In this document: one piece after another, positions 1 through 64,000 of the stretch | Layout: every line of letters starts with the position of its first letter | Numbering within the stretch: position 1 is the stretch's first letter | NCBI GenBank assembly: GCA_023389255.1 | Contig: JAEWER010000028.1 | Span: 20,282-84,281 of the forward strand | DNA length: 64,000 nt | Source of the DNA: Bacillota bacterium | GTDB taxonomy: Bacteria; Bacillota; Clostridia; Saccharofermentanales; DTU023 | Reading direction: 5' to 3' | Made by a program: the position numbers and the translations under genes | The notes under the pieces: model-generated | The model's database searches: none | What the model saw: the letters and a program-made list of their open reading frames with translations, nothing else | Told to the model about the DNA's origin: nothing

Positions 1-2
1 TT

Positions 3-107
3 GATTTCGTCGCTGCTGATGAATGGCTGGAGGTCACACCGAAAAATATTCGTTTGCGCAAAAAGGTGTTAGATCATAACCAACGCAAACGACAACGAGG
101 CAACTAG
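3..107 (+). CDS. typA: 3' end of translational GTPase TypA/BipA (partial, starts upstream of the window)
   Basis: Frame 3 reads [34 protein letters not shown]. This resembles the conserved BipA C-terminus (..LEVTP.SIRLRK..L...R). The stop overlaps the mltG GTG start by 1 nt. Confidence 0.6.
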
Positions 108-1267
108 TGTCAAAGAAACTTTCCCGTACATACGTATTAGTTATTGTCTTAATCTTAGTGGTTCTAGTCACTTTGGTCGCTTTTTTTAGTGGCTATGACT
201 ATGTGCGACTGCAAGATAGTCGACTAAAGAATCTACAAAGCGATATCGAATTAGTAGCAGAGTCCAAGCAGGGTCAGCTGATCAATGCGGATACACCAGG
301 GGCGATTGAAGTTGTGATACCGCGTGGAGCAGACTCAGGTGACATTGCAAAAGAGCTTAAAGATAAAGGTCTAATCAGCAATGTGCTGATGTTCAAGATT
401 CTGTCGAAAGTCAACGGTTTTGATGACAAATACAAAGCGGGAAAACATTATCTGACCAACGACTTGAGCTATGACGAGATGATGATGTTGCTGAGTGCTA
501 GACCTAAGCCGATTAAGATCACCATCGTTGAGGGAATGACCTATAAACAGATTCAAAAGAAACTGATTGAGGCAGGGCTGAATATCAGTGTGGACCGAAT
601 GGATGCGATGGTTCAGCGCCCCAATCAATTTTTAGAATATGATTTTGTCAAAGATCTTGTATCGAGTAAAAACCGTAACTGGTTATTGCAAGGTTATCTC
701 TGGCCGGATACATACGAATTCGATGACAATATGGATGAAGAAGATATTTTGCGTGTCTTCTTGAACCGTACAGAAGAGATTTTGAGTGCCAACGACCAAT
801 ATCAAGCGAGAGCGGAAGCGTTGGGTATGAGCATGGACAAAGTGCTAACTATGGCTTCCTTGGTGCAAGCAGAATCTGATTTCAGTCAGATGAGCCAAAT
901 TGCTAGAGTATTCTTTAATCGCTTAGATTTAGATTGGCCATTACAATCCTGTGCTAGTATCAACTTTTTGCGTGAAGAAGATGGTAAAGAGCCAATTCCT
1001 TGGGCGCAAGAAGGTGATTTAGAGCGTTATAAAAATAATCCCTACAATACTTACAGCAATCCTGGTTTACCACCTGGACCTATCAATAATCCAGGAACAT
1101 CAGCTATTGAAGCAGTTTTATGGCCAGCGACTGAACGTTCATGGAGCGGTGCTAGTAGCTATCTATATTTCTGTGCTGACGGTAAGGGAAAGAATGTTTT
1201 TGCCAGTACCTTAGAAGAACAAGAAGAAAATATTCGTAAATATGAAGGTTCGTGGCAACAACATTAG
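107..1267 (+). CDS. mltG: Endolytic murein transglycosylase MltG (YceG family)
   Basis: N-terminal TM helix. YceG-like core with LQSCASINF and NPYNTYSNPGLPPGPINNPG signatures. GAGG RBS 6 nt upstream of the GTG start. Confidence 0.9.
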   Translation: MSKKLSRTYVLVIVLILVVLVTLVAFFSGYDYVRLQDSRLKNLQSDIELVAESKQGQLINADTPGAIEVVIPRGADSGDIAKELKDKGLISNVLMFKILSKVNGFDDKYKAGKHYLTNDLSYDEMMMLLSARPKPIKITIVEGMTYKQIQKKLIEAGLNISVDRMDAMVQRPNQFLEYDFVKDLVSSKNRNWLLQGYLWPDTYEFDDNMDEEDILRVFLNRTEEILSANDQYQARAEALGMSMDKVLTMASLVQAESDFSQMSQIARVFFNRLDLDWPLQSCASINFLREEDGKEPIPWAQEGDLERYKNNPYNTYSNPGLPPGPINNPGTSAIEAVLWPATERSWSGASSYLYFCADGKGKNVFASTLEEQEENIRKYEGSWQQH

Positions 1268-1313
1268 TATTTCGCACACAATAATCAAGCATATTTAGAG
1301 ACTAGAGGAACGT

Positions 1314-2963
1314 ATGCAACTACCTGATTTGAAGGGCAAGAAGAAAGCTGATTTAGCTATCTTGCTAGAACTTGCTGGCATTATGAGCCAAGCAGAAGCC
1401 TTAAAACTAAAAAAGCAACAGATGGTCGATATTCTACTAGCAGCAGAGAAAGAGGCTAGTGAACAGCAAAAAGAACAGGTGGCGATTAGAGAAAATCCCG
1501 AAGTTCAACCAGAGCAGACAATCGATCAGCCAGAAGTGAAAAAAACTGCTAAGCGTGGTCGTAAGCGCAAAATTCTTCCAGAAAATATTAAAGTTGCTAT
1601 TCACGAGATTGCTCCTCCCAAAACAGATACTGATGATCCAGCCCCAACAAATGAAATAGTAGATAGTTCAACTGCAAAGGAAACAGAGCAGGAGAAAGGC
1701 TGTGCTTGTGCTTCAGTAGAAACTGATGTTTTAGAAAACGAGACAACAGTTGATTGTGATGGCAAAGAAGATGAAAACAAAGAGGATAAGCGAGAGCGTA
1801 AGCGCACGGATAACCAAGAAGAAGTTGAAGGTGTGTTGGAAATCATGCCTGATGGTTATGGTTTCCTACGTCGTGACAACTATTTACAAAGTGCTGGCGA
1901 CACCTATGTCTCACCTCAATTTATTCGTCGTTTTCATCTACGTTGTGGTGACTACATTAAAGGTGTTTGTCGTACGCAAAGGGATAACGACCGCTACAGA
2001 GGCTTGTGTTACATTCATACCATCAATGATTTACCTTTCGAAAAGAACTACCATCGTCCCCGTTTTGAACGTTTAACACCTATTTATCCGAACGAGCGCT
2101 ACACGCTAGAAACTACTAGAACTGAAACAGCTACACGTATTATTGATTTGGTTGCCCCTATTGGTAAGGGCCAAAGAGCAATGATAGTTTCACCACCCAA
2201 AGCTGGTAAAACTATTCTGATGCAAAAAATAGCTAATGCTATTTCGCATAATAATCCAGACACTAAACTGATTGTTTTATTGATCGATGAAAGACCAGAA
2301 GAAGTTACAGACATGCAACGCTCGATCGAAGGTGAAGTGGTGTATTCAACCTTTGATAAGACGGCGGAAAACCATGTCAAGGTAACTGAATTAGTGTTGG
2401 AGCGTGCCATGCGCTTGGTTGAATTAGGGCAAGATGTGGTTATTTTGCTTGATAGTATTACCCGTATGGCTAGAGCCTACAACTTAACTATCAACCCAAC
2501 AGGCAGGACTCTATCAGGTGGTTTAGATCCTGGTGCTCTTTATGGACCTAAGCGTTTCTTTGGTGCTGCTAGAAATATCGAAAATGGCGGAAGTTTGACG
2601 ATTATTGCTACTGCGCTAGTGGACACGGGTTCACGTATGGATGAAGTTATTTTCGAAGAATTTAAGGGAACAGGTAACCAAGAAATTTACCTTGATCGTA
2701 AACTGGCGGAAAAACGTGTTTTCCCGGCTCTAGACTTGATGCGTTCAGGCACGAGAAGAGAAGAATTGTTGCTATCTGGTCCTGAACTTAATGCCAACTG
2801 GGCGATGCGCAAAGCTTTTGCCTCTTCAGAAACAGCAGTGGTTACAGACACTATTGTCACACTACTAAAGCGTACAGAAGATAATGAACAATTTATCGCT
2901 ACAGTTACAAGCAAGTTAAACAAACAGGGAATAGTTGCTCCCACACCTAACAGCGATAACTAA
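1314..2963 (+). CDS. rho: Transcription termination factor Rho with a long N-terminal insertion domain
   Basis: GYGFLR RNA-binding region, Walker A PPKAGKT, and an RecA-type ATPase core conserved through to the C-terminus. About 125 extra charged residues lie between the N-terminal helix bundle and the OB fold. Confidence 0.95.
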
Positions 2964-2974
2964 TCAGAGGTACT

Positions 2975-5923
2975 ATGCCGGAACAAGTTTGTAATTTTAA
3001 GTTGCTACAAAAATCTTATATAGATGAGTTAGAGACAACGGGTTACATCTATGAACATGAAATCACGGGTGCACATTTAGTGCACCTTCCTTGTAGCGAT
3101 AACAATAAAGTCTTTTTAGCTCGTTTTGCTACACAGCCACAAGACGACAGTGGTGTAGCGCATATCGTTGAGCACTGTGTGCTTAATGGTTCAGAAAAAT
3201 ATCGCTTGCGTGAGCCTTTCGTTAATTTACTTAAAAGCTCACTCAACACTTTTCTCAACGCTATGACTTTTCCCCACATGACAATGTATCCTGTGGCGAG
3301 CTTAAATGAACAAGATTTACACAACTTAGTAGATGTTTATTTAGATGCTGTATTCCATCCGCTATTGCATGAGAATGAACTAGTTTTCCTGCAGGAAGGT
3401 TGGCATTTGGCGCTGGATGAAACAGGTGAGCCGGTCTTCAACGGTGTTGTCTTCAATGAGATGAAAGCGCAGAATTATCAACCGCGTTATCGCCTAGATA
3501 AGATGATGAACCGTGCTCTTTTCGATAATTTTTTAGCCAATAACTCGGGTGGCGATCCCAAAGCTATGGTTGACTTAACTTATGAACAGTTCAAGGCTTT
3601 CCACCAAGAGTTTTATCATCCAAGTAATTGTGTTTTTTACTTGTATGGTGATGCTGATTTAGAACCATTTGTTGAGCAGATCGAAGAGAGTATTAAAGGG
3701 TTTGAGCGTGTAGCCAGACATAGCGAAGTACCTCGAAGTAAGGTTAAAGTAGAACCGCAATACCTAGCGGATACTTTTGATTCTACCGAAGAAGTGGGAC
3801 AGGGTTTGATCGCTTGGCGTGTAGATATACCCGCAAAGGACCAAATTGCGCACGAAATGGCATTGCAAGTTGCGCTCAAAGCGCTGGCAGGCAAAGATTC
3901 CTCACCGCTTTTGCGTAAATTATTGGCGATGGGCTTGGTCAGCGATTGCTATACAGGAACAGATGACTATCGTTTACAGGATGTGTTATGGATTTCTTTT
4001 AAGGGCTTAAACGAATTTGAACCTGAAGTTTTAGAGCGTAAGGTTCTCAAGGCAATAGATGAAGTATTTGCGGAGTTTTCACCCGAACAATGGCAAGAGT
4101 TTTTTACTGCCACAATCAATTCTTTACACTTTACTTTAAGTGAAGCAGATAGCGGTAATTCACCGGTTGGTTTGCTTTATGCGATCGACATGCTCAGTTA
4201 TCTAAGCCAGGATGATCCATTCAAAAGTTTACGTTTTGAAACCGCAATAGCAGAGGTCAAACGCTTAAACGAAAGTGGAGCACTTTTAACTCTACTAAAA
4301 GATGCCTTGGCGCATAAGAGCAGAGTGACTATTTGTTTAAAGCCTGATCCAGAGCATAATCAAAGACTGGCTGATGCAGAAAAACTAAAGGCTAGCCAGA
4401 GATGGCATGGTTTAAGCAAAGCAGAGCAAGAGCACTTGCGAGATATGAAGGAGCGTTTGATTGAATATCAATCAACTCCAGACAGCAAAGAACAAATAGC
4501 TACCCTACCAATGCTCTCTTTGCAAGATGTATCTAAGAAAAATAATCTACAAGCCGTCAAAACAGATAGCTTGCAACTTGCAGATAGAAACGTGACAGTT
4601 TGGCATTATCCAGTATTCACGAAACATATCACTTATCTGACACTAGCATTTGATTTAGCACATATAACGCAAGAAGACTTATTTTATGTTGATATGTTGC
4701 AGAATTTGCTCAGCAGTGTAGATACAGCTGAACATGATTTCACAGCACTTAACAATTTGCTGGATACATATATTGGATCACTTAAATTAAGTGTTGATAT
4801 CGACAGTAATACTCAAAGAGCTAGCGTAGTCATTCATACTCTGAATGAAAACTTGCAGATTTCATTGGACTTAGTTTGGGAGATCTTGCAAAAGTCTCTC
4901 TTAAATGACAAGCAAAGAGTATTAGAAAACTTGCAAAGTGAGTATGTGGTGTTGCCACAAACTGTTACTAGTGTAGGACATGTAATGGCAATGCAGGCCG
5001 CTCAAGCCAGTTTCAGTTTGAATAGCACACTAACGGAACAATTGTCTGGAATCAGTTATGTCAGAAAACTGGGAGAGCTGATTAAGCGCCTGAGTTCAGC
5101 AGAAACTGGTGAGCAAGCGTGGCAAGAACTGCAACAAAAGTTAGTAGATCTGTATCAGCAAATTTTTGCTAGAGACAATCTACATGTCGAATTAATTGGT
5201 GAAGAAGCAGAGTTAGAACAAATAAAGCAAGTGTTGCCCCAATATATTGCTAAATTACCAATGCTGGGCGAAAGAGCTAAAGCAGAGCGTTATTGTTTAG
5301 CTAGTGAAAATATTGCTTATGTGGTACCAAGTCAAGTTCAATATTGTGCCCTTGCAGGTTACTGGCAAAACTTAAACAGTGTAGCGCAAACTAGAGAATT
5401 AGGTGAAAAGTCAGGCATTAATAATCCACAACTCAAAGGACAGGCTACTGTTTTACAAAACATCTTGAGCACGGAATATCTGTGGAATACTGTGCGCATG
5501 AAAGGTGGAGCCTATGGTGCTGTAGTTGGCTTTTTGAATGCAGGAATTTGTCGTATGGTTAGCTATCGCGATCCTAATATCGGTAAAACCTATGAGAACT
5601 ACTTTGGAGTTAAAAGCTATATCGAATCTTTGAACTTGGATCAAGCAGAGTTAGAAAGTTTGATCTTGGGCAGTGTCAGCGTGTTAGATCAACCGAGATC
5701 AGCACGTAGTATGGGAGAACTGATGCTCGAATATTATGATGCTGGTATTGATTTAGAAGATTTACAAGCAGTGCGTGATGGTTTATTAGGCACTACTGTT
5801 GCTGATCTAAAAAAATTAGCTGCTGGTATCAATTTGCAAGATGGTGTAAAAGTCGTAATTGGTAATCGTGAGCAAATAGCTAAAGAAAGCGAGCATTTTA
5901 CGCAAATAATTGAGGTATTTTAG
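2975..5923 (+). CDS. Insulinase-family (M16C, PreP-like) zinc metallopeptidase
   Basis: 982 aa. Inverted zinc motif HxxEH (HIVEHCVLNGS) near the N-terminus. Length and architecture are typical of M16C peptidases. Confidence 0.85.
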   Translation: MPEQVCNFKLLQKSYIDELETTGYIYEHEITGAHLVHLPCSDNNKVFLARFATQPQDDSGVAHIVEHCVLNGSEKYRLREPFVNLLKSSLNTFLNAMTFPHMTMYPVASLNEQDLHNLVDVYLDAVFHPLLHENELVFLQEGWHLALDETGEPVFNGVVFNEMKAQNYQPRYRLDKMMNRALFDNFLANNSGGDPKAMVDLTYEQFKAFHQEFYHPSNCVFYLYGDADLEPFVEQIEESIKGFERVARHSEVPRSKVKVEPQYLADTFDSTEEVGQGLIAWRVDIPAKDQIAHEMALQVALKALAGKDSSPLLRKLLAMGLVSDCYTGTDDYRLQDVLWISFKGLNEFEPEVLERKVLKAIDEVFAEFSPEQWQEFFTATINSLHFTLSEADSGNSPVGLLYAIDMLSYLSQDDPFKSLRFETAIAEVKRLNESGALLTLLKDALAHKSRVTICLKPDPEHNQRLADAEKLKASQRWHGLSKAEQEHLRDMKERLIEYQSTPDSKEQIATLPMLSLQDVSKKNNLQAVKTDSLQLADRNVTVWHYPVFTKHITYLTLAFDLAHITQEDLFYVDMLQNLLSSVDTAEHDFTALNNLLDTYIGSLKLSVDIDSNTQRASVVIHTLNENLQISLDLVWEILQKSLLNDKQRVLENLQSEYVVLPQTVTSVGHVMAMQAAQASFSLNSTLTEQLSGISYVRKLGELIKRLSSAETGEQAWQELQQKLVDLYQQIFARDNLHVELIGEEAELEQIKQVLPQYIAKLPMLGERAKAERYCLASENIAYVVPSQVQYCALAGYWQNLNSVAQTRELGEKSGINNPQLKGQATVLQNILSTEYLWNTVRMKGGAYGAVVGFLNAGICRMVSYRDPNIGKTYENYFGVKSYIESLNLDQAELESLILGSVSVLDQPRSARSMGELMLEYYDAGIDLEDLQAVRDGLLGTTVADLKKLAAGINLQDGVKVVIGNREQIAKESEHFTQIIEVF

Positions 5924-5927
5924 CAAC

Positions 5928-5956
5928 TTGCAAGACAAGCCAACAAGTGCTAATAT
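5928..5956 (+). promoter_or_regulatory. Putative sigma-A promoter of rpsT (TTGCAA-N17-TAATAT)
   Basis: -35 TTGCAA at 5928-5933, 17-nt spacer, -10 TAATAT at 5951-5956. Lies about 40 nt upstream of the rpsT start. Confidence 0.5.
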
Positions 5957-5997
5957 TTAGAGCGCTAATGTAAAAAATCCGCAGGAGGTGAAGAAGG

Positions 5998-6249
5998 ATG
6001 CCGAATATCAAGTCAGCTATTAAGCGTGTCAGCGTCAATCAACGCAAAGCCCAATTCAATAAGGCTAAAAAGAGTGAACTGAAAACTGCTTTAAAGAAAA
6101 CTGAAATCGCTTTGCAAGAAGCTGCGGATAACTCAGCTGAGCTGTTAAAAGATACTCAAGCTAAGCTGGATCGTGCAGTGCGCAAAGGTCTGATTCATAA
6201 GAATAAGGCTGCACGTAAAAAGAGCCAATTAGCTCGTTTAGCTAAATAA
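5998..6249 (+). CDS. rpsT: 30S ribosomal protein S20
   Basis: MPNIKSAIKRV... is a typical S20 N-terminus. 83 aa, basic. Strong GGAGG RBS. Confidence 0.95.
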   Translation: MPNIKSAIKRVSVNQRKAQFNKAKKSELKTALKKTEIALQEAADNSAELLKDTQAKLDRAVRKGLIHKNKAARKKSQLARLAK

Positions 6250-6276
6250 GTAGATTTTGTATTGCAATAGCAATTT

Positions 6277-6304
6277 AAAGAACCCGCTATTCGCGGGTTC
6301 TTTT
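6277..6304. terminator. Bidirectional rho-independent terminator between convergent rpsT and araD
   Basis: AAAGAACCCGC-tattc-GCGGGTTCTTT perfect stem, flanked by an A-run and a T-run. Confidence 0.8.
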
Positions 6305-6330
6305 AATTTAATTAATTTGCGTTTAATTCT

Positions 6331-7044
6331 TTAGTGCTGACCTTTTTGTCCATAGTAGGCATTGGGACCATGCTTGCGCATGAAGTGTTTATCTTGTAAG
6401 TGTTGGGGAGCGGGCTTAGCCATTGGATCAACTTGCAAAGTCAAAATACCCATGCGTGCAACTTCTTCTAAGACAACAGCATGATAGACAGCCTCACTAG
6501 CTGATTTACCCCAAGTAAATGGACCATGACCGTGACAAATGACAGCAGGTACATGTTTAGGATTTAATTCTCTTTGAGCAAAAGTCTCAATAATAATTTT
6601 ACCAGTGTTCTTTTCGTAATCTTCTTCAATTTCCTCAGGGGTTAAAACTCTTGCGCAAGGAATATTGCCGTAAAAGTAGTCAGCATGAGTTGTACCAAAA
6701 CAAGGAATATCTTTGCCTGCCTGTGCCCAAGCTACTGCATGGCGACTGTGAGTGTGTACAATACCACCAATTTCAGGGAATGCTTTGTATAACTCGAGGT
6801 GTGTTTTTGTGTCAGATGAAGGGTTTAAATCACCTTCTACAACATTACCCTCTAAGTCTAAAACCACTAATTGTTCAGGTGTTAGTTCATCGTAGCTGAC
6901 ACCTGAGGGCTTGATGACGAAAAGACCTTTTTCTCTATCGATACCAGAAACATTACCCCAAGTGTAGGTTACTAAACCGCGTGCAGGTAACTCCATATTG
7001 GCACGATATACTTCTTGTTTTAATTGCTCTAACATAGCATTCAC
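6331..7044 (-). CDS. araD: L-ribulose-5-phosphate 4-epimerase (class II aldolase/adducin family)
   Basis: 237 aa. [17 protein letters not shown]...[14 protein letters not shown]...HTHS...[11 protein letters not shown] is a close AraD/UlaF-type pattern. Confidence 0.75.
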
Positions 7045-7116
7045 TTCCTCTAGCTAAAAGTAACTGTTGTATAATTCAGTCAAATTAAGTATAACGGCTT
7101 ACTTGCAAGGAGTTGT

Positions 7117-7797
7117 ATGAATTACGGTTCTAAGTTTCATTTAGCCCAAAAGGCTCTCACGAAGAAGATAGAAAAAGAAGGTTCCATCATGGATCGTCGG
7201 ATCGTTATGGTGGATCGTTTTTTGAATCAAGGATTGGATATTAAGCTGATCGGTAAAATCGGCAAAGCATTTGCAGAAGTTTTTGCTGAATACCATGTAA
7301 ACAAGGTTTTAACCGTGGAAGCATCTGGTATACCCGTCGCTTTTGCTACAGCGCAGGCGATGAAAAACATGGCAATTTATGCCAAAAAGAATGTGGATAG
7401 CAATATGACCAGCCAATGTTTGCAAAGCCAAGTATATTCCTACACACGACAACGTTACTATCCCATCACAATAGCCTCTTATCTCTTAGAGCCAGGTGAT
7501 AGAGTTCTACTGGTTGATGATTTCCTAGCTCGTGGAGAAGCGATGTTGGGTCTGTTGCGGATGGTTAAACAAGCTGGTGCAGAAGTCGTTGGGGTGGCAG
7601 TTGCTATCGAAAAATCTTTTGAAGGTGGCAGTCAACGTATCAGAAGTGAGGGGTATAAGGTTTGTAGCTTAGTAGATTTTAATTCTTTGCACGGCAAAAT
7701 TTGTCCGCGCATGGCTGCTAAAATGGAGGAGAAAAGAAAACAACAAGACGAAATTAGACGTCTGCAAGATGAAGAATTAGCTAAACAAAAAGCTTAA
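7117..7797 (+). CDS. xpt: Xanthine phosphoribosyltransferase with a short N-terminal and a Lys/Glu-rich C-terminal extension
   Basis: Collinear with Bacillus Xpt (KKIEKEG...VDRFLNQ...TVEASGIP...LLVDDFLARGEA...IEKSFEGG). AAGGAG RBS. Confidence 0.85.
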   Translation: MNYGSKFHLAQKALTKKIEKEGSIMDRRIVMVDRFLNQGLDIKLIGKIGKAFAEVFAEYHVNKVLTVEASGIPVAFATAQAMKNMAIYAKKNVDSNMTSQCLQSQVYSYTRQRYYPITIASYLLEPGDRVLLVDDFLARGEAMLGLLRMVKQAGAEVVGVAVAIEKSFEGGSQRIRSEGYKVCSLVDFNSLHGKICPRMAAKMEEKRKQQDEIRRLQDEELAKQKA

Positions 7798-7825
7798 TCG
7801 ACGAACTATTTGGTATTTTAGGAAG

Positions 7826-7855
7826 AAAAAAGCTTGTCTTAGTGACAAGCTTTTT
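7826..7855. terminator. Rho-independent terminator between convergent xpt and ribU
   Basis: AAAAAGCTTGTC-ttagt-GACAAGCTTTTT perfect stem with flanking A-run and T-run. Confidence 0.7.
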
Positions 7856-7889
7856 GTGTGGAGTTAATGATTATGACAAACCTACATTT

Positions 7890-8510
7890 TTATTTATGCA
7901 ATAAAGGGCTCACTCTTTTATAAATTAGAGCTACGATCAAGGAGACAATAATAGCCTTGATTAGGTTAAAGGGTGCTATTACATACAAGATAAAAGTGGG
8001 CAGGTCGTGAGCCAGTGTATTACCAGTTGCATGTGTAATTTTGAGAATAGCCTCCATATTGAAGCCCATGGCGTTGATATAGAACGGAATATTGATGTAG
8101 TAGTTTGTCAACATGCCGAACAGAGTCATTGTGATCGTTGCTGTAATCAAACTGATTATTGCACCTTTACGATTAGGTTTGTAGTGATAAACTAGACCAC
8201 CTGCTAAAACAAAGCTACCACAGACGATAAAGTTAGCTATTTCACCGACAAAACCAGTGGAAGTAAAAGGAGTGTGTGCCAGGTTTTTGATAAATTCAAT
8301 CAAAACACCGGTGATGGGTCCCATACTGAATGCTCCTAGGAGTGCAGGTATGTCAGAAAAATCAAACTTGAGAAAGCCAGGCATCAGCGGAATGGGAAAA
8401 TCCAAGTACATCAGGATGATGGCACAAGCAGATAAAATACCTGTTTTAGCAATCCAATGGGAAAGGTTCTTGTTACGTGCAGATGCACGCTCTTTGATAA
8501 GTGTGTTCAT
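7890..8510 (-). CDS. ribU: Riboflavin ECF-transporter S component (RibU)
   Basis: Polytopic membrane protein of ECF-S size, directly downstream of an FMN riboswitch. I moved the start to the ATG at 8510 (MNTLIKE...) because a GGAGG RBS sits inside the longer track ORF. Confidence 0.8.
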   Translation of the reverse strand: MNTLIKERASARNKNLSHWIAKTGILSACAIILMYLDFPIPLMPGFLKFDFSDIPALLGAFSMGPITGVLIEFIKNLAHTPFTSTGFVGEIANFIVCGSFVLAGGLVYHYKPNRKGAIISLITATITMTLFGMLTNYYINIPFYINAMGFNMEAILKITHATGNTLAHDLPTFILYVIAPFNLIKAIIVSLIVALIYKRVSPLLHK

Positions 8511-8531
8511 GTTGCCTCCAATTTTGGGCAT

Positions 8532-8694
8532 AAAAAAGCCCAGAACTAATCCGGGGAGACATAAAGATAAAAATTTCCTTTATCCAGACTTTAACTGTCG
8601 GTCAAGGATTTGCACCTTGTCGGCCTCTCTCGAGGTTCGCGGACTTAACTATGCTCACCGCCGGTAGGGAATTACACCCTGCCCCAGAAACAAC
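8532..8694 (-). promoter_or_regulatory. FMN riboswitch (RFN element) with terminator-type expression platform
   Basis: The minus strand reads GGGGCAGGGTGTAATTCCCTACCGGCGGT...AGTCCGCGAACC...GGCCGACAAGGTGCAAATCCTTGACCGACAGTTAAAGTCTGGAT, matching the conserved RFN core. It is followed by hairpin CCCGGA-uuagu-UCUGGG plus U6 just before the ribU RBS. Confidence 0.9.
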
Positions 8695-8897
8695 TACAAG
8701 TTAGCATAAAGTAACTGGAAGAGCAAGTGCAGATACAAAAGAAGTAATTAGCGACTGCAAAGAGAATCCTTACTAAACTGACGTGAGAAAGCGAGTAGCG
8801 TATACTACTAATAATCTATGCTTCGGTCTAAATTAGGCAACGCTTGGTGCGGTGCTATAGAATATATAAAGCAAAACTAGGGAAAAGGGTGAGCCAC

Positions 8898-10310
8898 TTG
8901 TTGATTGTAGCCAGTATATTTGAAAGAGCTAAAAATCTGATACTTCACTTTTTTCAATTAGTTCGTGAAGGTATTTTATTCATTGGTGAACCGCGAGATA
9001 TGCTATTTGCGGTCATCGATATTATTGTCACCACAGTTTTCTTTTATTTCATTCTCAAACTGTTGCGTGATTCCAGAGCGTGGCAGTTACTTAAAGGTAT
9101 AATTTTGATTTTGCTACTGGCGATGGTATCGCGCTTATTTGGTCTGAATACCATCAGCTTTTTGCTCAACAACACGATTCAAGTATTTGCGATTGCCTTT
9201 GTGGTAATTTTTCAGCCAGAGCTCAGGCGTGCGCTGGAAACAATGGGGCGTTCAAGCTTGATGTCATTGCCACAAAATATTACCGCTGACAAAGTAGCAA
9301 ACAATAATGGTGATCCTATCATCGAAGCGATCTGTCAAGCCTGTGAAGCTATGGCAGCTACCAGAACAGGCGCACTGATCATCATGGAGCGAATGACACA
9401 GTTGGGTGACTTATTGGAGCAAGCCAATGCGTTCAAATTGGACGCTCCTGTCAGCGCGACCATGCTCAAACAAATTTTTTACGTGGGTACGCCTTTACAC
9501 GATGGTGCAATTCTTATCCGTGATAATTTGATTAAGGCTGCTCGTATCCACATCCCACTCTCGGATTCTACTAAAGTTCGTACAGATTTTGGTACGAGAC
9601 ATAGAGCGGCAATTGGTGCTTCAGAATTAGGAGATGCTGTAGTAATTGTTATTTCCGAAGAGAAAGGTACGATTTCCTTAGCGCAAGAAGGCAAATTACA
9701 AGTTCTCTCGGGCGCACCCGAGTTAAAATCACGTCTCTATAACCTATTTACTAGTAACGACGACAAAGCCAAGCACTGGTGGCAGAGATTGCTTCCGCAA
9801 ATCAATCAATTGCGCCCCGGTTATTTAAGCGCTAATCTGCGCCGACAAAGAAAAGGTGGCATCGCTGTCTTATCACTTGTTTTAGCAGTTGCCTTGTGGG
9901 CGTTTGTACAGGTCCAAGTAAATCCTTTAGAGACTAGAACCTACCAACTCACATTGCATTATTACAATGAGGAAGCCCTCAGCGAAAAGAAACTAGAAGC
10001 AGTTTATCCAGTGCAAGATATATCCGTTCGTTTAACAGGACGTAAGAACGTAATCGATGATTTGAGTAGCGATGATGTCATTGCCTATGTGGACTTGGCA
10101 GAAATTGAGAGTGCTGGCGCCCATAATGTGGCAGTTAAAATTGATAAAAAGATTCCGCAATATGCTAGAACTGAATATCTATCACCACAAGATGTGATGA
10201 TTTTGGTCAGACCTTATGATATAGCGGTTAAAGATAATAAATCTAATACAAGTTCTGCTGAGGAGTTGGTAGAGCCGACAACTACAGCTACCGAAGCAAA
10301 TGGAAGGTAA
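8898..10310 (+). CDS. cdaA: Diadenylate cyclase CdaA fused to a CdaR-like TM + YbbR domain
   Basis: Three N-terminal TM helices and a DAC domain (HDGAILIRDN...RHRAAIGASE). Then an extra TM helix and one YbbR-like domain in the same frame. Start is uncertain: TTG at 8898 has AAGGG 8 nt upstream, and the track ORF starts at 8844. Confidence 0.85.
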   Translation: MLIVASIFERAKNLILHFFQLVREGILFIGEPRDMLFAVIDIIVTTVFFYFILKLLRDSRAWQLLKGIILILLLAMVSRLFGLNTISFLLNNTIQVFAIAFVVIFQPELRRALETMGRSSLMSLPQNITADKVANNNGDPIIEAICQACEAMAATRTGALIIMERMTQLGDLLEQANAFKLDAPVSATMLKQIFYVGTPLHDGAILIRDNLIKAARIHIPLSDSTKVRTDFGTRHRAAIGASELGDAVVIVISEEKGTISLAQEGKLQVLSGAPELKSRLYNLFTSNDDKAKHWWQRLLPQINQLRPGYLSANLRRQRKGGIAVLSLVLAVALWAFVQVQVNPLETRTYQLTLHYYNEEALSEKKLEAVYPVQDISVRLTGRKNVIDDLSSDDVIAYVDLAEIESAGAHNVAVKIDKKIPQYARTEYLSPQDVMILVRPYDIAVKDNKSNTSSAEELVEPTTTATEANGR

Positions 10311-10312
10311 AC

Positions 10313-11668
10313 ATGGCAAGATTATTTGGAACTGACGGTGTACGTGGCGTAGCTAATAAGGAATTAACCCCTGCTTTAGCTTTCAAGCTGGGTTATGCTG
10401 GCGCAAAAGTTTTGACTGGGGAAAAGAATCATAAACCAATTATCTTAGTTGGTACTGATACACGTATTTCATGTGCGATGTTGGAATGTGCCCTAGTAGC
10501 AGGCATTACTTCAGCTGGAGCAGATGCTTGCATCGCTGGTGTAATTCCCACTCCAGGCATTGCCTATCTGACGAAGAAATACCATTGTGATGCGGGTGTA
10601 GTTATTTCAGCCTCTCATAATTCTTTTGAGTTTAATGGCATCAAATTTTTCTCAGGCAATGGCTACAAACTTCCTGATGAAGTAGAAGATCGCATTGAAG
10701 AATTAATTAACCAAATGGACTTAGCTCAAGGTTCTGATTTAATTGGTGCGAATATCGGCCACCGCATAGAGCGAAAAAATGCAGCCAGAGATTATGCAGA
10801 GCATCTCAAACGTCGTATGAGTGTAGATCTCTCAGGCATGAAAATTGCTTTGGATTGTGCCAACGGTGCCTCATTCAATATAGCTCCAAATTTATTCCGT
10901 GATTTAGGGGCAGAAGTTGTGGCGATAGGTATTGAACCAGATGGCTTAAACATTAACCATGAGTGTGGATCAACACACTTAGAGCGCTTAAAACAAACGG
11001 TGCGACGTGAGGGCTGTGATTTAGGCATTGCATTTGATGGTGATGCAGATCGCATGTTGGCGATCGATGAGTCAGGACAAGAGATTGATGGAGACCAGAT
11101 CATTGCTATTATCGCTTTGGGAATGAAAGATAGAGGCGAACTGAATGATGATGGTGTCGCCGTTACGGTGATGAGTAATCTAGGGTTAGATATCATGGCT
11201 GAGCAACAAGGCTTAAAATTGTACAAAACAAAAGTGGGAGACCGTTATGTTTTAGAAGAGATGCTCAAAAGTGGTTTGTCCCTAGGTGGTGAGCAATCAG
11301 GTCACATTATTTTGTTGAAGCACTCGACCACAGGCGATGGTATGCTCAGCGCTTTAGCACTCTTAAAAACACTTTATAACAGCGGTAAGCGCTTGAGTGA
11401 AGCACAAAAAGTTATGAAACCGCTACCCCAAGTATTGCTCAATGCTCGAGTTACGAATGAGAAAAAGCATACGATTGTCGATGATCCAGATATTGCTGAA
11501 GCCATTCGCAAAGAAGAAGAGAAGTTGGGTAAAAAAGGTAGAGTGCTTGTTAGAGCATCAGGTACAGAACCCAATATTCGTGTCATGATCGAAGGTGAAG
11601 ACTTAGAAGAAATTAACTCCATGGCTAAACACTTAGTTGAGTTAATTACGAGTAAGTATGGTGTATAG
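10313..11668 (+). CDS. glmM: Phosphoglucosamine mutase
   Basis: MARLFGTDGVRG... and the active-site loop SASHNSFEFNGIKFF. Classic position downstream of cdaA. Confidence 0.95.
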   Translation: MARLFGTDGVRGVANKELTPALAFKLGYAGAKVLTGEKNHKPIILVGTDTRISCAMLECALVAGITSAGADACIAGVIPTPGIAYLTKKYHCDAGVVISASHNSFEFNGIKFFSGNGYKLPDEVEDRIEELINQMDLAQGSDLIGANIGHRIERKNAARDYAEHLKRRMSVDLSGMKIALDCANGASFNIAPNLFRDLGAEVVAIGIEPDGLNINHECGSTHLERLKQTVRREGCDLGIAFDGDADRMLAIDESGQEIDGDQIIAIIALGMKDRGELNDDGVAVTVMSNLGLDIMAEQQGLKLYKTKVGDRYVLEEMLKSGLSLGGEQSGHIILLKHSTTGDGMLSALALLKTLYNSGKRLSEAQKVMKPLPQVLLNARVTNEKKHTIVDDPDIAEAIRKEEEKLGKKGRVLVRASGTEPNIRVMIEGEDLEEINSMAKHLVELITSKYGV

Positions 11669-11677
11669 GAGAACGTT

Positions 11678-13063
11678 TTGCGCGCGAGAACAGCAAGAAA
11701 AATAGTTGCCATCCTAGTTTCGCTCAGTTGTTTGATCTTATTAGTTTCTGGGGCTAAGAGCCTGCTGTTTAATAAAAATACTACTGCTCTTAATGTTGTA
11801 GATGATCGCAAGGCTAATAGCAATCAAGCTGGAGAAAAGCAAACAAATTCTAGTGCCGCTAAAGGTGATGTGCTCAATAAACAGGTAGCTCAGGGAGCTG
11901 AAATAGATGCAACTCAGGCCACTGACAAGGTGGGTCAATTTTTAGCTTGGCCGACAAGTTCAGTAATCGATGAGATTCGCAAGATAGACATGAAAGCTTA
12001 TCGAGGACGAGGCAAAAAAAATCAGCCACTCAAAGGTATTTCTGTTTTCTTAATGTTGCCACCCGATGGTGTAGTTAGTATGCAAACAGCACCGCAACAT
12101 GTGCCGAAGCAAACCGAAAATCAATCATCAACGACTGAGCCACAGACAACTTCTACTACAACAACAGCAACTCCAACTGATGTGTTAAACGATTTTGAGT
12201 TGAGTACCAATACACAAGATAATTATCGCAACAGTCAAGATGTGGCCAACAAAACAGTTGAGGGACAAGTTGCTCCCACGGGCGTTAACGGCTCTAAAGA
12301 TTTGACAATGACCCAAGTGGAAGATGTAGTGACAACAGAAATTTCTGTCTGTGCTTCTGTCGCTAATAAAACTAAAGCCTTGCTCGAAGAAATGGGAGCC
12401 ACAGTCAAAGTGATTGGTGACTTTGAACAAGCTTTCACAGACAAGAACAAAGCAGCGCAACTGGGTTCCCACATAATTACCGATTTCGCTAACATCGCTA
12501 GACAAAGCGGTTTAGATATATCTCGTATCAATCAGCTTAAACCTGCTCTAAATGAGTGGGAGTCAGGCATCAGTGTAAGTGAAGCTGGTAAAAAGTTTTA
12601 TGCGGATATGGGCGTTACCAAGGATCAGCGTTTGCTTTTAGATATTGAGAAACAATACCCCGATTATGTGGTTATCGATTTTAGTACCTATGACAATAAC
12701 AGCGAAGCCAGAGGTATCTCGGTATCCTGGTTAGGTCAGGCTGGATCAGCTGGTATCGCGCAATATGATGCTAAAAAACCGCAATTACAACCTCTGTACA
12801 ATGGTTATGTTGCAGACCGCAGAGAAAAATTAGCTCAAGCAGTGGGTAAAAGTATCAGTAGCTTATTGCCAGATTTAGCAAGCGATAATACAGTGGCTGA
12901 GCGTCAATCGGAATTATCTACTTTTAACAATTTACCGATGATTAATGTGGTATTAGGTAGATTAAGCAATCCCATCGACGGCAAGATACTAGTAAATTTT
13001 ACTAACCGTGACGTGATAGCAGAAGCTATTAGCACAGCTATTTATCAGTATTACTGTGAATAG
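11678..13063 (+). CDS. Membrane-anchored protein with a probably degenerate MurNAc-L-alanine amidase (Amidase_3)-like C-terminal domain
   Basis: N-terminal TM anchor, Thr/Ser/Gln-rich linker, and a C-terminus ...NNLPMINVVLGRLSNPIDGKILV...VIAEAISTAIYQYY resembling the Amidase_3 tail (..E.GFLSNP.D...L...IA.AI..GI..Y). Expected Zn-ligand His positions appear substituted (LPPDG for DPGHGG, IDFS for SIHxN). Confidence 0.5.
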   Translation: MRARTARKIVAILVSLSCLILLVSGAKSLLFNKNTTALNVVDDRKANSNQAGEKQTNSSAAKGDVLNKQVAQGAEIDATQATDKVGQFLAWPTSSVIDEIRKIDMKAYRGRGKKNQPLKGISVFLMLPPDGVVSMQTAPQHVPKQTENQSSTTEPQTTSTTTTATPTDVLNDFELSTNTQDNYRNSQDVANKTVEGQVAPTGVNGSKDLTMTQVEDVVTTEISVCASVANKTKALLEEMGATVKVIGDFEQAFTDKNKAAQLGSHIITDFANIARQSGLDISRINQLKPALNEWESGISVSEAGKKFYADMGVTKDQRLLLDIEKQYPDYVVIDFSTYDNNSEARGISVSWLGQAGSAGIAQYDAKKPQLQPLYNGYVADRREKLAQAVGKSISSLLPDLASDNTVAERQSELSTFNNLPMINVVLGRLSNPIDGKILVNFTNRDVIAEAISTAIYQYYCE

Positions 13064-13071
13064 GAGTTAGG

Positions 13072-13875
13072 GTGAAGCTGTACAACAGACAAAATTTGGC
13101 GTTCTATGAGTTTGCGGAGTGGCAGGAGTTCCCGATACAGCATGGCTATACGTCACGTCTAGGTGGTGTGAGCAGTGGTGATTTTGCTGGGTTGCAGTTG
13201 AGTGACTCTAGGGGAGATGATCCAAAAGCGGTACAACAAAACCGTCAATTGTTCAGTCAAGTTGTCTCAGTTCCACTGCATAAAATGGTATCTAGTCAGC
13301 AGGTTCATCAAACAAGGATTGAGCGTGTTACGGAAACAACAGCTAGTATTGTTGAACCTAAATCATGTCAACCTAAGGAAGTAGATGGATTATCCACTAA
13401 CGTACCAGGTATTTTGTTGATGACGTGGTACGCTGATTGTGTTCCACTCTACGCTTATGATCCAGTACAACGAGCTGTGGCTGTAGTGCACGCAGGTTGG
13501 CGCGGAACCTATGCGCAAATGGCAAAGAGGCTGGTTGAGCATATGCAACAAGAGTACGGTAGCCTACCACAAAATTTGCAGATAGGTATAGGTCCCGCCA
13601 TTTGTCAGCAAAATTACGAAGTGGATAGCGATTTACAGGCAAAACTGGTTGCGATACTGGGTGATAAAGCAGATACATTTTTTGCACAAGAGACGAAACC
13701 ACATCTAGATCTGAAGCAATTGAATAAGTTTTTCTTTATACAGGCGGGTGTGCCTAAAACACAGATTGTGGTTTCTGACGTATGCACCAAAGAGCATTCT
13801 GACTTGTTTTCCCACCGTCGGACTGGAGAAAAACGCGGCAACAACTTAGGGTTTATTTGCTTGACAAAAGCGTGA
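13072..13875 (+). CDS. pgeF: Peptidoglycan editing factor PgeF (YfiH/DUF152, laccase-domain protein)
   Basis: VHQTRI...VDGL...ADCVPL...VVHAGWRGT...C...HS are conserved DUF152 motifs. Confidence 0.85.
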
Positions 13876-13972
13876 TTTAGGCATAGACTTTTACAGCTAT
13901 ATACTAAAAATAACCGTGGTGCATACGTATCAAGACTACTGTGCATTTACGCGCAACCAAGGTGAGGTAATT

Positions 13973-14185
13973 ATGAAAGAAGGAATCCATCCTAAATACG
14001 GCAAGTGCATTGTGCGCTGTGCTTGTGGTGCTACTTTCGAGACTGGTTCGGTGCTCGAGAGCATGACCGTAGATATTTGCTCCAAATGTCACCCGTTCTA
14101 CACTGGTCGTCAGAAGTTAGTTGATACAGGCGGACGTGTTGATAAGTTCAAACAAAGATTAGAAGCTTCACAAAAGAAGAACTAG
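13973..14185 (+). CDS. rpmE: 50S ribosomal protein L31 (type A, Zn-ribbon)
   Basis: MKEGIHPKY...C.C...[22 protein letters not shown]. The track ORF start at 13916 is an upstream extension. Confidence 0.95.
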
Positions 14186-14228
14186 CGAAAATAAGTGAAG
14201 CGGCAGTTATGCTGTAGCTTCGCATGCA

Positions 14229-14256
14229 AAGGAGTTGGATTTCAGCTCCTTTTTTA
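14229..14256 (+). terminator. Putative rho-independent terminator after rpmE
   Basis: AGGAG...CTCCT stem followed by TTTTTATT. A second imperfect hairpin (GAAGC...GCTTC) lies just upstream. Confidence 0.55.
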
Positions 14257-14277
14257 TTACAAAGAAGAGAGTCTAAT

Positions 14278-15153
14278 ATGGGAGAACAACATAGTTGTTG
14301 CTCACAAAATCATAGAATTGGCGGTCAGGCCCTGATTGAAGGGGTGCTGATGCTATCACCCACTAAAAGAGCTTTGGCTGTACGAAATCCAGAGGGTGAG
14401 ATTGTGGTTGAGCAGTTGCCGGCATCTAAGCCTACGTGGGGCGAAAATATTCCTCTCGTTCGCGGTTCGATTCGACTTGTCAAACAAATGGCTGTGGGCA
14501 TGCGTGCAATGACTAGATCAGCCACTATAGCAGGTGGTGAAGATACAAGCGCAGATAACGGTGGTTGGTTAGTGCTTTTTAGTGCTCTGGTAGCGATTGT
14601 TATCTTTGTACTACTACCCAATACCTTACTAGGTTATTTCGGCACTAAGCTGGGATTAACCCAAAGTGTGGGGGGGAAAATAGCCCTAAATTTTGTTGAA
14701 GGAATTTTGCGCATAGCAATCTTCTTACTATATATATACTTAGCTACGCGCTTATCCGATATAAAACGGGTATGGATGTACCATGGTGCAGAGCATATGA
14801 CAATTGCTTGCAATGAACATAACTTGCCTTTAGAAGTTGAGAATGTGAAAAAATTCAGTCGTTTGCACCCGCGCTGTGGCACAGCATTTCTCTGTTTGGT
14901 TATGGTTATCAGTATCTTAGTTATTTCACTGACTGGCTGGGGTACATGGTATTACAACTTAATTTGGCGTCTGCTTTTACTACCAGTTATTGCAGGCATA
15001 TCTTATGAACTGATCACTTGGGCTGGGCGTAAACAAAATTGGTTTACACGCTTAATCAGTGCACCGGGCTTATGGTTGCAGTTGCTTACAACCGCAGAAC
15101 CGACAAGTGATATGATCGAAGTAGCGATAGCAGCACTTAAAGCTGTTCGTTGA
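14278..15153 (+). CDS. DUF1385 (YqhQ-like) membrane protein
   Basis: The IGGQALIEGVLM motif is typical of DUF1385. TM helices in the C-terminal half. Usual neighbourhood with prmC and prfA. I moved the start to the ATG at 14278, downstream of the rpmE terminator. Confidence 0.8.
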   Translation: MGEQHSCCSQNHRIGGQALIEGVLMLSPTKRALAVRNPEGEIVVEQLPASKPTWGENIPLVRGSIRLVKQMAVGMRAMTRSATIAGGEDTSADNGGWLVLFSALVAIVIFVLLPNTLLGYFGTKLGLTQSVGGKIALNFVEGILRIAIFLLYIYLATRLSDIKRVWMYHGAEHMTIACNEHNLPLEVENVKKFSRLHPRCGTAFLCLVMVISILVISLTGWGTWYYNLIWRLLLLPVIAGISYELITWAGRKQNWFTRLISAPGLWLQLLTTAEPTSDMIEVAIAALKAVR

Positions 15154-15164
15154 AATGGTGATTT

Positions 15165-16046
15165 ATGTTATTACAAGACCTACTCGCAGAAGCGACTGGC
15201 ATATTGACAGGCGCTAATATCGAAGAAGCTAAAGAAGAAGCTAGATGGTTGCTAGAAGATATTGTTGGCATCCCTGTTGCTAGACAACTAGCAGATCCAA
15301 ACATTGATATCGCCCAAGAGGAAGTTGATGCTTATCTTGAGGGTATTAATCGCCGGGCTAAACATGAGCCGTATGCCTACATTGTAGGAAAGCAAGAGTT
15401 TTATGGGCTGAATTTTGTTGTCGAAAATTGTTTGGTGCCACGTCCCGAAAGTGAACAATTGGTGAGTATCGCACAAAGCTTTGCCAAACGTAATTTTTTG
15501 AGTGGTACCCATTTGCCAATTGCTGATCTCTGTGCAGGAACCGGCTGTTTGGGTATTAGCTTAGGCTTGAAATTACAAGGAAGTGGCTATCCTGTTGAAG
15601 TTGTGGCGACAGAATTAGATGCTGGTGCTTTGGAAACATGCAAATTGAACTATCGCAATTATGGTTTTGATGATGCCAGAGTGTTGCATACAGATTTGTT
15701 ACCGCCGGATGGTCTAACATTCCAAATCATTCTCTGTAATCCGCCTTATGTCACGGAGAAAGAATATCAAGCATTGCAACCAGAAGTGAGGGTCTTTGAA
15801 CCTAAACAAGCGTTAGTAGGGGGTATTGATGGACTTGACTACTATCGCAGAATCGCTGAAAAGGCTATGGATTTTTTAGCGCCTAAAGCAATTTTGTTGA
15901 TGGAGCATGGCCAAGGACAACGAGAGGCAGTCAGAGAATTATTTGCTGACTGGTTAGAACAAGGATTTAACGAAATAGTAGCTGATGACGATCGAGGTAT
16001 CGATCGCATTTATGGTTTAGTACGTGGCGTTTTGCCAGAGGAATAA
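15165..16046 (+). CDS. prmC: Release factor glutamine N5-methyltransferase
   Basis: SAM-binding [10 protein letters not shown] and catalytic NPPY (ILCNPPYV). Confidence 0.9.
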
Positions 16047-16047
16047 T

Positions 16048-17124
16048 ATGCAGGGAACAAGTGAGAAATTAAGCACCACCCTCAAGCGTTATGAGGAATT
16101 ATCAATGCTTCTAACCGATCCATCAGTTTTGGCAGATCAGGAGCGCTACTTAACGCTGTGTAAAGAATATAGCGATATTGAACCGTTAGCTTTGAATATT
16201 CGTGAGTTGGAGAAGCTACGTTCAGAGGTGGTAGAAAATAAAGAGTTATTAACTTCAAGCGATGATGCTGAATTACGTGAGTTGATCCGTGAAGAAATCA
16301 AAGAGAGCACACAACGTATCGAGGAGCTTGAAGCAGAAATCGAATTAGCGTTGATCCCCAAAGATCCTAATGATGACAAAAACGTCATTATGGAAATAAG
16401 AGGTGGCGCTGGTGGCGATGAGGCTGCTCTCTTTGCAGCTGATCTATATCGCATGTACAGTGCTTTTGCTGAAAATAAGGGATATCACGTAGAAATTATT
16501 GATTTGAACGAAACCGGTATCGGTGGCTATAAAGAAGTAGTCTTTGAAATCAATGGTAAAGGAGCCTATTCTCAATTACGTTATGAGAGTGGGGTGCATC
16601 GTGTACAACGTGTACCTGAAACGGAGAGTGGCGGTCGAATTCACACCTCAACTGTGACGGTGGCAGTTTTGCCTGAAGCTGAGGATGTGGAAGTAGATAT
16701 AGATCCAAGTGATTTAGAAGTAGACACCTATCGAGCCTCTGGAGCAGGTGGTCAGCACGTCAATAAGACGAGCTCAGCAATTCGTATTACGCATAAACCT
16801 ACGGGCATTGTGGTTACTTGCCAAGACCAACGTTCACAGCATAAAAACCGTGAGCGAGCGATGACGGTTTTGCGTGCCAAACTGTATGAATTAGAAGAAA
16901 CAAAGCGTCAAGCTGAGATTGCAGGAGATCGTAAGGAACAAGTTGGTACGGGCGATAGAAGTGAGCGCATTCGTACCTATAACTTCCCGCAAGGACGTGT
17001 TACTGATCATCGTATCGGCTTAACTTTGTACCAATTACAACAAGTTCTAGCTGGTGATCTGGAACCCTTTGTTAAGGGTTTGCAAGCATATGCACATGAG
17101 CAAAAGGTGGCGGAGCAAGCTTAA
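16048..17124 (+). CDS. prfA: Peptide chain release factor 1
   Basis: GGQ motif ([11 protein letters not shown]) and an RF1-type PxT region. I took the start at the ATG at 16048, directly after the prmC stop. Confidence 0.95.
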
Positions 17125-18167
17125 TGCCTCAAATCGTTCAAGGTTCTGATGATTTAACTAAAGTCGCAGAGGCTTTGGGAGCGGGTGAAGTAGTAATTTT
17201 CCCGACAGAAACTGTTTATGGTATAGGGGCTAATGCCCTAGATGCCAAAGCGGTGGAAAGTGTTTATCAAATTAAGGGCAGACCCAGTGATAACCCTATG
17301 ATTGTTCACTTAGCTAGTGTTGAGCAACTAGAGCAGGTTGTTGATGAGATTACACCGCTCGCTAGCAAATTATTTGGTGCTTTAACTCCAGGACCTTTAA
17401 CGTTAATCATGAAGCGTTCGGAGCAGATACCCGATAAAGTGACAGCCGGATTAGAAACTGTAGGGATAAGAATTCCTGCTAATCCGATTGCTCATAAGTT
17501 ACTCGAATTAGCACAGATTCCTGTAGCTGCTCCTTCAGCTAATCTTTCAGGCAAGCCTAGTGCTACCAATTTGCACGATGCAATCGAAGATTTTGCTAGT
17601 GATGATAGGGTTAGCTACATAATTGGTGGTGAGCCTAGTACTGTAGGTATTGAATCAACTGTTTTAGATATCACAGTTGATCCACCGGTTATTCTTAGAC
17701 CGGGGGCAGTTACTGCTAAACAAATCAGTGAAGTTATTGGGCAAGAAGTGGCTGAATACCATTCAGCTAAGTCTGGTGTGGTACAACCTAAAGCCCCAGG
17801 CATGAAGTATCGGCATTATGCGCCTAAGGCAAAAGTGATAGTGATGCCACGCAACCAACTATTAAATGAGTTTGCGATTGAGAGTTTTTTAGCAAATCTT
17901 CCTACAGAACTTAATAAAAAAATAGTGGGTTTAATAGTTGATTCGGAAGTTGCCACAAAGTTGAGTAAGAAATTTTTAACTGCAAGCAAGACTGAAATAG
18001 TGATAAATTCATATGCAAGTATTGAAAGTGCAATGCATCAGCTCTTTGCAAGTTTTAGAAACTTAGATCGTGCTGGTTGTGGTGTAATCATTGCACAAGC
18101 AGAGAGTGGTAGTGAATTAGCCGCCGCCTATATGAATAGATTACTGAAAGCCGAGAGTAAGAAATAG
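17124..18167 (+). CDS. tsaC: L-threonylcarbamoyladenylate synthase (Sua5/YwlC/TsaC, long form)
   Basis: VIFPTETVYGIGANA...KGRPSDNPMIVH...SANLSGKPS core, plus the Sua5 C-terminal domain. Confidence 0.9.
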   Translation: MPQIVQGSDDLTKVAEALGAGEVVIFPTETVYGIGANALDAKAVESVYQIKGRPSDNPMIVHLASVEQLEQVVDEITPLASKLFGALTPGPLTLIMKRSEQIPDKVTAGLETVGIRIPANPIAHKLLELAQIPVAAPSANLSGKPSATNLHDAIEDFASDDRVSYIIGGEPSTVGIESTVLDITVDPPVILRPGAVTAKQISEVIGQEVAEYHSAKSGVVQPKAPGMKYRHYAPKAKVIVMPRNQLLNEFAIESFLANLPTELNKKIVGLIVDSEVATKLSKKFLTASKTEIVINSYASIESAMHQLFASFRNLDRAGCGVIIAQAESGSELAAAYMNRLLKAESKK

Positions 18168-18175
18168 ATTAAAAC

Positions 18176-18712
18176 ATGAGTAGATTAGGAGCTATTGAGA
18201 GTCTCAAAGGCAAAGAGAAAATAGATTTAGGTGAATTCCCTAAACAAGATTTCACCGTGTTGTTTGTCTGCACAGGTAATACTTGTAGGAGCCCGATGGC
18301 TCAAGTTCAATTTAATGCTTGCGTGGAACAAGCAAAGGATCAGCGTTGGTATGCCAATTCTGCCGGTATGGCAGCTGCTAGTGGTGCGCCTGCCAGTGCG
18401 GAAGCACGCATTGTAGCTATTGAACACGGTCTTTCCCTCAACGATCACCAAGCGCGACAGTTGAGCAAAGATATGCTGGAAGAAGCTACAGTGGTCTTGA
18501 CCATGCAACCATCTCACTGTGAACTCTGCAAACTGTACTACCCAGAATTTGCCGATAAAATTTATACGATCAAAGGTTTTGTAGGTGAAGAAGGTGGTAT
18601 CGGAGACCCATACGGCGCAGGTTTAACCGCCTATAGAGCCACCTATCAAATCTTTGAAGAATTGTTTCCAAAGTTGATAGCAAAGCTGAGTGAAATGTAT
18701 CCAGCAGAGTAG
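18176..18712 (+). CDS. Low-molecular-weight protein tyrosine/arginine phosphatase (YwlE-like)
   Basis: P-loop CTGNTCRSPMA and the general-acid DPYG motif. Confidence 0.85.
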   Translation: MSRLGAIESLKGKEKIDLGEFPKQDFTVLFVCTGNTCRSPMAQVQFNACVEQAKDQRWYANSAGMAAASGAPASAEARIVAIEHGLSLNDHQARQLSKDMLEEATVVLTMQPSHCELCKLYYPEFADKIYTIKGFVGEEGGIGDPYGAGLTAYRATYQIFEELFPKLIAKLSEMYPAE

Positions 18713-18857
18713 TTTTGTTGTTGACTTCATAGTCCCCTTATGCTAACTTTTTAAGGCTATTTAATAGAGGCGAGCAATCTTCTAGCCTCGTTACCTGCAC
18801 CTTAGCGGGTGCTACCTCGCCCGAGTAAGGGCCATTAGTCCGAGAGGAGGTGAATAC

Positions 18858-19145
18858 ATGTCGAAAGCTTATGAATTAATGTATGTCCTGAGCGTGGCTC
18901 AAGGTGATGAAGTAGTTGAAGCAACTCATCAACGTGTTCAGGATTTAGTTAGCCAAGGAGCTGAAATCGTCGATGTAGATGTTTGGGGTAAACGTCGCCT
19001 AGCATATGAAATCAACGATGAAAAAGAAGGCTACTACGTCGTAGTTAAATTTAATTCAGATCCCAATTACCCAGCTGAGATTGATCGAGTCTTGAAGATC
19101 ACAGAGAATGTTTTAAGACATTTGATCGTAAAAATTGAAGAATAA
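18858..19145 (+). CDS. rpsF: 30S ribosomal protein S6
   Basis: YELMYVL...WGKRRLAYEI. GAGGAGG RBS. Sits in rpsF-ssb-rpsR order. Confidence 0.95.
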   Translation: MSKAYELMYVLSVAQGDEVVEATHQRVQDLVSQGAEIVDVDVWGKRRLAYEINDEKEGYYVVVKFNSDPNYPAEIDRVLKITENVLRHLIVKIEE

Positions 19146-19173
19146 GATTCGTTAACTGAAAGTAGGTAAGATC

Positions 19174-19647
19174 ATGAATAAAGCGATTTTAATGGGTCGA
19201 CTGACCAAGGATCCTGAAAAGAAGACAACACAAAATAATATTAGTGTTTGTTCTTTCACTGTTGCTTGTGACCGTAGATATAAAAATGCTAATGGGCAGA
19301 AGGAAACAGATTTTATTCCTTGTGTTGCCTGGCGTGGTACAGCTGATTTTATTAGCCAGTACTTCAAAAAAGGACAGCGCATTTTAGTTTCAGGAACAAT
19401 TCAACCCAGAAGTTGGGATGACCCCAACGGTGGTGGTCGCAGATACATTACAGAGGTTGTCTGTGATGAAGCCCATTTTGTTGAGTCTAGAGGCGCAGAT
19501 AGCAATGGCGGTGGTAACTACAATAATGCAGGTGGCTATGGTGGTTCGAATAATTTCAATACCAACCAAAGCTCAAATGCCAGCAATATAACACCACCAA
19601 CCTACCAGCCAGATGATTCAGATGCATCGCTTCCTTTTGAGCTATAA
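19174..19647 (+). CDS. ssb: Single-stranded DNA-binding protein
   Basis: MNKAILMGRLTKDPE... OB fold, Gly/Asn-rich linker and an acidic tail ...DDSDASLPFEL. Confidence 0.95.
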   Translation: MNKAILMGRLTKDPEKKTTQNNISVCSFTVACDRRYKNANGQKETDFIPCVAWRGTADFISQYFKKGQRILVSGTIQPRSWDDPNGGGRRYITEVVCDEAHFVESRGADSNGGGNYNNAGGYGGSNNFNTNQSSNASNITPPTYQPDDSDASLPFEL

Positions 19648-19691
19648 CCTAAAATTTTATGCATTGATCTACTGGAGTGAAAGGAAATAAT

Positions 19692-19949
19692 ATGGCTGAA
19701 TTCAAAAAAGGTAGAGACGGTAAAGGTTTCCGTCCCCGCAGAAGCAAGAAGAAAGTAGATTACTTCCACGCCGAGAAAATCGAAAAAATTGATTATAAAG
19801 ATGTAGATACACTACGTCGTTTTATCTCAGAGAGTGGCAAGATTCTACCCCGTCGTATGACCGGAACTTGCGCTAAAAATCAGAGAGCACTGACCAAAGC
19901 GATTAAGCGTGCCAGACAAGTGGCGTTGCTATCCTACACTGGTGAGTAA
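19692..19949 (+). CDS. rpsR: 30S ribosomal protein S18
   Basis: ...[43 protein letters not shown] took the start at the ATG at 19692, which has an upstream RBS. Confidence 0.95.
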
Positions 19950-19954
19950 CAACT

Positions 19955-19985
19955 AAGCCGCGACCGTAAGGAAGCGGCTTTTTTA
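19955..19985 (+). terminator. Rho-independent terminator after rpsR
   Basis: AAGCCGC-N12-GCGGCTT stem followed by a T-run. Confidence 0.8.
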
Positions 19986-19999
19986 CAAAGGAGGCCAAG

Positions 20000-20443
20000 G
20001 TGAAAGTTATTCTATTAGAAGATGTAAAGAACATCGGTAAAAAAGGTGAGATTGTTGACGTAAAGCAAGGTTATGCTAACAACTGTCTGTTCAAGCAAAA
20101 TTTAGCTTTAGAAGCAACGGCAAACAATATCAATATAGTAAAAACCAAGGCCAAAGCAGCTGAGGCAAAAGCAGAACAAAAACTAGAAGAAGCCACAGCC
20201 TTAGCTTCTACATTGAGTAAGAAGATTATTAAAATTCCTGTGAAATGTGGTGGAGCTGGTAAACTCTACGGTAAAGTCACTACCATCGATTTGGCAAAAG
20301 CTTTGGAAGGCGAAGGTTATAAAGTTGACAAGAGAGATATTAGCTTTACTAGCGAAATCAAGCAGCTAGGTGTTTACAAAGCGACTATCAAATTACATCC
20401 TGAAGTTACTACCACCATCAATGTTGAGGTAATCGAAGCATAA
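20000..20443 (+). CDS. rplI: 50S ribosomal protein L9
   Basis: (M)[30 protein letters not shown] start with AAAGGAGG RBS. Confidence 0.95.
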
Positions 20444-20445
20444 TA

Positions 20446-21861
20446 ATGGCTCGTAATACGCGGATCTCAAATGAATTGATTAAGCGTGTCAGTGAACGCA
20501 TTCCGCCGAGTAACGCTGAGGCGGAAAAGGCAGTGTTAGGTATCGCCCTAGTCGATAATAGCGTGATACCAGAACTGGTTAATTTGTTGCGTCCTGAGCA
20601 ATTTTATTATCAGGATAATCGGTTGATTTATCGTACGATTTTAGAATTGTTTAGTGACAAACAACCTGTTGACTTAATGACTTTGAGTCATGCTTTAGAG
20701 CGTCGTAGTCGCTTAGAGGAAGCAGGCGGTGCAGAGTACATAGCAACTTTGCCCGATGCTGCACCTGTACTCGGCAACTTTGAGCACTATGCGCAAATTA
20801 TCTGTGAAAAGTATAAATTGCGTGAGATTATCCGCTCACTCAACGAGGTGTTGGTGCACGCATACGGGGATAGTGCTTCAATTGATCAGATTATTAATCT
20901 AGCTACGCAACGTTTATATGATGTACGTGAAGATCAAAACACAACGGGTTTTGAAAAAATTGGTCCAGTTGTAGCAGGTTTGCTCAATTCTTTTGCGCAA
21001 GATGAAGCGGAGCAAGGTCACCGCTCTGTGAGCTCAGGCTTTGCTGAGATAGATAATATTTTAGGTGGTTTGAAAAAAGGTGCATTGATTGTTATCGCGG
21101 CTAGACCAGGTATGGGTAAGACGGCCTTAGCTTTGAATATAGCTCGCCAAGCTGCTTTCCAGGGCCAAGCTGGAACGGCTATATTCAGCTTAGAAATGTC
21201 CAAAGAAGAACTCGCAACCCGTATTCTATCTTCCTATCTGGCAATCGATTCGCAGAAATTCAACGAGCACAATATACGTGAAGCAGAGTGGGATAAATTG
21301 CGCCAAGCATTTAGTGATATCTACCCTGCGCCTATTTATATCGATGATAGATCGGGCACAAGTACACTCGATATGTTGGCTAAGTGTAGACAGCTGAAGC
21401 TGGAGGGTAAATTAGATTTGGTTGTTGTTGACTACTTGCAACTAATGGCTGGTAATGGTGGAGCTAGAGAAAGTAGACAACAAGAAATTTCTGATATCTC
21501 TAGGCAGCTTAAAGTGATGGCACGTGAGTTAGATGTGCCAGTAATTGCTTTATCACAGCTATCTCGTTCTTGTGAAGCTAGATCAGATAAAAGACCTGTA
21601 TTGTCTGATTTGCGTGATTCGGGCGCCATCGAACAGGATGCAGACGTTGTAATGTTTATCTATCGAGATTCTGTTTATAACAATGACAGTGCGCCAGCAG
21701 AAACTGAATCGGCAGAATTGATCATTGCTAAAAATCGTCACGGACAAACACGTAAAGTTAATATTGGTTGGTTGCCTGCTTATACGACATTCTATGAGTA
21801 TGACTATTCTGATCATCTCGATAAGTTAGATGCTCCCGATCCTACCCCTCCTCCGTTCTAA
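20446..21861 (+). CDS. dnaB: Replicative DNA helicase DnaB
   Basis: PPSNAEAEKAVLG N-terminal motif, Walker A ARPGMGKT, and a RecA-like C-terminal domain. Confidence 0.95.
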   Translation: MARNTRISNELIKRVSERIPPSNAEAEKAVLGIALVDNSVIPELVNLLRPEQFYYQDNRLIYRTILELFSDKQPVDLMTLSHALERRSRLEEAGGAEYIATLPDAAPVLGNFEHYAQIICEKYKLREIIRSLNEVLVHAYGDSASIDQIINLATQRLYDVREDQNTTGFEKIGPVVAGLLNSFAQDEAEQGHRSVSSGFAEIDNILGGLKKGALIVIAARPGMGKTALALNIARQAAFQGQAGTAIFSLEMSKEELATRILSSYLAIDSQKFNEHNIREAEWDKLRQAFSDIYPAPIYIDDRSGTSTLDMLAKCRQLKLEGKLDLVVVDYLQLMAGNGGARESRQQEISDISRQLKVMARELDVPVIALSQLSRSCEARSDKRPVLSDLRDSGAIEQDADVVMFIYRDSVYNNDSAPAETESAELIIAKNRHGQTRKVNIGWLPAYTTFYEYDYSDHLDKLDAPDPTPPPF

Positions 21862-21866
21862 GCTGT

Positions 21867-22979
21867 ATGCTATATGATTTTGAAGCAGAATTTCATAATC
21901 TAGAGCGTAGAGCCTTGGAGTTGGGCGTTTTGCTAAGAGTATCAACTACTTTTGTTGTGGCAGTTTCTGGAGGGATAGATTCCGTTACTGCTTTACATTT
22001 CTTAGCTTGGCTTCAACAAAAATATCCTATAAATGTTGTGGTAGCACACGTCAATCATGGTTTGCGAGTTGAAGCAAAAAACGATAGTGATTTTGTATCT
22101 AAGCTGGCTAAAAGTTATGGTTTTCCCTATTACGAGAAAACCATAGCAGTGTCTGAAGTGGCACAAGCACGTGGCATGGGTATTGAAGAAGCAGGGCGTT
22201 ATGTTCGTAAATGCTTTTGGCAAGAGCTTTGTCAGGAATTATTCGCTACGAATGAAAGCATAAGCGAAGCAGCTGAAAGTTTACTTGCGCCAGCAACTCT
22301 ACCTGTTGTTGTAGAAGGTCATCAGCAAAATGATGTAGCTGAAACGGTATTACTAAATATTTTGCGTGGTACAGGGCTAGATGGTCTTTGTTCTTTAAGT
22401 GAGTGGCAGTTGATTGTAGACGCACAAAAGCAACAATCACATTACTTATGGCGACCGTTGCTGAGCTTATCACGCCAACGCATTTGTGACTTAGCAGAAC
22501 ACTGTGGACTGGTTTGGTGCGAAGATCAAAGCAATTATGAGACAATTTACACTCGCAATATATTGCGTAATGAACTGTTGCCTAAATTGGAAGAAAAATT
22601 TCCTCAAACTCGTTCCCAGTTAGCCAAATTAAGCCAATCACTACAAGCAGAGCGTGAAATCTTAGAGCAAATGGCGCAGAATTTGTTAGATCAAATTAGA
22701 ATTAAGGAAATAAATTGTGACCGCATAAATCTTAAAAAGAGTGTGATCAGTCGTCAGCAACTAAAAAAGCAAGCGACAGGCTTGCGCAAGCGCATCATCA
22801 AACTATGGTTGTTACAATTTGGTGTAACAGATATCAATGCGGAACAATTGAATAAATTGGACATGTTGTGCACAGGAACCACGCATCATGCTAGCGTTCA
22901 TTTAGCACATGGTTATATAGTTAAATTGGACTTAAAAAACTTGTATGTAAGCCAAGAGCAAGCAGAGGGGGATTCATAA
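21867..22979 (+). CDS. tilS: tRNA(Ile)-lysidine synthase
   Basis: PP-loop VAVSGGIDS. tilS-hpt-ftsH synteny. Confidence 0.85.
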   Translation: MLYDFEAEFHNLERRALELGVLLRVSTTFVVAVSGGIDSVTALHFLAWLQQKYPINVVVAHVNHGLRVEAKNDSDFVSKLAKSYGFPYYEKTIAVSEVAQARGMGIEEAGRYVRKCFWQELCQELFATNESISEAAESLLAPATLPVVVEGHQQNDVAETVLLNILRGTGLDGLCSLSEWQLIVDAQKQQSHYLWRPLLSLSRQRICDLAEHCGLVWCEDQSNYETIYTRNILRNELLPKLEEKFPQTRSQLAKLSQSLQAEREILEQMAQNLLDQIRIKEINCDRINLKKSVISRQQLKKQATGLRKRIIKLWLLQFGVTDINAEQLNKLDMLCTGTTHHASVHLAHGYIVKLDLKNLYVSQEQAEGDS

Positions 22980-23512
22980 TGGCGAAAGAAGTTAAAAGCG
23001 TTTTGGTCGCACGAGATCAAATTAAAGAAATGTGCCAAAGGCTGGGTGCAGAGATTACCGCAGACTACAAAGATGAAGATATCGTATTAATTTGTGTTTT
23101 GCGTGGAGCAGTGGTTTTCTTAGCCGATTTAATGCGCTACATTGAGCGCCCTTGTGAAATCGATTTTTTATCAGTTTCTAGCTACTGTGGTACAGAGAGC
23201 ACAGGGATTGTCAAGATAATAAAAGATTTAGATGATTCAATCGAGGGACGCAATGTAATAATTGTGGAAGACATCATTGACTCAGGATTAACTCTGTCAC
23301 ACCTCATCGAGATGCTCCGTGTACGTAAACCTAGAAGTATTCGCATCTGCACAGCTTTTAATAAACCTAATCGCCGTAAGGCTAATGTTAAAGTAGATTA
23401 CATTGGCATGGATATCCCCGATGAATTCGTAGTAGGTTACGGGTTAGATTACGATGGACAATATCGCAATCTACCTGATATTTGTATCTTGGGTGATAGA
23501 GAAGAAAAATAA
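22979..23512 (+). CDS. hpt: Hypoxanthine-guanine phosphoribosyltransferase
   Basis: PRPP-binding loop VIIVEDIIDSGLTL. 177 aa. Confidence 0.9.
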   Translation: MAKEVKSVLVARDQIKEMCQRLGAEITADYKDEDIVLICVLRGAVVFLADLMRYIERPCEIDFLSVSSYCGTESTGIVKIIKDLDDSIEGRNVIIVEDIIDSGLTLSHLIEMLRVRKPRSIRICTAFNKPNRRKANVKVDYIGMDIPDEFVVGYGLDYDGQYRNLPDICILGDREEK

Positions 23513-23564
23513 TAGTTAGTATTATTGCAACGCAAACAATAAGTAAACACTTCAGGAGTGCTTA

Positions 23565-25544
23565 ATGAATAAACGTAATGGTAAGTTCGGTTCAACTGGA
23601 CTTATTTTCTACTTAGTGCTCGCGCTGGTTATTATTGCTAGTGCTTTTTTCATGCGCCGAGTGGGTGATTTAGGTGATATCACACTTTCTGATGTCAACC
23701 AAATGATCCAAAAAGGTCAAGTTGAATCAATTGTGATCAATGGCTCGCGTATGGATATAGAGCTAACGAAGGAAGCGAGCAAAGATAAATCTGCTAATCG
23801 TATCAGCAAACAGATTCACCAATTGATGGTGCCTGAATATGCTGAGATGGCGCAGAAAGCAGTTGAAAAAGGTCTAGTCAAAAAATTTGATTACACTAAA
23901 CCGTTTGATACAGCTACATTTGTCAATGGTTTAACCATGTTGATATTTGTGGGTGGCATGGCTTTCTTCTTATGGTTGACCTTCAAGCAAAGAGGTGATG
24001 GTGCTGGGGCTCTAGGTTTTGGTAGAAGTAAAGCAAGGTTACAAGATCCCAAAGAGAATAAAGTTCGCTTCACCGATGTGGCAGGTGCTGAAGAAGAAAA
24101 AGAAGAGTTAGCAGAAGTCGTAGACTTCTTGCGCGACCCACAAAAATACACCAAGTTGGGAGCTAAAATTCCTCGTGGTCTTTTGATGGTGGGACCTCCA
24201 GGTACGGGTAAAACATTGCTAGCTAAAGCTGTTGCTGGTGAAGCTAATGTACCTTTCTTCTCCATCTCCGGTTCAGATTTTGTGGAGATGTTCGTAGGTG
24301 TTGGTGCTTCGCGCGTGCGTGATATGTTTGATCAAGCCAAAAAGAAAGCACCTAGCATTCTGTTTATCGATGAGATTGATGCCGTTGGTAGACAGCGTGG
24401 CGCTGGCTTAGGTGGCGGTCACGATGAACGTGAACAAACCTTGAATCAGTTACTGGTTGAAATGGATGGCTTTGGTCCCAATCAGGGAGTCATCGTAATG
24501 GCAGCAACTAACCGCCCAGATATTTTAGATCCTGCCTTATTACGTCCAGGTAGATTTGATCGTCGAATAACTGTAAATAGACCTGACCAAAAAGGACGTG
24601 AAGCAATTTTGAAAGTACATGCTAGAAATAAGCCAATTGAACAGCATATCAGTTTGGCAGAAATTGCTAAAATCACTCCTGGTTTTACAGGTGCAGACTT
24701 AGCGAACTTGTTGAATGAGGCTGCCTTGCTAGCGGCTAGAAAAAACGCCACCACTATTACCTACTCTGATATTGCTGAAGCGGTATACAAAATAACGGTT
24801 GGACCGGAAAAGAAGAGCCGTGTAATAAGTCAAAAAGAACGTGTCTTAACAGCCTATCATGAGGGTGGTCATGCCATTATCTTGCGTGCGGTATCTAAGA
24901 CACAGCGAGTGGAGAGAGTTACTATAATTCCCGCAGGTGATGCTGGTGGATATACTGCCTACAAGCCAAATGAAGATCTGATTTTTAGCACCAAAGGTGA
25001 TCTCTTAAATTCTATTATGGTTGCCCTTGGTGGTAGGGCTGCTGAACAATTGACGCAAGATGATATAACAACTGGGGCATCAGCTGATTTACAACACTGT
25101 AATTCAATTGCTAGAGACATGATCGTGCGCTATGGTATGAGCGAAAAGCTGGGAAACTTTGTTTTCAGTGATTCCGATGAGGTATTCCTTGGACGTGATT
25201 ATGGTCATAACAGCAAATATAGTGAGGCAATCACAGCTCAAGTAGATCGTGAAGTCGAGAAAATTTTGGCTGATTGCTATGCGAAAGTCCTAGGTATTTT
25301 AGAGAAAAATCGTTTATTGATGGACAAACTAACTGAAGTTCTCTTAGCTAAAGAAAAAATTGAGGGACCAGAATTTGAAGAACTGTATCGTCAATACGCT
25401 GTGGACTTCGAACCATTACCAGAACAGGCTGAATCTGTTTATATTTCTCAGCTAGCTGGCAAGGATTCAGAGCCAAAAAGCAAAGAGCTACCGCAAGACT
25501 TGAGTGGTGGTAATGAAGCAGAAGAGCCAGAAGAACAACTCTAG
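23565..25544 (+). CDS. ftsH: ATP-dependent zinc metalloprotease FtsH
   Basis: Two TM helices, AAA+ Walker [12 protein letters not shown] region and HEGGH zinc site. Confidence 0.97.
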
Positions 25545-25577
25545 TATTACTGGTCAGTGGTATACTTTTACATCATA

Positions 25578-25604
25578 GGAGCACTTTAAGTGCTCCTTGT
25601 TATT
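25578..25604 (+). terminator. Rho-independent terminator after ftsH
   Basis: GGAGCAC-tttaa-GTGCTCC followed by a T-rich tract. Confidence 0.7.
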
Positions 25605-25613
25605 GGAGTTAAA

Positions 25614-26642
25614 ATGAAGCGCCTGAAATCAGCAAGACCATATGTAATTTTATCTAGTTGGATTTGTTTAATAGTTGCCGCAGTTCTTTCGCTGGGTGGT
25701 TTTGTTATTGGCACCAATAGAGGTGTGACACAGGATTATTTCAGACAACAAGCATCAGCTAATACATTAGCAGCTGATATTGAAGATGTTGTAGGCAAGA
25801 ACAAAAATAATAGCTACTGGCAAGAAATTGATGCTAAGAGGGCGCAAGTTTCCTCACAGATAGCAGAATCTAAGCGCTTGCAACAAGAGCAACAAAAGAT
25901 AGCTGCTCAAGTACATTATTTTCCACCTGAAAATTCACCTTTTGTTCCTAAAGAAACTGAGGCAAAAGATTTAAGCTATTTTGATGATGCACTGTTTATT
26001 GGGGATTCGATTGGTGTTGGTACATACTACTACAGTGGTCTGGCAGAGCACGCAACTTTCTTAACCGCTATTGGCTTAAGAGCCGTTCATTATAACGAGG
26101 AATTTCCCAACCCTTTTACCCCAGAAAGACCAGAAATTAACACGATCAAACAATTTTTAGAAAGTAATGTAGATAAATTCACCAAGGTTATTCTGGAAAT
26201 AGGTACTAATGAAGGATATGACTATGATACTGATTATTATCAATCTCTTTATGAAAAACTAATAGATGGTATTAAACGGACCCAGCCACGAGCGGTGATT
26301 TATATTGAATCTGTTCCACCCGTCGAAAGGGCTTTTGATGGCGTAGATATTAGCAACAAGACAGTCAAAAAGATAAACGAGTTACATTACCATTTTTGTG
26401 AACTGTTTGGCTGTTACTACTTAGATAGCTCCTCAGCAATTATGGATGATGATGGCTATTTACCAGCTGGATCAGCCGGGGATGGAATCCATTTTGGTAG
26501 CGAACTACATTTACCGAAAAATTTGTATGTGCGTAAACATATGGCAGAAAAGCCACCAGTAGTGCCAAAAGAACAAACTCAAACAATGAGTCGATCTACA
26601 ACTATTACTGTAATGACAAATAGCACCAAGAAAGGGAATTAG
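25614..26642 (+). CDS. Membrane-anchored SGNH/GDSL-family hydrolase or acyltransferase
   Basis: N-terminal TM helix. SGNH blocks FIGDSIG (I), EIGTNE (III) and GDGIHF (V). I moved the start to the ATG at 25614, downstream of the ftsH terminator. Confidence 0.65.
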   Translation: MKRLKSARPYVILSSWICLIVAAVLSLGGFVIGTNRGVTQDYFRQQASANTLAADIEDVVGKNKNNSYWQEIDAKRAQVSSQIAESKRLQQEQQKIAAQVHYFPPENSPFVPKETEAKDLSYFDDALFIGDSIGVGTYYYSGLAEHATFLTAIGLRAVHYNEEFPNPFTPERPEINTIKQFLESNVDKFTKVILEIGTNEGYDYDTDYYQSLYEKLIDGIKRTQPRAVIYIESVPPVERAFDGVDISNKTVKKINELHYHFCELFGCYYLDSSSAIMDDDGYLPAGSAGDGIHFGSELHLPKNLYVRKHMAEKPPVVPKEQTQTMSRSTTITVMTNSTKKGN

Positions 26643-27116
26643 ATGAAGCGTTTACGACAATTATCGCTGTGGGTATTAGTTACTGTTCTAGTTTTAGGGT
26701 TGGTTGGTTGTGGTAATAACCAAAAACAACGTGATATGGAATCACTGTATGCTGATCTAAATAAGCAAATTAATTTTTCTAATCAGATGTCAGAGTTAAC
26801 TAGTGAAGAGTTACCAGAAACGATGAATTACGATCCAGCGGATTTGGTTGACTCGATTGCTTATATTGCAGGAGATGGTGCAACAGCTGATACATGTATC
26901 ATATTAGAAGCTAAAGATCGTAGAGCGTGCAAGCGTTTGGTGAAAGCGCTGAGTGGTCGCAAAGACAACTTGTTAAAATCGTTCCGTGACTATGTTCCAG
27001 CTGAGATTTCCAAAATTGAAGGTGCCGTTTTAGATAGCAACGGTAAGTATGCCGTATTAGTTATTTCTCCCGATAATCATGTAGCTCAACAAATTGTTGA
27101 AAAATGGTTTAAGTAG
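26643..27116 (+). CDS. Small lipoprotein (DUF4358-like)
   Basis: Signal peptide with lipobox LVGC. Its size and its position next to MBOAT and DHHW genes are typical of DUF4358 proteins of Clostridia. The family assignment is from memory only. Confidence 0.55.
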   Translation: MKRLRQLSLWVLVTVLVLGLVGCGNNQKQRDMESLYADLNKQINFSNQMSELTSEELPETMNYDPADLVDSIAYIAGDGATADTCIILEAKDRRACKRLVKALSGRKDNLLKSFRDYVPAEISKIEGAVLDSNGKYAVLVISPDNHVAQQIVEKWFK

Positions 27117-27123
27117 GTAAGCA

Positions 27124-28653
27124 ATGGTATTTAGTAGTATTCCTTTTCTTTTCTATTTCCTTCCCATTACCTTGCTAGTTTACTACCTAGTTAAGCGTAA
27201 GTTGCGCAACTTTGTACTCTTTGTTTTCAGCTTGCTATTTTATGCTTGGGGTGAGCCCGTTTATGCATTGCTGATGCTGTTTTCGATCGTAGTTAACTAT
27301 TGCTTTGGTTTAGTGCTAAATAAGTCATTACAAAGGGATAAGAAAAAACAGCTAAAATCGATAGAAAATGCGCAATTTAGCTCGGAAGCGAAAGCAAATG
27401 AAATGCTTTTCCCCTTAGAGAATAAACGATACCGTAGTGCTACGAGTAAGATCATTTTAGCTTTGTGTTGCTTATTCAATTTGGGCATTTTGTTTTATTT
27501 CAAATATTTCAGTTTCATAGTTGATAGTATCGTTGACTTAACAGGCGCTAACTTGCCAATTTATGATATTGCTCTGCCCATAGGTATATCTTTTTATACT
27601 TTTCAGATCATGAGTTATGTAATAGATCTTTATCGTGAGGATGCGACAGTAGAGAAGAACATACTTAACTTAGGTACCTACATAACTATGTTCCCACAGC
27701 TGATAGCTGGACCGATAGTACGGTTTAAGACTATCGCTGAACAATTGCGTAGCCGTAAAGAGTCGGTGAGTTTGTTCCGTATAGGTGTGCGAAAATTTGT
27801 GATTGGACTAGCTAAAAAAGTCTTGTTAGCTAATCAAGCTGGTGAAATCTGGGCACTAGCCCAAAATTATAGCAATGGAGATATGCCTACTCTTATGGCA
27901 TGGCTTGCGGTAATTGGTTACACGCTACAAATCTATTTCGACTTTTCAGGCTATTCAGATATGGCGTTAGGTCTGGGCATGATGTTTGGTATGAAGTTTG
28001 AAATTAACTTCAATTACCCTTATATAGCCAGTAGTATCACAGACTTTTGGCGCAGATGGCATATTTCGCTTTCTACATGGTTCAAAGAATATCTATATAT
28101 TCCGCTTGGTGGTAACCGTAAAGGTAAAATATGCCAAATCAGAAATATATTGTTAGTCTGGTTAGCAACTGGTATTTGGCACGGAGCTGGCTGGAACTTC
28201 CTGCTTTGGGGTCTCTATTTTGCCATCCTATTATTGATCGAAAAGTTTTTTTTGGCACAGATTTACAGCAAGCTACCTAAGGTGATTCCTCATTTCATTA
28301 CAATGCTACTGGTAGTACTTGGTTTCGCCTTATTTGCCGAGACAGATTTTTATCGTTTAGCAGAGATGTTTAAGTCGCTCTTTGCTATCAATGGTGCTGG
28401 AATTGTGGATCAGGCTACAGTTTACTACTGGCTGGAATACATTTTCTTGCTAGCAGTGATGATCATTGGTGCTACTCCTTTGCCCAGAAATCTGTGGTAT
28501 ATAGCAGAAGAAAATGTCAAATTAAGTGGCTCTGTTGGCTTGCGCTTATTCTGGGAATTGGTACAAGTAGCTATAGGACTGCTTATAGTAGTACTGGTCA
28601 TTGCCTGCTTGGTCCGTAATAGCTTTAATCCTTTCTTATATTTCCGCTTTTAG
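27124..28653 (+). CDS. MBOAT-family membrane O-acyltransferase (AlgI/DltB/PatA-like)
   Basis: Polytopic protein with ISFYTFQ, FWRRWHISLS..W and the catalytic-His region GIWHGAGWNF. Confidence 0.9.
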   Translation: MVFSSIPFLFYFLPITLLVYYLVKRKLRNFVLFVFSLLFYAWGEPVYALLMLFSIVVNYCFGLVLNKSLQRDKKKQLKSIENAQFSSEAKANEMLFPLENKRYRSATSKIILALCCLFNLGILFYFKYFSFIVDSIVDLTGANLPIYDIALPIGISFYTFQIMSYVIDLYREDATVEKNILNLGTYITMFPQLIAGPIVRFKTIAEQLRSRKESVSLFRIGVRKFVIGLAKKVLLANQAGEIWALAQNYSNGDMPTLMAWLAVIGYTLQIYFDFSGYSDMALGLGMMFGMKFEINFNYPYIASSITDFWRRWHISLSTWFKEYLYIPLGGNRKGKICQIRNILLVWLATGIWHGAGWNFLLWGLYFAILLLIEKFFLAQIYSKLPKVIPHFITMLLVVLGFALFAETDFYRLAEMFKSLFAINGAGIVDQATVYYWLEYIFLLAVMIIGATPLPRNLWYIAEENVKLSGSVGLRLFWELVQVAIGLLIVVLVIACLVRNSFNPFLYFRF

Positions 28654-28660
28654 GTGAGAT

Positions 28661-30454
28661 ATGAACGATTCAGATAACAAAAAAATATTCGATACAACTA
28701 GTAATGATTTTGATTTGAAAGTAAGCGATTTAAAACCTAACACGCAACCTTCAAGCATAGATACTAGTGCTTATATTGCTGAGAGAATTGCCCATATCAA
28801 AGCGCAGGAAAAAGAAGCAAAACCTGTAACGGCTAGAGATGCAGTGGAACATAAAAAAAGCGCAGAAATAAAAGCTGAACACAAACCACAAATTAGTGTA
28901 GTACGTGTCAGCTTGCAAAATACTACCAGCGAAGAGCAACTAACTACGCTAGGGGTACAGAGCGAAGCTGGGGAAACAGGTGCTGTATTGACTGTTAAAG
29001 AGATAGGCAGTGAAGATAGCTCTAAGCAGCAAAATGAAATTCAAAGCAAGGTAGAAAATAGAAATACAGATGCTAACGCTGTTCAAAACCAAAAAGATAA
29101 AGAACAAGAGCAAGAACAAGTAAAAGAAAAAAATAAGACTAAGAAAGCTCGTCTAGAGGCTAAAGCTCAAGCCAAAGCGTTGCAGGCAGAAAAAGAAAAA
29201 CTTAAATTGCAGAGAGCTTTACAGAAAAGAGAAGAGGCCATCGAACGTTATAATCAGCGGATGGACGATTTAGAGAAGAACGGCAAAGGTTTTGGTGCTT
29301 TTGTGTTGCTCAATCATTCCAGTATTCCAGTTTTAGTGTTTTGTTTAGTATTGTTCTTCGGTTTTTTTGCAAATATTTTTCACGCGAGTAATGAATATTC
29401 GATTTTGGAGAAAAGACCGCTACAACAATTTCCCTCCATATCTTTGCATAGCCTAAAATCAGGTCAGTTTATGCGTGAGTTTAATGATTTCGCTAATGAT
29501 CAATTTGTCAATCGACAATGGTTCTTAGGCATCAATACAGCCATGCTTAAAGCTGAGCAAAGACATGATAACCAGCATGTTTATTTTGCTAAGGATAATT
29601 ATTTTATTAAGAAGAATAATCCATTTGATATGACACAAGCCAGAAAAAATATTCGTCGCTTGAGCAATATCAAGACAGCTAGCTTAAGTTCAGAAAGTAC
29701 ACCGAGAAATTTTTATTTTATGCTTGCTCCTACAGCAAGTGAAATTCTTAGTGCCTATCTACCGGCAAAGTACCCGGCGGTTAATCAGGCTAGCTTTATT
29801 AATGAAGTCACAGAAGCCATGGGCAATTTTGCAGTGATCAACTGTTATGGCTTATTAAAAGAAGTAGGTGCGCCCGCTTATTTCCGTAATGATCATCACT
29901 GGACTACTCTTGGAGCTTTTCAAGCAGCCAAGGCTTTCCTTCAGGCTAAGGGACACACTGTGCCTAACGAAAATGAATTTGATAAAACTAAAGTTGCAAC
30001 AAATTTTCTAGGTACAACCTATGCACAGACAGGTAGTTTCAGCTACCAACCAGATATTGTAGAAATTTGGGAATATCATGGCGATCATATCAACAATAAT
30101 GTTCGTGTCTATGATGGGAGCAATAAATTAGTACAAGTTGGTTTATATAATCGAGAATGGCTCTTTAGCAATGATTCTTACTCAGTATATTTAGGTGGCC
30201 GTCAGAACGATCTCATTATTGATACAGGTATAGAAAATGGAAAGCAGTTAGCTATTTTCAAGGATTCATATGCCAACTCGATGTTGCCATTTTTAACCTC
30301 ATATTATGAAAAAATTTATCTGATCGATCCGCGTGGCAGTAAATATAGCATGCGTTCGTTAATTGCTGAATACCCATCTATCAACGATGTGCTGATACTG
30401 TACAACGTTGATTCATTCTTAACAGATACCAGCATTTATAAAATTGCCAAGTAG
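28661..30454 (+). CDS. DHHW-family protein (AlgJ/AlgX-like) with a long charged N-terminal cytoplasmic region
   Basis: Literal DHHW motif (FRNDHHWTTLGAF). Single TM helix near aa 215-240, preceded by about 210 Lys/Glu/Gln-rich residues. Confidence 0.8.
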   Translation: MNDSDNKKIFDTTSNDFDLKVSDLKPNTQPSSIDTSAYIAERIAHIKAQEKEAKPVTARDAVEHKKSAEIKAEHKPQISVVRVSLQNTTSEEQLTTLGVQSEAGETGAVLTVKEIGSEDSSKQQNEIQSKVENRNTDANAVQNQKDKEQEQEQVKEKNKTKKARLEAKAQAKALQAEKEKLKLQRALQKREEAIERYNQRMDDLEKNGKGFGAFVLLNHSSIPVLVFCLVLFFGFFANIFHASNEYSILEKRPLQQFPSISLHSLKSGQFMREFNDFANDQFVNRQWFLGINTAMLKAEQRHDNQHVYFAKDNYFIKKNNPFDMTQARKNIRRLSNIKTASLSSESTPRNFYFMLAPTASEILSAYLPAKYPAVNQASFINEVTEAMGNFAVINCYGLLKEVGAPAYFRNDHHWTTLGAFQAAKAFLQAKGHTVPNENEFDKTKVATNFLGTTYAQTGSFSYQPDIVEIWEYHGDHINNNVRVYDGSNKLVQVGLYNREWLFSNDSYSVYLGGRQNDLIIDTGIENGKQLAIFKDSYANSMLPFLTSYYEKIYLIDPRGSKYSMRSLIAEYPSINDVLILYNVDSFLTDTSIYKIAK

Positions 30455-30465
30455 AGGAGCGACAA

Positions 30466-31899
30466 TTGGAACAGAATTTAAGTAAATTTGTTTTCCCGAG
30501 GCGAGAGCTATGGACATATAGTTTGAGCATAGCGCTACAAAATTTACTAATTCTAATTGTTAGCCTACTGGATAATATAATGCTCGGTAGCTATGCGGAA
30601 GAAGCTTTGGCTGGAGCGACTTTAGCTAATCAAGTACAGTTTATTGTACAGATGACAGTGGCCGGTTTGTGCGAGGGTTTGGTCATCATGCTAGCACAAG
30701 CCATGGGTGGCAAACGTCAGCGTGAGTATAGCTGGTTATATCGTATAGCAATGCTGTCTTCGATCATTTTAAGCGCTTTATTTTTCTTCATTATGATGTT
30801 CTATCCGCAGATGATTTTTCAGCTACTATCCACGGATAAGCAAGTTCTAAATCAAGCATTACTCTATACACAATACATACGCTTTACCTATCCAGCGTTC
30901 ATTTTCACTCAGGTATTGCTAGCACTGATGCGTTGCTTTGGCATTGTCAATATTGCTTATCTTTCTGCGTTCATTTCACTGTTGCTCAACGGTGCATTAA
31001 ACTATATGTTTATTTTTGGCAGATGGGGTGCGCCTAGATTAGGTATAGTTGGTGCAGCCAGCGCCACTTTAGTAGCCCGCTATGCAGCCTTGCTACTGGT
31101 TCTGGTAACTTTTATCTGGGGTAGAAGAAAACAGGTAATCAGTTTAAGTTGGCATCTTGATGCTAGTAGAAGCGATGAACTAGAGTTGGTACAAGCGACA
31201 AGGAACACCTTGGCTGGCAGAAAGTATTTTTATAAATTTTTACTGGTAACAACTCCCAATTTTATAGCTCAATTTTTGTGGGGATTATCCACTTTTTTGC
31301 AGCTAGCGGTGCTCGGTGGCTACGGCAAAACTGTGATTGTGGGCAATTCAGTTGCCGTAAATTACAGTCAAATCATTACTGTGGTTATCTATGGCTTAGC
31401 TAGTGGTGCGCAGGTAATTGTAGGTAAAGTAATAGGTGAAGGAAATGTAGTAAAACTTGTAGATTATGCAGGGAAATTACAACGACGTTATCTAGTAGTG
31501 GCTGTGATCAGTGCGTTGTTATTGTTACTATCTCATCTTACCGTTCCCTGGTTTTATCATTCGTTATCGCTTGAGGCTTTGCGGAGATGTAAAGAGTTTC
31601 TCTTCGTTCAAGCACTGTGTTGTTTAGGACAGGGATACCAAGTACCTACAGATTTCAGTTTAGTGAGAGCGACGGGTAACACAATGTTCCCACTCAAATT
31701 AAACTTTGTTACAGGTTGGATTATAGGTTTGCCTATAGCTTTTTACCTCAGTTCTCTTGGAGTTTCTCCAGTATGGGTGTTTTTGGTGATCAGATCAGAT
31801 CAACTGATCAAAGCACCTATCATCTACGCCAAAGTTAAACATTATTTATCTCAAGTTCAAAGAGATCCTAGTAAATTATCGGCCATCAGGCAGACATAG
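30466..31899 (+). CDS. MATE-family efflux transporter
   Basis: About 12 TM helices, 477 aa, MATE-like N-terminus (..LSIALQNLL..L.D..MLG). TTG start with GAGGAG RBS. Confidence 0.8.
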   Translation: MEQNLSKFVFPRRELWTYSLSIALQNLLILIVSLLDNIMLGSYAEEALAGATLANQVQFIVQMTVAGLCEGLVIMLAQAMGGKRQREYSWLYRIAMLSSIILSALFFFIMMFYPQMIFQLLSTDKQVLNQALLYTQYIRFTYPAFIFTQVLLALMRCFGIVNIAYLSAFISLLLNGALNYMFIFGRWGAPRLGIVGAASATLVARYAALLLVLVTFIWGRRKQVISLSWHLDASRSDELELVQATRNTLAGRKYFYKFLLVTTPNFIAQFLWGLSTFLQLAVLGGYGKTVIVGNSVAVNYSQIITVVIYGLASGAQVIVGKVIGEGNVVKLVDYAGKLQRRYLVVAVISALLLLLSHLTVPWFYHSLSLEALRRCKEFLFVQALCCLGQGYQVPTDFSLVRATGNTMFPLKLNFVTGWIIGLPIAFYLSSLGVSPVWVFLVIRSDQLIKAPIIYAKVKHYLSQVQRDPSKLSAIRQT

Positions 31900-31907
31900 G
31901 AGGAAGT

Positions 31908-32321
31908 ATGCACGTACTGTTGATTGGTTGCGGTAGATCTGGTAGGCAACTAGCCAAGCAATTGGTTGAGCAAGGAATTGATGTTGTCGCCCTTGATCGA
32001 AATAAACAAAATTTAGATAAGATGATCGATGTTTCAGTTGAATTAGTAGAGGGTTATCCCATAGATCTAGATGTGTTAGATGATGCAGGTATCCGCCAGG
32101 CTAGCGCAGTTATAGCTTTAGACGATAATGAGAATACCAATATTATGGTATGTGAAATAGCTAAGACTGTTTTTGGCGTTAAGCGTTGTTTAGCACGTAT
32201 ATATTCACCAGATAATATTGAATTTGTGCAAAAGCTAGGAATTGATACCATATGCTCTACTCAACTTACAGTGGATCATACCCTTAACTTTTTAGCATCG
32301 AATTCAATTTTAGGGAGCTAA
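31908..32321 (+). CDS. trkA: TrkA-N (RCK N-terminal, NAD-binding) domain protein
   Basis: Rossmann motif LLIGCGRSGRQLA. 137 aa with no TrkA-C domain. Confidence 0.8.
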   Translation: MHVLLIGCGRSGRQLAKQLVEQGIDVVALDRNKQNLDKMIDVSVELVEGYPIDLDVLDDAGIRQASAVIALDDNENTNIMVCEIAKTVFGVKRCLARIYSPDNIEFVQKLGIDTICSTQLTVDHTLNFLASNSILGS

Positions 32322-32324
32322 CAG

Positions 32325-33044
32325 ATGAAGGTAATGATTGTAGGTGGCGGTAAATCAGCATCTAATCTGATTAAATTGATGCAATTACATGAAGTTGATG
32401 AATTGCAGATCAGCTTAATTGATACTGATATGGAGAGCTGTCAAGAAATTGCGGACACTTTCGAGATTGAAGTTTACTTAGGTGATGGTTGCAATAGAGC
32501 AGTACTCGAACATGCAGGTATTAGACAAGCAGAAATTTTCCTAGCCTTAACAGGTCAAGATGAAAAGAATTTAGTCGCTTGTCAATTAGCTAAAAATGAA
32601 TTTGGTATCAGCAATCCGATTTGCCGTGTAAACGAGCCCAAAAATATTCCGGTAATAAAAAAGTTAGGTATCTCCAATACATTTTCTAGCACGATGCTAC
32701 TCGCTAAAGTGTTGAATCAGGAAGTTGAACACAGTGGTATCAACATAGTGCACTCTGTGGCTGGCACCAATAAAGCTATCATTGAATTGGTGTTAAGAGC
32801 CGATGCAGATGTTGTAGGTAAAACATTGAAAGAGATTGATTTGCCAGGAGAATCACGTGTGGTTTTGGTTACCCACCGTCCACAAAATCAGATTGAAATC
32901 CCTACGGGTGATACAGTTCTACAGGCATATGATCGTTTGATGTTGATCGCTGATAGAAAGCGCTTTGATATCCTGCGTACACAATTAGCAGTTCAAGGTG
33001 TAGCCTTAGTAGAGAATGAGGAAGAAGAGGAGTTGCAGATCTAA
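32325..33044 (+). CDS. trkA: TrkA-family potassium uptake protein (TrkA-N + TrkA-C)
   Basis: MIVGGGKSASNL Rossmann motif plus a C-terminal RCK-C domain (..GKTLKEIDLPGESRVVLV..). Confidence 0.8.
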   Translation: MKVMIVGGGKSASNLIKLMQLHEVDELQISLIDTDMESCQEIADTFEIEVYLGDGCNRAVLEHAGIRQAEIFLALTGQDEKNLVACQLAKNEFGISNPICRVNEPKNIPVIKKLGISNTFSSTMLLAKVLNQEVEHSGINIVHSVAGTNKAIIELVLRADADVVGKTLKEIDLPGESRVVLVTHRPQNQIEIPTGDTVLQAYDRLMLIADRKRFDILRTQLAVQGVALVENEEEEELQI

Positions 33045-34652
33045 ATGGCTGAACTCAAGCGGATATACCCCAAGCAAGAGAAAGAAAGTAAAAGCAAACA
33101 AGGAACAACAACTTCAGCTCCAACGAATGTAGCAGTTGTGAAGACTGCTTTAAATCCACAAGTTAAAAAGCATGCTGTTCAGGCAGAAATAGCGTCAATG
33201 GAAAAGCCTATCAGTGCTAAAAAAAGTAGGTTTAAGCGCTTTAAACATAAAAAAGCGCAATTTGTTTCGCAAAGCAGACGCTATTGGTCTTTGAACAATC
33301 CCTCACGGCTGATTACAACGAGCTTTTTACTTACTATTCTGCTTGGTTCCATCTTGCTAAAGTTACCAATTGCTAGTGCAAATGGTATATCTCTGCCATA
33401 TTTAACTTGCTTGTTTACAGCCACATCAGCTACCTGTGTAACTGGCTTAGTATTGGTAGATACTATGCTGAGTTGGAGTCTGTTCGGCAAAGTTGTAATT
33501 CTTGCCATGATTCAAATTGGTGGTTTATCGCTTTTAACAATTTTAGCAGCTCTTGGTATCGGTATCAGCCGACAAGTTAATCTAACGCTATCGCGAGCAT
33601 TGCGCAATACAACTGCAGGTTTAGACTATTCAGAATCATTTAAGCTCGTTAAACAAATTATTTTATTAACCTTGAGTTGCGAGGGTATAGGTGCCTTATT
33701 TTTCACCTGGCGTTTTGCTTACTACATGCCTCTACCGGTGGCTTTTGGTAAAGCAATCTTTCATTCAGTATCGGCATTTTGTAATGCAGGGTTTGATTTG
33801 ATGGGAGATTTGACTGGACCACTTAGCTCTTTAACTCATTTTAATAATGATTTATGGATAATTATCGGCACAGCTGTACTGATTATTAGTGGTGGTCTAG
33901 GCTTTGTTGTTTGGGTTGATTTATTGCATTTTCCCAAGCACCGCATCTTAAGGTTTCACAGTCGCTTAGTCCTAAAAATGACACTGATTCTAATAGTCTT
34001 TGGTAGTATCGCTTTTTGGCTGCTGGAGAGTCAGAATAATGTTGCCGGAGGTTTGTTAGGCTTATCTGCAGGAGAGAGACCAGTTGCAGCCTTTTTTCAG
34101 TCTGTCACCTTGCGTACCGCTGGATTTAATAGCATTGATCAAGCAAGTCTAACCGATGGAAGCAAAGCCTTAGGTATCTTCTTGATGCTTGTAGGAGCTG
34201 GACCAGCATCGACTGCTGGAGGTATTAAAGTAACTACTCTTGCTATCATATTGGCTGCTGTGAGAGCGGATTTTTTTTGTAAAGGTGGCGAGGTGAGATT
34301 GATTAAGTATCGTATTAGTTCTGAGCTAATCAGACGAGCTTTGAGTATTACCATGCTCGGTATGTCACTCACCTGGGCTCTAGCGATGTTGATGGCAATT
34401 ACTTTGCCCCATAATGCTCAGACAGCTAACATTCATTTTATTGATATGCTCTATGAGGCAGCTTCAGCTTTTGGCACAGTTGGTGTCTCTAGCGCAACTA
34501 CCAGTAGTTTCAGTCATATAGCTCATATAGGCATAATCATTACCATTTTCATTGGTAGAGTTGGACCAGCCTCAATGTTGCTTAGCTTTGTTAGTAGAAA
34601 GCACGAACCAGCAACGCATGTCTACCCAGAGGGTAAAACCTACGTTGGCTAG
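33045..34652 (+). CDS. trkH: TrkH/KtrB-family potassium transporter with a basic N-terminal extension
   Basis: Repeated MPM pore modules (TATCVTG, CNAGF, RTAGF, TVGVS selectivity-filter-like glycines). About 85 aa Lys-rich leader. Confidence 0.9.
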   Translation: MAELKRIYPKQEKESKSKQGTTTSAPTNVAVVKTALNPQVKKHAVQAEIASMEKPISAKKSRFKRFKHKKAQFVSQSRRYWSLNNPSRLITTSFLLTILLGSILLKLPIASANGISLPYLTCLFTATSATCVTGLVLVDTMLSWSLFGKVVILAMIQIGGLSLLTILAALGIGISRQVNLTLSRALRNTTAGLDYSESFKLVKQIILLTLSCEGIGALFFTWRFAYYMPLPVAFGKAIFHSVSAFCNAGFDLMGDLTGPLSSLTHFNNDLWIIIGTAVLIISGGLGFVVWVDLLHFPKHRILRFHSRLVLKMTLILIVFGSIAFWLLESQNNVAGGLLGLSAGERPVAAFFQSVTLRTAGFNSIDQASLTDGSKALGIFLMLVGAGPASTAGGIKVTTLAIILAAVRADFFCKGGEVRLIKYRISSELIRRALSITMLGMSLTWALAMLMAITLPHNAQTANIHFIDMLYEAASAFGTVGVSSATTSSFSHIAHIGIIITIFIGRVGPASMLLSFVSRKHEPATHVYPEGKTYVG

Positions 34653-34718
34653 AGCTTGGTTCTTGTGATTCTGCTTTGTAGCTACGGTGAAAACTGACTC
34701 AGAGAAAGCGGAACTCCC

Positions 34719-34732
34719 TGCAAGCGTTTGCA
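34719..34732. promoter_or_regulatory. LacI-family/cre-like operator TGCAAGCGTTTGCA
   Basis: Near-perfect 14-bp palindrome matching TGNAANCGNWNNCA, in the 380-nt non-coding leader of the inositol locus. Confidence 0.5.
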
Positions 34733-34896
34733 ACATATTTGCCTTTTTATCCTCTGAAAAGTATGTTCTTTTATTTCCTATAACTGGTATATTAGGAATG
34801 CTTATAGTGTCCTAGTAGCGGTAATTTATAAGTTTGACACACAATCCCTTGTGCAATTTACACAAAAATAGATGGGCTATTCTAGTCATATGTTCA

Positions 34897-34925
34897 TTGT
34901 TTGCTACACATTATCTATCTATAAT
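34897..34925 (+). promoter_or_regulatory. Putative sigma-A promoter of the inositol transporter/iolDG unit (TTGTTT-N17-TATAAT)
   Basis: Consensus -10 TATAAT at 34920-34925 and -35 TTGTTT at 34897-34902. Operator-like sites lie immediately downstream. Confidence 0.45.
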
Positions 34926-34963
34926 TGCAACAGGTTGCAAGCGTATTAGCTCATACAAGCAAT

Positions 34964-34977
34964 TGCAAACGCTTGAA
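34964..34977. promoter_or_regulatory. Second operator-like half-palindrome TGCAAACGCTTGAA
   Basis: Shares the TGCAAxCGxTTGxA pattern with 34719-34732 and 40520-40533. Located between the predicted -10 and the RBS of the ABC ATPase gene. Confidence 0.45.
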
Positions 34978-35033
34978 ACGCGTAGAGTAAAGACTGATTA
35001 TCCATTAAGGATATCGGGGAAGAGGAGTTAGCG

Positions 35034-36530
35034 ATGAGTGAATATGTTGTCGAATTGCGAAACATCACTAAGCGTTTCCCCGGTGTGTTAGCGCTCAAGG
35101 ATATGCACATTGCCATTAAGCCAGGTACTATACATGGTTTAATCGGTGAAAATGGTGCGGGTAAATCTACCTTGATTAAAACACTGACCGGCGTGCACAA
35201 GCCAGATACAGGCGAAATAATCGTCAATGGTGAAGTACACAAATTTAAGGACCCCAATGACTCAGCCAAAGCAGGTATTGCCTGTGTGTATCAGGAGCTG
35301 AACATTGAAAAACTACTCAGTATTACCGATAACATTTTTATTAACAAGTGGTTGCGAAAAGGTCCATTGCTTGATTACAAGACCATGCATGAAAAAGCAG
35401 CTGAGGTGATGAAAGATCTAGGTCAGACTGTTGATACGCATAAGGCTGCTGGTACTTTCGGCATGGGTGTCCAACAGATGATCGAAATTGCCAAGGCAAC
35501 CATGATCGATGCCAAGTTGATTATTATGGACGAGCCTACCTCATCTTTAGGAGAAAAAGAGGTAGAACAGTTGATGGCAACTTGTCGTTATCTCAAGAGT
35601 AAGGGTATTGCTATTCTCTTTGTTTCTCACAAACTGGAAGAGTTGTTTGAATTGTGCGATTTGGTCACAGTTATGCGTGATGGTGAACATATCATCACAG
35701 AAGACATCGAAAATATGGATCACGACAAGCTGATCACAGCCATGGTTGGTCGTTCTTTAGAAAATCAATTCCCTAAAGAGTTTGGCACCAGAGGCGAAGT
35801 TGCCTTAGAAGCCAAAGATTTAACTATTGGTGGTGTATTAGACAAGGTCAGCTTTAAAGCCTATAAGGGCGAAATCCTAGGTTTTGCTGGTTTGGTTGGC
35901 GCAGGTCGTACAGAAACGATGCGTGCTATCTTCGGTGCCGATCATCTAGATAGTGGTGAAGTTTATATTCACGGCGAAAAGGTTAGCATTAAAAACCCGG
36001 GTCATGCGGTCAAAAAAGGTATCGCTTTCTTAACGGAAGACCGCAAAGGACAGGGATTGGTTTTACAACAAAGTATTAGGACCAATCTGATCTTAGCTAA
36101 TCTCAAAGGTTTTTCTAACGGACCATTCTTAAACGAGAAGCGGATTGAACAATCTGGTGAGGATAATGTTGCCTCCCTACGTATTAAAACCCCATCGCTT
36201 GACGAGATTGTAGGACAACTTTCTGGTGGCAACCAACAAAAAGTTGTTATCGGTAAGTGGGTTAATACGGATGCACGTATCTTCATTTTTGATGAACCTA
36301 CACGTGGTATTGATGTAGGCGCCAAAATCGAAGTGTACAACGTTATGAACAGCCTGGTTAAAGCTGGACATTGCGTAATTATGATCTCCTCTGAGATGCC
36401 TGAAATCTTAGGTATGAGCGATCGTGTTGTGGTTATGCGTAAAGGTCGCGTCATGGCTACGATCAATCGTGGAGATAAAGAATTTAACCAAGAAGATATT
36501 ATGAGCGCTGCCTGGGGAGGTAAAAAATAA
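35034..36530 (+). CDS. Sugar/inositol ABC transporter ATP-binding protein (CUT2, duplicated ATPase)
   Basis: Two ABC cassettes: Walker A GENGAGKST, and LSGGNQQKV in the second half. RbsA/MglA-like, 498 aa. Confidence 0.9.
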   Translation: MSEYVVELRNITKRFPGVLALKDMHIAIKPGTIHGLIGENGAGKSTLIKTLTGVHKPDTGEIIVNGEVHKFKDPNDSAKAGIACVYQELNIEKLLSITDNIFINKWLRKGPLLDYKTMHEKAAEVMKDLGQTVDTHKAAGTFGMGVQQMIEIAKATMIDAKLIIMDEPTSSLGEKEVEQLMATCRYLKSKGIAILFVSHKLEELFELCDLVTVMRDGEHIITEDIENMDHDKLITAMVGRSLENQFPKEFGTRGEVALEAKDLTIGGVLDKVSFKAYKGEILGFAGLVGAGRTETMRAIFGADHLDSGEVYIHGEKVSIKNPGHAVKKGIAFLTEDRKGQGLVLQQSIRTNLILANLKGFSNGPFLNEKRIEQSGEDNVASLRIKTPSLDEIVGQLSGGNQQKVVIGKWVNTDARIFIFDEPTRGIDVGAKIEVYNVMNSLVKAGHCVIMISSEMPEILGMSDRVVVMRKGRVMATINRGDKEFNQEDIMSAAWGGKK

Positions 36531-37549
36531 TGTTAAAGCAAAATAAATTCTCCAAAATTTTATCGGAGTTGGGAACTCTGCTCGCCCTGATAATTCTCTG
36601 TGTGATTTTAACTATCGCTACTCCTAACTTTCTCAAAGTTGATAACTTGATGAACATCTTAAAGCAGACATCAGTTAATGCTTTGATTTCAGCTGGTATG
36701 TTAGTTTGCTTGATTACTGGTGGTATCGACTTATCAGTAGGTGCTAACGCCATTACTTGTACATGTTTAATGGGTTTGATGTTAACTAAAGGTATTGATA
36801 ATGCAGTAATCATGATTATCGCTGTTCTGGTTTTAGGTACTTTAATTGGTTTCATCAACGGTACCTTGTTAACTCGCTTACATTTACCCCACCCCTTCGT
36901 CTCGACACTGGGTATGAAAAATGTTCTCTCTGGTGTAGCTCTGTTACTGGTCAACTCTAAGATGGTATCAGGCTTCGGTAAAGATATTATGTGGTTGGGT
37001 TCACATTCAGCAGGTAGCTTCACCTATGGTGCTGGCAAACAATTCCCTGGTGTGCCTGTATCGTTCATCTTAGTAATCATTCTCTTCGCCATTATGGGTG
37101 TGTTCTTGAGCAAAACTGCTCTGGGTAGATCAATTTACTGTGTAGGTGGTAACGCTGAAGCAGCTAGACTTTCTGGTATTAATTCCGCTAACGTCTTAAC
37201 TTTCTGCTATGCCTTATCTGGTTTCTTCTGTGCTGTTGCTGGTATCGTTATCGTTGGTCGTACGGGTATCTGTAATGGTGCAAACGCAACTCAGCCCTAC
37301 GAAACTGATGCTATCGCAGCTTGTATCATCGGTGGTGCATCATTCCTAGGTGGTAAAGGAACTATGAGAGGTACCATGATTGGTGCTCTGATTATCTCCG
37401 TTATCAGAAATGGTTTGACCTTGCTTTCCGCCTCATCTGCCATTCAGTTTGTAGTTTTAGGTTTGGTTATCATCTTAGCGGTTCTAATCGATATTACACG
37501 TCAACAATTCGCTGTTAAAGCTCGTCGTCTAGCGATGGCTAGTAAGTAA
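36530..37549 (+). CDS. Sugar/inositol ABC transporter permease (RbsC/BPD_transp_2 family)
   Basis: 10-TM RbsC-like protein (..TGGIDLSVGA.., ..GGNAEAARLSGI..). ATGA-type overlap with the ATPase gene. Confidence 0.9.
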   Translation: MLKQNKFSKILSELGTLLALIILCVILTIATPNFLKVDNLMNILKQTSVNALISAGMLVCLITGGIDLSVGANAITCTCLMGLMLTKGIDNAVIMIIAVLVLGTLIGFINGTLLTRLHLPHPFVSTLGMKNVLSGVALLLVNSKMVSGFGKDIMWLGSHSAGSFTYGAGKQFPGVPVSFILVIILFAIMGVFLSKTALGRSIYCVGGNAEAARLSGINSANVLTFCYALSGFFCAVAGIVIVGRTGICNGANATQPYETDAIAACIIGGASFLGGKGTMRGTMIGALIISVIRNGLTLLSASSAIQFVVLGLVIILAVLIDITRQQFAVKARRLAMASK

Positions 37550-37576
37550 AACAGCTAGTAAGTAGAGGAAATAAAT

Positions 37577-39442
37577 ATGGATTTTCCGAGAATTCGTTTA
37601 ACAATGGCACAAGCCTTAGTCAAATTCATGGATAACCAATATGTTGAATTTGATGGCAAGGAACAAAAGTTTGTGCACGGTGTCTTCGGCATCTTTGGCC
37701 ATGGTTGCGTAACTGGTGTCGGCGAGGCGCTGGAATACATGGATCACGATCTGAAGTTTTATCAAGGTAAAAATGAGCAATCTATGGGTTTAGCTGCCAT
37801 GGCGTACGCTAAACAATTAGATCGTAGAGCCATCATTCCCTGCGTTTCTTCGATTGGTCCTGGTGCCACCAACATGGTAACTGCAGCGGCGTGTGCTACT
37901 GCTAATCGCATCCCGTTGTTGGTATTACCGGGAGACACCTTTGCAACACGTCAACCTGATCCAGTATTACAACAAGCTGAAATTTTCAGCAGTATCGGCA
38001 CCACAGTTAATGATTCATTTCGTGCAGTGTGTCGATATTTTGATCGCATCAATCGTCCTGAGCAATTGATGAGTGCACTGTTGCAAGCTTTCCGTGTATT
38101 GACCGATCCAGCGGAAACAGGAGCTGTCTGCATTGCGATGCCACAAGATGTTGAGGCAGAAGCTTATGATTATCCAGCTTATTTCTTTGAAAAGCGTGTT
38201 TGGCATATGGATCGTCGTCCTTTGGCGGTACCACAAGGTCAACGCTTAGAAGAGCTGATCAAGCAGAGCAAACGTCCACTGATGATTGTTGGTGGTGGTG
38301 TTCGCTACTCAGATGCTGGTGCAGAAGTTGTGAAACTAGCTGAACATTGCCAGATTCCTTTTGCCGAAACACAAGCTGGCAAAGGATTGATTCGTTGGGA
38401 TCATCCGCTAAATATGGGCGGTATCGGTGTAACTGGTACTGAATGCGCAAATTTAGTAGCCCAAAAAGCAGATTTGGTTATTGGCATTGGTACACGTTTC
38501 TCCGATTTCACAACTGCTTCAAAATGGTTATTTAAGAATCCAGAATGCAAATTCATTTCTATCAATGTATGTGGATTTGATTTAGTCAAACTAAATGCTC
38601 ATGGTATTCAAGCTGATGCCAAAGAAGCCTTGCAAGGAATGTATGAATTCTTAAATGACTATCAATCAGCTTATGAAGAAGATGAACTGAAGAACTTAAA
38701 AGAAAATTGGATCAAAGAAGCTAATCGTTTATTTGCTCAGCCTGGTCAAAAATTTAATCAGGTCGCAGCTGTGGGCATTATCAATCAGTTCATGGCAGAT
38801 GAAGATATCGTTTGCTGTGCAGCTGGTAGCTTGCCGGGTGATTTACAGCGTCTGTGGCGTCCAGGCAACAGTCATTCCTACCATGTTGAATATGGCTATT
38901 CCAACATGGGATATGATTTGAATGCTGGTCTGGGTATTAAGCTGGCAGCACCAAATTCTGAAGTGTTTACCATGGTGGGAGATGGTGGCTATTTAATGTT
39001 GAATGCAGAAGTCCATACCATGGTGCAGGAGCGAGCAAAGGTCAATATCATGTTGTTTGACAACATGGGGTGGGGCTGTATTGAAAGCCTGCAAAACAGT
39101 CATGGCGGTAATAGCTACGGTACTTGCTTCCAAGTTAGAAGAGAGGGAGAAGCAGTGCCTAAGGGAGATTTGATTCCTGTTGATTTCGCTATGAATGCTA
39201 GATCGTTAGGGTGTGCAGCCTATACCTGCCATAACGCTGAAGAACTCAAGCAAGCGTTGGTGGACAGCAAGAAAATAACAGATAAACCTGTGCTATTTGA
39301 TATTAAGGTTGACCATGCTTCTATGAGTAAAGGCTATGAATCATGGTGGCGTGTAGGTGTAGCAGAAGTTTCAGAGTCAGAAGAGGTGCGTAAGGCATAC
39401 GCTGACAATGTTGCTCATATTAAACAAACTCGGGATTATTAA
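37577..39442 (+). CDS. iolD: 3D-(3,5/4)-trihydroxycyclohexane-1,2-dione acylhydrolase (ThDP enzyme)
   Basis: IRLTMAQALVKFMDNQYVEFDGKE.KFV.GVFGIFGHG N-terminus and overall length are typical of IolD. GDGGYLM ThDP motif. Confidence 0.9.
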   Translation: MDFPRIRLTMAQALVKFMDNQYVEFDGKEQKFVHGVFGIFGHGCVTGVGEALEYMDHDLKFYQGKNEQSMGLAAMAYAKQLDRRAIIPCVSSIGPGATNMVTAAACATANRIPLLVLPGDTFATRQPDPVLQQAEIFSSIGTTVNDSFRAVCRYFDRINRPEQLMSALLQAFRVLTDPAETGAVCIAMPQDVEAEAYDYPAYFFEKRVWHMDRRPLAVPQGQRLEELIKQSKRPLMIVGGGVRYSDAGAEVVKLAEHCQIPFAETQAGKGLIRWDHPLNMGGIGVTGTECANLVAQKADLVIGIGTRFSDFTTASKWLFKNPECKFISINVCGFDLVKLNAHGIQADAKEALQGMYEFLNDYQSAYEEDELKNLKENWIKEANRLFAQPGQKFNQVAAVGIINQFMADEDIVCCAAGSLPGDLQRLWRPGNSHSYHVEYGYSNMGYDLNAGLGIKLAAPNSEVFTMVGDGGYLMLNAEVHTMVQERAKVNIMLFDNMGWGCIESLQNSHGGNSYGTCFQVRREGEAVPKGDLIPVDFAMNARSLGCAAYTCHNAEELKQALVDSKKITDKPVLFDIKVDHASMSKGYESWWRVGVAEVSESEEVRKAYADNVAHIKQTRDY

Positions 39443-39458
39443 TCCAAAGGAGGATAAA

Positions 39459-40466
39459 GTGATTAAATTAGGTGTTATCGGTACAGGCCGCATCGGTAAA
39501 TTACATGTTGAAAACATCAATAAATTTGTGCCGGATGCAAAGGTCATTGCTGTAGCTGATGTGATGATCGATTACAGCCGTGAATGGGCAAAAGAGCAAG
39601 GCATTGAACATGTCTACCAGGATTACAATGAACTCTTGCAAAATCCTGAAGTAGACGCCGTGGTCGTAGCTACATCCACAGATACCCATGCAACTGTGGC
39701 TATTGCTGCCTGCAAAGCTGGTAAAGACATTTTCTGTGAGAAACCAGTTGATACTTCAGTAGCTAAAATTAAAGAGGTTTTGGCTGCAGTTAAAGAAGCT
39801 GGTGTCAAATTCCAAGTTGGCTTTAACCGTAGATTTGACCACAATTTCCGTCGAGTACGTGAATTTGTAGAAAATGGCACAGTGGGTGAACCGCATCTAT
39901 TGCGTGTTACCAGTCGTGATCCAGCCCCCCCTTCAGTTGAATATATCGCTTCTTCAGGTGGTTTATTCCTAGATATGATGATTCACGACTTTGATATGGT
40001 GCGTTATCTGAGTGGAAGTGAAGTCAAAAAAGTTACTGCGTTTGGTGCAAATCTGATTGATCCAGCAATTGGCAAAGCAGGCGATATCGATACAGCTACT
40101 GTGACTTTGGAACTAGAAAATGGTGCACTAGCTGTTATTGATAACAGTCGTCAAGCGGTTTATGGCTATGACCAAAGAGTGGAAGTATTTGGCTCCAAAG
40201 GTGTAGCGCAAGCGTTTAATGACAAGCCTTCTAATGTGGAGGTTTCAACGGCTGATGCAGTAACCACCGATAAAATCCGCTATTTCTTCTTAGATCGCTA
40301 TACGGGTGCCTTTGTTGATCAATTTGTCAGCTTTATCAAGGCGCTGAAAGGCGAAGCTGAAGTTCCGGTTGATGCTCTAGATGGTTTGCGTGCAGTAGAG
40401 GTTGCTTTAGCAGCAACTGAGTCACTGCGTTCAGGTAAAACCATCACCATGGAATACGATCAATAA
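39459..40466 (+). CDS. iolG: myo-Inositol 2-dehydrogenase (Gfo/Idh/MocA)
   Basis: IKLGVIGTGRIGKLH Rossmann fold, EKP motif (FCEKPV) and GFNRRFD. GTG start at 39459 with AAAGGAGG RBS; the track ORF start overlaps the end of iolD. Confidence 0.85.
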   Translation: MIKLGVIGTGRIGKLHVENINKFVPDAKVIAVADVMIDYSREWAKEQGIEHVYQDYNELLQNPEVDAVVVATSTDTHATVAIAACKAGKDIFCEKPVDTSVAKIKEVLAAVKEAGVKFQVGFNRRFDHNFRRVREFVENGTVGEPHLLRVTSRDPAPPSVEYIASSGGLFLDMMIHDFDMVRYLSGSEVKKVTAFGANLIDPAIGKAGDIDTATVTLELENGALAVIDNSRQAVYGYDQRVEVFGSKGVAQAFNDKPSNVEVSTADAVTTDKIRYFFLDRYTGAFVDQFVSFIKALKGEAEVPVDALDGLRAVEVALAATESLRSGKTITMEYDQ

Positions 40467-40471
40467 AAATA

Positions 40472-40507
40472 AGCGAATTGTAACAGTTATAGCTGTTGCA
40501 ATTCGCT
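40472..40507 (+). terminator. 15-bp stem-loop after iolG (terminator-like or RNA-stability hairpin, no 3' U-tract)
   Basis: AGCGAATTGTAACAG-ttatag-CTGTTGCAATTCGCT with a single G-U wobble. Followed by AAAATAATC rather than a T-run. Confidence 0.6.
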
Positions 40508-40519
40508 AAAATAATCTAT

Positions 40520-40533
40520 AGCAAACGTTTGAA
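40520..40533. promoter_or_regulatory. Operator-like palindrome AGCAAACGTTTGAA upstream of iolE
   Basis: Contains the perfect 10-bp palindrome CAAACGTTTG. Same motif family as the two sites in the locus leader. Lies 19 nt upstream of the iolE ATG. Confidence 0.5.
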
Positions 40534-40551
40534 ACGTTAAGTGAGGTAGCT

Positions 40552-41448
40552 ATGTTAGCAAAAGACAAAGTACATTTAGGAATTGCTCCGATCGGTTGGA
40601 CAAATGATGATATGCCCGATCTCGGCAAAGAAAACACATTTGAACAATGTGTAAGTGAAATGGCGTTGGCAGGATTTACAGGTTCAGAGGTTGGCAATAA
40701 ATATCCCAAAGATCCAGCTGTCTTAAAGCCTATGCTTGATATTCGTGGTATGAGAATAGCCAACCAATGGTTTTCATCGTTGCTGACATCAGAGCCTTAT
40801 GAAGTGACTATTGAGAACTTCAAAAAACAACTTGAATTTCTTAAAGCTATGGGCGCTAAGGTAATCGGTGCTTCAGAGCAAGGAAATTCTATTCAAGGTA
40901 AACAAATTCCTATTTTAGGTGAGCAAAAACCTGTCTTTACTGATGAGCAATGGCAACTCATTGCTAAAGGTATGAACGAAATGGGCAAAATTGCTCGTGA
41001 TATGGGCATGACTCTAACGTACCATCACCATATGGGCACAGGCATTCAAACCATGGCAGAGGTAGACAAATTTTTGGAGCTGACTGATCCGGAATTAGTT
41101 TTCCTGCTGTATGATACAGGGCATTTTGCTTTCTCAGGTGAAGATCATGTGGTTGCCGTTGAACGCTACATGCCGCGAATTAAGCACGTGCACTTGAAAG
41201 ACATTCGTAGTTCAGTCATCGAGCAAGTGAGAAAAGAAAATAAGAGCTTCTTAGAGGCTGTGCGTATGGGTGCATTTACAGTACCTGGTGATGGCGATTT
41301 GGACTTCAAGCCTGTGTTTGAGGTGCTAGAAAAGAATAATTACAGTGGTTGGATGATTGTAGAAGCAGAGCAAGATCCAGCCAAAGCGAATCCTTTTGAA
41401 TACGCAGTAAAAGCGCGCAAGTTCATCCGCGAAAATACTGGTTTATAA
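40552..41448 (+). CDS. iolE: Inosose (2-keto-myo-inositol) dehydratase
   Basis: LGIAPIGWTNDDMPDLG...YHHHMGTGIQT...FTVPGDGDLDFKPVF...VEAEQDPAKANP is nearly collinear with Bacillus IolE. Confidence 0.9.
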   Translation: MLAKDKVHLGIAPIGWTNDDMPDLGKENTFEQCVSEMALAGFTGSEVGNKYPKDPAVLKPMLDIRGMRIANQWFSSLLTSEPYEVTIENFKKQLEFLKAMGAKVIGASEQGNSIQGKQIPILGEQKPVFTDEQWQLIAKGMNEMGKIARDMGMTLTYHHHMGTGIQTMAEVDKFLELTDPELVFLLYDTGHFAFSGEDHVVAVERYMPRIKHVHLKDIRSSVIEQVRKENKSFLEAVRMGAFTVPGDGDLDFKPVFEVLEKNNYSGWMIVEAEQDPAKANPFEYAVKARKFIRENTGL

Positions 41449-41459
41449 CACAGGTCATT

Positions 41460-42527
41460 ATGGTCACGATTAAAGACATTGCCGAAAAAGCTGGTGTTTC
41501 TTACTCAACAGTTTCTCGTTCGTTGAACGATTATGCAGGAACTAATGATGAAACTAAGAAACGCATTAAAGAGTTAGCTAAGCAAATGGGCTACGAGCCT
41601 AACGATATCGCACGTTCTTTGGTGACCAGAAGATCAAATACTGTTGGTTTTGTTTTACCCGATATTGCGAATCCTTTCTTTGCTGATATTTTGTCTGCCA
41701 TCAATGAGATAGCAGAAATGCATGGATTTAACACTCTGGTTTGTAGTACGGGATGGAATGCTGATAAAGAATTACAAGCCCTAAAAATGCTCTCGTCTAA
41801 GCGGGTGGATGGCATAGTTTTATACCCCGCCCGCTTGATCGAGGACGATCGCTTAGAAGTGATCAAACCTCCGGTCATAGTGATGGGCAGACCGTATGAT
41901 CCAGAAAAGAATAGGATCAAATGTGTGGAAGTAGATAATGATAAAGGCGCACGTTTAGCTATAGATCATTTGGTGGCCAGTGGCTACAGCAGAATAGCTT
42001 ATTTAGGTGGACCGAATCATTCTCTTTCCAACATTATTCGCAAACAAGCTTTTGCAGATGAGCTAATCAAAAAGCAGTTCGCTTGTAACGAAGAGTGGAT
42101 TAGCGACGGAGAATACACCATTGATAGTGGTTGTGAGCGTGCTAGAACGTTGCTTAAGCAGACTTCTAAAAACGCAAAACAACTACCAGATGCGCTACTC
42201 TGTGCCAACGATATGATCGCTTTGGGAGCGATGCAAGCAGTTGAAGAACTAGGGTTTAAGTTAGGCAAAGATATCGCAGTGATGGGTTTTGATGATGTTC
42301 AATATGCTTCTTTACCTCAGATACAGCTCTCTACTATCAGCATCCCACGTTTTGAATTAGGACGTATCTCTATGCAGATGCTGATAGAGGCGATAGAACA
42401 GCAACCAATAGATAAAGCAGGACGTACCAACAATTCTAAGTACAATCTTGCGTTACAACAGGAAGTCAAAGGTTATAGAGTTTTGCTCTATCCAGAATTA
42501 ATCGTACGTAAAACAACAGTAAAGTAG
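41460..42527 (+). CDS. LacI-family transcriptional regulator
   Basis: N-terminal HTH (VTIKDIAEKAGVSYSTVSRSLN) and a periplasmic-binding-protein-like sugar-binding core. Confidence 0.9.
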   Translation: MVTIKDIAEKAGVSYSTVSRSLNDYAGTNDETKKRIKELAKQMGYEPNDIARSLVTRRSNTVGFVLPDIANPFFADILSAINEIAEMHGFNTLVCSTGWNADKELQALKMLSSKRVDGIVLYPARLIEDDRLEVIKPPVIVMGRPYDPEKNRIKCVEVDNDKGARLAIDHLVASGYSRIAYLGGPNHSLSNIIRKQAFADELIKKQFACNEEWISDGEYTIDSGCERARTLLKQTSKNAKQLPDALLCANDMIALGAMQAVEELGFKLGKDIAVMGFDDVQYASLPQIQLSTISIPRFELGRISMQMLIEAIEQQPIDKAGRTNNSKYNLALQQEVKGYRVLLYPELIVRKTTVK

Positions 42528-42536
42528 GTATTTAGA

Positions 42537-43799
42537 GTGCAATACACAGTAGCCATAGGAGAAAGAAAGCAGTCTGTCGAAATTCCTGAAGAATTAGTTT
42601 TGGCAGTTCTGGAGCAAAATGAGGTTCAGGTTGAACTCACTGGAGCTGATGCTGTAAGCCAAGCTATCAACAACCCTATAGGTAGTCCTAAACTGGAAGA
42701 AATCATCAAACCGGGTGAGAAGATTGCCATCATTACTTCAGATTTGACTAGACCGATACCTTCATACATCGTGTTGCCACCATTACTTGAGCGATTACGC
42801 AAAATTGGTTGTGCTAATGAAGACATAGTTATTGTGTTTGCTTTAGGATCACACCGTAAGCAGACTGAAGCAGAGATGCGTAAATTGGTAGGGGACCAAG
42901 TTTACGATAATTATCGCTGTGAGGATGGAGATATCGATGATGTGGTGCACATGGGCACTACAAGTAGTGGCACACCAGTTGATGTTTGTCGCACGGTTGC
43001 CGAAGCTGATCGCAGAATTTGTTTGGGCAATATTGAATACCACTACTTTGCTGGTTACAGTGGAGGTGCAAAGGCGATTATGCCTGGTGTTTCCACCAGA
43101 GCTGCGATTCAAGCTAATCACAGCATGATGGTTAGAGATACTGCAACTACTGGTAATGTTGATCACAACCCTGTACGTGATGATTTAGAAGAAGCGATCA
43201 ACTATTGTCCTATAGATTTTATTGTCAATGTGGTTCTCGATGAACACAAAAAAATTATTCATGCCGTGGCTGGTCACTTTATCACTGCTCATCGTAGCGG
43301 TTGTAAGTTCCTGGATAGCCTTTATCTCAAACCTATTGCTAAACGTGCAGATATTGTTATCTGTTCACAAGGTGGCAAACCGAAAGATTTGAATTTGTAT
43401 CAAACACAAAAGGCACTGGACAATGCTAAAAATGCGGTGCGTGACGGAGGCATCATAATTTTGGTGGGTTCTTGTCAGGAAGGATTAGGCGAAGGAGTTT
43501 TTGAACGTTGGATGTTGGAACATGATGAATCGTCCAGCATGATCAGTGATATTCAAAAACACTTTGAGCTAGGAGGGCATAAAGCCGCCGCGATTGCGAT
43601 GGTATTACAACGTGCTCGTATTTTCTTAGTTTCAGATATGGAGCATGAATTTGTCAGACGAATTTTTATGACTCCGTTCAACACAGTCCAAGAAGCCTAT
43701 GATCAGGCGAAAAAAGAGCTAGGAGAGCAAAGTGAAGTCATTATCATGCCGTATGGAGGTTCGACATTACCGCGCTGCCTAGCTGACAAAGATAAATAA
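42537..43799 (+). CDS. LarA-family nickel-pincer-nucleotide-dependent 2-hydroxyacid racemase/epimerase homolog
   Basis: DUF2088/LarA fold, 420 aa. Retains ALGSHR (His108-equivalent), EYHYFAGYSGGAK (His174 and cofactor-tethering Lys184 equivalents) and QANH (His200-equivalent). Confidence 0.85.
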   Translation: MQYTVAIGERKQSVEIPEELVLAVLEQNEVQVELTGADAVSQAINNPIGSPKLEEIIKPGEKIAIITSDLTRPIPSYIVLPPLLERLRKIGCANEDIVIVFALGSHRKQTEAEMRKLVGDQVYDNYRCEDGDIDDVVHMGTTSSGTPVDVCRTVAEADRRICLGNIEYHYFAGYSGGAKAIMPGVSTRAAIQANHSMMVRDTATTGNVDHNPVRDDLEEAINYCPIDFIVNVVLDEHKKIIHAVAGHFITAHRSGCKFLDSLYLKPIAKRADIVICSQGGKPKDLNLYQTQKALDNAKNAVRDGGIIILVGSCQEGLGEGVFERWMLEHDESSSMISDIQKHFELGGHKAAAIAMVLQRARIFLVSDMEHEFVRRIFMTPFNTVQEAYDQAKKELGEQSEVIIMPYGGSTLPRCLADKDK

Positions 43800-43833
43800 T
43801 GAGCTCAGCTCAAGTGATATGTAGGAGGTTCAC

Positions 43834-44868
43834 ATGTCAAAGGTAAAAGTAGGTGTAGCAGGTTATGGTGTCATTGGCCAAAGATTGGCTGATGGCGTTG
43901 CTCGTCAACAAGATATGGAATTAGTTGGTATTGCAGATATTGCTCCCACTTTATCCATTCGCGCTTTACATGAAAAAGGCATGCCTTATGATCTATATTT
44001 GGTCGATGGCGCTAAAAAAGAGGATTTTGAGAAATACGGCATCCCCACTAAAGGAAGTTTCGAAGATTTGGTCAACCAAGTTGATATCATGCTAGATTCT
44101 TCACCTGGTGGTGTTGGTATCAAAAATAAAGAGTTGTATGAACGCCTAGGCAAGAAAGCCATCTTCCAAGGTGGCGAATGCAATGAGGTAGCAGATGTCT
44201 TCTTCCACGGCTATGCTAACTTTGAGAAAGGTTTAGATCAAAAATATCTGAAGCTGACTTCTTGTAATACCACTGGTCTGATTCGTTCAGTGGATTGCTT
44301 AGATCGTGCTTATGGTATTAGCAATGTAGCTATCACCATTGTTCGACGTGTAGCCGATCCTGGCGATTACCACCGTGGATTAACCAATGCTTTGCGCATT
44401 GACAAGGCTCCCAGCCATCAAGCAGTAGACTTGATGACTATCATGCCTCATGTAGAAGCAACAGGTATCTTAATCCATACACCTGTCACCCATGGTCATA
44501 TCATTACAGTCGTAGCTAAAGGTAAAGAAAAAATTACCAAAGAGATGGCTTTAGAGGCTTTTGCTAAACACGATCGTATTCGTTTGGTTTCAATCGATGA
44601 AGGCTTCTTAGGTAACGCATCTCTATTCCGCTATGCTCGTGATTTAGGTAATCCTCGTGGCGATATGTATGAAATCGCTATCTGGAAAGATTCAATTGTT
44701 GAAACAGGCGATGGTATCATGTACGCCATCAATATTCCTCAAGAAGCAGTTACTATTCCTGAAACTATGGACGCAATTCGCGCAGCCACTGGTATGCAAA
44801 ATTCCCGTGAAGAAGGAACTGCTAAAACCAATGAATATTTAGGTTTAGGAAAATGGAAAAACAAATAA
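43834..44868 (+). CDS. Type II (archaeal-type) glyceraldehyde-3-phosphate dehydrogenase family protein
   Basis: Collinear with archaeal GAPDH: VGVAGYGVIGQRLAD, active-site SCNTTGL, IVRRVADP. 344 aa. Strong AGGAGG RBS. Confidence 0.85.
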   Translation: MSKVKVGVAGYGVIGQRLADGVARQQDMELVGIADIAPTLSIRALHEKGMPYDLYLVDGAKKEDFEKYGIPTKGSFEDLVNQVDIMLDSSPGGVGIKNKELYERLGKKAIFQGGECNEVADVFFHGYANFEKGLDQKYLKLTSCNTTGLIRSVDCLDRAYGISNVAITIVRRVADPGDYHRGLTNALRIDKAPSHQAVDLMTIMPHVEATGILIHTPVTHGHIITVVAKGKEKITKEMALEAFAKHDRIRLVSIDEGFLGNASLFRYARDLGNPRGDMYEIAIWKDSIVETGDGIMYAINIPQEAVTIPETMDAIRAATGMQNSREEGTAKTNEYLGLGKWKNK

Positions 44869-46088
44869 AGTCTTATAAAGAATTTTCTTATGCTGGGCGC
44901 AGAGTTCTTCTGCGTCTAGATATTAATTCTCCTTTAGATCCTAAGACCAAGCAAATTACCGATACTACTCGTATCGATAAAAGTTTGTCCACAGTTAATT
45001 ACCTGCTGGAACAAGGAGCTAAAGTAGCTATCATTGCGCACCAAGGCGATACTTTGGACTATCAGAATTTATATCCATTAGCCGAGCACGCCAAGATTCT
45101 AAGCGAAAAGACTGGTCGCAAAGTAGACTATATCGATGATGTATGTGGACCAGCTGCCATTGCTAAGATCAAGGAACTCTCAGATGGTGAGGCGATTATT
45201 TTAGGCAATTTGCGCTACTTAGCCGAAGAAATTTCTACTTTTGAAACAGTGGTTAAGTTGACTCCGCAAGAGATGACTAAAACTTGGCTAATTCGTAGCT
45301 TAAGCGAGCACTTTGATTACTATGTCAATGATGCCTTTTCCGCTGCGCATCGTGCTTGTCCCTCGATGGTTGCTTTCCAAGAAGTGTTACCATCGGCTGC
45401 TGGTGAATTATTCTTTGCTGAATATTCAGCGCTCAACAACGTGCTCAAACAGCCACAACATCCATCGGTATTTGTGCTCGGGGGCGCCAAAATTTCTGAT
45501 GCCTTTGGCATGATGGAACAGGTTCTAGTTAACGGTACTGCCGATAAAATTTTAACAACTGGCGTTACTGGCGTAGTGTTTCTGTTAGCTCAAGGTAAGA
45601 GCATTGGTAGTAAGTATGAGCAGTGGTTGCGAGATCGTAAGTTGTTGGACTTTGTTGAACCGGCAAAACGTTATTTGGAAGAATATGCCGGTAAAATCGA
45701 GGCTCCAGTCGACTTAGCGTACGCACAAAATGATGAAAGAAAAGAGTTAGATATTGCCCAACTACCCATGGACGATGCAATGTTCCTGGATATAGGCAGT
45801 GCTACAATAGAAAAGTATCAAGAGATTATTCAATCGGCGGCAACATTGTTTGTCAATGGCCCTGCTGGTGTCTACGAAGATCCGTTATTTGTTAAAGGTA
45901 CAGAAGCTCTCTGGCAAGCTATCGCAAAAGCGCCAGGACACTCTGTTATCGGTGGCGGAGATACCGTACAAGCTGCAGGCAAGTTTATTGATCTGACTGA
46001 CATAGGTTATGTCTGTACAGCGGGCGGTGCCATGGTCAGATTTATGACAGGCAAAAAACTTCCTCTGATTGAAGCGATGGAGAAATAA
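44853..46088 (+). CDS. Archaeal-type phosphoglycerate kinase family protein with an altered substrate motif
   Basis: RLDINSPLDPKTKQITDTTRI...GAKVAIIAHQGD...GNLRY..EE and the C-terminal GGGDT pattern. 411 aa. Overlaps the GAPDH-like gene by 16 nt. Confidence 0.8.
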   Translation: MEKQIKSYKEFSYAGRRVLLRLDINSPLDPKTKQITDTTRIDKSLSTVNYLLEQGAKVAIIAHQGDTLDYQNLYPLAEHAKILSEKTGRKVDYIDDVCGPAAIAKIKELSDGEAIILGNLRYLAEEISTFETVVKLTPQEMTKTWLIRSLSEHFDYYVNDAFSAAHRACPSMVAFQEVLPSAAGELFFAEYSALNNVLKQPQHPSVFVLGGAKISDAFGMMEQVLVNGTADKILTTGVTGVVFLLAQGKSIGSKYEQWLRDRKLLDFVEPAKRYLEEYAGKIEAPVDLAYAQNDERKELDIAQLPMDDAMFLDIGSATIEKYQEIIQSAATLFVNGPAGVYEDPLFVKGTEALWQAIAKAPGHSVIGGGDTVQAAGKFIDLTDIGYVCTAGGAMVRFMTGKKLPLIEAMEK

Positions 46089-46939
46089 TGATGGATAAAT
46101 CACAGAAATTTTCATTAGAAAAATTTGCTGCTGAGATTCGTCTGCACACCACTAAAGAAGTTGTAAAACGTGGCTTTGGCCACTTAGGCGGATCTCTTTC
46201 AGTAGTTGATGCTTTGGCTGTTTTATACGGCAAGCAACTAAAATGCGATCCCAAGAATCCTAAAGATCCTGATCGTGATTATTTAGTGATGAGCAAAGGT
46301 CATGCGGGTCCCGCAGTTTATGCAACACTGGCTCTCAAAGGCTTTTTCCCCATTGAAGAGCTGGAAACTTTGAACCAACCAGGCACAAATTTGCCCAGCC
46401 ATTGTGACCGCAATAAGACAATCGGTGTAGATGCTACCACTGGTTCCTTAGGACAAGGTTCATCTCAAGCCTGTGGTATCGCTTTAGGCAACAAATTAGC
46501 TGGCAGACAAAATTATACCTATCTGTTCACCGGTGATGGTGAGAGTAACGAAGGACAAATTTGGGAAGCCGCCTTGTTTGCCAGTCAACAAAAACTGGAT
46601 CATCTGATTTGGTTTGTTGATTACAACCGTAAGCAACTTGATGGTGCTACCGATGAAGTCATGAGTATGGGTTCCATTGTTGATAAGTTTAAAGCTTTTG
46701 GATTTCATGCTGTGGAAGTAGATGGACACGATGTTTGCGCAATTGATGATGCCATCGAGCAAGCTAAACAAGTTAAGGATCAACCTTCTTGCATCGTCTT
46801 GAACACCATTAAGGGTAAGGGTTTAGACGAACTAGAGAAGATGGCATTGAATCACCATATCGCCATCGATGAAGCTTTCGGCAAATCATCAGTGGCATTC
46901 TTTGAGGAAGCTTTAGCCACAATGAAGGAGGAAGCCTAA
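46088..46939 (+). CDS. Transketolase, N-terminal (PP-domain) subunit
   Basis: SKGHAGPAVYA and ThDP motif GDGESNEGQIWEA...DYNRKQLDG. 283 aa, split-type. Confidence 0.9.
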   Translation: MMDKSQKFSLEKFAAEIRLHTTKEVVKRGFGHLGGSLSVVDALAVLYGKQLKCDPKNPKDPDRDYLVMSKGHAGPAVYATLALKGFFPIEELETLNQPGTNLPSHCDRNKTIGVDATTGSLGQGSSQACGIALGNKLAGRQNYTYLFTGDGESNEGQIWEAALFASQQKLDHLIWFVDYNRKQLDGATDEVMSMGSIVDKFKAFGFHAVEVDGHDVCAIDDAIEQAKQVKDQPSCIVLNTIKGKGLDELEKMALNHHIAIDEAFGKSSVAFFEEALATMKEEA

Positions 46940-47913
46940 TGTTTAAAGTTATCTACGATGGTACTGCCGAGCAGAAGGCACACAAGAATGTATACGCTGA
47001 TACAATTGAGCAATTAGCCAGTGAAGATAAAGATGTAATTTATCTGGATGCTGATTTGATGAATTCAGCTGGTACTTATAAATTCTGGAAAGAGCATCCC
47101 GACCAAGCCATTAACTGTGGTATTGCGGAAGCAAATATGATGGGCGTAGCTGCTGGCTTATCTTTAGTTGGCAGAAAACCATATGTACATACTTTTGGAC
47201 CTTTTGCGTCACGCAGATGTTATGATCAAACTTTTTTAAGTGTTGGTTATTCCAAAAACAGTGTGCGTATTTTTGGTTCTGATCCTGGTGTGGCTGCAGC
47301 TTTCAATGGTGGTACGCATATGCCTTTTGAAGATATGGCGCTGATGCGTGCAATTCCAGAGTCACATGTTTTTGATTTGGCAGATGGCGTGCAATTTGCT
47401 TGGACTTTACGTGCAGTCAAAGACTTATCTGGCGTAGTCTACATGCGTAGTACCCGCAAGAATTACAAAAAGATCTATGCAGAGGATTCAACTTTCGAGA
47501 TTGGTAAAGGCAATGTCCTCCGTGAAGGTACCGATTTAACAATCATTGCTTGTGGCTTGATGGTTGGTGAAGCGATGGAAGCAGCTGAGATGCTAGAAAA
47601 GGAAGGTATTTCAGCACGTGTTGTTGATATGTTTACAGTAAAACCCTTAGATGCAGAATTAGTTTGCGAATCTGCCAAGAAAACGGGTTGTATTGTTACA
47701 GCTGAAAATCACAATATTATCGGCGGTCTAGGCGAAGCTGTTGCTTCTGCTTTGGCTGGTGGTTGCAAAGCATGTCGTGGTGTAGCCTTTAAGAAGCATG
47801 GTGTTACCGATCGTTTTGGTGAAGTTGGACCTGTTGACTACCTGCAAGAAGTTTATGGCTTAACGGCAAAAGCGTTAGTAGAAACATGTAAACAAGCATT
47901 AGCTGAAAAGTAG
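46939..47913 (+). CDS. Transketolase, C-terminal (Pyr + C-terminal domain) subunit
   Basis: DADLMNS...GIAEANMMGVAAGL...GGTHMPFEDMALMRAIP. 324 aa. ATG overlaps the upstream stop (TAATG). Confidence 0.9.
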   Translation: MFKVIYDGTAEQKAHKNVYADTIEQLASEDKDVIYLDADLMNSAGTYKFWKEHPDQAINCGIAEANMMGVAAGLSLVGRKPYVHTFGPFASRRCYDQTFLSVGYSKNSVRIFGSDPGVAAAFNGGTHMPFEDMALMRAIPESHVFDLADGVQFAWTLRAVKDLSGVVYMRSTRKNYKKIYAEDSTFEIGKGNVLREGTDLTIIACGLMVGEAMEAAEMLEKEGISARVVDMFTVKPLDAELVCESAKKTGCIVTAENHNIIGGLGEAVASALAGGCKACRGVAFKKHGVTDRFGEVGPVDYLQEVYGLTAKALVETCKQALAEK

Positions 47914-47914
47914 T

Positions 47915-47943
47915 GCCGAGCGAGCTTCGCTCGGCTTTTTTTG
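47915..47943 (+). terminator. Strong rho-independent terminator after the transketolase genes
   Basis: GCCGAGCG-agctt-CGCTCGGC followed by T8. Confidence 0.85.
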
Positions 47944-47951
47944 AGGGAATT

Positions 47952-48752
47952 ATGTATATCGAAAAAGAGCTACATCCTGGCTATAACGAATATTTAAGTT
48001 TGGATGTTGAAAACGGATATGGTAGCTGGATGGATGTCGGTTTGCTCATCTTGCAAGCTGGTGACAGCTACACTTTTGCTGAAACAGAAAAAGAAGTTTC
48101 TTGGATTTTAATGCAAGGCAAGGCTGTTGCTGAATTCGATGGACAAAATGTAGAGATGGATCGTCCCAATCCCTTTGCATACAATCCATGGTGTTTATTG
48201 ATGTCTAAGAATCATAGCTGCACTGTAACTGCAATATCAGACTGTGAATTCTACGTACAAAAATCCTATAACGACAAGGAATATGCAACGCATCTTTATA
48301 CTGATCAGGAAACTGATACTTGGCATCGTGGAGATAAAGGTGAATTAGGAGACTGCATTCGTCGTGATGTCAGAACTTGTTATGACTATGAGACTAGACC
48401 CGACTCCAACATGGTCTTGGGTGAAGTGGTAAATTTACCAGGCAAATGGTCAAGTTATCCGCCCCACAATCATCCACAACCAGAAGTATATTTCTATTTC
48501 TTTGAAAAGGAGCAAGGTTTTGGTGCAGGGTGGGCAGATAATCGTCCATATGAATTGCATCATCATGGGTGTTTAGTGATTACTGATGAAGTTACACACT
48601 CACAAGTTATGGCGCCAGGTTATGCTTGTTGTTATACCTGGGGTATTCGTCATCTACCAGGTAATCCTTGGGAAAAAACAAGAATAGATGATCCTAAACA
48701 CGAATGGCTTTTAGCAGAAAATCCTCAATACTGGGATCAACCTAAACAATAG
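47952..48752 (+). CDS. iolB: 5-Deoxy-glucuronate isomerase
   Basis: Cupin with the GKWSSYPPHNH signature and a ..DDPKHEWLL C-terminus, as in Bacillus IolB. I moved the start to the ATG at 47952 (GAGGGA RBS) because the track ORF start lies inside the terminator. Confidence 0.85.
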   Translation: MYIEKELHPGYNEYLSLDVENGYGSWMDVGLLILQAGDSYTFAETEKEVSWILMQGKAVAEFDGQNVEMDRPNPFAYNPWCLLMSKNHSCTVTAISDCEFYVQKSYNDKEYATHLYTDQETDTWHRGDKGELGDCIRRDVRTCYDYETRPDSNMVLGEVVNLPGKWSSYPPHNHPQPEVYFYFFEKEQGFGAGWADNRPYELHHHGCLVITDEVTHSQVMAPGYACCYTWGIRHLPGNPWEKTRIDDPKHEWLLAENPQYWDQPKQ

Positions 48753-48784
48753 AATCATGTGCAATTGCACTGAAAGGTAAATTT

Positions 48785-49972
48785 ATGGCAGAAAAAATAA
48801 ATTACGCTGAGATGTCATTAGCAAAACATCAAGAGTGGAAGGGAAAGATTGAAGTTATCGCTACTTGTCCTGTTTCCAGCAAACACGAATTAGCTTTAGC
48901 ATACACGCCAGGCGTTGCTGAACCTTGTTTGCAGATTCAGAAGGATGTTGATAAATCCTACGAGTTAACACGCAGACACAACTTAGCCTTGGTAGTTACA
49001 GATGGTAGTGCTGTTTTAGGTCTTGGAGATATTGGGCCTGAGGCAGGCATGCCTGTTATGGAAGGTAAATGTGCTCTGTTTAAAGCATTTGGTGATGTAG
49101 ATGCTTTCCCCTTATGCGTTAAATCACAAGACGTAGATACAATAGTAGAAACCATCTATCAAATTTCGGGCAGTTTTGCTGGCGTGAATTTAGAAGATAT
49201 TGCAGCTCCGCGTTGTTTTGAAATTGAAGAGCGCCTAAAAGCTAAATGCGATATCCCCATTTTCCACGATGATCAACATGGTACGGCTGTTGTAACTTTG
49301 GCTGGCTTAATCAATGCCTTGAAGATCGTAGGCAAAAAGATGGATGAGATCAAAGTCGTTATGAATGGCGCAGGTGCAGCTTCGATTGCTATTAGCAAAT
49401 TGTTGTTATCAGCCGGTGTAAAAGATCTTATTTTGTGCGATCGCAAAGGGGTAATTTATAAAGGTCGTACCGAGGGCATGAATAAGTATAAAGAGCAGAT
49501 GGCAGAGATTAGTAATCCACGTCAAATCAAAGGCTCTTTAGCTGATGCTCTAGTGGGTGCTGATGTGTTTGTTGGCGTATCAGCTGCTGGCGCAGTTTCT
49601 CAAGATATGGTTCGTTCAATGAATAAAGATGCTATCGTTTTCGCTTGTGCCAACCCCATTCCAGAAATCTATCCAGACGAAGCTAAAGAAGCTGGTGCCG
49701 CTGTTACAGCAACAGGCAGATCAGACTTCGCTAACCAAATCAATAATGTTTTAGCATTCCCAGGTATTTTCCGCGGAGCATTTGATGTGCGTGCTAAGGA
49801 CATTAACCAAGAAATGAATGTGGCAGCAGCTCATGCTATCGCCTCACTAGTTGGGGATGATGAATTAAATCCTGAGCACATCATGCCAGATGCTTTTGAT
49901 CCAAGAGTTAAAGAAGTAGTGGCTAAAGCGGTAGCAGAGGCAGCTATTAAGACAGGCGTGAATCGTATCTAA
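48785..49972 (+). CDS. NAD(P)-dependent malic enzyme (short type)
   Basis: LAYTPGVAEPC, VVTDGSAVLGLGDIG, FAGVNLEDI..P.CF, FHDDQHGTA and GAGAA dinucleotide motifs. Confidence 0.9.
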   Translation: MAEKINYAEMSLAKHQEWKGKIEVIATCPVSSKHELALAYTPGVAEPCLQIQKDVDKSYELTRRHNLALVVTDGSAVLGLGDIGPEAGMPVMEGKCALFKAFGDVDAFPLCVKSQDVDTIVETIYQISGSFAGVNLEDIAAPRCFEIEERLKAKCDIPIFHDDQHGTAVVTLAGLINALKIVGKKMDEIKVVMNGAGAASIAISKLLLSAGVKDLILCDRKGVIYKGRTEGMNKYKEQMAEISNPRQIKGSLADALVGADVFVGVSAAGAVSQDMVRSMNKDAIVFACANPIPEIYPDEAKEAGAAVTATGRSDFANQINNVLAFPGIFRGAFDVRAKDINQEMNVAAAHAIASLVGDDELNPEHIMPDAFDPRVKEVVAKAVAEAAIKTGVNRI

Positions 49973-50005
49973 GCTGCTTAGTTAATTACAAAATTTATCA
50001 TAGAA

Positions 50006-50037
50006 ATAGCAAAGATTTAGGTCTTTGCTATTTTTGT
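50006..50037 (+). terminator. Rho-independent terminator after the malic enzyme gene
   Basis: ATAGCAAAGA-tttagg-TCTTTGCTAT perfect 10-bp stem plus a T-run. Confidence 0.8.
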
Positions 50038-50053
50038 GTTGATAGAGTACAAT
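50025..50053 (+). promoter_or_regulatory. Putative sigma-A promoter of rplU-prp-rpmA (TTGCTA-N17-TACAAT)
   Basis: -35 at 50025-50030 and -10 at 50048-50053. Leaves an 80-90 nt structured leader before rplU. Confidence 0.55.
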
Positions 50054-50137
50054 AGCCAGAGCGACCGCATGCGAATGGTCAGAAGATGCATTCCGGCACA
50101 CCATTCGTGGCGAGACTGTTTATACAGGGAGGAAAAT

Positions 50138-50449
50138 ATGTACGCGATTATTAAAACTGGTGGCAAACAGTATAAAGTAGCTGAAGGTGACACTCTGTTC
50201 GTAGAGAAGTTAGAAGCTCAAGCTGGTGACACCGTCGTTTTCGAACAAGTATTAGCAATTGGTAAGGAAGATGGTTTGACTTTAGGTAAACCTTTTGTTG
50301 AAGGTGCTAAGGTTACAGCTGAAGTTACCAAGCACGGTAAAGCCAAGAAGATTCTGGTCATGAAATATCGTCCCAAGAAAGGCTATCGTAGAACCCAAGG
50401 TCATCGTCAGCCTTACACCAAAGTGGAGATTAAAGGCATTCAAGCTTAA
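50138..50449 (+). CDS. rplU: 50S ribosomal protein L21
   Basis: [14 protein letters not shown]... with GGGAGG RBS. The track ORF start at 50036 lies in the leader. Confidence 0.95.
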
Positions 50450-50778
50450 TGATCAGAGTTCGGTATAGCAGAGACCAACAAGGTCATATTACAACCTTAA
50501 AAATTTCGGGTCATGCTGCTTATGCTGAACATGGACAAGACATTGTTTGTAGTGCAGTCAGTGTTTTAGTCCAGACGGTAATCTATGAATTAGAACGCTA
50601 TCAAATCAAATTTGATTATCGTATAGCCAGCGGTGATGTAGAAATAAATCTTGATTTTCAAGAGTTGAATGAAAGAGAAACACTGCAGGCAGACACCTTG
50701 TTAGAAGCCTGTGTTAATGGTATCAGGCAAGTAAGACTAGCAAGCGGTGCATCATATATCGATGACGAGGAGGAATAA
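50449..50778 (+). CDS. prp: Ribosomal-processing cysteine protease Prp (YsxB)
   Basis: SGHA...DIVCSAVS motif. Located between rplU and rpmA. Confidence 0.9.
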
Positions 50779-50780
50779 CC

Positions 50781-51062
50781 ATGAAGCTATTTGATTTACA
50801 GTTATTTGCAAGTAAAAAAGGTGTAGGTAGCACCAAGAACGGTCGTGATTCTCACTCTAAGCGTTTAGGCGCTAAGAAAGGTGACGGTCAACACTGTCTA
50901 GCTGGCAATATTATTTATCGTCAACGTGGTACTAAGATCCACCCAGGTGCCAATGTAGGCATGGGTAAAGATAACACTTTATTTGCTCTGATCGACGGTC
51001 AAGTTCGTTATACCAGAAAAAATCGCCGTCAAACACAAGTAAGTGTTGTTGCTTATAACTAA
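50781..51062 (+). CDS. rpmA: 50S ribosomal protein L27 (with cleavable N-terminal extension)
   Basis: [14 protein letters not shown]... The Prp cleavage motif (F|A) precedes the [13 protein letters not shown] core. Confidence 0.95.
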
Positions 51063-51121
51063 GCAATACTTGTTGAGATGAATAATTAAAACCACAGATT
51101 TTTCTGTAGTTATGTTTTTGG

Positions 51122-51144
51122 AGCCAGCATTAGCTGGCTTTTTA
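51122..51144 (+). terminator. Rho-independent terminator after rpmA
   Basis: AGCCAGC-atta-GCTGGCT followed by TTTT. Confidence 0.75.
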
Positions 51145-51162
51145 TGTATTAGCAGAGGTTTT

Positions 51163-52434
51163 ATGTTTTTTGATCATGTAAAAATTGAGGTATTTGCTGG
51201 CAATGGTGGTGATGGTCACACATCTTTCCGTCGTGAAAAATATATCCCGGATGGTGGTCCAGATGGTGGCGACGGTGGTAATGGTGGCAGTGTAGTACTT
51301 GAAGCTACTAGTAGCAAAAACACTTTGGCTGATTTTCGTTTTCGTAAACATTTTAAAGCGGGGCATGGCAAACCAGGTGGTAGACAAAAGATGCATGGTG
51401 CATCTGCTCCTGATCTAGTTATTCCGGTACCTTGTGGCACTTTGGTGCTAGATGCCACAACTGATGAACTCTTAGCAGATTTAGTAAAAGAGGGAGATCG
51501 TGTTGTGGTTGCTAAAGGTGGCAAAGGGGGCATTGGTAATGTTCACTTTAAGACATCTACCAGACAAGCACCTAAATTTGCGCGAGCTGGTGTGTTAGGT
51601 GAAATTAAACAGATTAAATTGGAGTTAAAGTTAGTTGCTGATGTTGGTTTAATAGGTTTACCTAATGCAGGAAAATCCACTCTTTTGTCAGTTTTGACCA
51701 AAGCGAAGCCCAAAATTGCTGATTATCCTTTCACGACCATTGAGCCACAACTAGGAGTTGTAAGCTACGATTACAAAACTTTTGTTTTAGCTGATATACC
51801 TGGCTTGATCGAGGGAGCAGCTGATGGTGTTGGTTTAGGACATGATTTTTTGCGACATATCGAACGCAATAAGATGTTTATTCACGTAGTTGATCTAAGT
51901 GCGGGCGATGTGGAGCATGTGCTCAATGATATCAAGTTGATTGAAGCAGAATTACGTGCTTATGATGACAATTTGTTAGAGAGACCACGCTACTTAGCAC
52001 TCAATAAATATGAATTAGTTGAGCCACAGTTCATTGAAAAGCTTGAATGCGAGCTAAAATCACAGGGCTACGAACAAGTTTTTGTGATCAGCGCAGCTAT
52101 GCGCAAAGGAACGACAGAGTTGGTGAGTAAGGTAATTGAGATTATCGCTAGCTTGCCTGAACCAGTGTTTAAGATTGAACAATCAGAATTTAAGGAGTTT
52201 AAGTTTGAACCTAAACAACTGTTTCAAGTTAAAAGAGAGAATCATTATTTCTTGGTATACGGTGAATGGATCGAAAGAGTGGTACGTTCTATCAACTTAG
52301 AAGATCCTGAATCTTTCCATTATTTTCAGCGCTTGTTAGTCAAACAACAAGTAATAAAGCAACTAAAAGACATTGGTCTTAAGGAGGGGGATTTAGTCAA
52401 GATCGGTAATCTTGAGTTTGAGTGGAAAGATTAA
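51163..52434 (+). CDS. obg: GTPase Obg/CgtA
   Basis: MFFDHVKIEVFAGNGGDG... Gly-rich Obg fold, G1 GLPNAGKST, G3 DIPG, and a C-terminal TGS-like/OCT domain. I took the start at the ATG at 51163, after the rpmA terminator. Confidence 0.95.
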   Translation: MFFDHVKIEVFAGNGGDGHTSFRREKYIPDGGPDGGDGGNGGSVVLEATSSKNTLADFRFRKHFKAGHGKPGGRQKMHGASAPDLVIPVPCGTLVLDATTDELLADLVKEGDRVVVAKGGKGGIGNVHFKTSTRQAPKFARAGVLGEIKQIKLELKLVADVGLIGLPNAGKSTLLSVLTKAKPKIADYPFTTIEPQLGVVSYDYKTFVLADIPGLIEGAADGVGLGHDFLRHIERNKMFIHVVDLSAGDVEHVLNDIKLIEAELRAYDDNLLERPRYLALNKYELVEPQFIEKLECELKSQGYEQVFVISAAMRKGTTELVSKVIEIIASLPEPVFKIEQSEFKEFKFEPKQLFQVKRENHYFLVYGEWIERVVRSINLEDPESFHYFQRLLVKQQVIKQLKDIGLKEGDLVKIGNLEFEWKD

Positions 52435-52464
52435 GAAGTGGAGTCGTGAGATAAGGAAGAGAGT

Positions 52465-54249
52465 ATGCGACAATTCTTTAATTATTTTAAGCGTTTGTAT
52501 GGTCAGCCAGAGCGCTTGGCACAAATAGGAGTTTGGTTTGCTCTGACCATCGCTTTAGAAGTAACCATTCCCTTAGTGGTGGGATGGATTATTGATTTAT
52601 TGCAAGCAGGTTCAGGCACTAATATTCCTGCAATTATCAAAAGACTGTTTTCGCCAGCAAGTGGCAAGGAAGCGCTGTTTCATAACCTGATTGTTTTGAT
52701 TGGTATTTATTTACTGATCATTACGTTGAGAATGTTTATTTCCTACTGGCGGATGGTTACTTGTTATCTGTATCGCAATACAGCTCTATTGCGCTTGCGT
52801 GATAAATTCTTTAGCAAAATCCAAGATGCCACGATGAGCTGGTTACAAAGCAACAATACTGGCGATTTGGTGCAACGAGCCACTACCGATATGAAAGAAG
52901 TAGGTAATTTTGTTACTAATGGTATTCTGGCCATTGTCAGGCAGATAGCATTTCTCATTATTACCATTTGTATCATGTTGATTTTAGATTGGCATATTGC
53001 ACTTATCTGTGTGTTGCTACTACCGCTTGAGCTATATCTAGTCTATATCTTTTCGGTTAAATTAAATGCTTTGTGGCAGGGGTATGAAGAAGCTGATTCA
53101 GCCATCGTTAATTACTTACAGCAATATTTTTCGGGTATACGAGTGGTTAAAGCTTTTGGCAATCAACAATTTGAAGAACAAAATTATGAACATCTCAATA
53201 GCAATTTACGTCAGGCAGAATATAAGACAATTTTACCCAGTGTCATGATGGGTTTTTGTACTGCGCTCATTCAGTCGACTTTAGATGTCAGCGTTTTAGC
53301 CTATGGCTTATATCGAGCAGCCAATGGCGAGATTACTCTAGGTGAACTGGTGGTATTTATGCGTTACACCTACGAAGTATCAGAGAACACACGTTTCCTA
53401 TTCTTTAATCTGATGAATTCGGTGCGCATTATTGTATCCATGAGACGTCTGGATGAAGTGCTTATTGCAGAGGAAGAACCAGATGAGAGCGCACTAAAAC
53501 AAGTTCATTTACAGGGAAATATCACCTTTGAACATGTCGATTTCTGCTATCCCCAAAGTGAAAGACAAGTTTTAACGGATATCAATTTAGAAATTAAAGC
53601 AGGTGAAACGGTGGGCTTTTTTGGAGCTACAGGTTCAGGTAAGAGCACCATGTTATTACTTCTACAAAAGCTTTACCAACCATCAGCTGGTCAAATTAAA
53701 TTTGATGGTATACCGCTAGATGAGATTGATAGAACTTGCCTGCGCAAGCAAATAACTATCAATTTCCAAGATGCCTTTATTTTTTCTCGTCCTTTAGCCG
53801 ACAACATACGCTTATCTTATCCCGAAATGAGTGATGAAGAAGTAAGGCACTATGCACATTTAGCGCAACTAGATAAAGAAGTGGAGCGCTTTACTGATGG
53901 TTATCAAACCATGATAGGTGAGCGCGGTGTAACACTTTCGGGTGGTCAGAAGCAACGCTTAGCGATAGCAAGAACGCTTACGCGCAAAAGTAAAATTGTT
54001 GCTTTTGATGATTCTTTATCGGCAGTAGACATGCAAACAGAGCAGAAATTGCGACAGTTGATCAATGAGGAAAGTGAGAAAAGCACCACAATCATCGTGT
54101 CACATCGTGTGGCAAGCTTATTGAATGCAGATAAGGTAGTGGTCTTTGATCATGGGCGAATAGTAGAGGTGGGTACACCTCAAGAATTGATTGCAGGTAC
54201 AGGTTTATTTGCCAGAATTTACGACATGCAACAAAAGTATGCGAGGTAA
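52465..54249 (+). CDS. ABC exporter half-transporter (TMD-NBD), degenerate-site partner
   Basis: 6-TM domain plus an NBD with Walker A GATGSGKST and LSGGQKQR. Walker B reads VAFDDS, with Asp in place of the catalytic Glu. Confidence 0.9.
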   Translation: MRQFFNYFKRLYGQPERLAQIGVWFALTIALEVTIPLVVGWIIDLLQAGSGTNIPAIIKRLFSPASGKEALFHNLIVLIGIYLLIITLRMFISYWRMVTCYLYRNTALLRLRDKFFSKIQDATMSWLQSNNTGDLVQRATTDMKEVGNFVTNGILAIVRQIAFLIITICIMLILDWHIALICVLLLPLELYLVYIFSVKLNALWQGYEEADSAIVNYLQQYFSGIRVVKAFGNQQFEEQNYEHLNSNLRQAEYKTILPSVMMGFCTALIQSTLDVSVLAYGLYRAANGEITLGELVVFMRYTYEVSENTRFLFFNLMNSVRIIVSMRRLDEVLIAEEEPDESALKQVHLQGNITFEHVDFCYPQSERQVLTDINLEIKAGETVGFFGATGSGKSTMLLLLQKLYQPSAGQIKFDGIPLDEIDRTCLRKQITINFQDAFIFSRPLADNIRLSYPEMSDEEVRHYAHLAQLDKEVERFTDGYQTMIGERGVTLSGGQKQRLAIARTLTRKSKIVAFDDSLSAVDMQTEQKLRQLINEESEKSTTIIVSHRVASLLNADKVVVFDHGRIVEVGTPQELIAGTGLFARIYDMQQKYAR

Positions 54250-54251
54250 GA

Positions 54252-56087
54252 ATGTCAGAAACTAAAACGTTAAGTGTTAAAAGAAATCAAGACACTATCC
54301 GCGCAGAGCATAAACTTGTCATGTGGTGGAAGATATGGCAAATTATCGGTGCTCCCACTGGCATGATGGCTTCAGTGATTATGGTGCACTTGTTGAGTGG
54401 TGTTTTGAATTATTACTATATAACGACACAAGCAGATCTATTCAATAAAGTTAGTACGGGTGAAATAGTTAATATCAATGTGTCCTTCTATATATTTTTA
54501 GGTGTAGGATACGTGCTTTTAACTCTGTTATTCAATGTGAGTGAAAATTACATCACGCGCAGAATTTGCCAGCAAAGTGGTTATAATTTGCGCAAAGCAA
54601 TGTTCACGCATGTGCAACAGTTAGATTTTGAATATTTTGATCACAATTCAGTGGGTAATTTGATTGCTCGTACCAACTCCGATATTGACCCGATTATCAT
54701 GTTTATCGCGTATGGACCTAATGAGTTAACCGTGGTGTTATCTATTGTTGTGAGCTCAATTGCAGTCGGTTACCGTTATGACTGGAAGATAGGTTTATTT
54801 ATGAGCCTAGCGGTGGCTATAGGCTTTATCATTACCTACTATTTAAGTTACTTCACCGTACGTGACCAGCGTGAACTTATGCCGATTGGTTCAGAACTAA
54901 ATGCCACATTAGGTGAAGGTATCAACGCTGTCGTTACCAGTAAATCTCTTAACAGACAGGCCTTGAACAAAGCTGAATTTGCGGAGATCTCACAGAGACA
55001 TTTTGCTGTATCCATGCACTTTCATCGCACTTTTTCCAAGATGCTAGCTGCTTTGACTTTTACAGCTGCTCTAATTGCCGGTGGTGTATTGCTTTTGCAG
55101 ATGGGTGGTCTTCGATCTGGAACCATAGCGGTAGGTACGCTGTATGCTACCTTTACGGCATCATTACGCTTGGGAGCACCTTTTGATATTGCGAGTTACT
55201 GGTTGGGCGAATACAGTAGGGCTAGAGCGGGTGTCGAGCGAGTGATTGGTCTGTTGGAACAACCTGTCAAAATTGGTGATTCAGAAGAAGTCTTAGCACG
55301 CTATGGAGCTAGACAAGGTGAGGGTAAAGAGCCGTGGCCGAAAATGCGAGGAGAGATTGAATTTAAACAAGTTAATTTCTCGTATGTTCCAGAAGAGCCT
55401 ATATTGGAGAACTTTAATCTGACAGTTCCTGCAGGATCTACAATTGCCATTGTTGGTAGGACTGGTGCAGGTAAATCGACGTTGGTCAATTTAATATGTC
55501 GTTTTTATCAGTTGAACAGTGGTGAAATAACTATTGATGGCCACAATATCGAACAGATGCCGTTGAACTGGATTTATCACAACTTGGGTTATGTGTTGCA
55601 ATCTCCTTATTTATTTGAGGGTACGATTGCCGAGAATATTCGTTACGGTAGAAATGAGGCAAGTGATGCTGAAGTGGAAGTAGCTGCGCGTTTAGTAGAT
55701 GCACATCAATTCATTACTGAATTGCCGGATGGTTATAATTCACAAGTTGGTGAAGGTGGTAAATTATTGTCCAGCGGTCAAAGACAATTGATCTCTTTTG
55801 CGCGTGCAGTCTTAACCGATCCACGCCTATTTATTTTGGATGAGGCTACTTCTTCAATTGATGCTGAATCTGAAAGAGTTATTCATCATGCTATCCAAAA
55901 CATGATGAAAGATAGAACATCGTTCATCATCGCACACCGACTATCAACGGTAGAAGAAGCAGATAAAATCTTGGTGATGCATAATGGTAAAATCATTGAG
56001 TCGGGTACCCACCAAGAATTGCTAGAACTAGGTGGATACTACTTCAATCTTTATCAAGATCAATTTGTGGCAGGAAGCAGTGAATAG
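54252..56087 (+). CDS. ABC exporter half-transporter (TMD-NBD), consensus-site partner
   Basis: Walker A GRTGAGKST, Walker B FILDEATS with the catalytic Glu, and a deviant signature LSSGQRQ. Confidence 0.9.
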   Translation: MSETKTLSVKRNQDTIRAEHKLVMWWKIWQIIGAPTGMMASVIMVHLLSGVLNYYYITTQADLFNKVSTGEIVNINVSFYIFLGVGYVLLTLLFNVSENYITRRICQQSGYNLRKAMFTHVQQLDFEYFDHNSVGNLIARTNSDIDPIIMFIAYGPNELTVVLSIVVSSIAVGYRYDWKIGLFMSLAVAIGFIITYYLSYFTVRDQRELMPIGSELNATLGEGINAVVTSKSLNRQALNKAEFAEISQRHFAVSMHFHRTFSKMLAALTFTAALIAGGVLLLQMGGLRSGTIAVGTLYATFTASLRLGAPFDIASYWLGEYSRARAGVERVIGLLEQPVKIGDSEEVLARYGARQGEGKEPWPKMRGEIEFKQVNFSYVPEEPILENFNLTVPAGSTIAIVGRTGAGKSTLVNLICRFYQLNSGEITIDGHNIEQMPLNWIYHNLGYVLQSPYLFEGTIAENIRYGRNEASDAEVEVAARLVDAHQFITELPDGYNSQVGEGGKLLSSGQRQLISFARAVLTDPRLFILDEATSSIDAESERVIHHAIQNMMKDRTSFIIAHRLSTVEEADKILVMHNGKIIESGTHQELLELGGYYFNLYQDQFVAGSSE

Positions 56088-56748
56088 TGCACCAATCACA
56101 ACTGAATTATTGCTTTTAGCTTTATTGCAATTAAAGCCTGGTATTACTGCGGAGCAGCTGAAAGAACTAGCTGTTAGCTCTTTGTATACGAACTATTTTG
56201 AAGCATCTGAAGCATTACATCTGTTAAGGCAACAGAAGTTAGTAAATCGTTATTTACCGGAGGAGAATACTTGTAAGGAGTTTGATGCTACAGGTAAGCC
56301 CATTGCTTGTTTGGAATTAACAGAGCAAGGTGAAGCTGTGTTGAATACTCTGAGTGAACAGATACCTTCACCCATACAAAGCTTTTTAAAACGTCTAGTG
56401 CAGAGACAAAATTACCAAGAAGATATTAAAGCCACGTTTGAGCCTGATCTCAAACGTGGTTACCAACTTTATCTACAACAAGCTGGTAATTTTGGCGATA
56501 TTATTCGTTTGCAAATCAATGTGCCCAATGTTGAACTGGCGCAAAAATATGCAAAGGTATGGCCCAAAAGTGTAGAAGAGATTTATGCATCAATTTTGCA
56601 GATTTTGCATAACAATGCTGCCGAACTAGCGTTAAATCAACAACAAATACTTACTGAAGCAGGTGAGTTGAGTGTGAAAGAAAGCATTCCCACATTTGAT
56701 ACCAGCAGACAAGTTGATTTGAATTGGAAGGAAACAGATCATGAATGA
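56080..56748 (+). CDS. Hypothetical winged-helix-like protein (DUF4364-like)
   Basis: The pattern ..ELLLLALL...GIT..QL..L.....Y..YFE....L..L......LT.QGE..L resembles DUF4364/PadR-like proteins (from memory). The GTG at 56080 is the preferred start and overlaps the ABC gene stop; the track ORF starts at 56032. Confidence 0.45.
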   Translation: MNSAPITTELLLLALLQLKPGITAEQLKELAVSSLYTNYFEASEALHLLRQQKLVNRYLPEENTCKEFDATGKPIACLELTEQGEAVLNTLSEQIPSPIQSFLKRLVQRQNYQEDIKATFEPDLKRGYQLYLQQAGNFGDIIRLQINVPNVELAQKYAKVWPKSVEEIYASILQILHNNAAELALNQQQILTEAGELSVKESIPTFDTSRQVDLNWKETDHE

Positions 56749-57802
56749 GTTTGGTAATCAATTAGCGCATACTAAGTTTCTTGGACACACGCTCTATTCC
56801 CTCGCTTTAGCTATAGCGGTTGTCTTGATCAGTATTCTCTTAGCAAAAGTTGTGGCTAATTGTTTGCGTTATTTGTTGCGTAAATTTCGTTTCCATGGTC
56901 AGCCCTATGGAGCAGTTATTGCTAGTCAATGCAAACATCTCTTCCCTTTGATCAGCCCATTAATAGGTGTATATATTGCACTCTTTGGTGTTTTACATAT
57001 CTCCGAGAATAATAAGCGTATATATCTTGTTATTTTGAGTAGTTTTAGCGTGATCCTAGCCACCACTTTTTTATGTCAAGTGGTGCGAGCCGTTCTCAGG
57101 CAATTACATCGTAGGCAGATGCTAGCGGGCTTAAATGAAACAGTTGAGCGCTTTTATGTAGAAGTTATCCAAATATTTCTGTGGATCTTGGCTGTTGCTT
57201 CCATTCTATCTTTTTTAGGTATCAATGTTGCTGGTATTATTACCGGTTTAGGAATTGGTGGTTTGGCTATTTCTCTAGCAGCGAAAGATACGCTATCTAA
57301 TTTGCTTGCTGGTATTGCGATTATGTCTTCACATGCCTTTGAAATAGGAGATACCATTTCTTGCTCAGGTGTAGAGGGCACGGTTGAATACATAGGATTT
57401 CGTATTACCAAAATAAGAGAATATGATCAGATGCTCACTTTAGTGCCCAACGGGATGTTAGCTAATAATCCTGTCAAGAACTTAAGTCAATTGAATAAGC
57501 GAAGAATTCGTTTAGAATTTGCCATAGAGTTCAATCAGAGATTACAGGCTAGCGATTTGAATGAGTTGTGCCAAGAAATTGCTGATCATATAGCGGAAAA
57601 CGATAAATTAGGAGAAGGTAAGGCCGTTGTTTGTCCCAGCGATATCATATCTGGTGGTATTAAACTGTTAGTTAATTATTATCGTACAGATGCCGATTAT
57701 AGTAGAGCAACCAAAGTGAAAGCAGAACTGATTACCAGCATCTGTGATTGCTTACATAAGCGAGAGATTACCTTGCTCAAACAGCAGGTCATCAGCTCAT
57801 AG
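56741..57802 (+). CDS. Mechanosensitive ion channel (MscS family)
   Basis: TM helices followed by LGIGGLAISLAAKDTLSNLLAGI and a beta-domain (IGD.I...G.EGTVE.I..R.T.IR). Confidence 0.85.
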   Translation: MNEFGNQLAHTKFLGHTLYSLALAIAVVLISILLAKVVANCLRYLLRKFRFHGQPYGAVIASQCKHLFPLISPLIGVYIALFGVLHISENNKRIYLVILSSFSVILATTFLCQVVRAVLRQLHRRQMLAGLNETVERFYVEVIQIFLWILAVASILSFLGINVAGIITGLGIGGLAISLAAKDTLSNLLAGIAIMSSHAFEIGDTISCSGVEGTVEYIGFRITKIREYDQMLTLVPNGMLANNPVKNLSQLNKRRIRLEFAIEFNQRLQASDLNELCQEIADHIAENDKLGEGKAVVCPSDIISGGIKLLVNYYRTDADYSRATKVKAELITSICDCLHKREITLLKQQVISS

Positions 57803-57810
57803 GAGGATAG

Positions 57811-58824
57811 ATGAAAGTATTAGTTTCAGGTGGTGCAGGTTATATTGGTAGCCATACCTGTGTCGAGTTAGCAAATGCAGATCATGATTTTTTAATCGTG
57901 GATAACTTTTGTAATAGCAAAGAGCAGGTTATCCAACGCATAAGTAAAATTATTGGTAAACAAGTACGCTATCTTTTCGCTGATGTCTGCGATCAAGAGT
58001 TGATGCATAAAACTTTTGCCGAGTATCAGCCGGACGCGGTAATTCATTTTGCTGGCTACAAGGCTGTCGGTGAATCAGTCCAAAAACCGTTAGCATATTA
58101 TCGCAACAATTTAGATAGTACTTTGACGTTAGCTGAGTTGTGTGTGGAATATGGTGTTAAATCATTGGTCTTTAGCTCCTCAGCTACTGTTTACAATGTG
58201 GGTGATGAAATTGAGCTAAGTGAAACTGCTCCGCTAAGTGCTAATAGCCCATATGGTTGGACTAAGTATATGAGCGAACAAATCTTACGAGATGTAGCAG
58301 TGGCTCATCCAGAATTAAGTATCTTGTTGTTGCGATACTTCAATCCAGTAGGTGCCCATGCAAGTGGTCTCATCGGCGAAGATCCTCAAGGTATTCCTAA
58401 TAATTTGATGCCCTACATTTCCCAAGTGGCAATTGGCAAACTAAAGCAAGTAAATGTTTTTGGCGATGATTACAATACCCCCGATGGTACAGGTGTACGC
58501 GATTACCTGCACGTGGTTGATTTGGCAAAGGGGCATGTAGCAGCCGTGAATTATTGCGCTGAACATAACGGAGCATTAGCTGTTAATCTAGGCACTGGTA
58601 AAGGAACTAGTGTGCTAGAACTTATCAATACATTTAGCCAGGTTAATGGCGTGGAAATCCCATATGAAATAGTAGAGCGCCGACCTGGAGATATAGCTGC
58701 TTGCTATGCTAATCCTAATTTAGCTAAGGAACTTTTAGGGTGGCAGACAGAGCTTGAGTTGGTTGATATGTGTAGAGATACTTGGCGTTGGCAACAAATG
58801 AATCCTCAAGGTTATGGAGAATAA
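57811..58824 (+). CDS. galE: UDP-glucose 4-epimerase
   Basis: GGAGYIGSH Rossmann fold, catalytic S...YGWTK (YxxxK). 337 aa. Confidence 0.93.
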   Translation: MKVLVSGGAGYIGSHTCVELANADHDFLIVDNFCNSKEQVIQRISKIIGKQVRYLFADVCDQELMHKTFAEYQPDAVIHFAGYKAVGESVQKPLAYYRNNLDSTLTLAELCVEYGVKSLVFSSSATVYNVGDEIELSETAPLSANSPYGWTKYMSEQILRDVAVAHPELSILLLRYFNPVGAHASGLIGEDPQGIPNNLMPYISQVAIGKLKQVNVFGDDYNTPDGTGVRDYLHVVDLAKGHVAAVNYCAEHNGALAVNLGTGKGTSVLELINTFSQVNGVEIPYEIVERRPGDIAACYANPNLAKELLGWQTELELVDMCRDTWRWQQMNPQGYGE

Positions 58825-58825
58825 G

Positions 58826-60577
58826 ATGTCTGAAAATAAAGAGAATAATCTTAAGCAGGAAAAGCAGAAACGTGCGGATTTAGCTAATGAAGCCCAAAAA
58901 GCTGCCGATCAAGCGTTAGCGATGATTGCTGAATTTAATGAGCGTAATCAAGTGCGAGCAGAAGACAAGAAAAGATCGGAGACTAAAATTCGCCCAGTTA
59001 AAATTGAAACACCGCGTTTAGTTGCTGAGGATAAGACAGAAGAAGAGGTTATGCCCGTAATTGTTTCGCGTAATGATAACAAGCACAGCAGAAAAAAGAA
59101 GCCCAAAGTTAGACAAGCTAAATTGCACAAAAGTGATAGGAAATCTCAGCTAGAAGACGTTGCAGTATATTCTAAACCGAGTTATCCAGAGAGAGAAGAA
59201 TACGATGAGTATTATTCTGAAGCCACTTTTGTAGAAGAGGCAGTAGCTAAAAAGCGTAATCCCGTAATTTTGTCAGCTATTTTGGTATTAGTGCTGCTGT
59301 GTATAGGTGGTGTGTCTGTCTTTGCTCTTTGGAATAATACATTAGGTAAATTGCAAGCTAACAAAGATCATTTGGATGATGCAAAACGTTTAAGAGAGCG
59401 TTTACCAATACAACAATTGCAACATGCCATTCCTTACGACAAAGAGATAACTAATATTTTGTTGTTAGGCATTGATTCACGAGACATGACCTCACTTCGA
59501 TCACGTTCTGACTCCATGATGATTATGTCAATCAATCAAAAGGAGAAAAAAGTAAAATTACTGTCATTGCAACGTGATATGTTGGTTTATATTCCAGGTA
59601 AAACCGCTCCCGATAAACTCACTCATGCCACAGCCTATGGCGGACCAACACTAACAATGGCGACAATCGAAAACATCTTGCGCATCAAAATAGATAACTA
59701 TGTGGCTATCAACATGCGCAAAATGGAAACTCTGGTGAATACTGTTGGTGGTGTTGAGCTAGATGTAACAGCAGAAATTTTGCCTTATGTGAATAGCATC
59801 ATTGAAAGAACCAACCGAGTTTTTAGTAGTACGCCTGCAGTCGCCCCAATTAGTAAACCAGGCAAACAAGTCCTAAATGGTAGACAAGCCGTGTCATTCG
59901 CGCGTAACCGTGATACTGGTCGGGGTGATTACGACCGCATGGATCGACAACAAGAAGTGATTATGGCGCTGTTCAAAAAAATCAAAAAAGCAGATATTGC
60001 TACTCAGCTTAAATTAGTGAGTGAAGTTTCCGGGATGATTGCCACTGATTTAACTAATAATCAGATATTGGGGTTAACACAAACTGTACTTCCATTACTC
60101 AGCGAAAAAATGGAGCGTATGACTATCCCTATCCCAGGCTATCACCGCGAATATATGGGAGAGATGTGGGTTAATCTCTGTGATTTCAATGGTATGATCC
60201 CCCACGTACAAAAGTATTTGTACAACAAAACTTTTCCCTTTGACCTAGTGCCACAAATTCCAGGAGCACCGAATAGCGAAGCTGATATTGATGACTTTTC
60301 TGATAAAGATGAATGGGTGCCGAATGATCAAGAAATTGATGAAGTGATCAACGATAGTAACTACACCTACGAGCCAGAAGAGGATTATAGCTACGACAAT
60401 TATTATGAGAATAGTGATTCTGTTAACGACGGAGACAATTATAGTCAACCAGCTGAATCCGTAGCTCAAACCGAGCCCGAAAATGAGAGTCAGCCAGCTG
60501 ATACTGAAACTCACCCTGAAGATAACAACCACGATCATTCTGATCCAGTAGTAGAACAACCCAATGGAGAAGAGTAG
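58826..60577 (+). CDS. LytR-CpsA-Psr (LCP) family cell-wall glycopolymer transferase with long charged termini
   Basis: Basic cytoplasmic N-terminus, one TM helix, LCP core (ILLLGIDSR...RSDSMMIMSIN...SLQRD), and an acidic Asp/Glu/Asn/Tyr-rich C-terminal tail. The ATG at 58826 follows a GGAGA RBS. Confidence 0.85.
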   Translation: MSENKENNLKQEKQKRADLANEAQKAADQALAMIAEFNERNQVRAEDKKRSETKIRPVKIETPRLVAEDKTEEEVMPVIVSRNDNKHSRKKKPKVRQAKLHKSDRKSQLEDVAVYSKPSYPEREEYDEYYSEATFVEEAVAKKRNPVILSAILVLVLLCIGGVSVFALWNNTLGKLQANKDHLDDAKRLRERLPIQQLQHAIPYDKEITNILLLGIDSRDMTSLRSRSDSMMIMSINQKEKKVKLLSLQRDMLVYIPGKTAPDKLTHATAYGGPTLTMATIENILRIKIDNYVAINMRKMETLVNTVGGVELDVTAEILPYVNSIIERTNRVFSSTPAVAPISKPGKQVLNGRQAVSFARNRDTGRGDYDRMDRQQEVIMALFKKIKKADIATQLKLVSEVSGMIATDLTNNQILGLTQTVLPLLSEKMERMTIPIPGYHREYMGEMWVNLCDFNGMIPHVQKYLYNKTFPFDLVPQIPGAPNSEADIDDFSDKDEWVPNDQEIDEVINDSNYTYEPEEDYSYDNYYENSDSVNDGDNYSQPAESVAQTEPENESQPADTETHPEDNNHDHSDPVVEQPNGEE

Positions 60578-60586
60578 GAAATAAAT

Positions 60587-61231
60587 ATGATTTTAGATTT
60601 AATACTCATAATCATTTTTGCGGCCATTGCGTACTGGGGCTGGTCACATGGCATTTTGCGGATGTTGTCGCGCATCTTCATTTTTCTAGTGTCGGCGGTA
60701 GCTTCTCTTTTGGTTACGCCCTATTTATCAGGTGCATTAGAAAGAGTTTTGATGCCAAGCGAAGCTAAAATTAATCTGAGCAACCAGCTGGCACAAGCCA
60801 CTACGACAACGAACAACAGTGATCAATTATGGTGGAATTTTGGTCTAAAACAGAATATGGCCAAAAGTTTATTGGATGGAGTAGTTGGCAATAGTTCTCA
60901 GGCTATAGCAGACCGCCTAGCCAGTAGTTTCGTAGGCTTAGTATTGTTTGTGATTTTGATCATCATTTTCCAATTTGCTTTGAGTATGGTGATAAAAGGT
61001 TTAACAGCCGGTATGGATAAATTGCCCATTGTGGGAACAGCGAATCATTTTTGTGGTTTGCTTGCGGGGATAGTTTTGGCATATTTTGTCTGTTTTTTAG
61101 TGGTTTCTGTTTTAGGAGCTATGGCACCCTTTAAGCCAGAAGTTGCTACATTAGTCAAATCATCCATGTTATACGGTTGGATAAGCGATGGTATTTTGCC
61201 ACAAATGATACTGAAGCAATTTAAGTGGTAA
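60587..61231 (+). CDS. cvpA: CvpA-family membrane protein
   Basis: MILDLILIIIFAAIAYWGWSHGILR is a typical CvpA N-terminus. 4-5 TM helices. Confidence 0.65.
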   Translation: MILDLILIIIFAAIAYWGWSHGILRMLSRIFIFLVSAVASLLVTPYLSGALERVLMPSEAKINLSNQLAQATTTTNNSDQLWWNFGLKQNMAKSLLDGVVGNSSQAIADRLASSFVGLVLFVILIIIFQFALSMVIKGLTAGMDKLPIVGTANHFCGLLAGIVLAYFVCFLVVSVLGAMAPFKPEVATLVKSSMLYGWISDGILPQMILKQFKW

Positions 61232-61237
61232 GTTCAG

Positions 61238-61266
61238 TTGACAGTAAGCAAAATCAAACTTATATT
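61238..61266 (+). promoter_or_regulatory. Sigma-A promoter of groES-groEL (TTGACA-N17-TATATT)
   Basis: Consensus -35 at 61238-61243 and -10 at 61261-61266, immediately upstream of CIRCE. Confidence 0.6.
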
Positions 61267-61270
61267 TTAA

Positions 61271-61607
<337 letters not shown>

Positions 61608-61631
61608 ACGATAACGATGTTTATAAATTAG

Positions 61632-63260
<1,629 letters not shown>

Positions 63261-63271
63261 AAGAACAGAGT

Positions 63272-63300
63272 AGCCCAGCATCAAGCTGGGCTTTTTCTTT
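63272..63300 (+). terminator. Rho-independent terminator after groEL
   Basis: AGCCCAGC-atcaa-GCTGGGCT followed by TTTTTCTTT. Confidence 0.85.
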
Positions 63301-63420
63301 CTATGAATAACTGATGCCTCATTTATATAGTAGTCTCGCACCTAGAACTTAAAAGTTGCATGTTATAATAAAAAAAGTTTACCTCGAAAAATTAGTAAAT
63401 ATGCAGTATATGAGGTGCAT

Positions 63421-63726
63421 ATGGAACAACCATTTATCACACAAATTCACCAAGCAGAAGCAGAAGCAAAGCAAATAGTGGTAGAAGCTGAAGCTGAAGC
63501 GCGTGAATTGCTAGATCAATCCCGCAAGCAACAATTGCAAACGTTAGAAGAAGCTAGAAACGAAGCAGATCAATTACGTCTAGAAATTGTGCAAGCTAAA
63601 GAAGCTGAATTGCGCAAAAATTGTGAAGCTACTAGCCAAACCAGTAGTGAAACTGAGCCTGATACTTATCTCAACGCCACCAAAGCAGTAGCAGAAAGGA
63701 TTGTGAGTTACCTTGGCAATCGTTAA
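63421..63726 (+). CDS. Small coiled-coil V/A-type ATPase stalk subunit (NtpF / subunit G/H-like)
   Basis: About 100 aa Glu/Ala/Gln-rich helix (AEAEAKQIVVEAEAEARELL...) directly upstream of a subunit-I gene, as in ntpF-ntpI. ATG at 63421 with GAGGTG RBS. Confidence 0.5.
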   Translation: MEQPFITQIHQAEAEAKQIVVEAEAEARELLDQSRKQQLQTLEEARNEADQLRLEIVQAKEAELRKNCEATSQTSSETEPDTYLNATKAVAERIVSYLGNR

Positions 63727-63727
63727 A

Positions 63728-64000
63728 ATGCAAAAATTAGTTCTGTTGGCGTTAGCGAAAGATAGACCTGATATTCTTGATCTTTTGCAACGGCGAGGAT
63801 GCGTGCAAATTATTGAAAATGCACAAACCGCAGATGGTGACGTTTCTGATGTGCCAACAGATGAACATGCAAATAAGCAACTACAACAAGTTCTCTTAGC
63901 ACAACAAGAACTTGAGAGAGTACTGGATAATCTAAAAAAGAGATTTCCAGAATATAAAGTTGCTAGTGAACAACGCTTAATGCCAGAGAGCCAATTTGTT
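63728..64000 (+). CDS. V/A-type ATPase subunit I (5' part, runs off the window)
   Basis: MQKLVLLALAKDRPDILDLLQRRGCVQI... matches the usual subunit I N-terminus (M.K..LL......D.LL..LQ..G.V.I). The ORF is open to the end of the window. Confidence 0.65.
   Translation, partial: MQKLVLLALAKDRPDILDLLQRRGCVQIIENAQTADGDVSDVPTDEHANKQLQQVLLAQQELERVLDNLKKRFPEYKVASEQRLMPESQFV

Follow-up and report, generated by a model that had tools for sequence, protein, structure and literature searches.

Several described systems bear on the locus analysed here. SqwGH, a transketolase of two subunits, acts on an anionic ketose that bears no phosphate, cleaving it and transferring the ketol unit to GAP (PMC9594981), and in the carnitine catabolism of Acinetobacter the conversion of malic semialdehyde to D-malate and on to pyruvate has been proven (PMC11353897). 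Mar2 racemises malate, with a KM of 0.38 mM for L-malate (PMC7583248); the LarA papers of 2020 and 2024, which do not settle what malate racemase does in vivo, name PGK and malic enzyme as neighbours and give no interpretation. For the degradation of inositol, a route reported as 'novel' in 2026 from an Oscillospiraceae species uses a DKG-6-P aldolase (DKG, 5-dehydro-2-deoxy-D-gluconate). The cluster described below, found in a 64-kb window (the whole stretch of DNA that was analysed), is interpreted with moderate confidence as a variant myo-inositol fermentation pathway that forms ATP.

Organization and regulation of the cluster

ORF and HMM analysis of positions 35034-49972 revealed a single co-oriented cluster of intact genes, all on the + strand, in the order ABC ATPase, permease, IolD, IolG, IolE, LacI, LarA homolog, type II GAPDH, PGK, split transketolase, IolB-like protein and malic enzyme. 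The genes for GAPDH, PGK and the two transketolase subunits overlap each other at their start and stop codons. Because two independent metagenome assemblies give the same gene order, the cluster is not a chimera. The window outside the cluster consists of housekeeping genes; IolC, IolJ and IolA are missing from the whole 64 kb, in which no PfkB kinase, FBA-type class II aldolase or ALDH was found and gap, pgk and tkt have no further copies.

The ATPase (35034..36530; Pfam ABC_tran, 165 bits in two stretches) has two ABC domains and is a probable component of an inositol importer; it is followed by a sugar-type permease (36530..37549; BPD_transp_2). The assignments of the upper-half enzymes are family memberships by HMM, with activities assumed by homology: IolG, the inositol 2-dehydrogenase (39459..40466; TIGR04380, 458 bits against a cutoff of 355; the start, giving 335 aa, is that of the public gene call), IolE, the inosose dehydratase (40552..41448; TIGR04379, 421 bits against 290), and IolD, the ring-opening hydrolase making 5-deoxy-D-glucuronate (37577..39442; TIGR04377, 884 bits against 715). 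Conversion of 5-deoxy-D-glucuronate to DKG would fall to a divergent KduI/IolB-family isomerase (47952..48752; Pfam KduI, 143 bits), which scores 85 bits against the TIGR04378 equivalog cutoff of 205, matches no sequence in the PDB and has homologs in 22 related loci. Inositol imported by the ABC system would thus be turned into DKG by these four enzymes.

A preliminary description of this DNA had named the same genes, and each of them was recovered intact on the + strand; the lack of IolC, IolJ and IolA that it reported for the cluster holds across the window. Two of its entries need amendment. The ATPase and permease of its ABC importer are present, but a tblastn search with the binding protein of a relative as query found no binding-protein gene in the window; and its iolB does belong to the KduI/IolB family, but falls short of the TIGR04378 cutoff and starts at ATG 47952 instead of 47913, encoding 266 aa in exact agreement with the public gene call.

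The LacI-family regulator (41460..42527; Pfam LacI and Peripla_BP_1/3) is probably a repressor binding LacI-type operator-like palindromes found in the cluster's two upstream regions. Three of these (34718-34733, 34925-34940 and 34963-34978) lie upstream of the ABC, iolD and iolG genes, the last abutting a promoter-like site at 34973-35001; the fourth (40519..40534) lies ahead of iolE, where it partly coincides with a promoter-like site at 40529-40556. With up to three mismatches allowed, the pattern TTGCAAACGCTTGCAA gave nine matches against 1.35 expected, eight of them within those two regions. The repressor would probably govern two promoters, the first serving abc-iolD-iolG and the second iolE-lacI-larA-gapII-pgk-tkAB. 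Between tkC and iolB lies a terminator-like hairpin (47915..47935, + strand; 9 bp stem with 7 GC pairs, then T7), which may act as a partial terminator or serve to stabilise the RNA. It parts iolB and the malic enzyme gene from the remaining genes, an arrangement that counts against a unified pathway.

The lower half of the proposed pathway

We infer the lower half, from DKG to pyruvate, from the remaining genes and from the chemistry of DKG. DKG (HOCH2-CO-CHOH-CHOH-CH2-COO-) has the D-threo configuration and corresponds, as its carboxylate analogue, to D-xylulose 5-phosphate; likewise, D-malate semialdehyde mirrors G3P, D-malyl phosphate mirrors 1,3-BPG, and D-malate mirrors 3-PG. Because of this D-threo configuration, cleavage would lead to D-malate, and a racemase would be needed.

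The split transketolase is proposed as the candidate DKG-cleaving enzyme. Its N-terminal, ThDP-binding subunit (46088..46939; Pfam Transketolase_N, 171 bits) aligns with the split transketolase 6YAK at 219 bits and keeps the conserved His residues and the GDG motif. Alignment of the C-terminal subunit (Pyr and C domains, 46939..47913) to human transketolase revealed an altered substrate channel, with R318 replaced by K, H416 by D, E423 by F and D424 by N ('GSDPGVAAAFNGGTHMPF'). Across 27 linked transketolases, an alignment that leaves out the unrelated paralog of locus L059, the same columns hold Lys (Arg in two), Asp, Phe (Tyr or Leu in a few) and Asn. In the human enzyme, Arg318 and His416 are phosphate contacts and Asp424 reads the D-threo hydroxyl. 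The functional split transketolase of Carboxydothermus (6YAJ) keeps the canonical residues, whereas the linked enzymes are substituted. The change of His416 to Asp adds a negative charge and is not an obvious means of binding a carboxylate, a point against the assignment. In the first step, the enzyme would take the C2 ketol unit off DKG and hand it to one of the aldose phosphates in the pentose-phosphate pool. The product released would be D-malate semialdehyde (3-hydroxy-4-oxobutanoate), a carboxylate counterpart of G3P.

The archaeal-type (type II) GAPDH paralog, hereafter GAPII (43834..44868), passes NF003251 (401 bits against a cutoff of 185) and TIGR01546 (293 against 233) and is 35-40% identical to archaeal GAPDH structures. 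It carries the fixed substitutions H196Q (in the 'SHH' motif), S123F, P183L, H302P and K35D, each of which separates 120 bacterial from 120 archaeal sequences with 119-120 of 120 on either side; Ser143 of the Cys motif does not vary, nor does the Arg-Arg pair, and the protein of the window keeps His220/His222 (THGH). Identity across phyla is about 80%, a value more typical of a central-metabolism enzyme and in that respect a point against the pathway. GAPII is proposed as a candidate phosphorylating D-malate-semialdehyde dehydrogenase, probably NAD-dependent, which in the second step would use NAD+ and Pi to oxidise D-malate semialdehyde, forming D-malyl phosphate, which is analogous to 1,3-BPG.

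The archaeal-type PGK paralog (44853..46088; Pfam PGK, 359 bits, full length) has Pyrococcus PGK 2CUN as its best PDB match. At the column of human Arg65, which contacts the phosphate of 3-PG, it has Asp, and all 74 linked PGKs have Asp or Ser; Arg or Lys occupies this column in 111 of 128 PGK cluster representatives, among which Asp or Ser is limited to the nearest relatives. The other 3-PG contacts are mostly retained (Asp/Asn, Arg38, His62, Arg122 and Arg170). Since Arg65 mutants of yeast PGK are still active, the change is suggestive and not decisive. We propose this protein as a candidate ATP-forming D-malyl-phosphate:ADP phosphotransferase, which in the third step would move the malyl phosphoryl group to ADP, giving ATP and D-malate, the analogue of 3-PG.

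The LarA homolog (42537..43799) is assigned to the LarAH6/Mar2 type of nickel-pincer (NPN) malate racemases. It scores 577 bits against a cutoff of 500 with NF052593, the NCBI equivalog model for nickel-dependent malate racemase, and its nearest solved structure is Mar2 (PDB 6D6Z, 386 bits), of which it keeps the residues for catalysis and NPN binding as well as three of the four proposed specificity residues. The cofactor genes larB, larC and larE were not found in the window, which, like the missing binding-protein gene and the low score of the IolB-like protein, counts against the proposed pathway. Since no 2-hydroxy acid occurs among the iol intermediates, on chemical grounds a racemase of 2-hydroxy acids fits only after the cleavage step, where it would convert D-malate to L-malate as step four. 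A short-form malic enzyme (48785..49972; Pfam malic and Malic_M; NF009501 N-terminal region, 369 bits) would finally convert L-malate to pyruvate and CO2.

The preliminary description had already outlined this sequence of reactions, and as far as sequence analysis reaches it is supported by gene content, synteny, the LarA model and active-site signatures. Its stereochemical reasoning is sound, its reading of LarA as a malate racemase is backed by the equivalog HMM and the similarity to Mar2, and the roles it gave to transketolase and PGK agree with conserved substitutions at canonical substrate-phosphate contacts, and that of GAPDH with fixed changes at positions invariant in archaeal GAPDH.

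Related loci and alternative explanations

A GAPII relative is encoded in 361 loci, and the synteny counts rest on 80 of these, from Clostridia, Treponema and other Spirochaetes, and Chloroflexi (Pelolinea). PGK is adjacent to GAPII in 75 of the 80, LarA accompanies it in 39, malic enzyme in 31, split transketolase in 30-31 and iolD/E in 28-29. Interleaving of iol and module genes, in varying orders, is seen in 20 or more loci belonging to three phyla. Several spirochaete loci read iolGBDE-PGK-GAPII-ME with no transketolase within 10 kb, and the identity of their LarA-like gene is no higher than 30-34%, which speaks against the pathway. Four loci hold TK-GAPII-PGK-LarA-ME without iol genes; the lower half therefore behaves as a portable module. 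Where it occurs without iol genes (L017, L056, L071 and L073), it is accompanied by other transporters and by regulators of the AraC or DeoR type. A motif scan of the 2665 ORFs of the 80 loci detected no ALDH or FBA-type aldolase, leaving GAPII as the sole candidate aldehyde-oxidising enzyme of the module, and matched PfkB in one full-length kinase (L067) and a 123-aa ORF. The co-occurrence of this gene set with iolD/E/B/G that the preliminary description had anticipated is thus seen in three phyla.

The pair of GAPII and PGK could instead be ordinary G3P and 1,3-BPG enzymes of archaeal origin, spread by horizontal transfer and boosting lower glycolysis for triose and pentose phosphates made by the transketolase, with malate semialdehyde, if formed, oxidised by an unlinked dehydrogenase. 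In favour of this are the matches to the GAPDH and PGK family models, the retention of the GAPII Ser143, Arg-Arg and His220/His222 residues and of most PGK 3-PG contacts, and the high cross-phylum identity of GAPII. Flanks of 6 kb or more on each side are available for 48 loci; 34 of these have one or more of Iol, TK, LarA and ME, and in 13 the pair stands without other module genes in housekeeping-like surroundings, which also favours this explanation. However, these standalone pairs belong mostly to one clade and carry all the substitutions, the GAPII changes are fixed at residues invariant in 120 archaeal GAPDHs, and the Arg65 equivalent of PGK is lost in this subfamily only. Ordinary glycolysis requires neither malate racemase nor malic enzyme, so their linkage to the pair, iol-less loci included, weighs against this explanation, as does the lack of an alternative aldehyde dehydrogenase in the motif scan. 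We consider it unlikely.

That the pathway is as proposed and already published seems to us rather improbable. The literature searched was open-access PMC and bioRxiv full text, and the chemical logic is simple enough that gene-cluster miners, such as the sulfo-TK and apiose TK groups, could have found it. But the route was not found in that literature, which shows no link of inositol or DKG to transketolase, D-malate, malate racemase or malyl phosphate; the LarA papers and the Oscillospiraceae route cited above point the same way, and NCBIfam release 20 (June 2026) has specific models for LarA subfamilies but none for these GAPII, PGK and TK subfamilies. Very unlikely is the adjacency of two unrelated modules, a canonical inositol pathway with iolC/J/A elsewhere and a TK/GAPII/PGK/LarA/ME set for another substrate (e.g. 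a different keto-deoxy sugar acid, D-malate or tartrate), which the iol-less loci and the hairpin would favour, but which is at odds with the placing of larA-gapII-pgk-tkAB between iolE and iolB, tightly spaced or overlapping behind an operator-bearing promoter, with the recurrent interleaving, and with the lack of iolC/J/A-type genes in all the interleaved loci.

The gene set recurring in three phyla is thus probably an undescribed inositol route that makes ATP rather than spending it; if so, substrate-level phosphorylation takes the place of the IolC step, which consumes ATP, and of the IolJ/IolA branch. Known systems offer parallels: SqwGH, likewise of two subunits, is a precedent for the proposed cleavage of DKG (PMC9594981), and the carnitine route of Acinetobacter for the proposed sequence from malate semialdehyde through D-malate to pyruvate (PMC11353897).

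Gene content and organization of the inositol cluster

The inositol cluster (35034-49972, all on the + strand) is inserted between trkAH and rplU-prp-rpmA-obg, and the remainder of the 64 kb window is housekeeping. ORF and profile analysis revealed thirteen intact co-oriented genes, encoding an ABC ATPase, an ABC permease, IolD, IolG, IolE, a LacI-family regulator, a LarA homolog, a type II (archaeal-type) GAPDH paralog (GAPII), a PGK, the two halves of a split transketolase (TK-N and TK-C, encoded by tkN and tkC), a KduI/IolB-family protein and a short malic enzyme. This bears out the gene set given in the preliminary description, and the same arrangement is found in two independent metagenome assemblies. 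In the second assembly of the same organism (L082) the malic enzyme is called as two ORFs of 95 and 262 aa (7190-8377), a split due either to a frameshift variant or to misassembly. IolG (TIGR04380, 458 bits against a cutoff of 355), IolE (TIGR04379, 421 against 290) and IolD (TIGR04377, 884 against 715) score above their NCBIfam equivalog cutoffs. The gene previously named iolB does encode a member of the KduI/IolB family (Pfam, 143 bits), but its start is the ATG at 47952 behind a GAGGG ribosome-binding site, giving a 266-aa product identical to the public gene call, and this protein reaches 85 bits against the TIGR04378 equivalog cutoff of 205 and has no sequence match in the PDB. Judged by its sequence, it is a divergent family member that escapes equivalog recognition.

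No PfkB kinase (IolC), FBA-type class II aldolase (IolJ) or ALDH (IolA) is encoded in the 64 kb window, in agreement with the earlier claim that the cluster lacks the three, and no second gap, pgk or tkt was found there. The only aldolase gene of the window (6331-7044, - strand) was considered as a possible IolJ and rejected, since it is of the PF00596 type (fuculose-phosphate aldolase/ribulose-5-P epimerase) and lies 28 kb off; it is isolated among housekeeping genes and is probably unrelated to the inositol cluster. The larB, larC and larE cofactor genes are absent from the window. A search of the window with a relative's binding protein as the query found no substrate-binding protein gene for the sugar-type ABC importer (34652-37549); in related loci a binding protein of the Peripla_BP_4 type adjoins the ABC genes, for example at 17131-17985 of locus L003. 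At the downstream border, ribosomal protein L21 (50036-50449) appears as a mechanical ORF of 137 aa with a GTG start and as a public gene call of 103 aa; translation probably begins further into the ORF, leaving a longer intergenic gap after the malic enzyme gene.

Start/stop codon overlaps join gapII, pgk, tkN and tkC, and iolE, lacI and larA are spaced by 9-34 bases. A palindrome of the LacI-operator type, TTGCAAACGCTTGCAA, occurs in three copies upstream of the ABC gene (34718-34978) and in one copy upstream of iolE (40519-40534), in both cases close to promoter-like sites. Scanning both strands with at most 3 mismatches gave 9 strand-matches against 1.35 expected, a number reached by none of 100 shuffles; a further weak match lies at 17080. 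To judge from the gene spacing and the motif positions, an operon headed by iolE most likely includes larA-gapII-pgk-tkAB and shares its regulator with the abc-iolD-iolG operon. Upstream of iolB and the malic enzyme gene there is no operator-like motif. A strong terminator-like hairpin with a T7 tail, GCCGAGCGAGCTTCGCTCGGC (47915-47935), stands between the tkC stop codon and the iolB start, within what otherwise resembles one cluster; partial termination, attenuation and RNA stabilisation are its possible functions.

Proposed route from DKG and active-site signatures

5-Dehydro-2-deoxy-D-gluconate (DKG) keeps C3 and C4 of D-gluconate. Being D-threo from the ketol end, it is a carboxylate analogue of D-xylulose 5-phosphate and therefore a formally valid transketolase donor. 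It is proposed that the split transketolase cleaves this unphosphorylated acid in a C2+C4 manner; the C2 unit would join the pentose-phosphate pool like that of xylulose 5-phosphate, and the C4 product would be (R)-3-hydroxy-4-oxobutanoate (D-malate semialdehyde), the analogue of D-glyceraldehyde 3-phosphate. GAPII would convert the semialdehyde to D-malyl phosphate, the analogue of 1,3-bisphosphoglycerate, and PGK would convert D-malyl phosphate to (R)-malate, i.e. D-malate, the analogue of 3-phosphoglycerate, with formation of ATP. D-Malate would then be turned into L-malate by the Ni-pincer racemase and passed to the L-malic enzyme, which would yield pyruvate and CO2; D-malate is no substrate for an L-specific malic enzyme, hence the need for a racemase. 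In comparison with the canonical route, the ATP of the IolC step would be saved and one ATP gained. Each predicted intermediate mirrors a glycolytic one, which would naturally explain both why paralogs of GAPDH and PGK were recruited and why their phosphate-binding sites were partly lost.

No inositol intermediate down to DKG is a 2-hydroxy acid, so a 2-hydroxy-acid racemase in the cluster points to a product formed after the cleavage. The LarA homolog scores 577 bits against the cutoff of 500 of NF052593 ("nickel-dependent malate racemase, LarAH6 family"), and its top solved relative is Mar2 of Thermoanaerobacterium thermosaccharolyticum (PDB 6D6Z; 386 bits, E 1.6e-114), both of which support the malate racemase function proposed for it earlier. 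Alignment to Mar2 showed that the D/R motif (SDxTRP), both catalytic His residues, the Lys and the NPN-binding residues are kept. Mar2 racemises malate with a KM of 0.38 mM, the other six assayed activities being undetected (PMC7583248). Among the four residues proposed to select malate in Mar2, namely Y172, K173, Q293 and K351 (PMC7583248), three are retained (Y172, Q293 and K351) and Lys173 is replaced by Phe.

The two transketolase subunits together carry the Pfam ThDP, Pyr and C domains, with the GDG, GH(L)GG and SKGHA motifs, their conserved His residues and the catalytic Glu of AE(A)N present. The N-subunit looks canonical. The C-subunit was aligned to human transketolase and to the functional split transketolase of Carboxydothermus (6YAJ), revealing that human Arg318 is replaced by Lys, His416 by Asp, Glu423 by Phe and Asp424 by Asn. 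In the human enzyme Arg318 and His416 (yeast Arg359 and His469) are contacts of the substrate phosphate, and Asp424 (yeast Asp477), preceded by Glu423, reads the D-threo hydroxyl. Ser345 and Arg474 are retained, so that the canonical set for phosphate and stereo-recognition (human R318, S345, H416, D424 and R474) is present only in part, whereas 6YAJ retains the canonical residues. The 27 aligned transketolases linked to a GAPII gene in related genomes share the signature G(S/T)D(P/A)G...(F/Y)NGGTHMPF almost without exception, one having Leu for Phe/Tyr. The Lys at the Arg318 position recurs in them as well, with Arg in two.

GAPII falls within the type II GAPDH family (NF003251, 401 bits against 185; TIGR01546, 293 against 233), and the SCNTT motif and THGH can be read in it. 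When 120 bacterial members of its family were compared with 120 archaeal GAPDHs (Thermococcales, Sulfolobales and Methanobacteriales), Ser143 of the Cys motif, Arg171 and Arg172 proved invariant on both sides (120/120 each). Six substitutions, H196Q (the second His of the "SHH" motif), S123F, P183L, H302P, T261N and K35D, are fixed in 119-120 of the 120 bacterial proteins against the other residue in 120/120 archaeal ones, and N276G and K16Q further separate the two sets. The K16 and K35 columns are presumably the lysines that bind the NADP 2'-phosphate, which were reportedly recognized by mutagenesis work on the Methanothermus enzyme. Loss of both lysines predicts an NAD-dependent, catabolic GAPII. 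That the other changes carry a functional meaning is suggested by their invariance; for the Ps/Pi anion sites of GAPDH, a review gives type I residues only.

The window PGK is full length (Pfam PGK, 359 bits, residues 9-401), and the archaeal Pyrococcus enzyme is its top PDB hit. No NCBIfam model recognizes it, the sole match scoring 278 bits against 883. The glycerate-holding residues, H62 and the phosphate-binding arginines R122 and R170 (human numbering) are kept, and the column of human Arg65, which PGK-3PG structures place in the basic patch that binds the 3-phosphate, is occupied by Asp ("HQGDT"); the complete patch (R65, R122, R170 and H62) is therefore not present. Every one of the 74 linked PGKs has Asp (type a) or Ser (type b) at this column. 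By comparison, it is Arg or Lys in 111 of 128 full-length PGK representatives taken from a search of 1.8 billion proteins, among which Asp and Ser occur mainly in those nearest to the query. The linked PGKs fall into two sequence types, 57-68% (HQGDT) and 41-45% (HQGSD) identical to the window PGK, and neither has a basic residue at the Arg65 column. The existence of two types suggests two recruitments or an old split inside the module formed by the transketolase, GAPII, PGK, racemase and malic enzyme.

Distribution of the module in related genomes

A scan of one genome per species yielded 361 loci with a GAPII relative, 80 of which were analysed with flanks of up to 10 kb. Members of the bacterial GAPII family from Clostridia, from Treponema and other Spirochaetes and from Anaerolineae share ~80% identity, and only 35-40% with archaeal GAPDH structures. 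PGK adjoins GAPII in 75 of the 80 loci, and the other partners are LarA (39 loci), malic enzyme (31), both transketolase halves (30-31), IolD/IolE (28-29) and IolB (22). Forty-eight loci have at least 6 kb on each side; the full set is present in 11 of them, malic enzyme alone is absent in 6, transketolase, LarA and malic enzyme occur without iol genes in 4, and at least one partner gene is found in 34. Gene order varies by lineage, which argues for selection on co-location rather than descent from one arrangement. Among the 2665 ORFs of the 80 loci, scanned for motifs, there was no ALDH or FBA-type aldolase signature, and a single full-length PfkB kinase was present, in Pelolinea, 9 kb from GAPII. 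The set is incomplete within 10 kb at the loci of three cultured carriers: neither iolD/E/B nor a transketolase of the module type is seen in Pelolinea submarina MO-CFX1 (L067) and Eubacteriaceae bacterium ES2 (L059), and Treponema sp. TIM-1 (L080) shows no transketolase. The expected co-occurrence of the module with iol genes, in the absence of iolC/J/A-type genes, thus holds at the level of loci.

GAPII-PGK stands without any partner in 13 of the 48 well-flanked loci, essentially one clade comprising Stercoripulliclostridium and its relatives, where an ordinary GAPDH/PGK pair could be suspected. Their reading as gap-pgk-tpi-gpm-eno glycolytic operons was rejected because the genes around them encode an ABC exporter, a metallophosphoesterase, FAD proteins, an ECF S-component and glutamine synthetase III. 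The active-site substitutions of these copies are those of the iol-linked copies, and in some members of the clade and neighbours (L027, L043, L054 and L066) LarA, or malic enzyme and LarA, is directly adjacent; the clade is therefore no proof of an ordinary pair.

In the spirochaete loci L058, L062-L065, L070 and L074-L080 PGK precedes GAPII, and identity drops to ~40% for the malic enzyme and to 30-34% for the LarA-like gene. No transketolase lies within 10 kb in several loci of Treponema and other Spirochaetes, which may use different partners or keep the transketolase elsewhere. In three Christensenellaceae loci (L042, 16105-17232; L045, 16043-17173; L047, 16069-17181) the gene after the transketolase encodes the beta subunit of a Na+-translocating oxaloacetate decarboxylase (Pfam OAD_beta, 513 bits) and no malic enzyme is nearby. 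An H+-pyrophosphatase gene follows OAD_beta in L047 and, by ORF clustering, in L042. A full oxaloacetate decarboxylase operon was rejected for these three loci, as no alpha subunit gene is adjacent. OAD_beta may represent an alternative, ion-pumping exit from a C4-dicarboxylate, a weak hint of C4-dicarboxylate metabolism.

The route put forward in the preliminary description has been supported by every available test, namely the cross-phylum synteny, the validated racemase family, the lost phosphate contacts of PGK and transketolase, the changes of GAPII at otherwise invariant residues, the co-regulation signals and the absence of alternative enzymes from the loci analysed. The full transketolase-GAPII-PGK-racemase-malic enzyme mechanism remains a prediction, drawn from sequence, that we regard as rather probable. 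About evenly balanced, in our estimate, is the wider proposal that a "carboxylate-analogue lower glycolysis" operates in anaerobes from three or more phyla (Clostridia of gut and rumen, Treponema of termites and other sources, and Anaerolineae), in which a dedicated transketolase handles DKG like xylulose-5-P, and dedicated GAPDH and PGK paralogs of archaeal derivation proceed from D-malate semialdehyde via natural D-malyl phosphate to D-malate and ATP. Three enzyme specificities would then be new, substrate-level phosphorylation would gain a further natural acyl phosphate, and the Ni-pincer malate racemases would receive the physiological role long sought for them, all in a portable module that possibly serves substrates besides inositol.

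Significance and comparison with known systems

If the proposal is true, it changes the view of how gut, rumen and termite anaerobes ferment a common plant- and diet-derived sugar alcohol: inositol would be degraded without ATP investment and with ATP from a new substrate-level phosphorylation, malyl phosphate would occur naturally, nickel-pincer malate racemases would have a physiological role, and three enzyme activities would be hidden under the annotations "transketolase", "type II GAPDH" and "phosphoglycerate kinase". For metabolic reconstruction, scoring of inositol use by iolC/J/A would miss such organisms, and the GAPDH and PGK copies of the module would be miscounted as glycolytic. 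As of June 2026 NCBIfam holds no dedicated models for these GAPII, PGK or transketolase subfamilies.

No description of the proposed route was found in the open-access literature, and prior publication outside that literature is improbable, at roughly one chance in eight. The "novel" inositol pathway of Dysosmobacter (Oscillospiraceae) from 2026 was considered and rejected as the same route, since it cleaves DKG-6-P by a non-IolJ aldolase; that work employed position-specific 13C-inositol labelling with NMR (PMC13311982). Malyl phosphate was likewise found in the open-access literature in engineered pathways only. One of these is the synthetic 2,4-dihydroxybutyrate pathway with malyl phosphate and malate semialdehyde as intermediates (PMC12104201), which is engineered and runs in the reductive direction; by our reading of the chemistry it uses the other regioisomers, 4-phospho-L-malate and 2-hydroxy-4-oxobutanoate.

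The canonical Bacillus-type Iol pathway has the first four enzymes and the DKG intermediate in common with the cluster, in which IolB is divergent. It employs IolC, IolJ and IolA, whereas in the 80 related loci ALDH and FBA-II motifs were absent and a full-length PfkB occurred once, and it spends ATP and splits DKG-6-P into C3+C3 by an aldolase, where a C2+C4 transketolase split with a gain of ATP is proposed here. A mechanistic precedent is sulfo-transketolase sulfoglycolysis. Its two-subunit ThDP transketolase SqwGH, likewise encoded in a catabolic cluster of an anaerobe, acts on an anionic ketose that is not phosphorylated and transfers the ketol to GAP to yield xylulose-5-P (PMC9594981). 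The likeness is one of mechanism only: the SqwGH pathway handles a sulfonate, makes two cleavages and reduces the aldehyde to isethionate, whereas a carboxylate, one cleavage and an oxidation via an acyl phosphate are proposed here.

For the C4 part, carnitine catabolism in Acinetobacter proceeds from malic semialdehyde to D-malate and on to pyruvate (PMC11353897), with the same C4 intermediates as proposed here and the same need to route the unusual D-malate to pyruvate. Acinetobacter employs a non-phosphorylating MSA dehydrogenase of the ALDH superfamily, which yields no ATP, followed by a decarboxylating dehydrogenase specific for D-malate, whereas the cluster would use GAPDH-II and PGK with ATP gain, a Ni-pincer racemase and an L-malic enzyme. 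Mar2 and the LarA homolog belong to the same subfamily, LarAH6, as judged by HMM and best PDB match, and appear to have the catalytic and NPN-binding residues in common, with Phe in place of the specificity residue Lys173 of Mar2. The discoverers of the malate racemases left their physiological role open (PMC7583248); in their table of gene contexts malic enzyme appears as a neighbour of LarAH group 6 (15%) and PGK as one of group 4 (17%), and no pathway is deduced from this. The present cluster offers a candidate physiological role for Mar2. Finally, archaeal-type lower glycolysis relies on the same GAPDH and PGK families and on the chemistry proposed here, from aldehyde through acyl phosphate to acid and ATP. 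Its substrates carry CH2-OPO3, whereas the proposed ones carry CH2-COO-; the PGK of the cluster has no equivalent of Arg65, GAPII has H196Q and an Asp for an NADP-binding Lys, and both are encoded in a sugar-acid cluster with a malate racemase.

Follow-up and report, generated by a model that had tools for sequence, protein, structure and literature searches.

A LarAH6/Mar2-type malate racemase gene in an inositol gene cluster of a clostridial bacterium and its probable part in a putative variant inositol pathway

The window, by which we mean the whole 64-kb stretch of DNA analysed here, contains a co-directional cluster of genes in the order ABC transporter, iolD, iolG, iolE, lacI, the racemase gene (MAR), archaeal-type GAPDH, PGK-like, split transketolase, iolB-like and malic enzyme. 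Neighbouring genes overlap or lie close together, and the malic enzyme gene is the last of the cluster. The features are the following:

35034-36530 and 36530-37549, + strand: sugar ABC transporter ATPase and permease (profile matches), with no binding-protein gene beside them
37577..39442, + strand: IolD (TIGR04377, 884 bits against a cut-off of 715)
39408..40466, + strand: IolG inositol 2-dehydrogenase (TIGR04380, 458 bits against 355; gene call from 39459 in contig L001)
40552..41448, + strand: IolE inosose dehydratase (TIGR04379, 421 bits against a cut-off of 290)
41460..42527, + strand: LacI-family repressor (Pfam LacI, Peripla_BP_1/3), directly 5' of the racemase gene
42537..43799, + strand: predicted nickel-pincer-nucleotide (NPN) dependent malate racemase of the LarAH6/Mar2 family (NF052593, Pfam Lar_N and LarA_C, PDB 6d6z)
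43834..44868, + strand: archaeal-type (type II) phosphorylating GAPDH homologue (PRK04207, 401 bits against a cut-off of 185)
44853..46088, + strand: PGK-like kinase (Pfam PGK, 359 bits; closest PDB entry the P. horikoshii PGK 2cun)
46088..46939, + strand: transketolase N-terminal subunit of a split transketolase (Pfam Transketolase_N, NCBIfam transketolase fragments)
46939..47913, + strand: transketolase C-terminal subunit of the split transketolase (Pfam Transket_pyr, Transketolase_C)
47915..47935, + strand: perfect 9-bp G+C-rich hairpin followed by T7, between the gene of the C-terminal transketolase subunit and the iolB-like gene (terminator scan)
47952..48752, + strand: IolB/KduI-family isomerase, a divergent 5-deoxy-glucuronate isomerase (TIGR04378, 85 bits, under the cut-off of 205)
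48785..49972, + strand: NAD(P)-malic enzyme of 395 aa (NCBIfam malic-enzyme subfamily; Pfam malic, Malic_M)

A sequence-only reading of this DNA had placed the racemase inside an inositol locus, and the profile scans bear this out, as iolD, iolG and iolE directly upstream pass their equivalog cut-offs and the iolB-like and malic enzyme genes lie downstream. The classical malic enzyme that its reasoning required is indeed encoded in the cluster, with both NCBIfam and Pfam matches. On contig L001, which is identical, the called iolB-like gene carries Pfam KduI; in the window its open reading frame can be extended upstream to 47913. The families of IolC, IolJ and IolA, which make up the canonical lower branch, have no match among the scanned ORFs of the window. 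The lacI gene occupies the equivalent position in the closest relative (L004). The counts of terminator-like and promoter sites in the region are at or below the shuffle expectation, and the hairpin is a putative element only. The ~9 kb downstream of the window carry genes of a V-type ATPase and an alanine racemase.

The GAPDH homologue, for which the closest PDB entry is 2czc from Pyrococcus horikoshii, keeps the catalytic SCNTT motif and has PSHQAVD in place of the archaeal PSHHGPD; its identity across the related loci is 70-82%. The GAPDH and PGK-like genes share 16 nt. At the place of HQGKP in 2cun, the PGK-like protein has HQGDT; the basic residue missing from it, which is conserved at the 3-phosphoglycerate phosphate site, is absent in ~110 module homologues.

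The racemase is encoded by a single open reading frame, which in the ORF listing spans 42537..43799 on the + strand, begins with GTG and gives a protein of 420 aa. It starts 9 nt past the lacI stop, with an AGG ~8 nt 5' of the start. The translation contains ALGSHRK (H106), IEYHYFAGYSGGAK (H169, K179) and AIQANHS (H195), together with TSDLTRP (D69, R72) and LYQTQK (K292). The protein has the two-domain architecture of LarA, with Pfam PF09861 Lar_N at residues 8-204 (E 4.5e-71) and PF21113 LarA_C at residues 269-409 (E 2.3e-23), both matches being far above chance level. The cofactor-binding residues R72, K179 and H195 correspond to R75, K184 (the covalent tether) and H200 (the nickel ligand) of LarA, while the catalytic D69, H106, H169 and K292 correspond to D72, H108, H174 and K298. 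Thus the ORF proposed earlier as LarA-type is real and has every motif named for it, and the full catalytic set claimed for this LarA homolog is present, with both Pfam domains and intact catalytic and cofactor-binding residues.

The NCBIfam equivalog NF052593 ("nickel-dependent malate racemase, LarAH6 family") matches with 577.3 bits against a cut-off of 500, while the LarAH5 model (406 bits against 462), the lactate racemase LarA model NF033504 (361 bits against 460) and the LarAH10 model all score under their cut-offs. The closest solved structure is that of Mar2 (6D6Z, E 1.6e-114, 44% identity), also the nearest enzyme to have been characterised, in which the residues R74, K181, H197, Q293 and K351 have been described (PMC7583248). 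The numbering of the window racemase is that of Mar2 minus 2, and these residues become R72, K179, H195, Q291 and K349. In malate racemases (MARs), a His or Gln followed by Lys is found at the positions matching W358/T359 of LarA (PMC11770544); the window racemase has G347-H348-K349 there, and Q291 precedes the catalytic K292. Residues D69, R72, H106, H169, K179, H195, Q291, K292, H348 and K349 are all invariant in an alignment of 20 homologues (A1). The loop after the catalytic His169 reads Y170-F171, with F171 invariant in the 20 homologues, as opposed to Y172-K173 in Mar2; the two loop positions after the catalytic His vary among MARs (PMC11770544). By these sequence comparisons the gene is an intact member of the known malate racemase family LarAH6/Mar2, a new member and not a new family. 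The earlier suggestion of a malate-type enzyme agrees with the scores over the LarAH6 and under the lactate racemase cut-off and with the MAR signature residues.

LarA homologs need LarB, LarC and LarE for the synthesis of their cofactor. None of the three had been seen in the window from the letters alone, and neither the NCBIfam/Pfam scans of the window ORFs nor a tblastn search of the 64-kb window with the verified LarE, LarB and LarC proteins of locus L159 gave a match. The lone SGGxDS PP-loop motif of the window sits in the tilS gene, and no lar genes are present in ~9 kb further downstream. Only 1 of ~160 related loci, L159, has the cofactor genes adjacent, with larE, larB and larC directly beside gap-pgk-MAR. 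The lack of larBCE nearby is the rule for the clade and not an oddity, and the genes for cofactor synthesis, larB, larC and larE, presumably lie elsewhere in the genome. Unbiased clustering of the neighbours in 80 loci gave recurrent unlabelled clusters of LarB-, LarC- or LarE-like length, none of which proved to be a Lar protein on annotation; they are a KduD-like SDR, an ECF ATPase, an IolO-like epimerase, a hydroxypyruvate-isomerase-like protein, arginine biosynthesis proteins and a TRAP permease.

The surroundings of the racemase gene were surveyed in 80 related loci from other species, which are the closest relatives (60-68% identity), and the frequencies apply to this clade and not to all LarAH6 proteins. 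The closest GTDB species representative has a racemase that is 68% identical, and the exact protein was found solely on metagenomic or MAG contigs. Neighbours were counted in the 45 longest of the 80 loci (GTDB species, at least 15 kb). The GAPDH-II and PGK-like pair is found in 34 of these 45, malic enzyme in 27, transketolase in 26 and iolD in 18, and at least one of GAPDH-II, PGK-like and malic enzyme is present in 43/45. The gene order differs among the loci of Clostridia, Christensenellaceae, Treponema and Desulfovibrionaceae. Cultured carriers of the full operon include Clostridium tanneri A1-XYC3, Clostridium sp. BSD9I1 and Lachnospiraceae bacterium LCP25S3_G4, and the operon is also present in the complete genomes Christensenellaceae OY762278.1 and Treponema sp. 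HNW CP144459. The reverse test took the GAPDH-II gene as the centre of 27 metagenome loci, each reaching at least 5 kb to either side; the PGK-like gene is found in all 27 and MAR in 23. The four-gene set gap-pgk-me-MAR also occurs in Acetobacterium and its relatives, there 3' of another feeder set, and this reuse speaks for one common intermediate on which all four genes act.

The linkage is not obligatory. Locus L146 has a complete iol-TK-gap-pgk operon with no MAR or malic enzyme within 10 kb, and gap-pgk pairs stand alone at L095, L107 and L147. A D-malate dehydrogenase, which would have been independent evidence for D-malate, was sought as a replacement in the racemase-less GAPDH-II loci and was not found there. 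At L146 the flanking genes are rpsB, MgtC and one of family GH38, and L095 and L107 carry HI0933-like flavoproteins. Many related loci have only MAR and malic enzyme, some of them with a TRAP transporter (class C context).

The best explanation of this gene set, and in our judgement a probable one, is that the LarAH6/Mar2 malate racemase serves as stereochemical adaptor in a variant of the inositol pathway, in which IolC, IolJ and IolA are replaced. In such a pathway, IolG, IolE, IolD and the IolB-like isomerase would convert myo-inositol to 2-deoxy-5-keto-D-gluconate, from which the split transketolase would take off a C2 ketol unit to leave (R)-malate semialdehyde. The latter may be regarded as an analogue of D-glyceraldehyde 3-phosphate in its shape and charge pattern. 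The archaeal-type GAPDH homologue, acting as a (R)-malate semialdehyde dehydrogenase, would yield D-malyl phosphate, and the PGK-like kinase, as a D-malyl-phosphate:ADP phosphotransferase, would yield ATP and D-malate. The racemase would then convert D-malate to L-malate, and the co-encoded malic enzyme would convert L-malate to pyruvate and CO2. To our knowledge, neither a transketolase that works on a carboxylate-ended ketose nor a GAPDH/PGK pair that works on a carboxylate analogue has a precedent.

The need for a racemase follows from the predicted stereochemistry. The ketose end of 2-deoxy-5-keto-D-gluconate is D-threo (3S,4R), as needed by FBP-type aldolases and transketolase. By our own derivation, the leftover aldehyde is then expected to be (R) and its oxidation product to be (R)-malate, which is D-malate; this derivation, which starts from the transketolase cleavage, arrives at the same enantiomer as the stereochemical bookkeeping of the sequence-only reading. 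Classical malic enzymes use L-malate, and the conserved neighbours suggest that D-malate from the inositol branch would be converted to L-malate for the malic enzyme. The mechanism of the racemase would be that of LarA: K179 would tether the cofactor and H195 ligate nickel, H106 and H169 would alternate as acid/base, and the C2 hydride would be held on the cofactor and then given back to either face of oxaloacetate.

Other roles of the racemase have to be weighed against this one. That it is a lactate racemase, balancing D- and L-lactate and unrelated to the inositol genes, is very improbable. The automatic annotation of NCBI and JGI does call the homologues ‘nickel-dependent lactate racemase’, and the catalytic machinery is common to the whole superfamily, but the protein fails the LarA equivalog while passing the malate racemase model, and it has Y, F, H, K in place of the lactate racemase signature F, F, W, E/Q. 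Q291 takes the place of V297 of LarA and H-K that of W-T, and neither a lactate permease nor a lactate dehydrogenase is encoded nearby, while malic enzyme is a recurrent neighbour. It is unlikely that the enzyme is a racemase or epimerase acting not on malate but on tartrate, 2-hydroxyglutarate or some other related 2-hydroxy dicarboxylate or sugar acid, which would make the product of the GAPDH/PGK pair a different one. The characterised MARs epimerise tartrate promiscuously, the high KM of Mar1 led its authors to doubt malate as the native substrate, and the window protein is just 44% identical to Mar2 and has F171 instead of K173 in the loop. However, the HGR (Y, F, H/Q, T) and GntE (E, V, A, H) signatures do not fit, because of K349 at the last position, and the malic enzyme is present in 27/45 loci. 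Moreover, malate is the sole 2-hydroxy acid in a chemically plausible pathway, since 5-deoxyglucuronate and 2-deoxy-5-ketogluconate have a CH2 beside the carboxylate.

It is also quite unlikely that racemase and malic enzyme are a free-standing pair for D- and L-malate, placed by chance beside the inositol genes, with the GAPDH and PGK being ordinary glycolytic enzymes. The many loci with MAR and malic enzyme alone and the solitary gap-pgk pairs are what would be expected of such a pair, but the association is two-way (34/45 and 23/27) and outlasts extensive shuffling of the gene order across phyla. Neither another aldehyde dehydrogenase gene nor iolC, iolJ or iolA is present in the operon, and the PGK-like protein is without the basic residue conserved at the phosphate site for 3-phosphoglycerate. 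In the proposed scheme the transketolase would use up glyceraldehyde 3-phosphate, and hence a dedicated glycolytic pair would be unneeded. Finally, little credence can be given to an inactive remnant in an organism unable to make the nickel-pincer cofactor. The lack of larB, larC and larE in the 64-kb window and the ~9 kb downstream would fit it, but ~159 of the ~160 related loci are equally without neighbouring cofactor genes, so that their distance is uninformative, and the ORF is full length and within an operon, with all catalytic and cofactor-binding residues intact and invariant among the homologues.

The adaptor role of the malate racemase can be extended to a wider reading, towards which we lean with some reserve. 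Anaerobic Clostridia, Christensenellaceae and Treponema would widely share a lower branch of myo-inositol catabolism, as yet undescribed, that would depend on transketolase, yield ATP and have the racemase as its penultimate step. Horizontally acquired paralogues of archaeal-type GAPDH and PGK would have been repurposed in this branch to oxidise (R)-malate semialdehyde, with substrate-level phosphorylation, to D-malate. The four genes for GAPDH-II, the PGK-like kinase, malate racemase and malic enzyme would then form a movable cassette taking D-malate semialdehyde to pyruvate, and would serve at least one other feeder pathway (the Acetobacterium type) as well. No publication on the proposed pathway was found in the literature searched, most subscription journals being outside that search, and the inositol lower branch is apparently undescribed.

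Malate racemases are reported as the largest group of the LarA superfamily, and their role in vivo has been listed as open by their discoverers (PMC7583248, PMC11770544). If the proposed role is true, it would be the first defined physiological role for this largest group of LarA homologues. The conserved neighbourhood offers a concrete one, i.e. resolving the ‘wrong’ malate enantiomer that would come from substrate-inherited stereochemistry. It also points to an inositol variant that would gain ATP where the canonical route spends it, and, if true, to a new class of transketolase substrates and a neofunctionalised GAPDH/PGK pair. Many of the carriers are gut or rumen anaerobes, so the pathway would bear on the fermentation of dietary inositol and phytate-derived carbon.

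Mar2 from Thermoanaerobacterium thermosaccharolyticum (PDB 6D6Z, 7S91; Desguin et al. 2020, PMC7583248) is of the same two-domain fold family and passes the same NCBIfam equivalog as the window racemase. Both have the same NPN-binding R, K, H and catalytic D, H, H, K residues, as well as Q-K in helix 11 and H-K in helix 14, and in both a malic enzyme neighbours the gene. They differ in overall sequence, as given by the low identity, and in the loop after the catalytic His. A malic enzyme neighbour is listed for only 15% of group 6 (PMC7583248, Table S1), and the context of an iol/transketolase/GAPDH-II/PGK operon is unreported for the group there.

LarA from Lactiplantibacillus plantarum (PDB 5HUQ) belongs to the same superfamily, and the equivalents of its H108, H174, K184 and H200 are kept; proton-coupled hydride transfer with a tethered NPN cofactor is presumed for both. 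Unlike LarA, the window racemase scores under the LarA family cut-off, has a polar/basic pocket instead of F, F, W, and is encoded outside any lar operon with larB, larC and larE.

The conversion of malic semialdehyde to D-malate and further to pyruvate and CO2 has been demonstrated in the carnitine pathway of Acinetobacter baumannii (PMC11353897), where the stereocentre of the substrate is likewise carried through to give D-malate. A. baumannii uses a non-phosphorylating malic semialdehyde dehydrogenase followed by a decarboxylating D-malate dehydrogenase (PMC11353897), whereas an energy-conserving phosphorylating GAPDH/PGK pair is predicted here, and the stereochemistry would be settled by the racemase together with an L-specific malic enzyme.

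The upper part of the predicted pathway, with IolG, IolE, IolD and an IolB-like enzyme, is the same as that encoded by iolABCDEFGHIJ of Bacillus subtilis and leads to 2-deoxy-5-keto-D-gluconate. Of the B. subtilis enzymes, IolC (kinase), IolJ (aldolase) and IolA (malonate-semialdehyde dehydrogenase) are absent here, and in their place are transketolase, GAPDH-II, the PGK-like kinase, the racemase and malic enzyme. One ATP would be gained in the predicted lower branch, whereas the canonical branch costs one.

The racemase gene (42537..43799, + strand) lies 9 nt after the stop codon of a lacI-family gene, starts with GTG, preceded by AGG about 8 nt upstream, and encodes 420 amino acids. The sequence-only reading had placed a LarA homolog with an intact catalytic set here, and each motif it named is found in the translation: ALGSHRK (H106), IEYHYFAGYSGGAK (H169 and K179) and AIQANHS (H195), to which TSDLTRP (D69 and R72) and LYQTQK (K292) are added. 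Both LarA Pfam domains, Lar_N (4.5e-71) and LarA_C (2.3e-23), are matched. Records with exactly this protein come only from metagenomic contigs.

Among four NCBIfam models, the LarAH6 family of nickel-dependent malate racemases (NF052593) is the only one whose cut-off is cleared (577 bits vs 500), the scores for the LarAH5 malate racemase (406 vs 462) and LarAH10 (392 vs 540) being too low. The closest solved structure is that of Mar2, the LarAH6 malate racemase from Thermoanaerobacterium thermosaccharolyticum (PDB code 6D6Z, E 1.6e-114), with 44% identity over 402 aligned positions. In this alignment residue numbers are 2 below those of Mar2, and the published Mar2 residues are therefore recovered: the cofactor-binding R74, K181 and H197 (PMC7583248) correspond to R72, K179 and H195, and the pocket residues Q293 and K351 to Q291 and K349. 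In malate racemases, the sites equivalent to W358 and T359 of LarA, the lactate racemase of Lactiplantibacillus plantarum, are occupied by H or Q and then K (PMC11770544); the protein encoded here has H348-K349. It differs from Mar2 in the loop following the second catalytic histidine (Y170-F171 vs Y172-K173), where two positions are variable among malate racemases (PMC11770544). None of the mapped residues, F171 included, varies across 20 aligned homologs (62-100% identity), and both the cofactor-binding and the catalytic residues align with Mar2.

Homologs of this protein are named lactate racemase in public annotation. That identity was rejected, as the score against LarA (361 bits) is below the cut-off of 460 and the malate-type residues are present instead. 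Since LarAH6 alone is scored above its cut-off and the mapped residues are invariant, the protein is of the malate-racemase type. Its membership of the LarA family and its residues are established by these comparisons, and it is very probably a regular member of the malate-racemase family, a new enzyme of an already known kind.

The racemase gene is located within a cluster (35034-49972) of closely spaced or overlapping genes, all on the + strand:

35034-36530, +, ABC transporter ATPase
36530-37549, +, ABC transporter permease
37577-39442, +, iolD, above the equivalog cut-off
39408-40466, +, iolG, above the equivalog cut-off
40552-41448, +, iolE, above the equivalog cut-off
41460-42527, +, lacI-family regulator
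42537-43799, +, racemase
43834-44868, +, type II (archaeal-type) GAPDH
44853-46088, +, PGK-like protein
46088-46939, +, transketolase N subunit
46939-47913, +, transketolase C subunit
47952-48752 (ORF region 47913-48752), +, IolB/KduI-like isomerase
48785-49972, +, malic enzyme, 395 amino acids

The proposed position inside an inositol locus is thus borne out, with iolD, iolG and iolE directly 5' and the iolB-like and malic enzyme genes 3'. The iolB-like product, at 85 bits, falls short of the IolB equivalog cut-off of 205; Pfam assigns it to KduI, and it is predicted to be a divergent isomerase. The window ORFs that were scanned include no iolC, iolJ or iolA. Ribosomal protein genes and obg follow the malic enzyme gene. 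The 38 nt that separate the transketolase C stop from the start of the iolB-like gene contain a perfect 9-bp hairpin (7 G-C pairs) followed by seven T (47915-47935), which may split the cluster by acting as an internal terminator or attenuator. The sugar ABC transporter heading the cluster (34652-37549) comprises ATPase and permease genes, with no substrate-binding-protein gene beside it or seen elsewhere in the window; in the closest relative, locus L004, such a gene lies upstream of the transporter on the opposite strand.

By established chemistry, IolG, IolE, IolD and IolB would yield 2-deoxy-5-keto-D-gluconate. The ketose end of this compound has the D-threo (3S,4R) configuration, which is used by the FBP-aldolase-type IolJ and required by transketolase. 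Removal of C6-C5 by transketolase would leave OHC-CH(OH)-CH2-COO- in the (R) configuration, spatially equivalent to D-glyceraldehyde 3-phosphate with a carboxylate replacing the phosphate ester; a phosphorylating GAPDH and PGK would be its natural enzymes, with the gain of one ATP, and since the stereocentre would carry over unchanged, they would yield D-malate. Malic enzymes of the malic/Malic_M type act on the L enantiomer, and a racemase bridging the D-malate product and the L-malate substrate would fit between GAPDH/PGK and the malic enzyme. LarA enzymes act on substrates with a hydroxyl adjoining a carboxylate, and malate would be the sole pathway intermediate of this kind. The derivation agrees with the earlier bookkeeping, which predicted D-malate and hence a need for a malate racemase; the malic enzyme is co-encoded and the linkage recurs. 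It is fairly probable that the racemase converts pathway-derived D-malate for the neighboring malic enzyme, a reading supported by the sequence, residue and neighborhood tests.

The nearest PDB entries to the GAPDH and PGK homologs are 2CZC and 2CUN, both from Pyrococcus horikoshii. In about 110 copies of the module the PGK-like protein has HQGD[TS] or HQGSD in place of HQGKP of the P. horikoshii PGK, a position in the basic 3-phosphate-binding patch; this suggests an altered substrate-phosphate site. The GAPDH homologs have an invariant PSHQAVD, as opposed to PSHHGPD in the archaeal enzyme, and the changes in both proteins would be compatible with neofunctionalisation of the pair. Two PGK-like subtypes occur in the related loci L004-L170, with ~60-69% and ~40-46% identity to the window copy. 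Archaeal-type GAPDH and PGK homologs are present in many bacterial phyla, and the unusual conservation of the module GAPDH across phyla (70-82% identity) suggests horizontal spread of the module.

A scan of the racemase alignment against one genome per GTDB species gave more than 584 relatives. Neighborhoods were sampled from the best 80 of these (60-68% identity), with ORFs called locally and compared with the window proteins by blastp, and counted in the 45 loci of at least 15 kb. Type II GAPDH and the PGK-like protein are both present in 34 of the 45, malic enzyme in 27, split transketolase in 26 and iolD in 18, and at least one of GAPDH, PGK-like protein or malic enzyme in 43. The linkage is conserved; gene order varies (gap-pgk-MAR-me-tkN-tkC, tkN-tkC-gap-pgk-MAR, MAR-gap-pgk-tkN-tkC and others, where MAR is the racemase, me malic enzyme and tkN/tkC the transketolase subunits), and is found in Lachnospiraceae, Oscillospiraceae, Christensenellaceae, Treponema and Desulfovibrionaceae. 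Three contexts are seen: class A, with transketolase and iol genes, to which the window belongs; class B, the Acetobacterium type, where distinct feeder genes (a metallo-beta-lactamase-fold protein, a 3-hydroxyacyl-CoA-dehydrogenase-family protein and an E1-alpha/E1-beta/E2/E3 complex) precede gap-pgk-me-MAR; and class C, the racemase and malic enzyme alone, in some with a TRAP transporter. The class B complex is acetoin-dehydrogenase-like, and its loci (L005-L010, L081, L082) belong to Acetobacterium spp., Eubacteriaceae bacterium ES2, a Desulfovibrionaceae MAG and Clostridium magnum.

In the reverse test, with the GAPDH homolog as query against metagenome contigs, 27 loci had at least 5 kb on either side; the PGK-like protein is present in 27/27 and the racemase in 23/27. 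The pattern is broken by three gap-pgk pairs that stand alone and by one full iol-transketolase-gap-pgk operon. The latter (L146, OWPA01000512.1) is a complete lacI-gap-pgk-tkN-tkC-iolB-iolD-iolE-iolG operon with no racemase or malic enzyme found within 10 kb; either these are encoded elsewhere in the genome or D-malate is handled differently.

The absence of larB, larC and larE, which make the nickel-pincer nucleotide cofactor, from the window was confirmed: NCBIfam and Pfam gave no match to LarB, LarC or LarE for any window ORF. The sole SGGxDS PP-loop of the window sits in the tilS gene. Scanning all of the retrieved DNA for motifs revealed a larE-larB-larC set, confirmed by NCBIfam for all three, in the metagenomic locus L159 (4-2354, - strand), adjacent to and divergent from gap-pgk-MAR at 2811 onward. 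This locus is of a high-GC lineage, and its His-rich larC is incomplete at the contig end. In tblastn of its three Lar proteins against the window and 170 loci (2.36 Mb), L159 alone matched, and the lack of cofactor genes near the racemase is therefore the normal, unremarkable state in this clade, one of ~160 related loci having them nearby. No recurrent neighbor cluster in the 80 genome loci is a Lar protein, and the 9 kb past the right end of the window hold a V-ATPase operon.

Malate racemases are reported as the largest group of the LarA superfamily (PMC7583248, PMC11770544), and their in vivo role was called an open question by the discoverers of the family (PMC7583248). The enzyme family is known, while no description of the racemase as a pathway component was found in the full-text literature searched, which covers few subscription journals. 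The original description reported a malic enzyme link in 15%, with GAPDH, PGK and transketolase absent (PMC7583248), and thus noted only the class C link, in contrast to the class A context of the window. Conversion of malic semialdehyde to D-malate and on to pyruvate, common to the proposed branch, has been demonstrated in Acinetobacter, where the route is aerobic (PMC11353897).

Follow-up and report, generated by a model that had tools for sequence, protein, structure and literature searches.

Archaeal-type GAPDH and PGK paralogs in a bacterial inositol operon: a proposed ATP-yielding route from D-malate semialdehyde to D-malate

The window analysed here is a stretch of 64,000 nt from a Bacillota bacterium (Saccharofermentanales; DTU023) known only from metagenome contigs, taken from contig JAEWER010000028.1 of assembly GCA_023389255.1 (positions 20,282-84,281). 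It holds an operon on the + strand, between positions 35034 and 49972 of the window, in which a translationally overlapping pair of genes for a glyceraldehyde-3-phosphate dehydrogenase (GAPDH) paralog and a phosphoglycerate kinase (PGK) paralog lies among genes of inositol and malate metabolism:

35034..36530, + strand: sugar ABC transporter ATPase, first gene of the operon (Pfam ABC_tran, twice)
36530..37549, + strand: sugar ABC transporter permease (Pfam BPD_transp_2; similar to ribose permease)
37577..39442, + strand: IolD, 3D-(3,5/4)-trihydroxycyclohexane-1,2-dione acylhydrolase (TIGR04377, 884 bits, cutoff 715)
39459..40466, + strand: IolG, inositol 2-dehydrogenase (TIGR04380, 458 bits, cutoff 355)
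40552..41448, + strand: IolE, myo-inosose-2 dehydratase (TIGR04379, 421 bits, cutoff 290)
41460..42527, + strand: LacI-family repressor (Pfam LacI and Peripla_BP_1/3)
42537..43799, + strand: nickel-pincer malate racemase of the LarAH6/Mar2 family (NF052593, 577 bits, above the equivalog cutoff of 500)
43834..44868, + strand: type II (archaeal-type) GAPDH paralog, 344 aa (NCBIfam and PDB matches)
44853..44868, + strand: 16-nt overlap of the GAPDH-paralog stop with the PGK-paralog start
44853..46088, + strand: archaeal-type PGK paralog, 411 aa (Pfam and PDB matches)
45036..45053, + strand: AHQGDT, aa 62-67 of the PGK paralog, with Asp66 in place of the 3-phosphate-binding Arg65
46088..46939, + strand: split transketolase, N-terminal (ThDP-binding) subunit (Pfam Transketolase_N, 171 bits)
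46939..47913, + strand: split transketolase, C-terminal subunit with the pyrimidine-binding and C-terminal domains (Pfam Transket_pyr and Transketolase_C)
47952..48752, + strand: divergent IolB-like cupin isomerase (Pfam KduI/IolB, 143 bits; TIGR04378, 86 bits, cutoff 205)
48785..49972, + strand: small NAD(P) malic enzyme, final gene ahead of rplU (Pfam malic and Malic_M)

The transporter ATPase scores about 540 bits against the NCBIfam monosaccharide ABC ATPases, which is under their cutoffs. The start of iolG is placed at 39459 in the public gene call and at 39408 in the longest open reading frame. Profile searches of the operon found none of the IolC kinase, the IolJ aldolase and the IolA malonate-semialdehyde dehydrogenase, whose places are taken by the split transketolase, the GAPDH/PGK pair, the LarAH6 malate racemase and the malic enzyme. 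The IolB-like protein falls far under the IolB cutoff, as do its counterparts in three other transketolase-type clusters (102-108 bits on TIGR04378 against 205), and its product might be other than 2-deoxy-5-keto-D-gluconate (DKG). The 64-kb window encodes no second PGK and no type I GAPDH.

The 344-aa protein had been read as an archaeal type II GAPDH rather than a bacterial GapA, and the profile scores bear this out: NCBIfam NF003251 'type II GAPDH' gives it 401 bits against a cutoff of 185, and TIGR01546 gives 293 bits against 233, whereas GapA (PRK15425) gives just 18 bits. Its PDB sequence matches are all archaeal GAPDHs (2czc, 1cf2, 1b7g and 2yyy), the motifs SCNTT (aa 143-147) and VRRVADP (aa 170-176) are present, and it is collinear with the enzymes of Methanothermus fervidus (1CF2), P. 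horikoshii (2CZC) and S. solfataricus (1B7G), with which it has the catalytic residues in common. We compared 68 sequences of its clade with 120 archaeal ones in M. fervidus numbering, using the residue roles described for type II GAPDH (PMC12041015). All 68 clade sequences keep Cys140 and His219 for catalysis and Arg167/Arg168, which bind the substrate phosphate; Ser139, Asn141, Thr142 and His193 are kept in the clade too. Unlike the archaeal enzymes, however, the clade has an incomplete inorganic-phosphate site (Ser139, Asn141, Arg167, His193, His194), with Gln for His194 in every one of the 68 sequences and His in 120/120 archaeal ones, and it carries Asp throughout at the NADP(H)-associated Lys33, which is Lys in every archaeal sequence. 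R136K, V137L, V138T, H221I and H299P are likewise invariant across the clade. Judged from these residues, the GAPDH paralog is probably NAD-dependent, and we propose that it is a phosphorylating D-malate semialdehyde dehydrogenase; given that Arg167/Arg168 are kept and the type II GAPDH equivalog cutoff is passed, it may also act on glyceraldehyde-3-phosphate (GAP).

The 411-aa protein proved to have the length and motifs of an archaeal PGK, as had been claimed. Pfam PGK (PF00162) covers residues 9-401 of its 411 with a score of 359 bits, a full-length two-domain match, and it aligns full-length to 46 PDB PGK sequences, the best being the archaeal P. horikoshii enzyme (2cun, 284 bits; Thermotoga, 197 bits). 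The motifs RLDINSP, TDTTRI, GNLRY and AAHRA are all found, as are GGAKISD (aa 210-216), GGGDT (aa 367-371) and NGPAGVYE on the nucleotide side, where G210, G211, A212, K213, G367, G368, G369 and D370 are invariant in a 21-sequence clade alignment. With the archaeal PGKs (P. horikoshii 2CUN; Bathyarchaeia) the paralog shares the length class, the two-domain fold match, the motifs GGAK, NGP.G and GGGD, and the residues D23, N25 (2-OH), R40 (carboxyl), H63, and R121 and R167 (phosphate-binding). The archaeal type of the pair is thus supported by its nearest solved structures, which are archaeal, and by the nearest named Arg-type PGKs, which come from Bathyarchaeia. An old horizontal acquisition, as first suggested, may lie behind the presence of the pair in bacteria.

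The PGK paralog departs from these relatives at the substrate side. Its AHQGDT segment aligns column for column, and unambiguously, to THQGKP of 2cun and SHLGRP of Thermotoga PGK, which places it, as originally predicted, at the H-x-G-R-P site. The motif itself has to be worded more loosely: the archaeal type reads A-H-Q-G-R-[P/K] and Pyrococcus has Lys, so that R or K is followed by a variable residue. AHQGDT is found in 120/120 closest database homologues and in 76 open reading frames of the 80 genome loci fetched, and is thus neither chance nor sequencing noise, while Arg stands at the Asp66 position in 107 of about 125 nearest PGK family representatives (about 86%). A common GDT among archaeal PGKs had been named as what would speak against a changed substrate; instead, AHQGR[PKR], with Arg at this position, occurs in 118/118 Bathyarchaeia-type PGKs. 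On the alignments, Asp66 is the signature of a tight bacterial clade and no accident. Furthermore, the clade-specific positions lie almost all in the substrate-binding N-domain (66-73, 118, 122, an insertion at 128-134, and 176), and every clade member has T67, L68, a Y70 insertion, N72, L73, G118, Y122 and the insertion at 128-134, none of which occurs in Arg-type PGKs. Since mutants of yeast PGK at Arg65 remain active, Asp66 by itself is not decisive for a change of substrate. The basic patch that holds the 3-phosphate in PGK consists of His62, Arg65, Arg122 and Arg170 in pig/human numbering (PMC7729029) and is incomplete in the paralog, where His63, Arg121 and Arg167 are there and position 66 is Asp. 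We propose that the PGK paralog is an ATP-making D-malyl-1-phosphate:ADP phosphotransferase.

The 16-nt overlap of the two genes stands as first described, at 44853-44868 with the sequence ATGGAAAAACAAATAA, and it recurs in kind: among 63 related pairs with both genes on the + strand and within 600 nt, 42 overlap, with 10, 13 or 16 nt as the dominant lengths, and all but six either overlap or are separated by a gap of at most 15 nt. In a collection of species-representative genomes that does not include the species of the window, a scan turned up at least 497 related loci, the best hit having 69% identity. Members of the clade with identities of 60% or above are now spread over many bacterial phyla. 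The 80 loci examined bear more than 10 phylum-level taxon names, and the GAPDH-paralog reading frame was found in 70 of them. Cultured bacteria that carry the pair include Fonticella tunisiensis DSM 24455, Clostridium ganghwense and Clostridium tanneri. Transketolase genes are present at 44, iol genes at 38, both at 33 and a malate enzyme at 44, whereas 11 have transketolase without iol genes and 18 have none of the linked genes. In a crude motif scan, the iol-bearing loci were essentially free of signatures for PfkB, ALDH and class II aldolase (over the 80 loci, the PfkB signature occurred at two, the ALDH signature at one, a non-iol locus, and FBA_II at none). Seven loci encode a decarboxylating tartrate/D-malate dehydrogenase (TIGR02089, 521 bits, cutoff 470), and none of these seven has a racemase or malic enzyme, which indicates that two routes from D-malate to pyruvate replace each other.

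Other arrangements also occur. In Sediminispirochaeta smaragdinae the genes for the two paralogs, LarA and malic enzyme form a module of four that is free of iol and transketolase genes, and in one locus PGK and LarA are fused in a single reading frame. In one relative, a canonical type I GAPDH directly adjoins the pair (a Saccharofermentanales genome, L009), and in some genomes the pair occurs two or three times, inside LacI-controlled catabolic operons; both argue that the pair is not housekeeping, and for these relatives the possibility raised at the outset, that the pair is the only gap and pgk of the genome, does not apply. No clear pathway could be read from the genome context of the next-nearest paralogs, P0123 and P0128.

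We consider it likely, at a probability of roughly 0.7, that the pair works in a variant of myo-inositol catabolism that depends on transketolase and in which D-malate semialdehyde is converted to D-malate with formation of ATP. From gene content, residue patterns and conservation of the neighbourhood, we infer all substrates and products of this route as well as the transketolase acceptor and the cofactor. IolG, IolE and IolD would open the ring to give 5-deoxy-D-glucuronate, which the IolB-like isomerase would convert to DKG. Read from its keto end, DKG is a D-threo 2-ketose, and the split transketolase would take a C2 ketol unit off it, in place of IolC phosphorylation and IolJ aldol cleavage, and pass it presumably to GAP to form xylulose-5-phosphate. 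The remaining product would be (R)-3-hydroxy-4-oxobutanoate (D-malate semialdehyde), an analogue of D-glyceraldehyde-3-phosphate with CH2-COO- for CH2-OPO3. The GAPDH paralog would then turn D-malate semialdehyde, NAD+ and phosphate into D-malyl-1-phosphate, from which the PGK paralog would transfer the phosphate to ADP, yielding D-malate and ATP, and Asp66 together with the other N-domain changes may re-shape the 3-phosphate pocket for a shorter, singly charged carboxylate. That the aldehyde, and hence malate, would be D-configured follows from the Fischer projections of the cleavage of DKG by transketolase, and a D-configured product would need a racemase or a D-malate-specific dehydrogenase. 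In the window, the nickel-dependent racemase would supply L-malate to malic enzyme, which would release pyruvate and CO2. The original prediction of a non-glycolytic substrate, including the suggestion of D-malate and malyl phosphate, is thus favoured by the invariant Asp, by the clustering of changes in the N-domain and by the linkage to transketolase, iol and D-malate enzymes.

Could the pair instead be an ordinary archaeal-type GAPDH and PGK, working on GAP and 1,3-bisphosphoglycerate from the transketolase/pentose-phosphate side with Asp66 merely tolerated? The full-length Pfam PGK match, the NCBIfam type II GAPDH equivalog scores, the retention of the catalytic residues, of Arg167/Arg168 in GAPDH and of R40, H63, R121 and R167 in PGK, and the activity of the yeast Arg65 mutants would all agree with this, and GAP and xylulose-5-phosphate do figure in the transketolase chemistry. 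However, the change from Arg to Asp and the N-domain block are invariant in the clade and occur in 0/118 Bathyarchaeia-type PGKs, the motif scan showed no ALDH in these clusters, which would leave the C4 acid aldehyde from the transketolase step with no other enzyme to act on it, and neither the tie to D-malate-specific enzymes nor their mutual replacement would be explained. Together with the multiple copies in LacI-controlled operons and the type I GAPDH beside the pair in L009, this makes a glycolytic role quite improbable. A reductive direction, from D-malate via malyl phosphate to the semialdehyde and on into transketolase-dependent synthesis, would be in keeping with the reversibility of both enzyme families and with the typically gluconeogenic role of archaeal type II GAPDH, but the operon combines an uptake transporter, a LacI repressor, the catabolic iolG, iolE and iolD genes and a decarboxylating malic enzyme, and the exchange of Lys33 for Asp suggests NAD and not NADPH, so that we regard this direction as very improbable.

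A somewhat stronger case, though still an unlikely one, can be made for a substrate-level phosphorylation module whose 2-hydroxy aldehyde is not, or not only, D-malate semialdehyde, the candidates being tartronate semialdehyde, tartrate semialdehyde, sulfolactaldehyde, unphosphorylated D-glyceraldehyde and 5-deoxy-D-glucuronate. At 9 of the 80 loci the pair adjoins an HpcH-type aldolase, which it follows, and an Asp/Glu-racemase-family protein, with creatininase-, URO-D-, Ldh_2- and fucose-isomerase-like genes also present. This HpcH/GarL-like aldolase (237 bits to 2-dehydro-3-deoxyglucarate aldolase, under cutoff) would release pyruvate and a C3 aldehyde, and the substrate at these loci could be another aldehyde, e.g. 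tartronate semialdehyde. The 11 loci with transketolase and without iol genes point the same way, and tartrate too is epimerised by LarAH6 (PMC11770544). On the other hand, in the window and at the 33 loci with iol and transketolase genes, a 3-deoxy C4 acid aldehyde is the sole aldehyde within reach of the encoded enzymes, malate is what malic enzyme and D-malate dehydrogenase point to, several of the HpcH-type loci themselves (L033, L049 and L064) also carry racemase and malic enzyme, and one AHQGDTLDY pocket is common to all genomic contexts. Two readings were rejected for this operon: direct use of 5-deoxy-glucuronate by GAPDH, and a route to tartrate via 5-keto-gluconate. Neither agrees with IolE and IolD, which give a deoxy product, or with malic enzyme and the racemase.

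The proposed conversion of D-malate semialdehyde to D-malate can be set beside several known systems. Its upper half is that of the Bacillus-type myo-inositol pathway (IolG, E, D, B, C, J, A), with IolG, IolE and IolD equivalogs and an IolB-family isomerase, whereas IolC, IolJ and IolA give way to transketolase, the GAPDH and PGK paralogs, malate racemase and malic enzyme, with the predicted consequences that one ATP is gained and not spent and that the C4 part goes to pyruvate, not acetyl-CoA. In the sulfo-TK sulfoquinovose pathway and with apulose-4-phosphate transketolase, a split two-subunit transketolase encoded in a catabolic operon likewise takes a C2 unit off a non-standard ketose; here, in contrast, the proposed donor is a deoxy-keto sugar acid and the aldehyde would then be used for substrate-level phosphorylation. 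The PGK-paralog gene also differs from that of archaeal PGK in its place in catabolic operons beside malate racemase. Malyl phosphate figures in a synthetic pathway to 2,4-dihydroxybutyrate (malate kinase, malyl phosphate, malate semialdehyde dehydrogenase), which was built on engineered forms of aspartate kinase and aspartate semialdehyde dehydrogenase, is described as non-natural, and runs reductively at C4 of L-malate to 2-hydroxy-4-oxobutanoate (PMC5481828, PMC12104201); the route proposed here would be natural and oxidative, at C1 of D-malate, with GAPDH and PGK folds. As downstream partners it would have the LarAH6/Mar2 racemase, a family for whose founding member malate racemase activity was shown by assay (PMC7583248), or a DmlA-type D-malate dehydrogenase. 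The Mar2 papers give malic enzyme as the sole gene context of LarAH6 and no physiological source of D-malate, and their supplements list '3-phosphoglycerate kinase' as context for LarA group 4 without comment; this locus would be such a source for Mar2.

A full-text search of the literature outside subscription-only papers brought up no account of an inositol route that depends on transketolase, of natural malyl phosphate or of a function for the pair; the 'novel inositol pathway' of Dysosmobacter is a different route, with a kinase and an aldolase (PMC13311982). On the sequence evidence we think it fairly likely that a natural and widespread substrate-level phosphorylation step, from D-malate semialdehyde via D-malyl-1-phosphate to D-malate and ATP, catalysed by neofunctionalised archaeal-type GAPDH and PGK paralogs and fed by the transketolase-dependent inositol branch and probably by other sugar-acid routes, has gone unnoticed.

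If this is true, a malyl-phosphate kinase step would join the short list of direct substrate-to-ATP reactions in fermenting bacteria, and GAPDH and PGK, among the most conserved of enzymes, would have been adapted jointly to a substrate without a phosphate group. Inositol, a nutrient common in plants and the gut, would have a more energy-efficient anaerobic route, with no kinase step and one ATP gained, and the bacterial need for a D/L-malate racemase would be explained, which would give Mar2 its missing physiological role. The database labels 'glyceraldehyde-3-phosphate dehydrogenase' and 'phosphoglycerate kinase' on these paralogs, which can lead metabolic reconstructions astray, would be corrected at 497 or more related loci, and metabolic engineers would have natural enzymes for a malyl-phosphate chemistry that has so far been engineered only.

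The GAPDH and PGK paralogs of the inositol operon lie at the following positions.

43834-44868, + strand, type II GAPDH paralog (ORF of 344 aa)
44853-46088, + strand, PGK paralog (ORF of 411 aa)

The two genes overlap by 16 nt, as had been predicted from the sequence, and share ATGGAAAAACAAATAA. The assignment of the 344-aa protein to the type II GAPDHs rather than to bacterial GapA holds, with 401 bits against NF003251 (cutoff 185), 293 bits against TIGR01546 (cutoff 233) and just 18 bits against the bacterial GapA model; in the PDB its sequence matches only four GAPDHs, all archaeal. The 411-aa protein is a PGK along its full length (359 bits for residues 9-401 in Pfam), and its nearest solved structure is the Pyrococcus horikoshii PGK (284 bits; Thermotoga, 197 bits). 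The unusual AHQGDT segment was found at residues 62-67, aligned with THQGKP of Pyrococcus and SHLGRP of Thermotoga.

As judged by their sequences, the PGK paralog and its partner GAPDH paralog each form a distinct clade. Every one of the 120 homologues that match best in the database, at 62-100% identity, has AHQGDT, in which Asp66 replaces the 3-phosphate-binding Arg65; they belong to Clostridia, Spirochaetia, Victivallales and Bacteroidota, among other groups. An exhaustive HMMER search covered 1.84 billion representatives of clusters at 50% identity and showed the clade to be little more than one cluster (57% identity) with fragments at 49-66% identity; the next full-length representatives beyond it had at most 45% identity. 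Of about 125 full-length nearest representatives, 107 have Arg at the position equivalent to Arg65, 2 have Lys and 6 have Asp. The closest outgroups also lack the Arg (AHQGDP, SHQGDS, THQGSD, SHQGSD and GHQGSM), and these relatives outside the clade (P0123/L087, P0127, P0128, P0130 and P0140) have the same one-residue insertion as the clade. One of them, P0123, adjoins a convergently transcribed type II GAPDH gene with two aldehyde:ferredoxin oxidoreductase genes nearby, and further families of re-purposed PGK paralogs may exist.

The original prediction had to reckon with GDT being common in archaeal PGKs; this objection fails, since AHQGR[P/K/R] is found in 118 of 118 Arg-type PGKs, a set that was retrieved with a profile built from the closest Arg-type representatives and whose name-bearing members are nearly all Bathyarchaeia. 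A position counts as clade-specific when its conservation in the clade is 95% or more and it is shared with no more than 5% of the Arg-type PGKs. These positions are D66, T67, L68, the inserted Y70, N72, L73, G118, Y122, an insertion at 128-134, Q176, G219, M220, C388, L405 and M409. The majority, with both insertions among them, are located in the substrate-binding N-domain. Retained are D23 and N25 (2-hydroxyl), R40 (reacting carboxyl), H63, R121 and R167 (the other two Arg of the basic patch) and the nucleotide motifs. In pig PGK the 3-phosphate receives hydrogen bonds from Arg65, Arg122 and Arg170, while the bridging oxygen is bonded by His62 (PMC7729029).

For the GAPDH paralog, 68 clade sequences were compared with 120 archaeal ones (Thermococcales, Sulfolobales and Methanobacteriales; M. 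fervidus numbering). The clade retains Ser139, Cys140, Asn141, Thr142, Arg167, Arg168, His193 and His219, so that it would keep the phosphorylating chemistry and the anion-binding Arg pair. At position 194 all 68 clade members have Gln and all 120 archaeal sequences have His; Lys33 is replaced by Asp in all clade members, in which R136K, V137L, V138T, H221I and H299P are also fixed. According to a 2025 review, Ser139, Asn141, Arg167, His193 and His194 form one phosphate site, Arg167 and Arg168 bind the phosphate of GAP, and the Lys is tied to NADP use (PMC12041015). The cofactor of the GAPDH paralog is probably NAD.

The window, chromosomal DNA of an ordinary kind, contains rho, prfA, dnaB, ftsH and rplU-rpmA-obg, and the pair belongs to a one-strand gene string at 35034-49972, between trkAH and rplU, together with the following genes.

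ABC transporter ATPase and permease
IolD (884 bits, cutoff 715)
IolG (458 bits, cutoff 355)
IolE (421 bits, cutoff 290)
LacI-family regulator
LarAH6-type nickel-dependent malate racemase (577 bits, cutoff 500)
Split transketolase, N and C subunits
47952-48752, IolB-family cupin
Small malic enzyme

The classical inositol pathway ends with the IolC kinase, the IolJ aldolase and the IolA dehydrogenase, whereas this string has none of the three. A substrate-binding protein is missing beside the ABC ATPase and permease (34652-37549); in ten related loci one (cluster 13, Peripla_BP_4) is found immediately 5' of the ATPase. The longest iolG ORF, from 39408, would overlap iolD by 35 nt, and the public gene call starts at 39459 (335 aa). 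A strong hairpin resembling a terminator, GCCGAGCGAGCTTCGCTCGGC with TTTTTTT after it (47915-47935, + strand; 9 bp, 7 GC pairs), is placed directly 3' of the stop of the transketolase C subunit and before the IolB-like gene; it argues for a start of the latter at ATG 47952, as in the public call, rather than at GTG 47913, and may split or attenuate the operon. In addition, the 14-nt near-palindrome TTGCAAACGCTTGC occurs three times, at 34720-34733 (- strand), 34963-34976 (+ strand) and 40521-40534 (- strand), with 0, 1 and 2 mismatches. All copies are intergenic, two 5' of the first operon gene, one of which overlaps a promoter-like site, and one in the gap that separates iolG from iolE. The LacI-family regulator may use them as operators, with weak statistical support, at least three matches being obtained in 5 of 100 shuffles.

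From gene content and residues we infer the following mechanism, in its substrates as in its steps. IolG, IolE and IolD would yield 5-deoxy-D-glucuronate, which an IolB-type isomerase would convert to 2-deoxy-5-keto-D-gluconate (DKG). Transketolase donors have the D-threo configuration, and DKG, with its Fischer projection turned, would read HOCH2-CO-CHOH(L)-CHOH(D)-CH2-COO-, a D-threo 2-ketose. Ketol cleavage between C4 and C5 would free OHC-CHOH(D)-CH2-COO-, equivalent to D-glyceraldehyde-3-phosphate with a carboxylate for the phosphate ester; the C2 unit would pass into pentose phosphate, and C1-C4 of DKG would end as pyruvate and CO2. The GAPDH homologue, being of the phosphorylating kind, would form the C1 acyl phosphate and the PGK homologue would transfer it to ADP, giving D-malate as end product of the pair, with malic enzyme completing the route to pyruvate. 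Such a product would explain the racemase or D-malate dehydrogenase, and the shorter, monoanionic tail of the substrate would fit the loss of one of three Arg and the retention of two. Compared with the IolC/IolJ route, one ATP would be saved and one gained. The isomerase step is less certain, as in every transketolase-type cluster tested (47952-48752 in the window; L054, L058 and L080 among the fetched related loci) the IolB-like protein scores just 86-108 bits, below the IolB equivalog cutoff of 205. The IolB-family proteins of these clusters fall into two sub-groups, with 59-74% and 34-42% identity to that of the window, and may represent a distinct isomerase subfamily.

Scanning one genome per species with clade signatures gave at least 497 loci with a relative of the PGK paralog, 80 of which were fetched with 10-kb flanks and surveyed by ORF, BLAST and clustering. 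Of the 80, 70 have a GAPDH-paralog ORF. There are 63 loci with the two genes on the + strand and within 600 nt of each other; an overlap of the ORFs, most commonly of 10, 13 or 16 nt, is seen in 42 of the 63. Transketolase occurs in 44/80 loci, iol genes in 38/80, both together in 33/80, malate racemase in 35/80 and malic enzyme in 21/80; no linked genes were seen within 10 kb in 18/80. Cultured bacteria that have a full cluster include Fonticella tunisiensis DSM 24455 (L058), Clostridium ganghwense (L054), C. peptidivorans (L062), C. tanneri (L085) and Pelosinus sp. (L080), and CP002116, OY782041 and OZ245791 are among the complete genomes with the pair. Signature motifs of PfkB kinase, class II aldolase and ALDH were, by a crude motif test, practically absent from the iol-bearing loci. 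A decarboxylating tartrate/D-malate dehydrogenase (TIGR02089, 521 bits, cutoff 470) is found in 7/80 loci, and racemase and malic enzyme are absent from all seven, which suggests that two unrelated D-malate-to-pyruvate routes replace each other beside the pair. In Sediminispirochaeta smaragdinae (L004, CP002116.1, 8902-13821), GAPDH paralog, PGK paralog, LarA and malic enzyme form a compact module with neither transketolase nor iol genes, divergent from a cluster of GntP permease, PEP-mutase-family, GntR, 2-hydroxyacid dehydrogenase, FGGY kinase and class II aldolase genes; LarA of the related Sediminispirochaeta loci L013, L016, L022 and L027 has just 32-34% identity to the racemase of the window. 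The spirochaete MAG locus L023 has a continuous 848-aa ORF (9938-12484) in which a PGK paralog (360 bits with Pfam PGK) is joined to a racemase of the LarA type (Lar_N and LarA_C), the sole case among 76 AHQGDT-bearing ORFs, which could be a real fusion or an indel or assembly error.

It seems improbable that the pair is an ordinary glycolytic GAPDH and PGK, even though both proteins still pass the family models, the GAPDH paralog retains Arg167 and Arg168, and yeast PGK mutants in Arg65 keep activity. Against this reading, the pocket changes are invariant in the clade, the pair is linked to D-malate enzymes, and the pathway needs some enzyme for the C4 aldehyde. Single genomes also have two to three copies of the pair: the Spirochaetia sequence OY782041.1 has three (L021, with two tandem split transketolases, L025 and L040), in differing sugar-transport and transketolase contexts, and three further genomes have two (L026/L053, L029/L048 and L061/L078). 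Moreover, in the Saccharofermentanales MAG locus L009, which comes after glycine-cleavage genes, a canonical type I GAPDH (7577-8653; SNASCTTNCLAP, WYDNEWGYS; Gp_dh_N and Gp_dh_C, 212 bits) lies immediately 5' of the string of type II GAPDH, PGK paralog, racemase and transketolase.

The aldehyde substrate might differ in a second context, comprising nine loci (L023, L031, L048, L060, L033, L049, L064, L074 and L016) with an HpcH/GarL-like aldolase 5' of the pair and a protein of about 220 aa of the Asp/Glu-racemase family directly 3' of it. Nearby are creatininase-family, URO-D-like, SnoaL-like, Ldh_2, fucose-isomerase-like, aldehyde:ferredoxin oxidoreductase (AFOR), KduI-family and TRAP-transporter genes, and some of these loci also contain malic enzyme and racemase.

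A full-text literature search, with subscription papers outside its reach, returned no description of a transketolase-dependent inositol route or of natural malyl phosphate. The only malyl-phosphate chemistry that it brought up was an engineered 'non-natural' pathway with other enzymes and other regiochemistry (PMC5481828, PMC12104201), the malate racemase papers (PMC7583248, PMC11770544) give no source of D-malate, and neither paralog has a model of its own in NCBIfam release 20.
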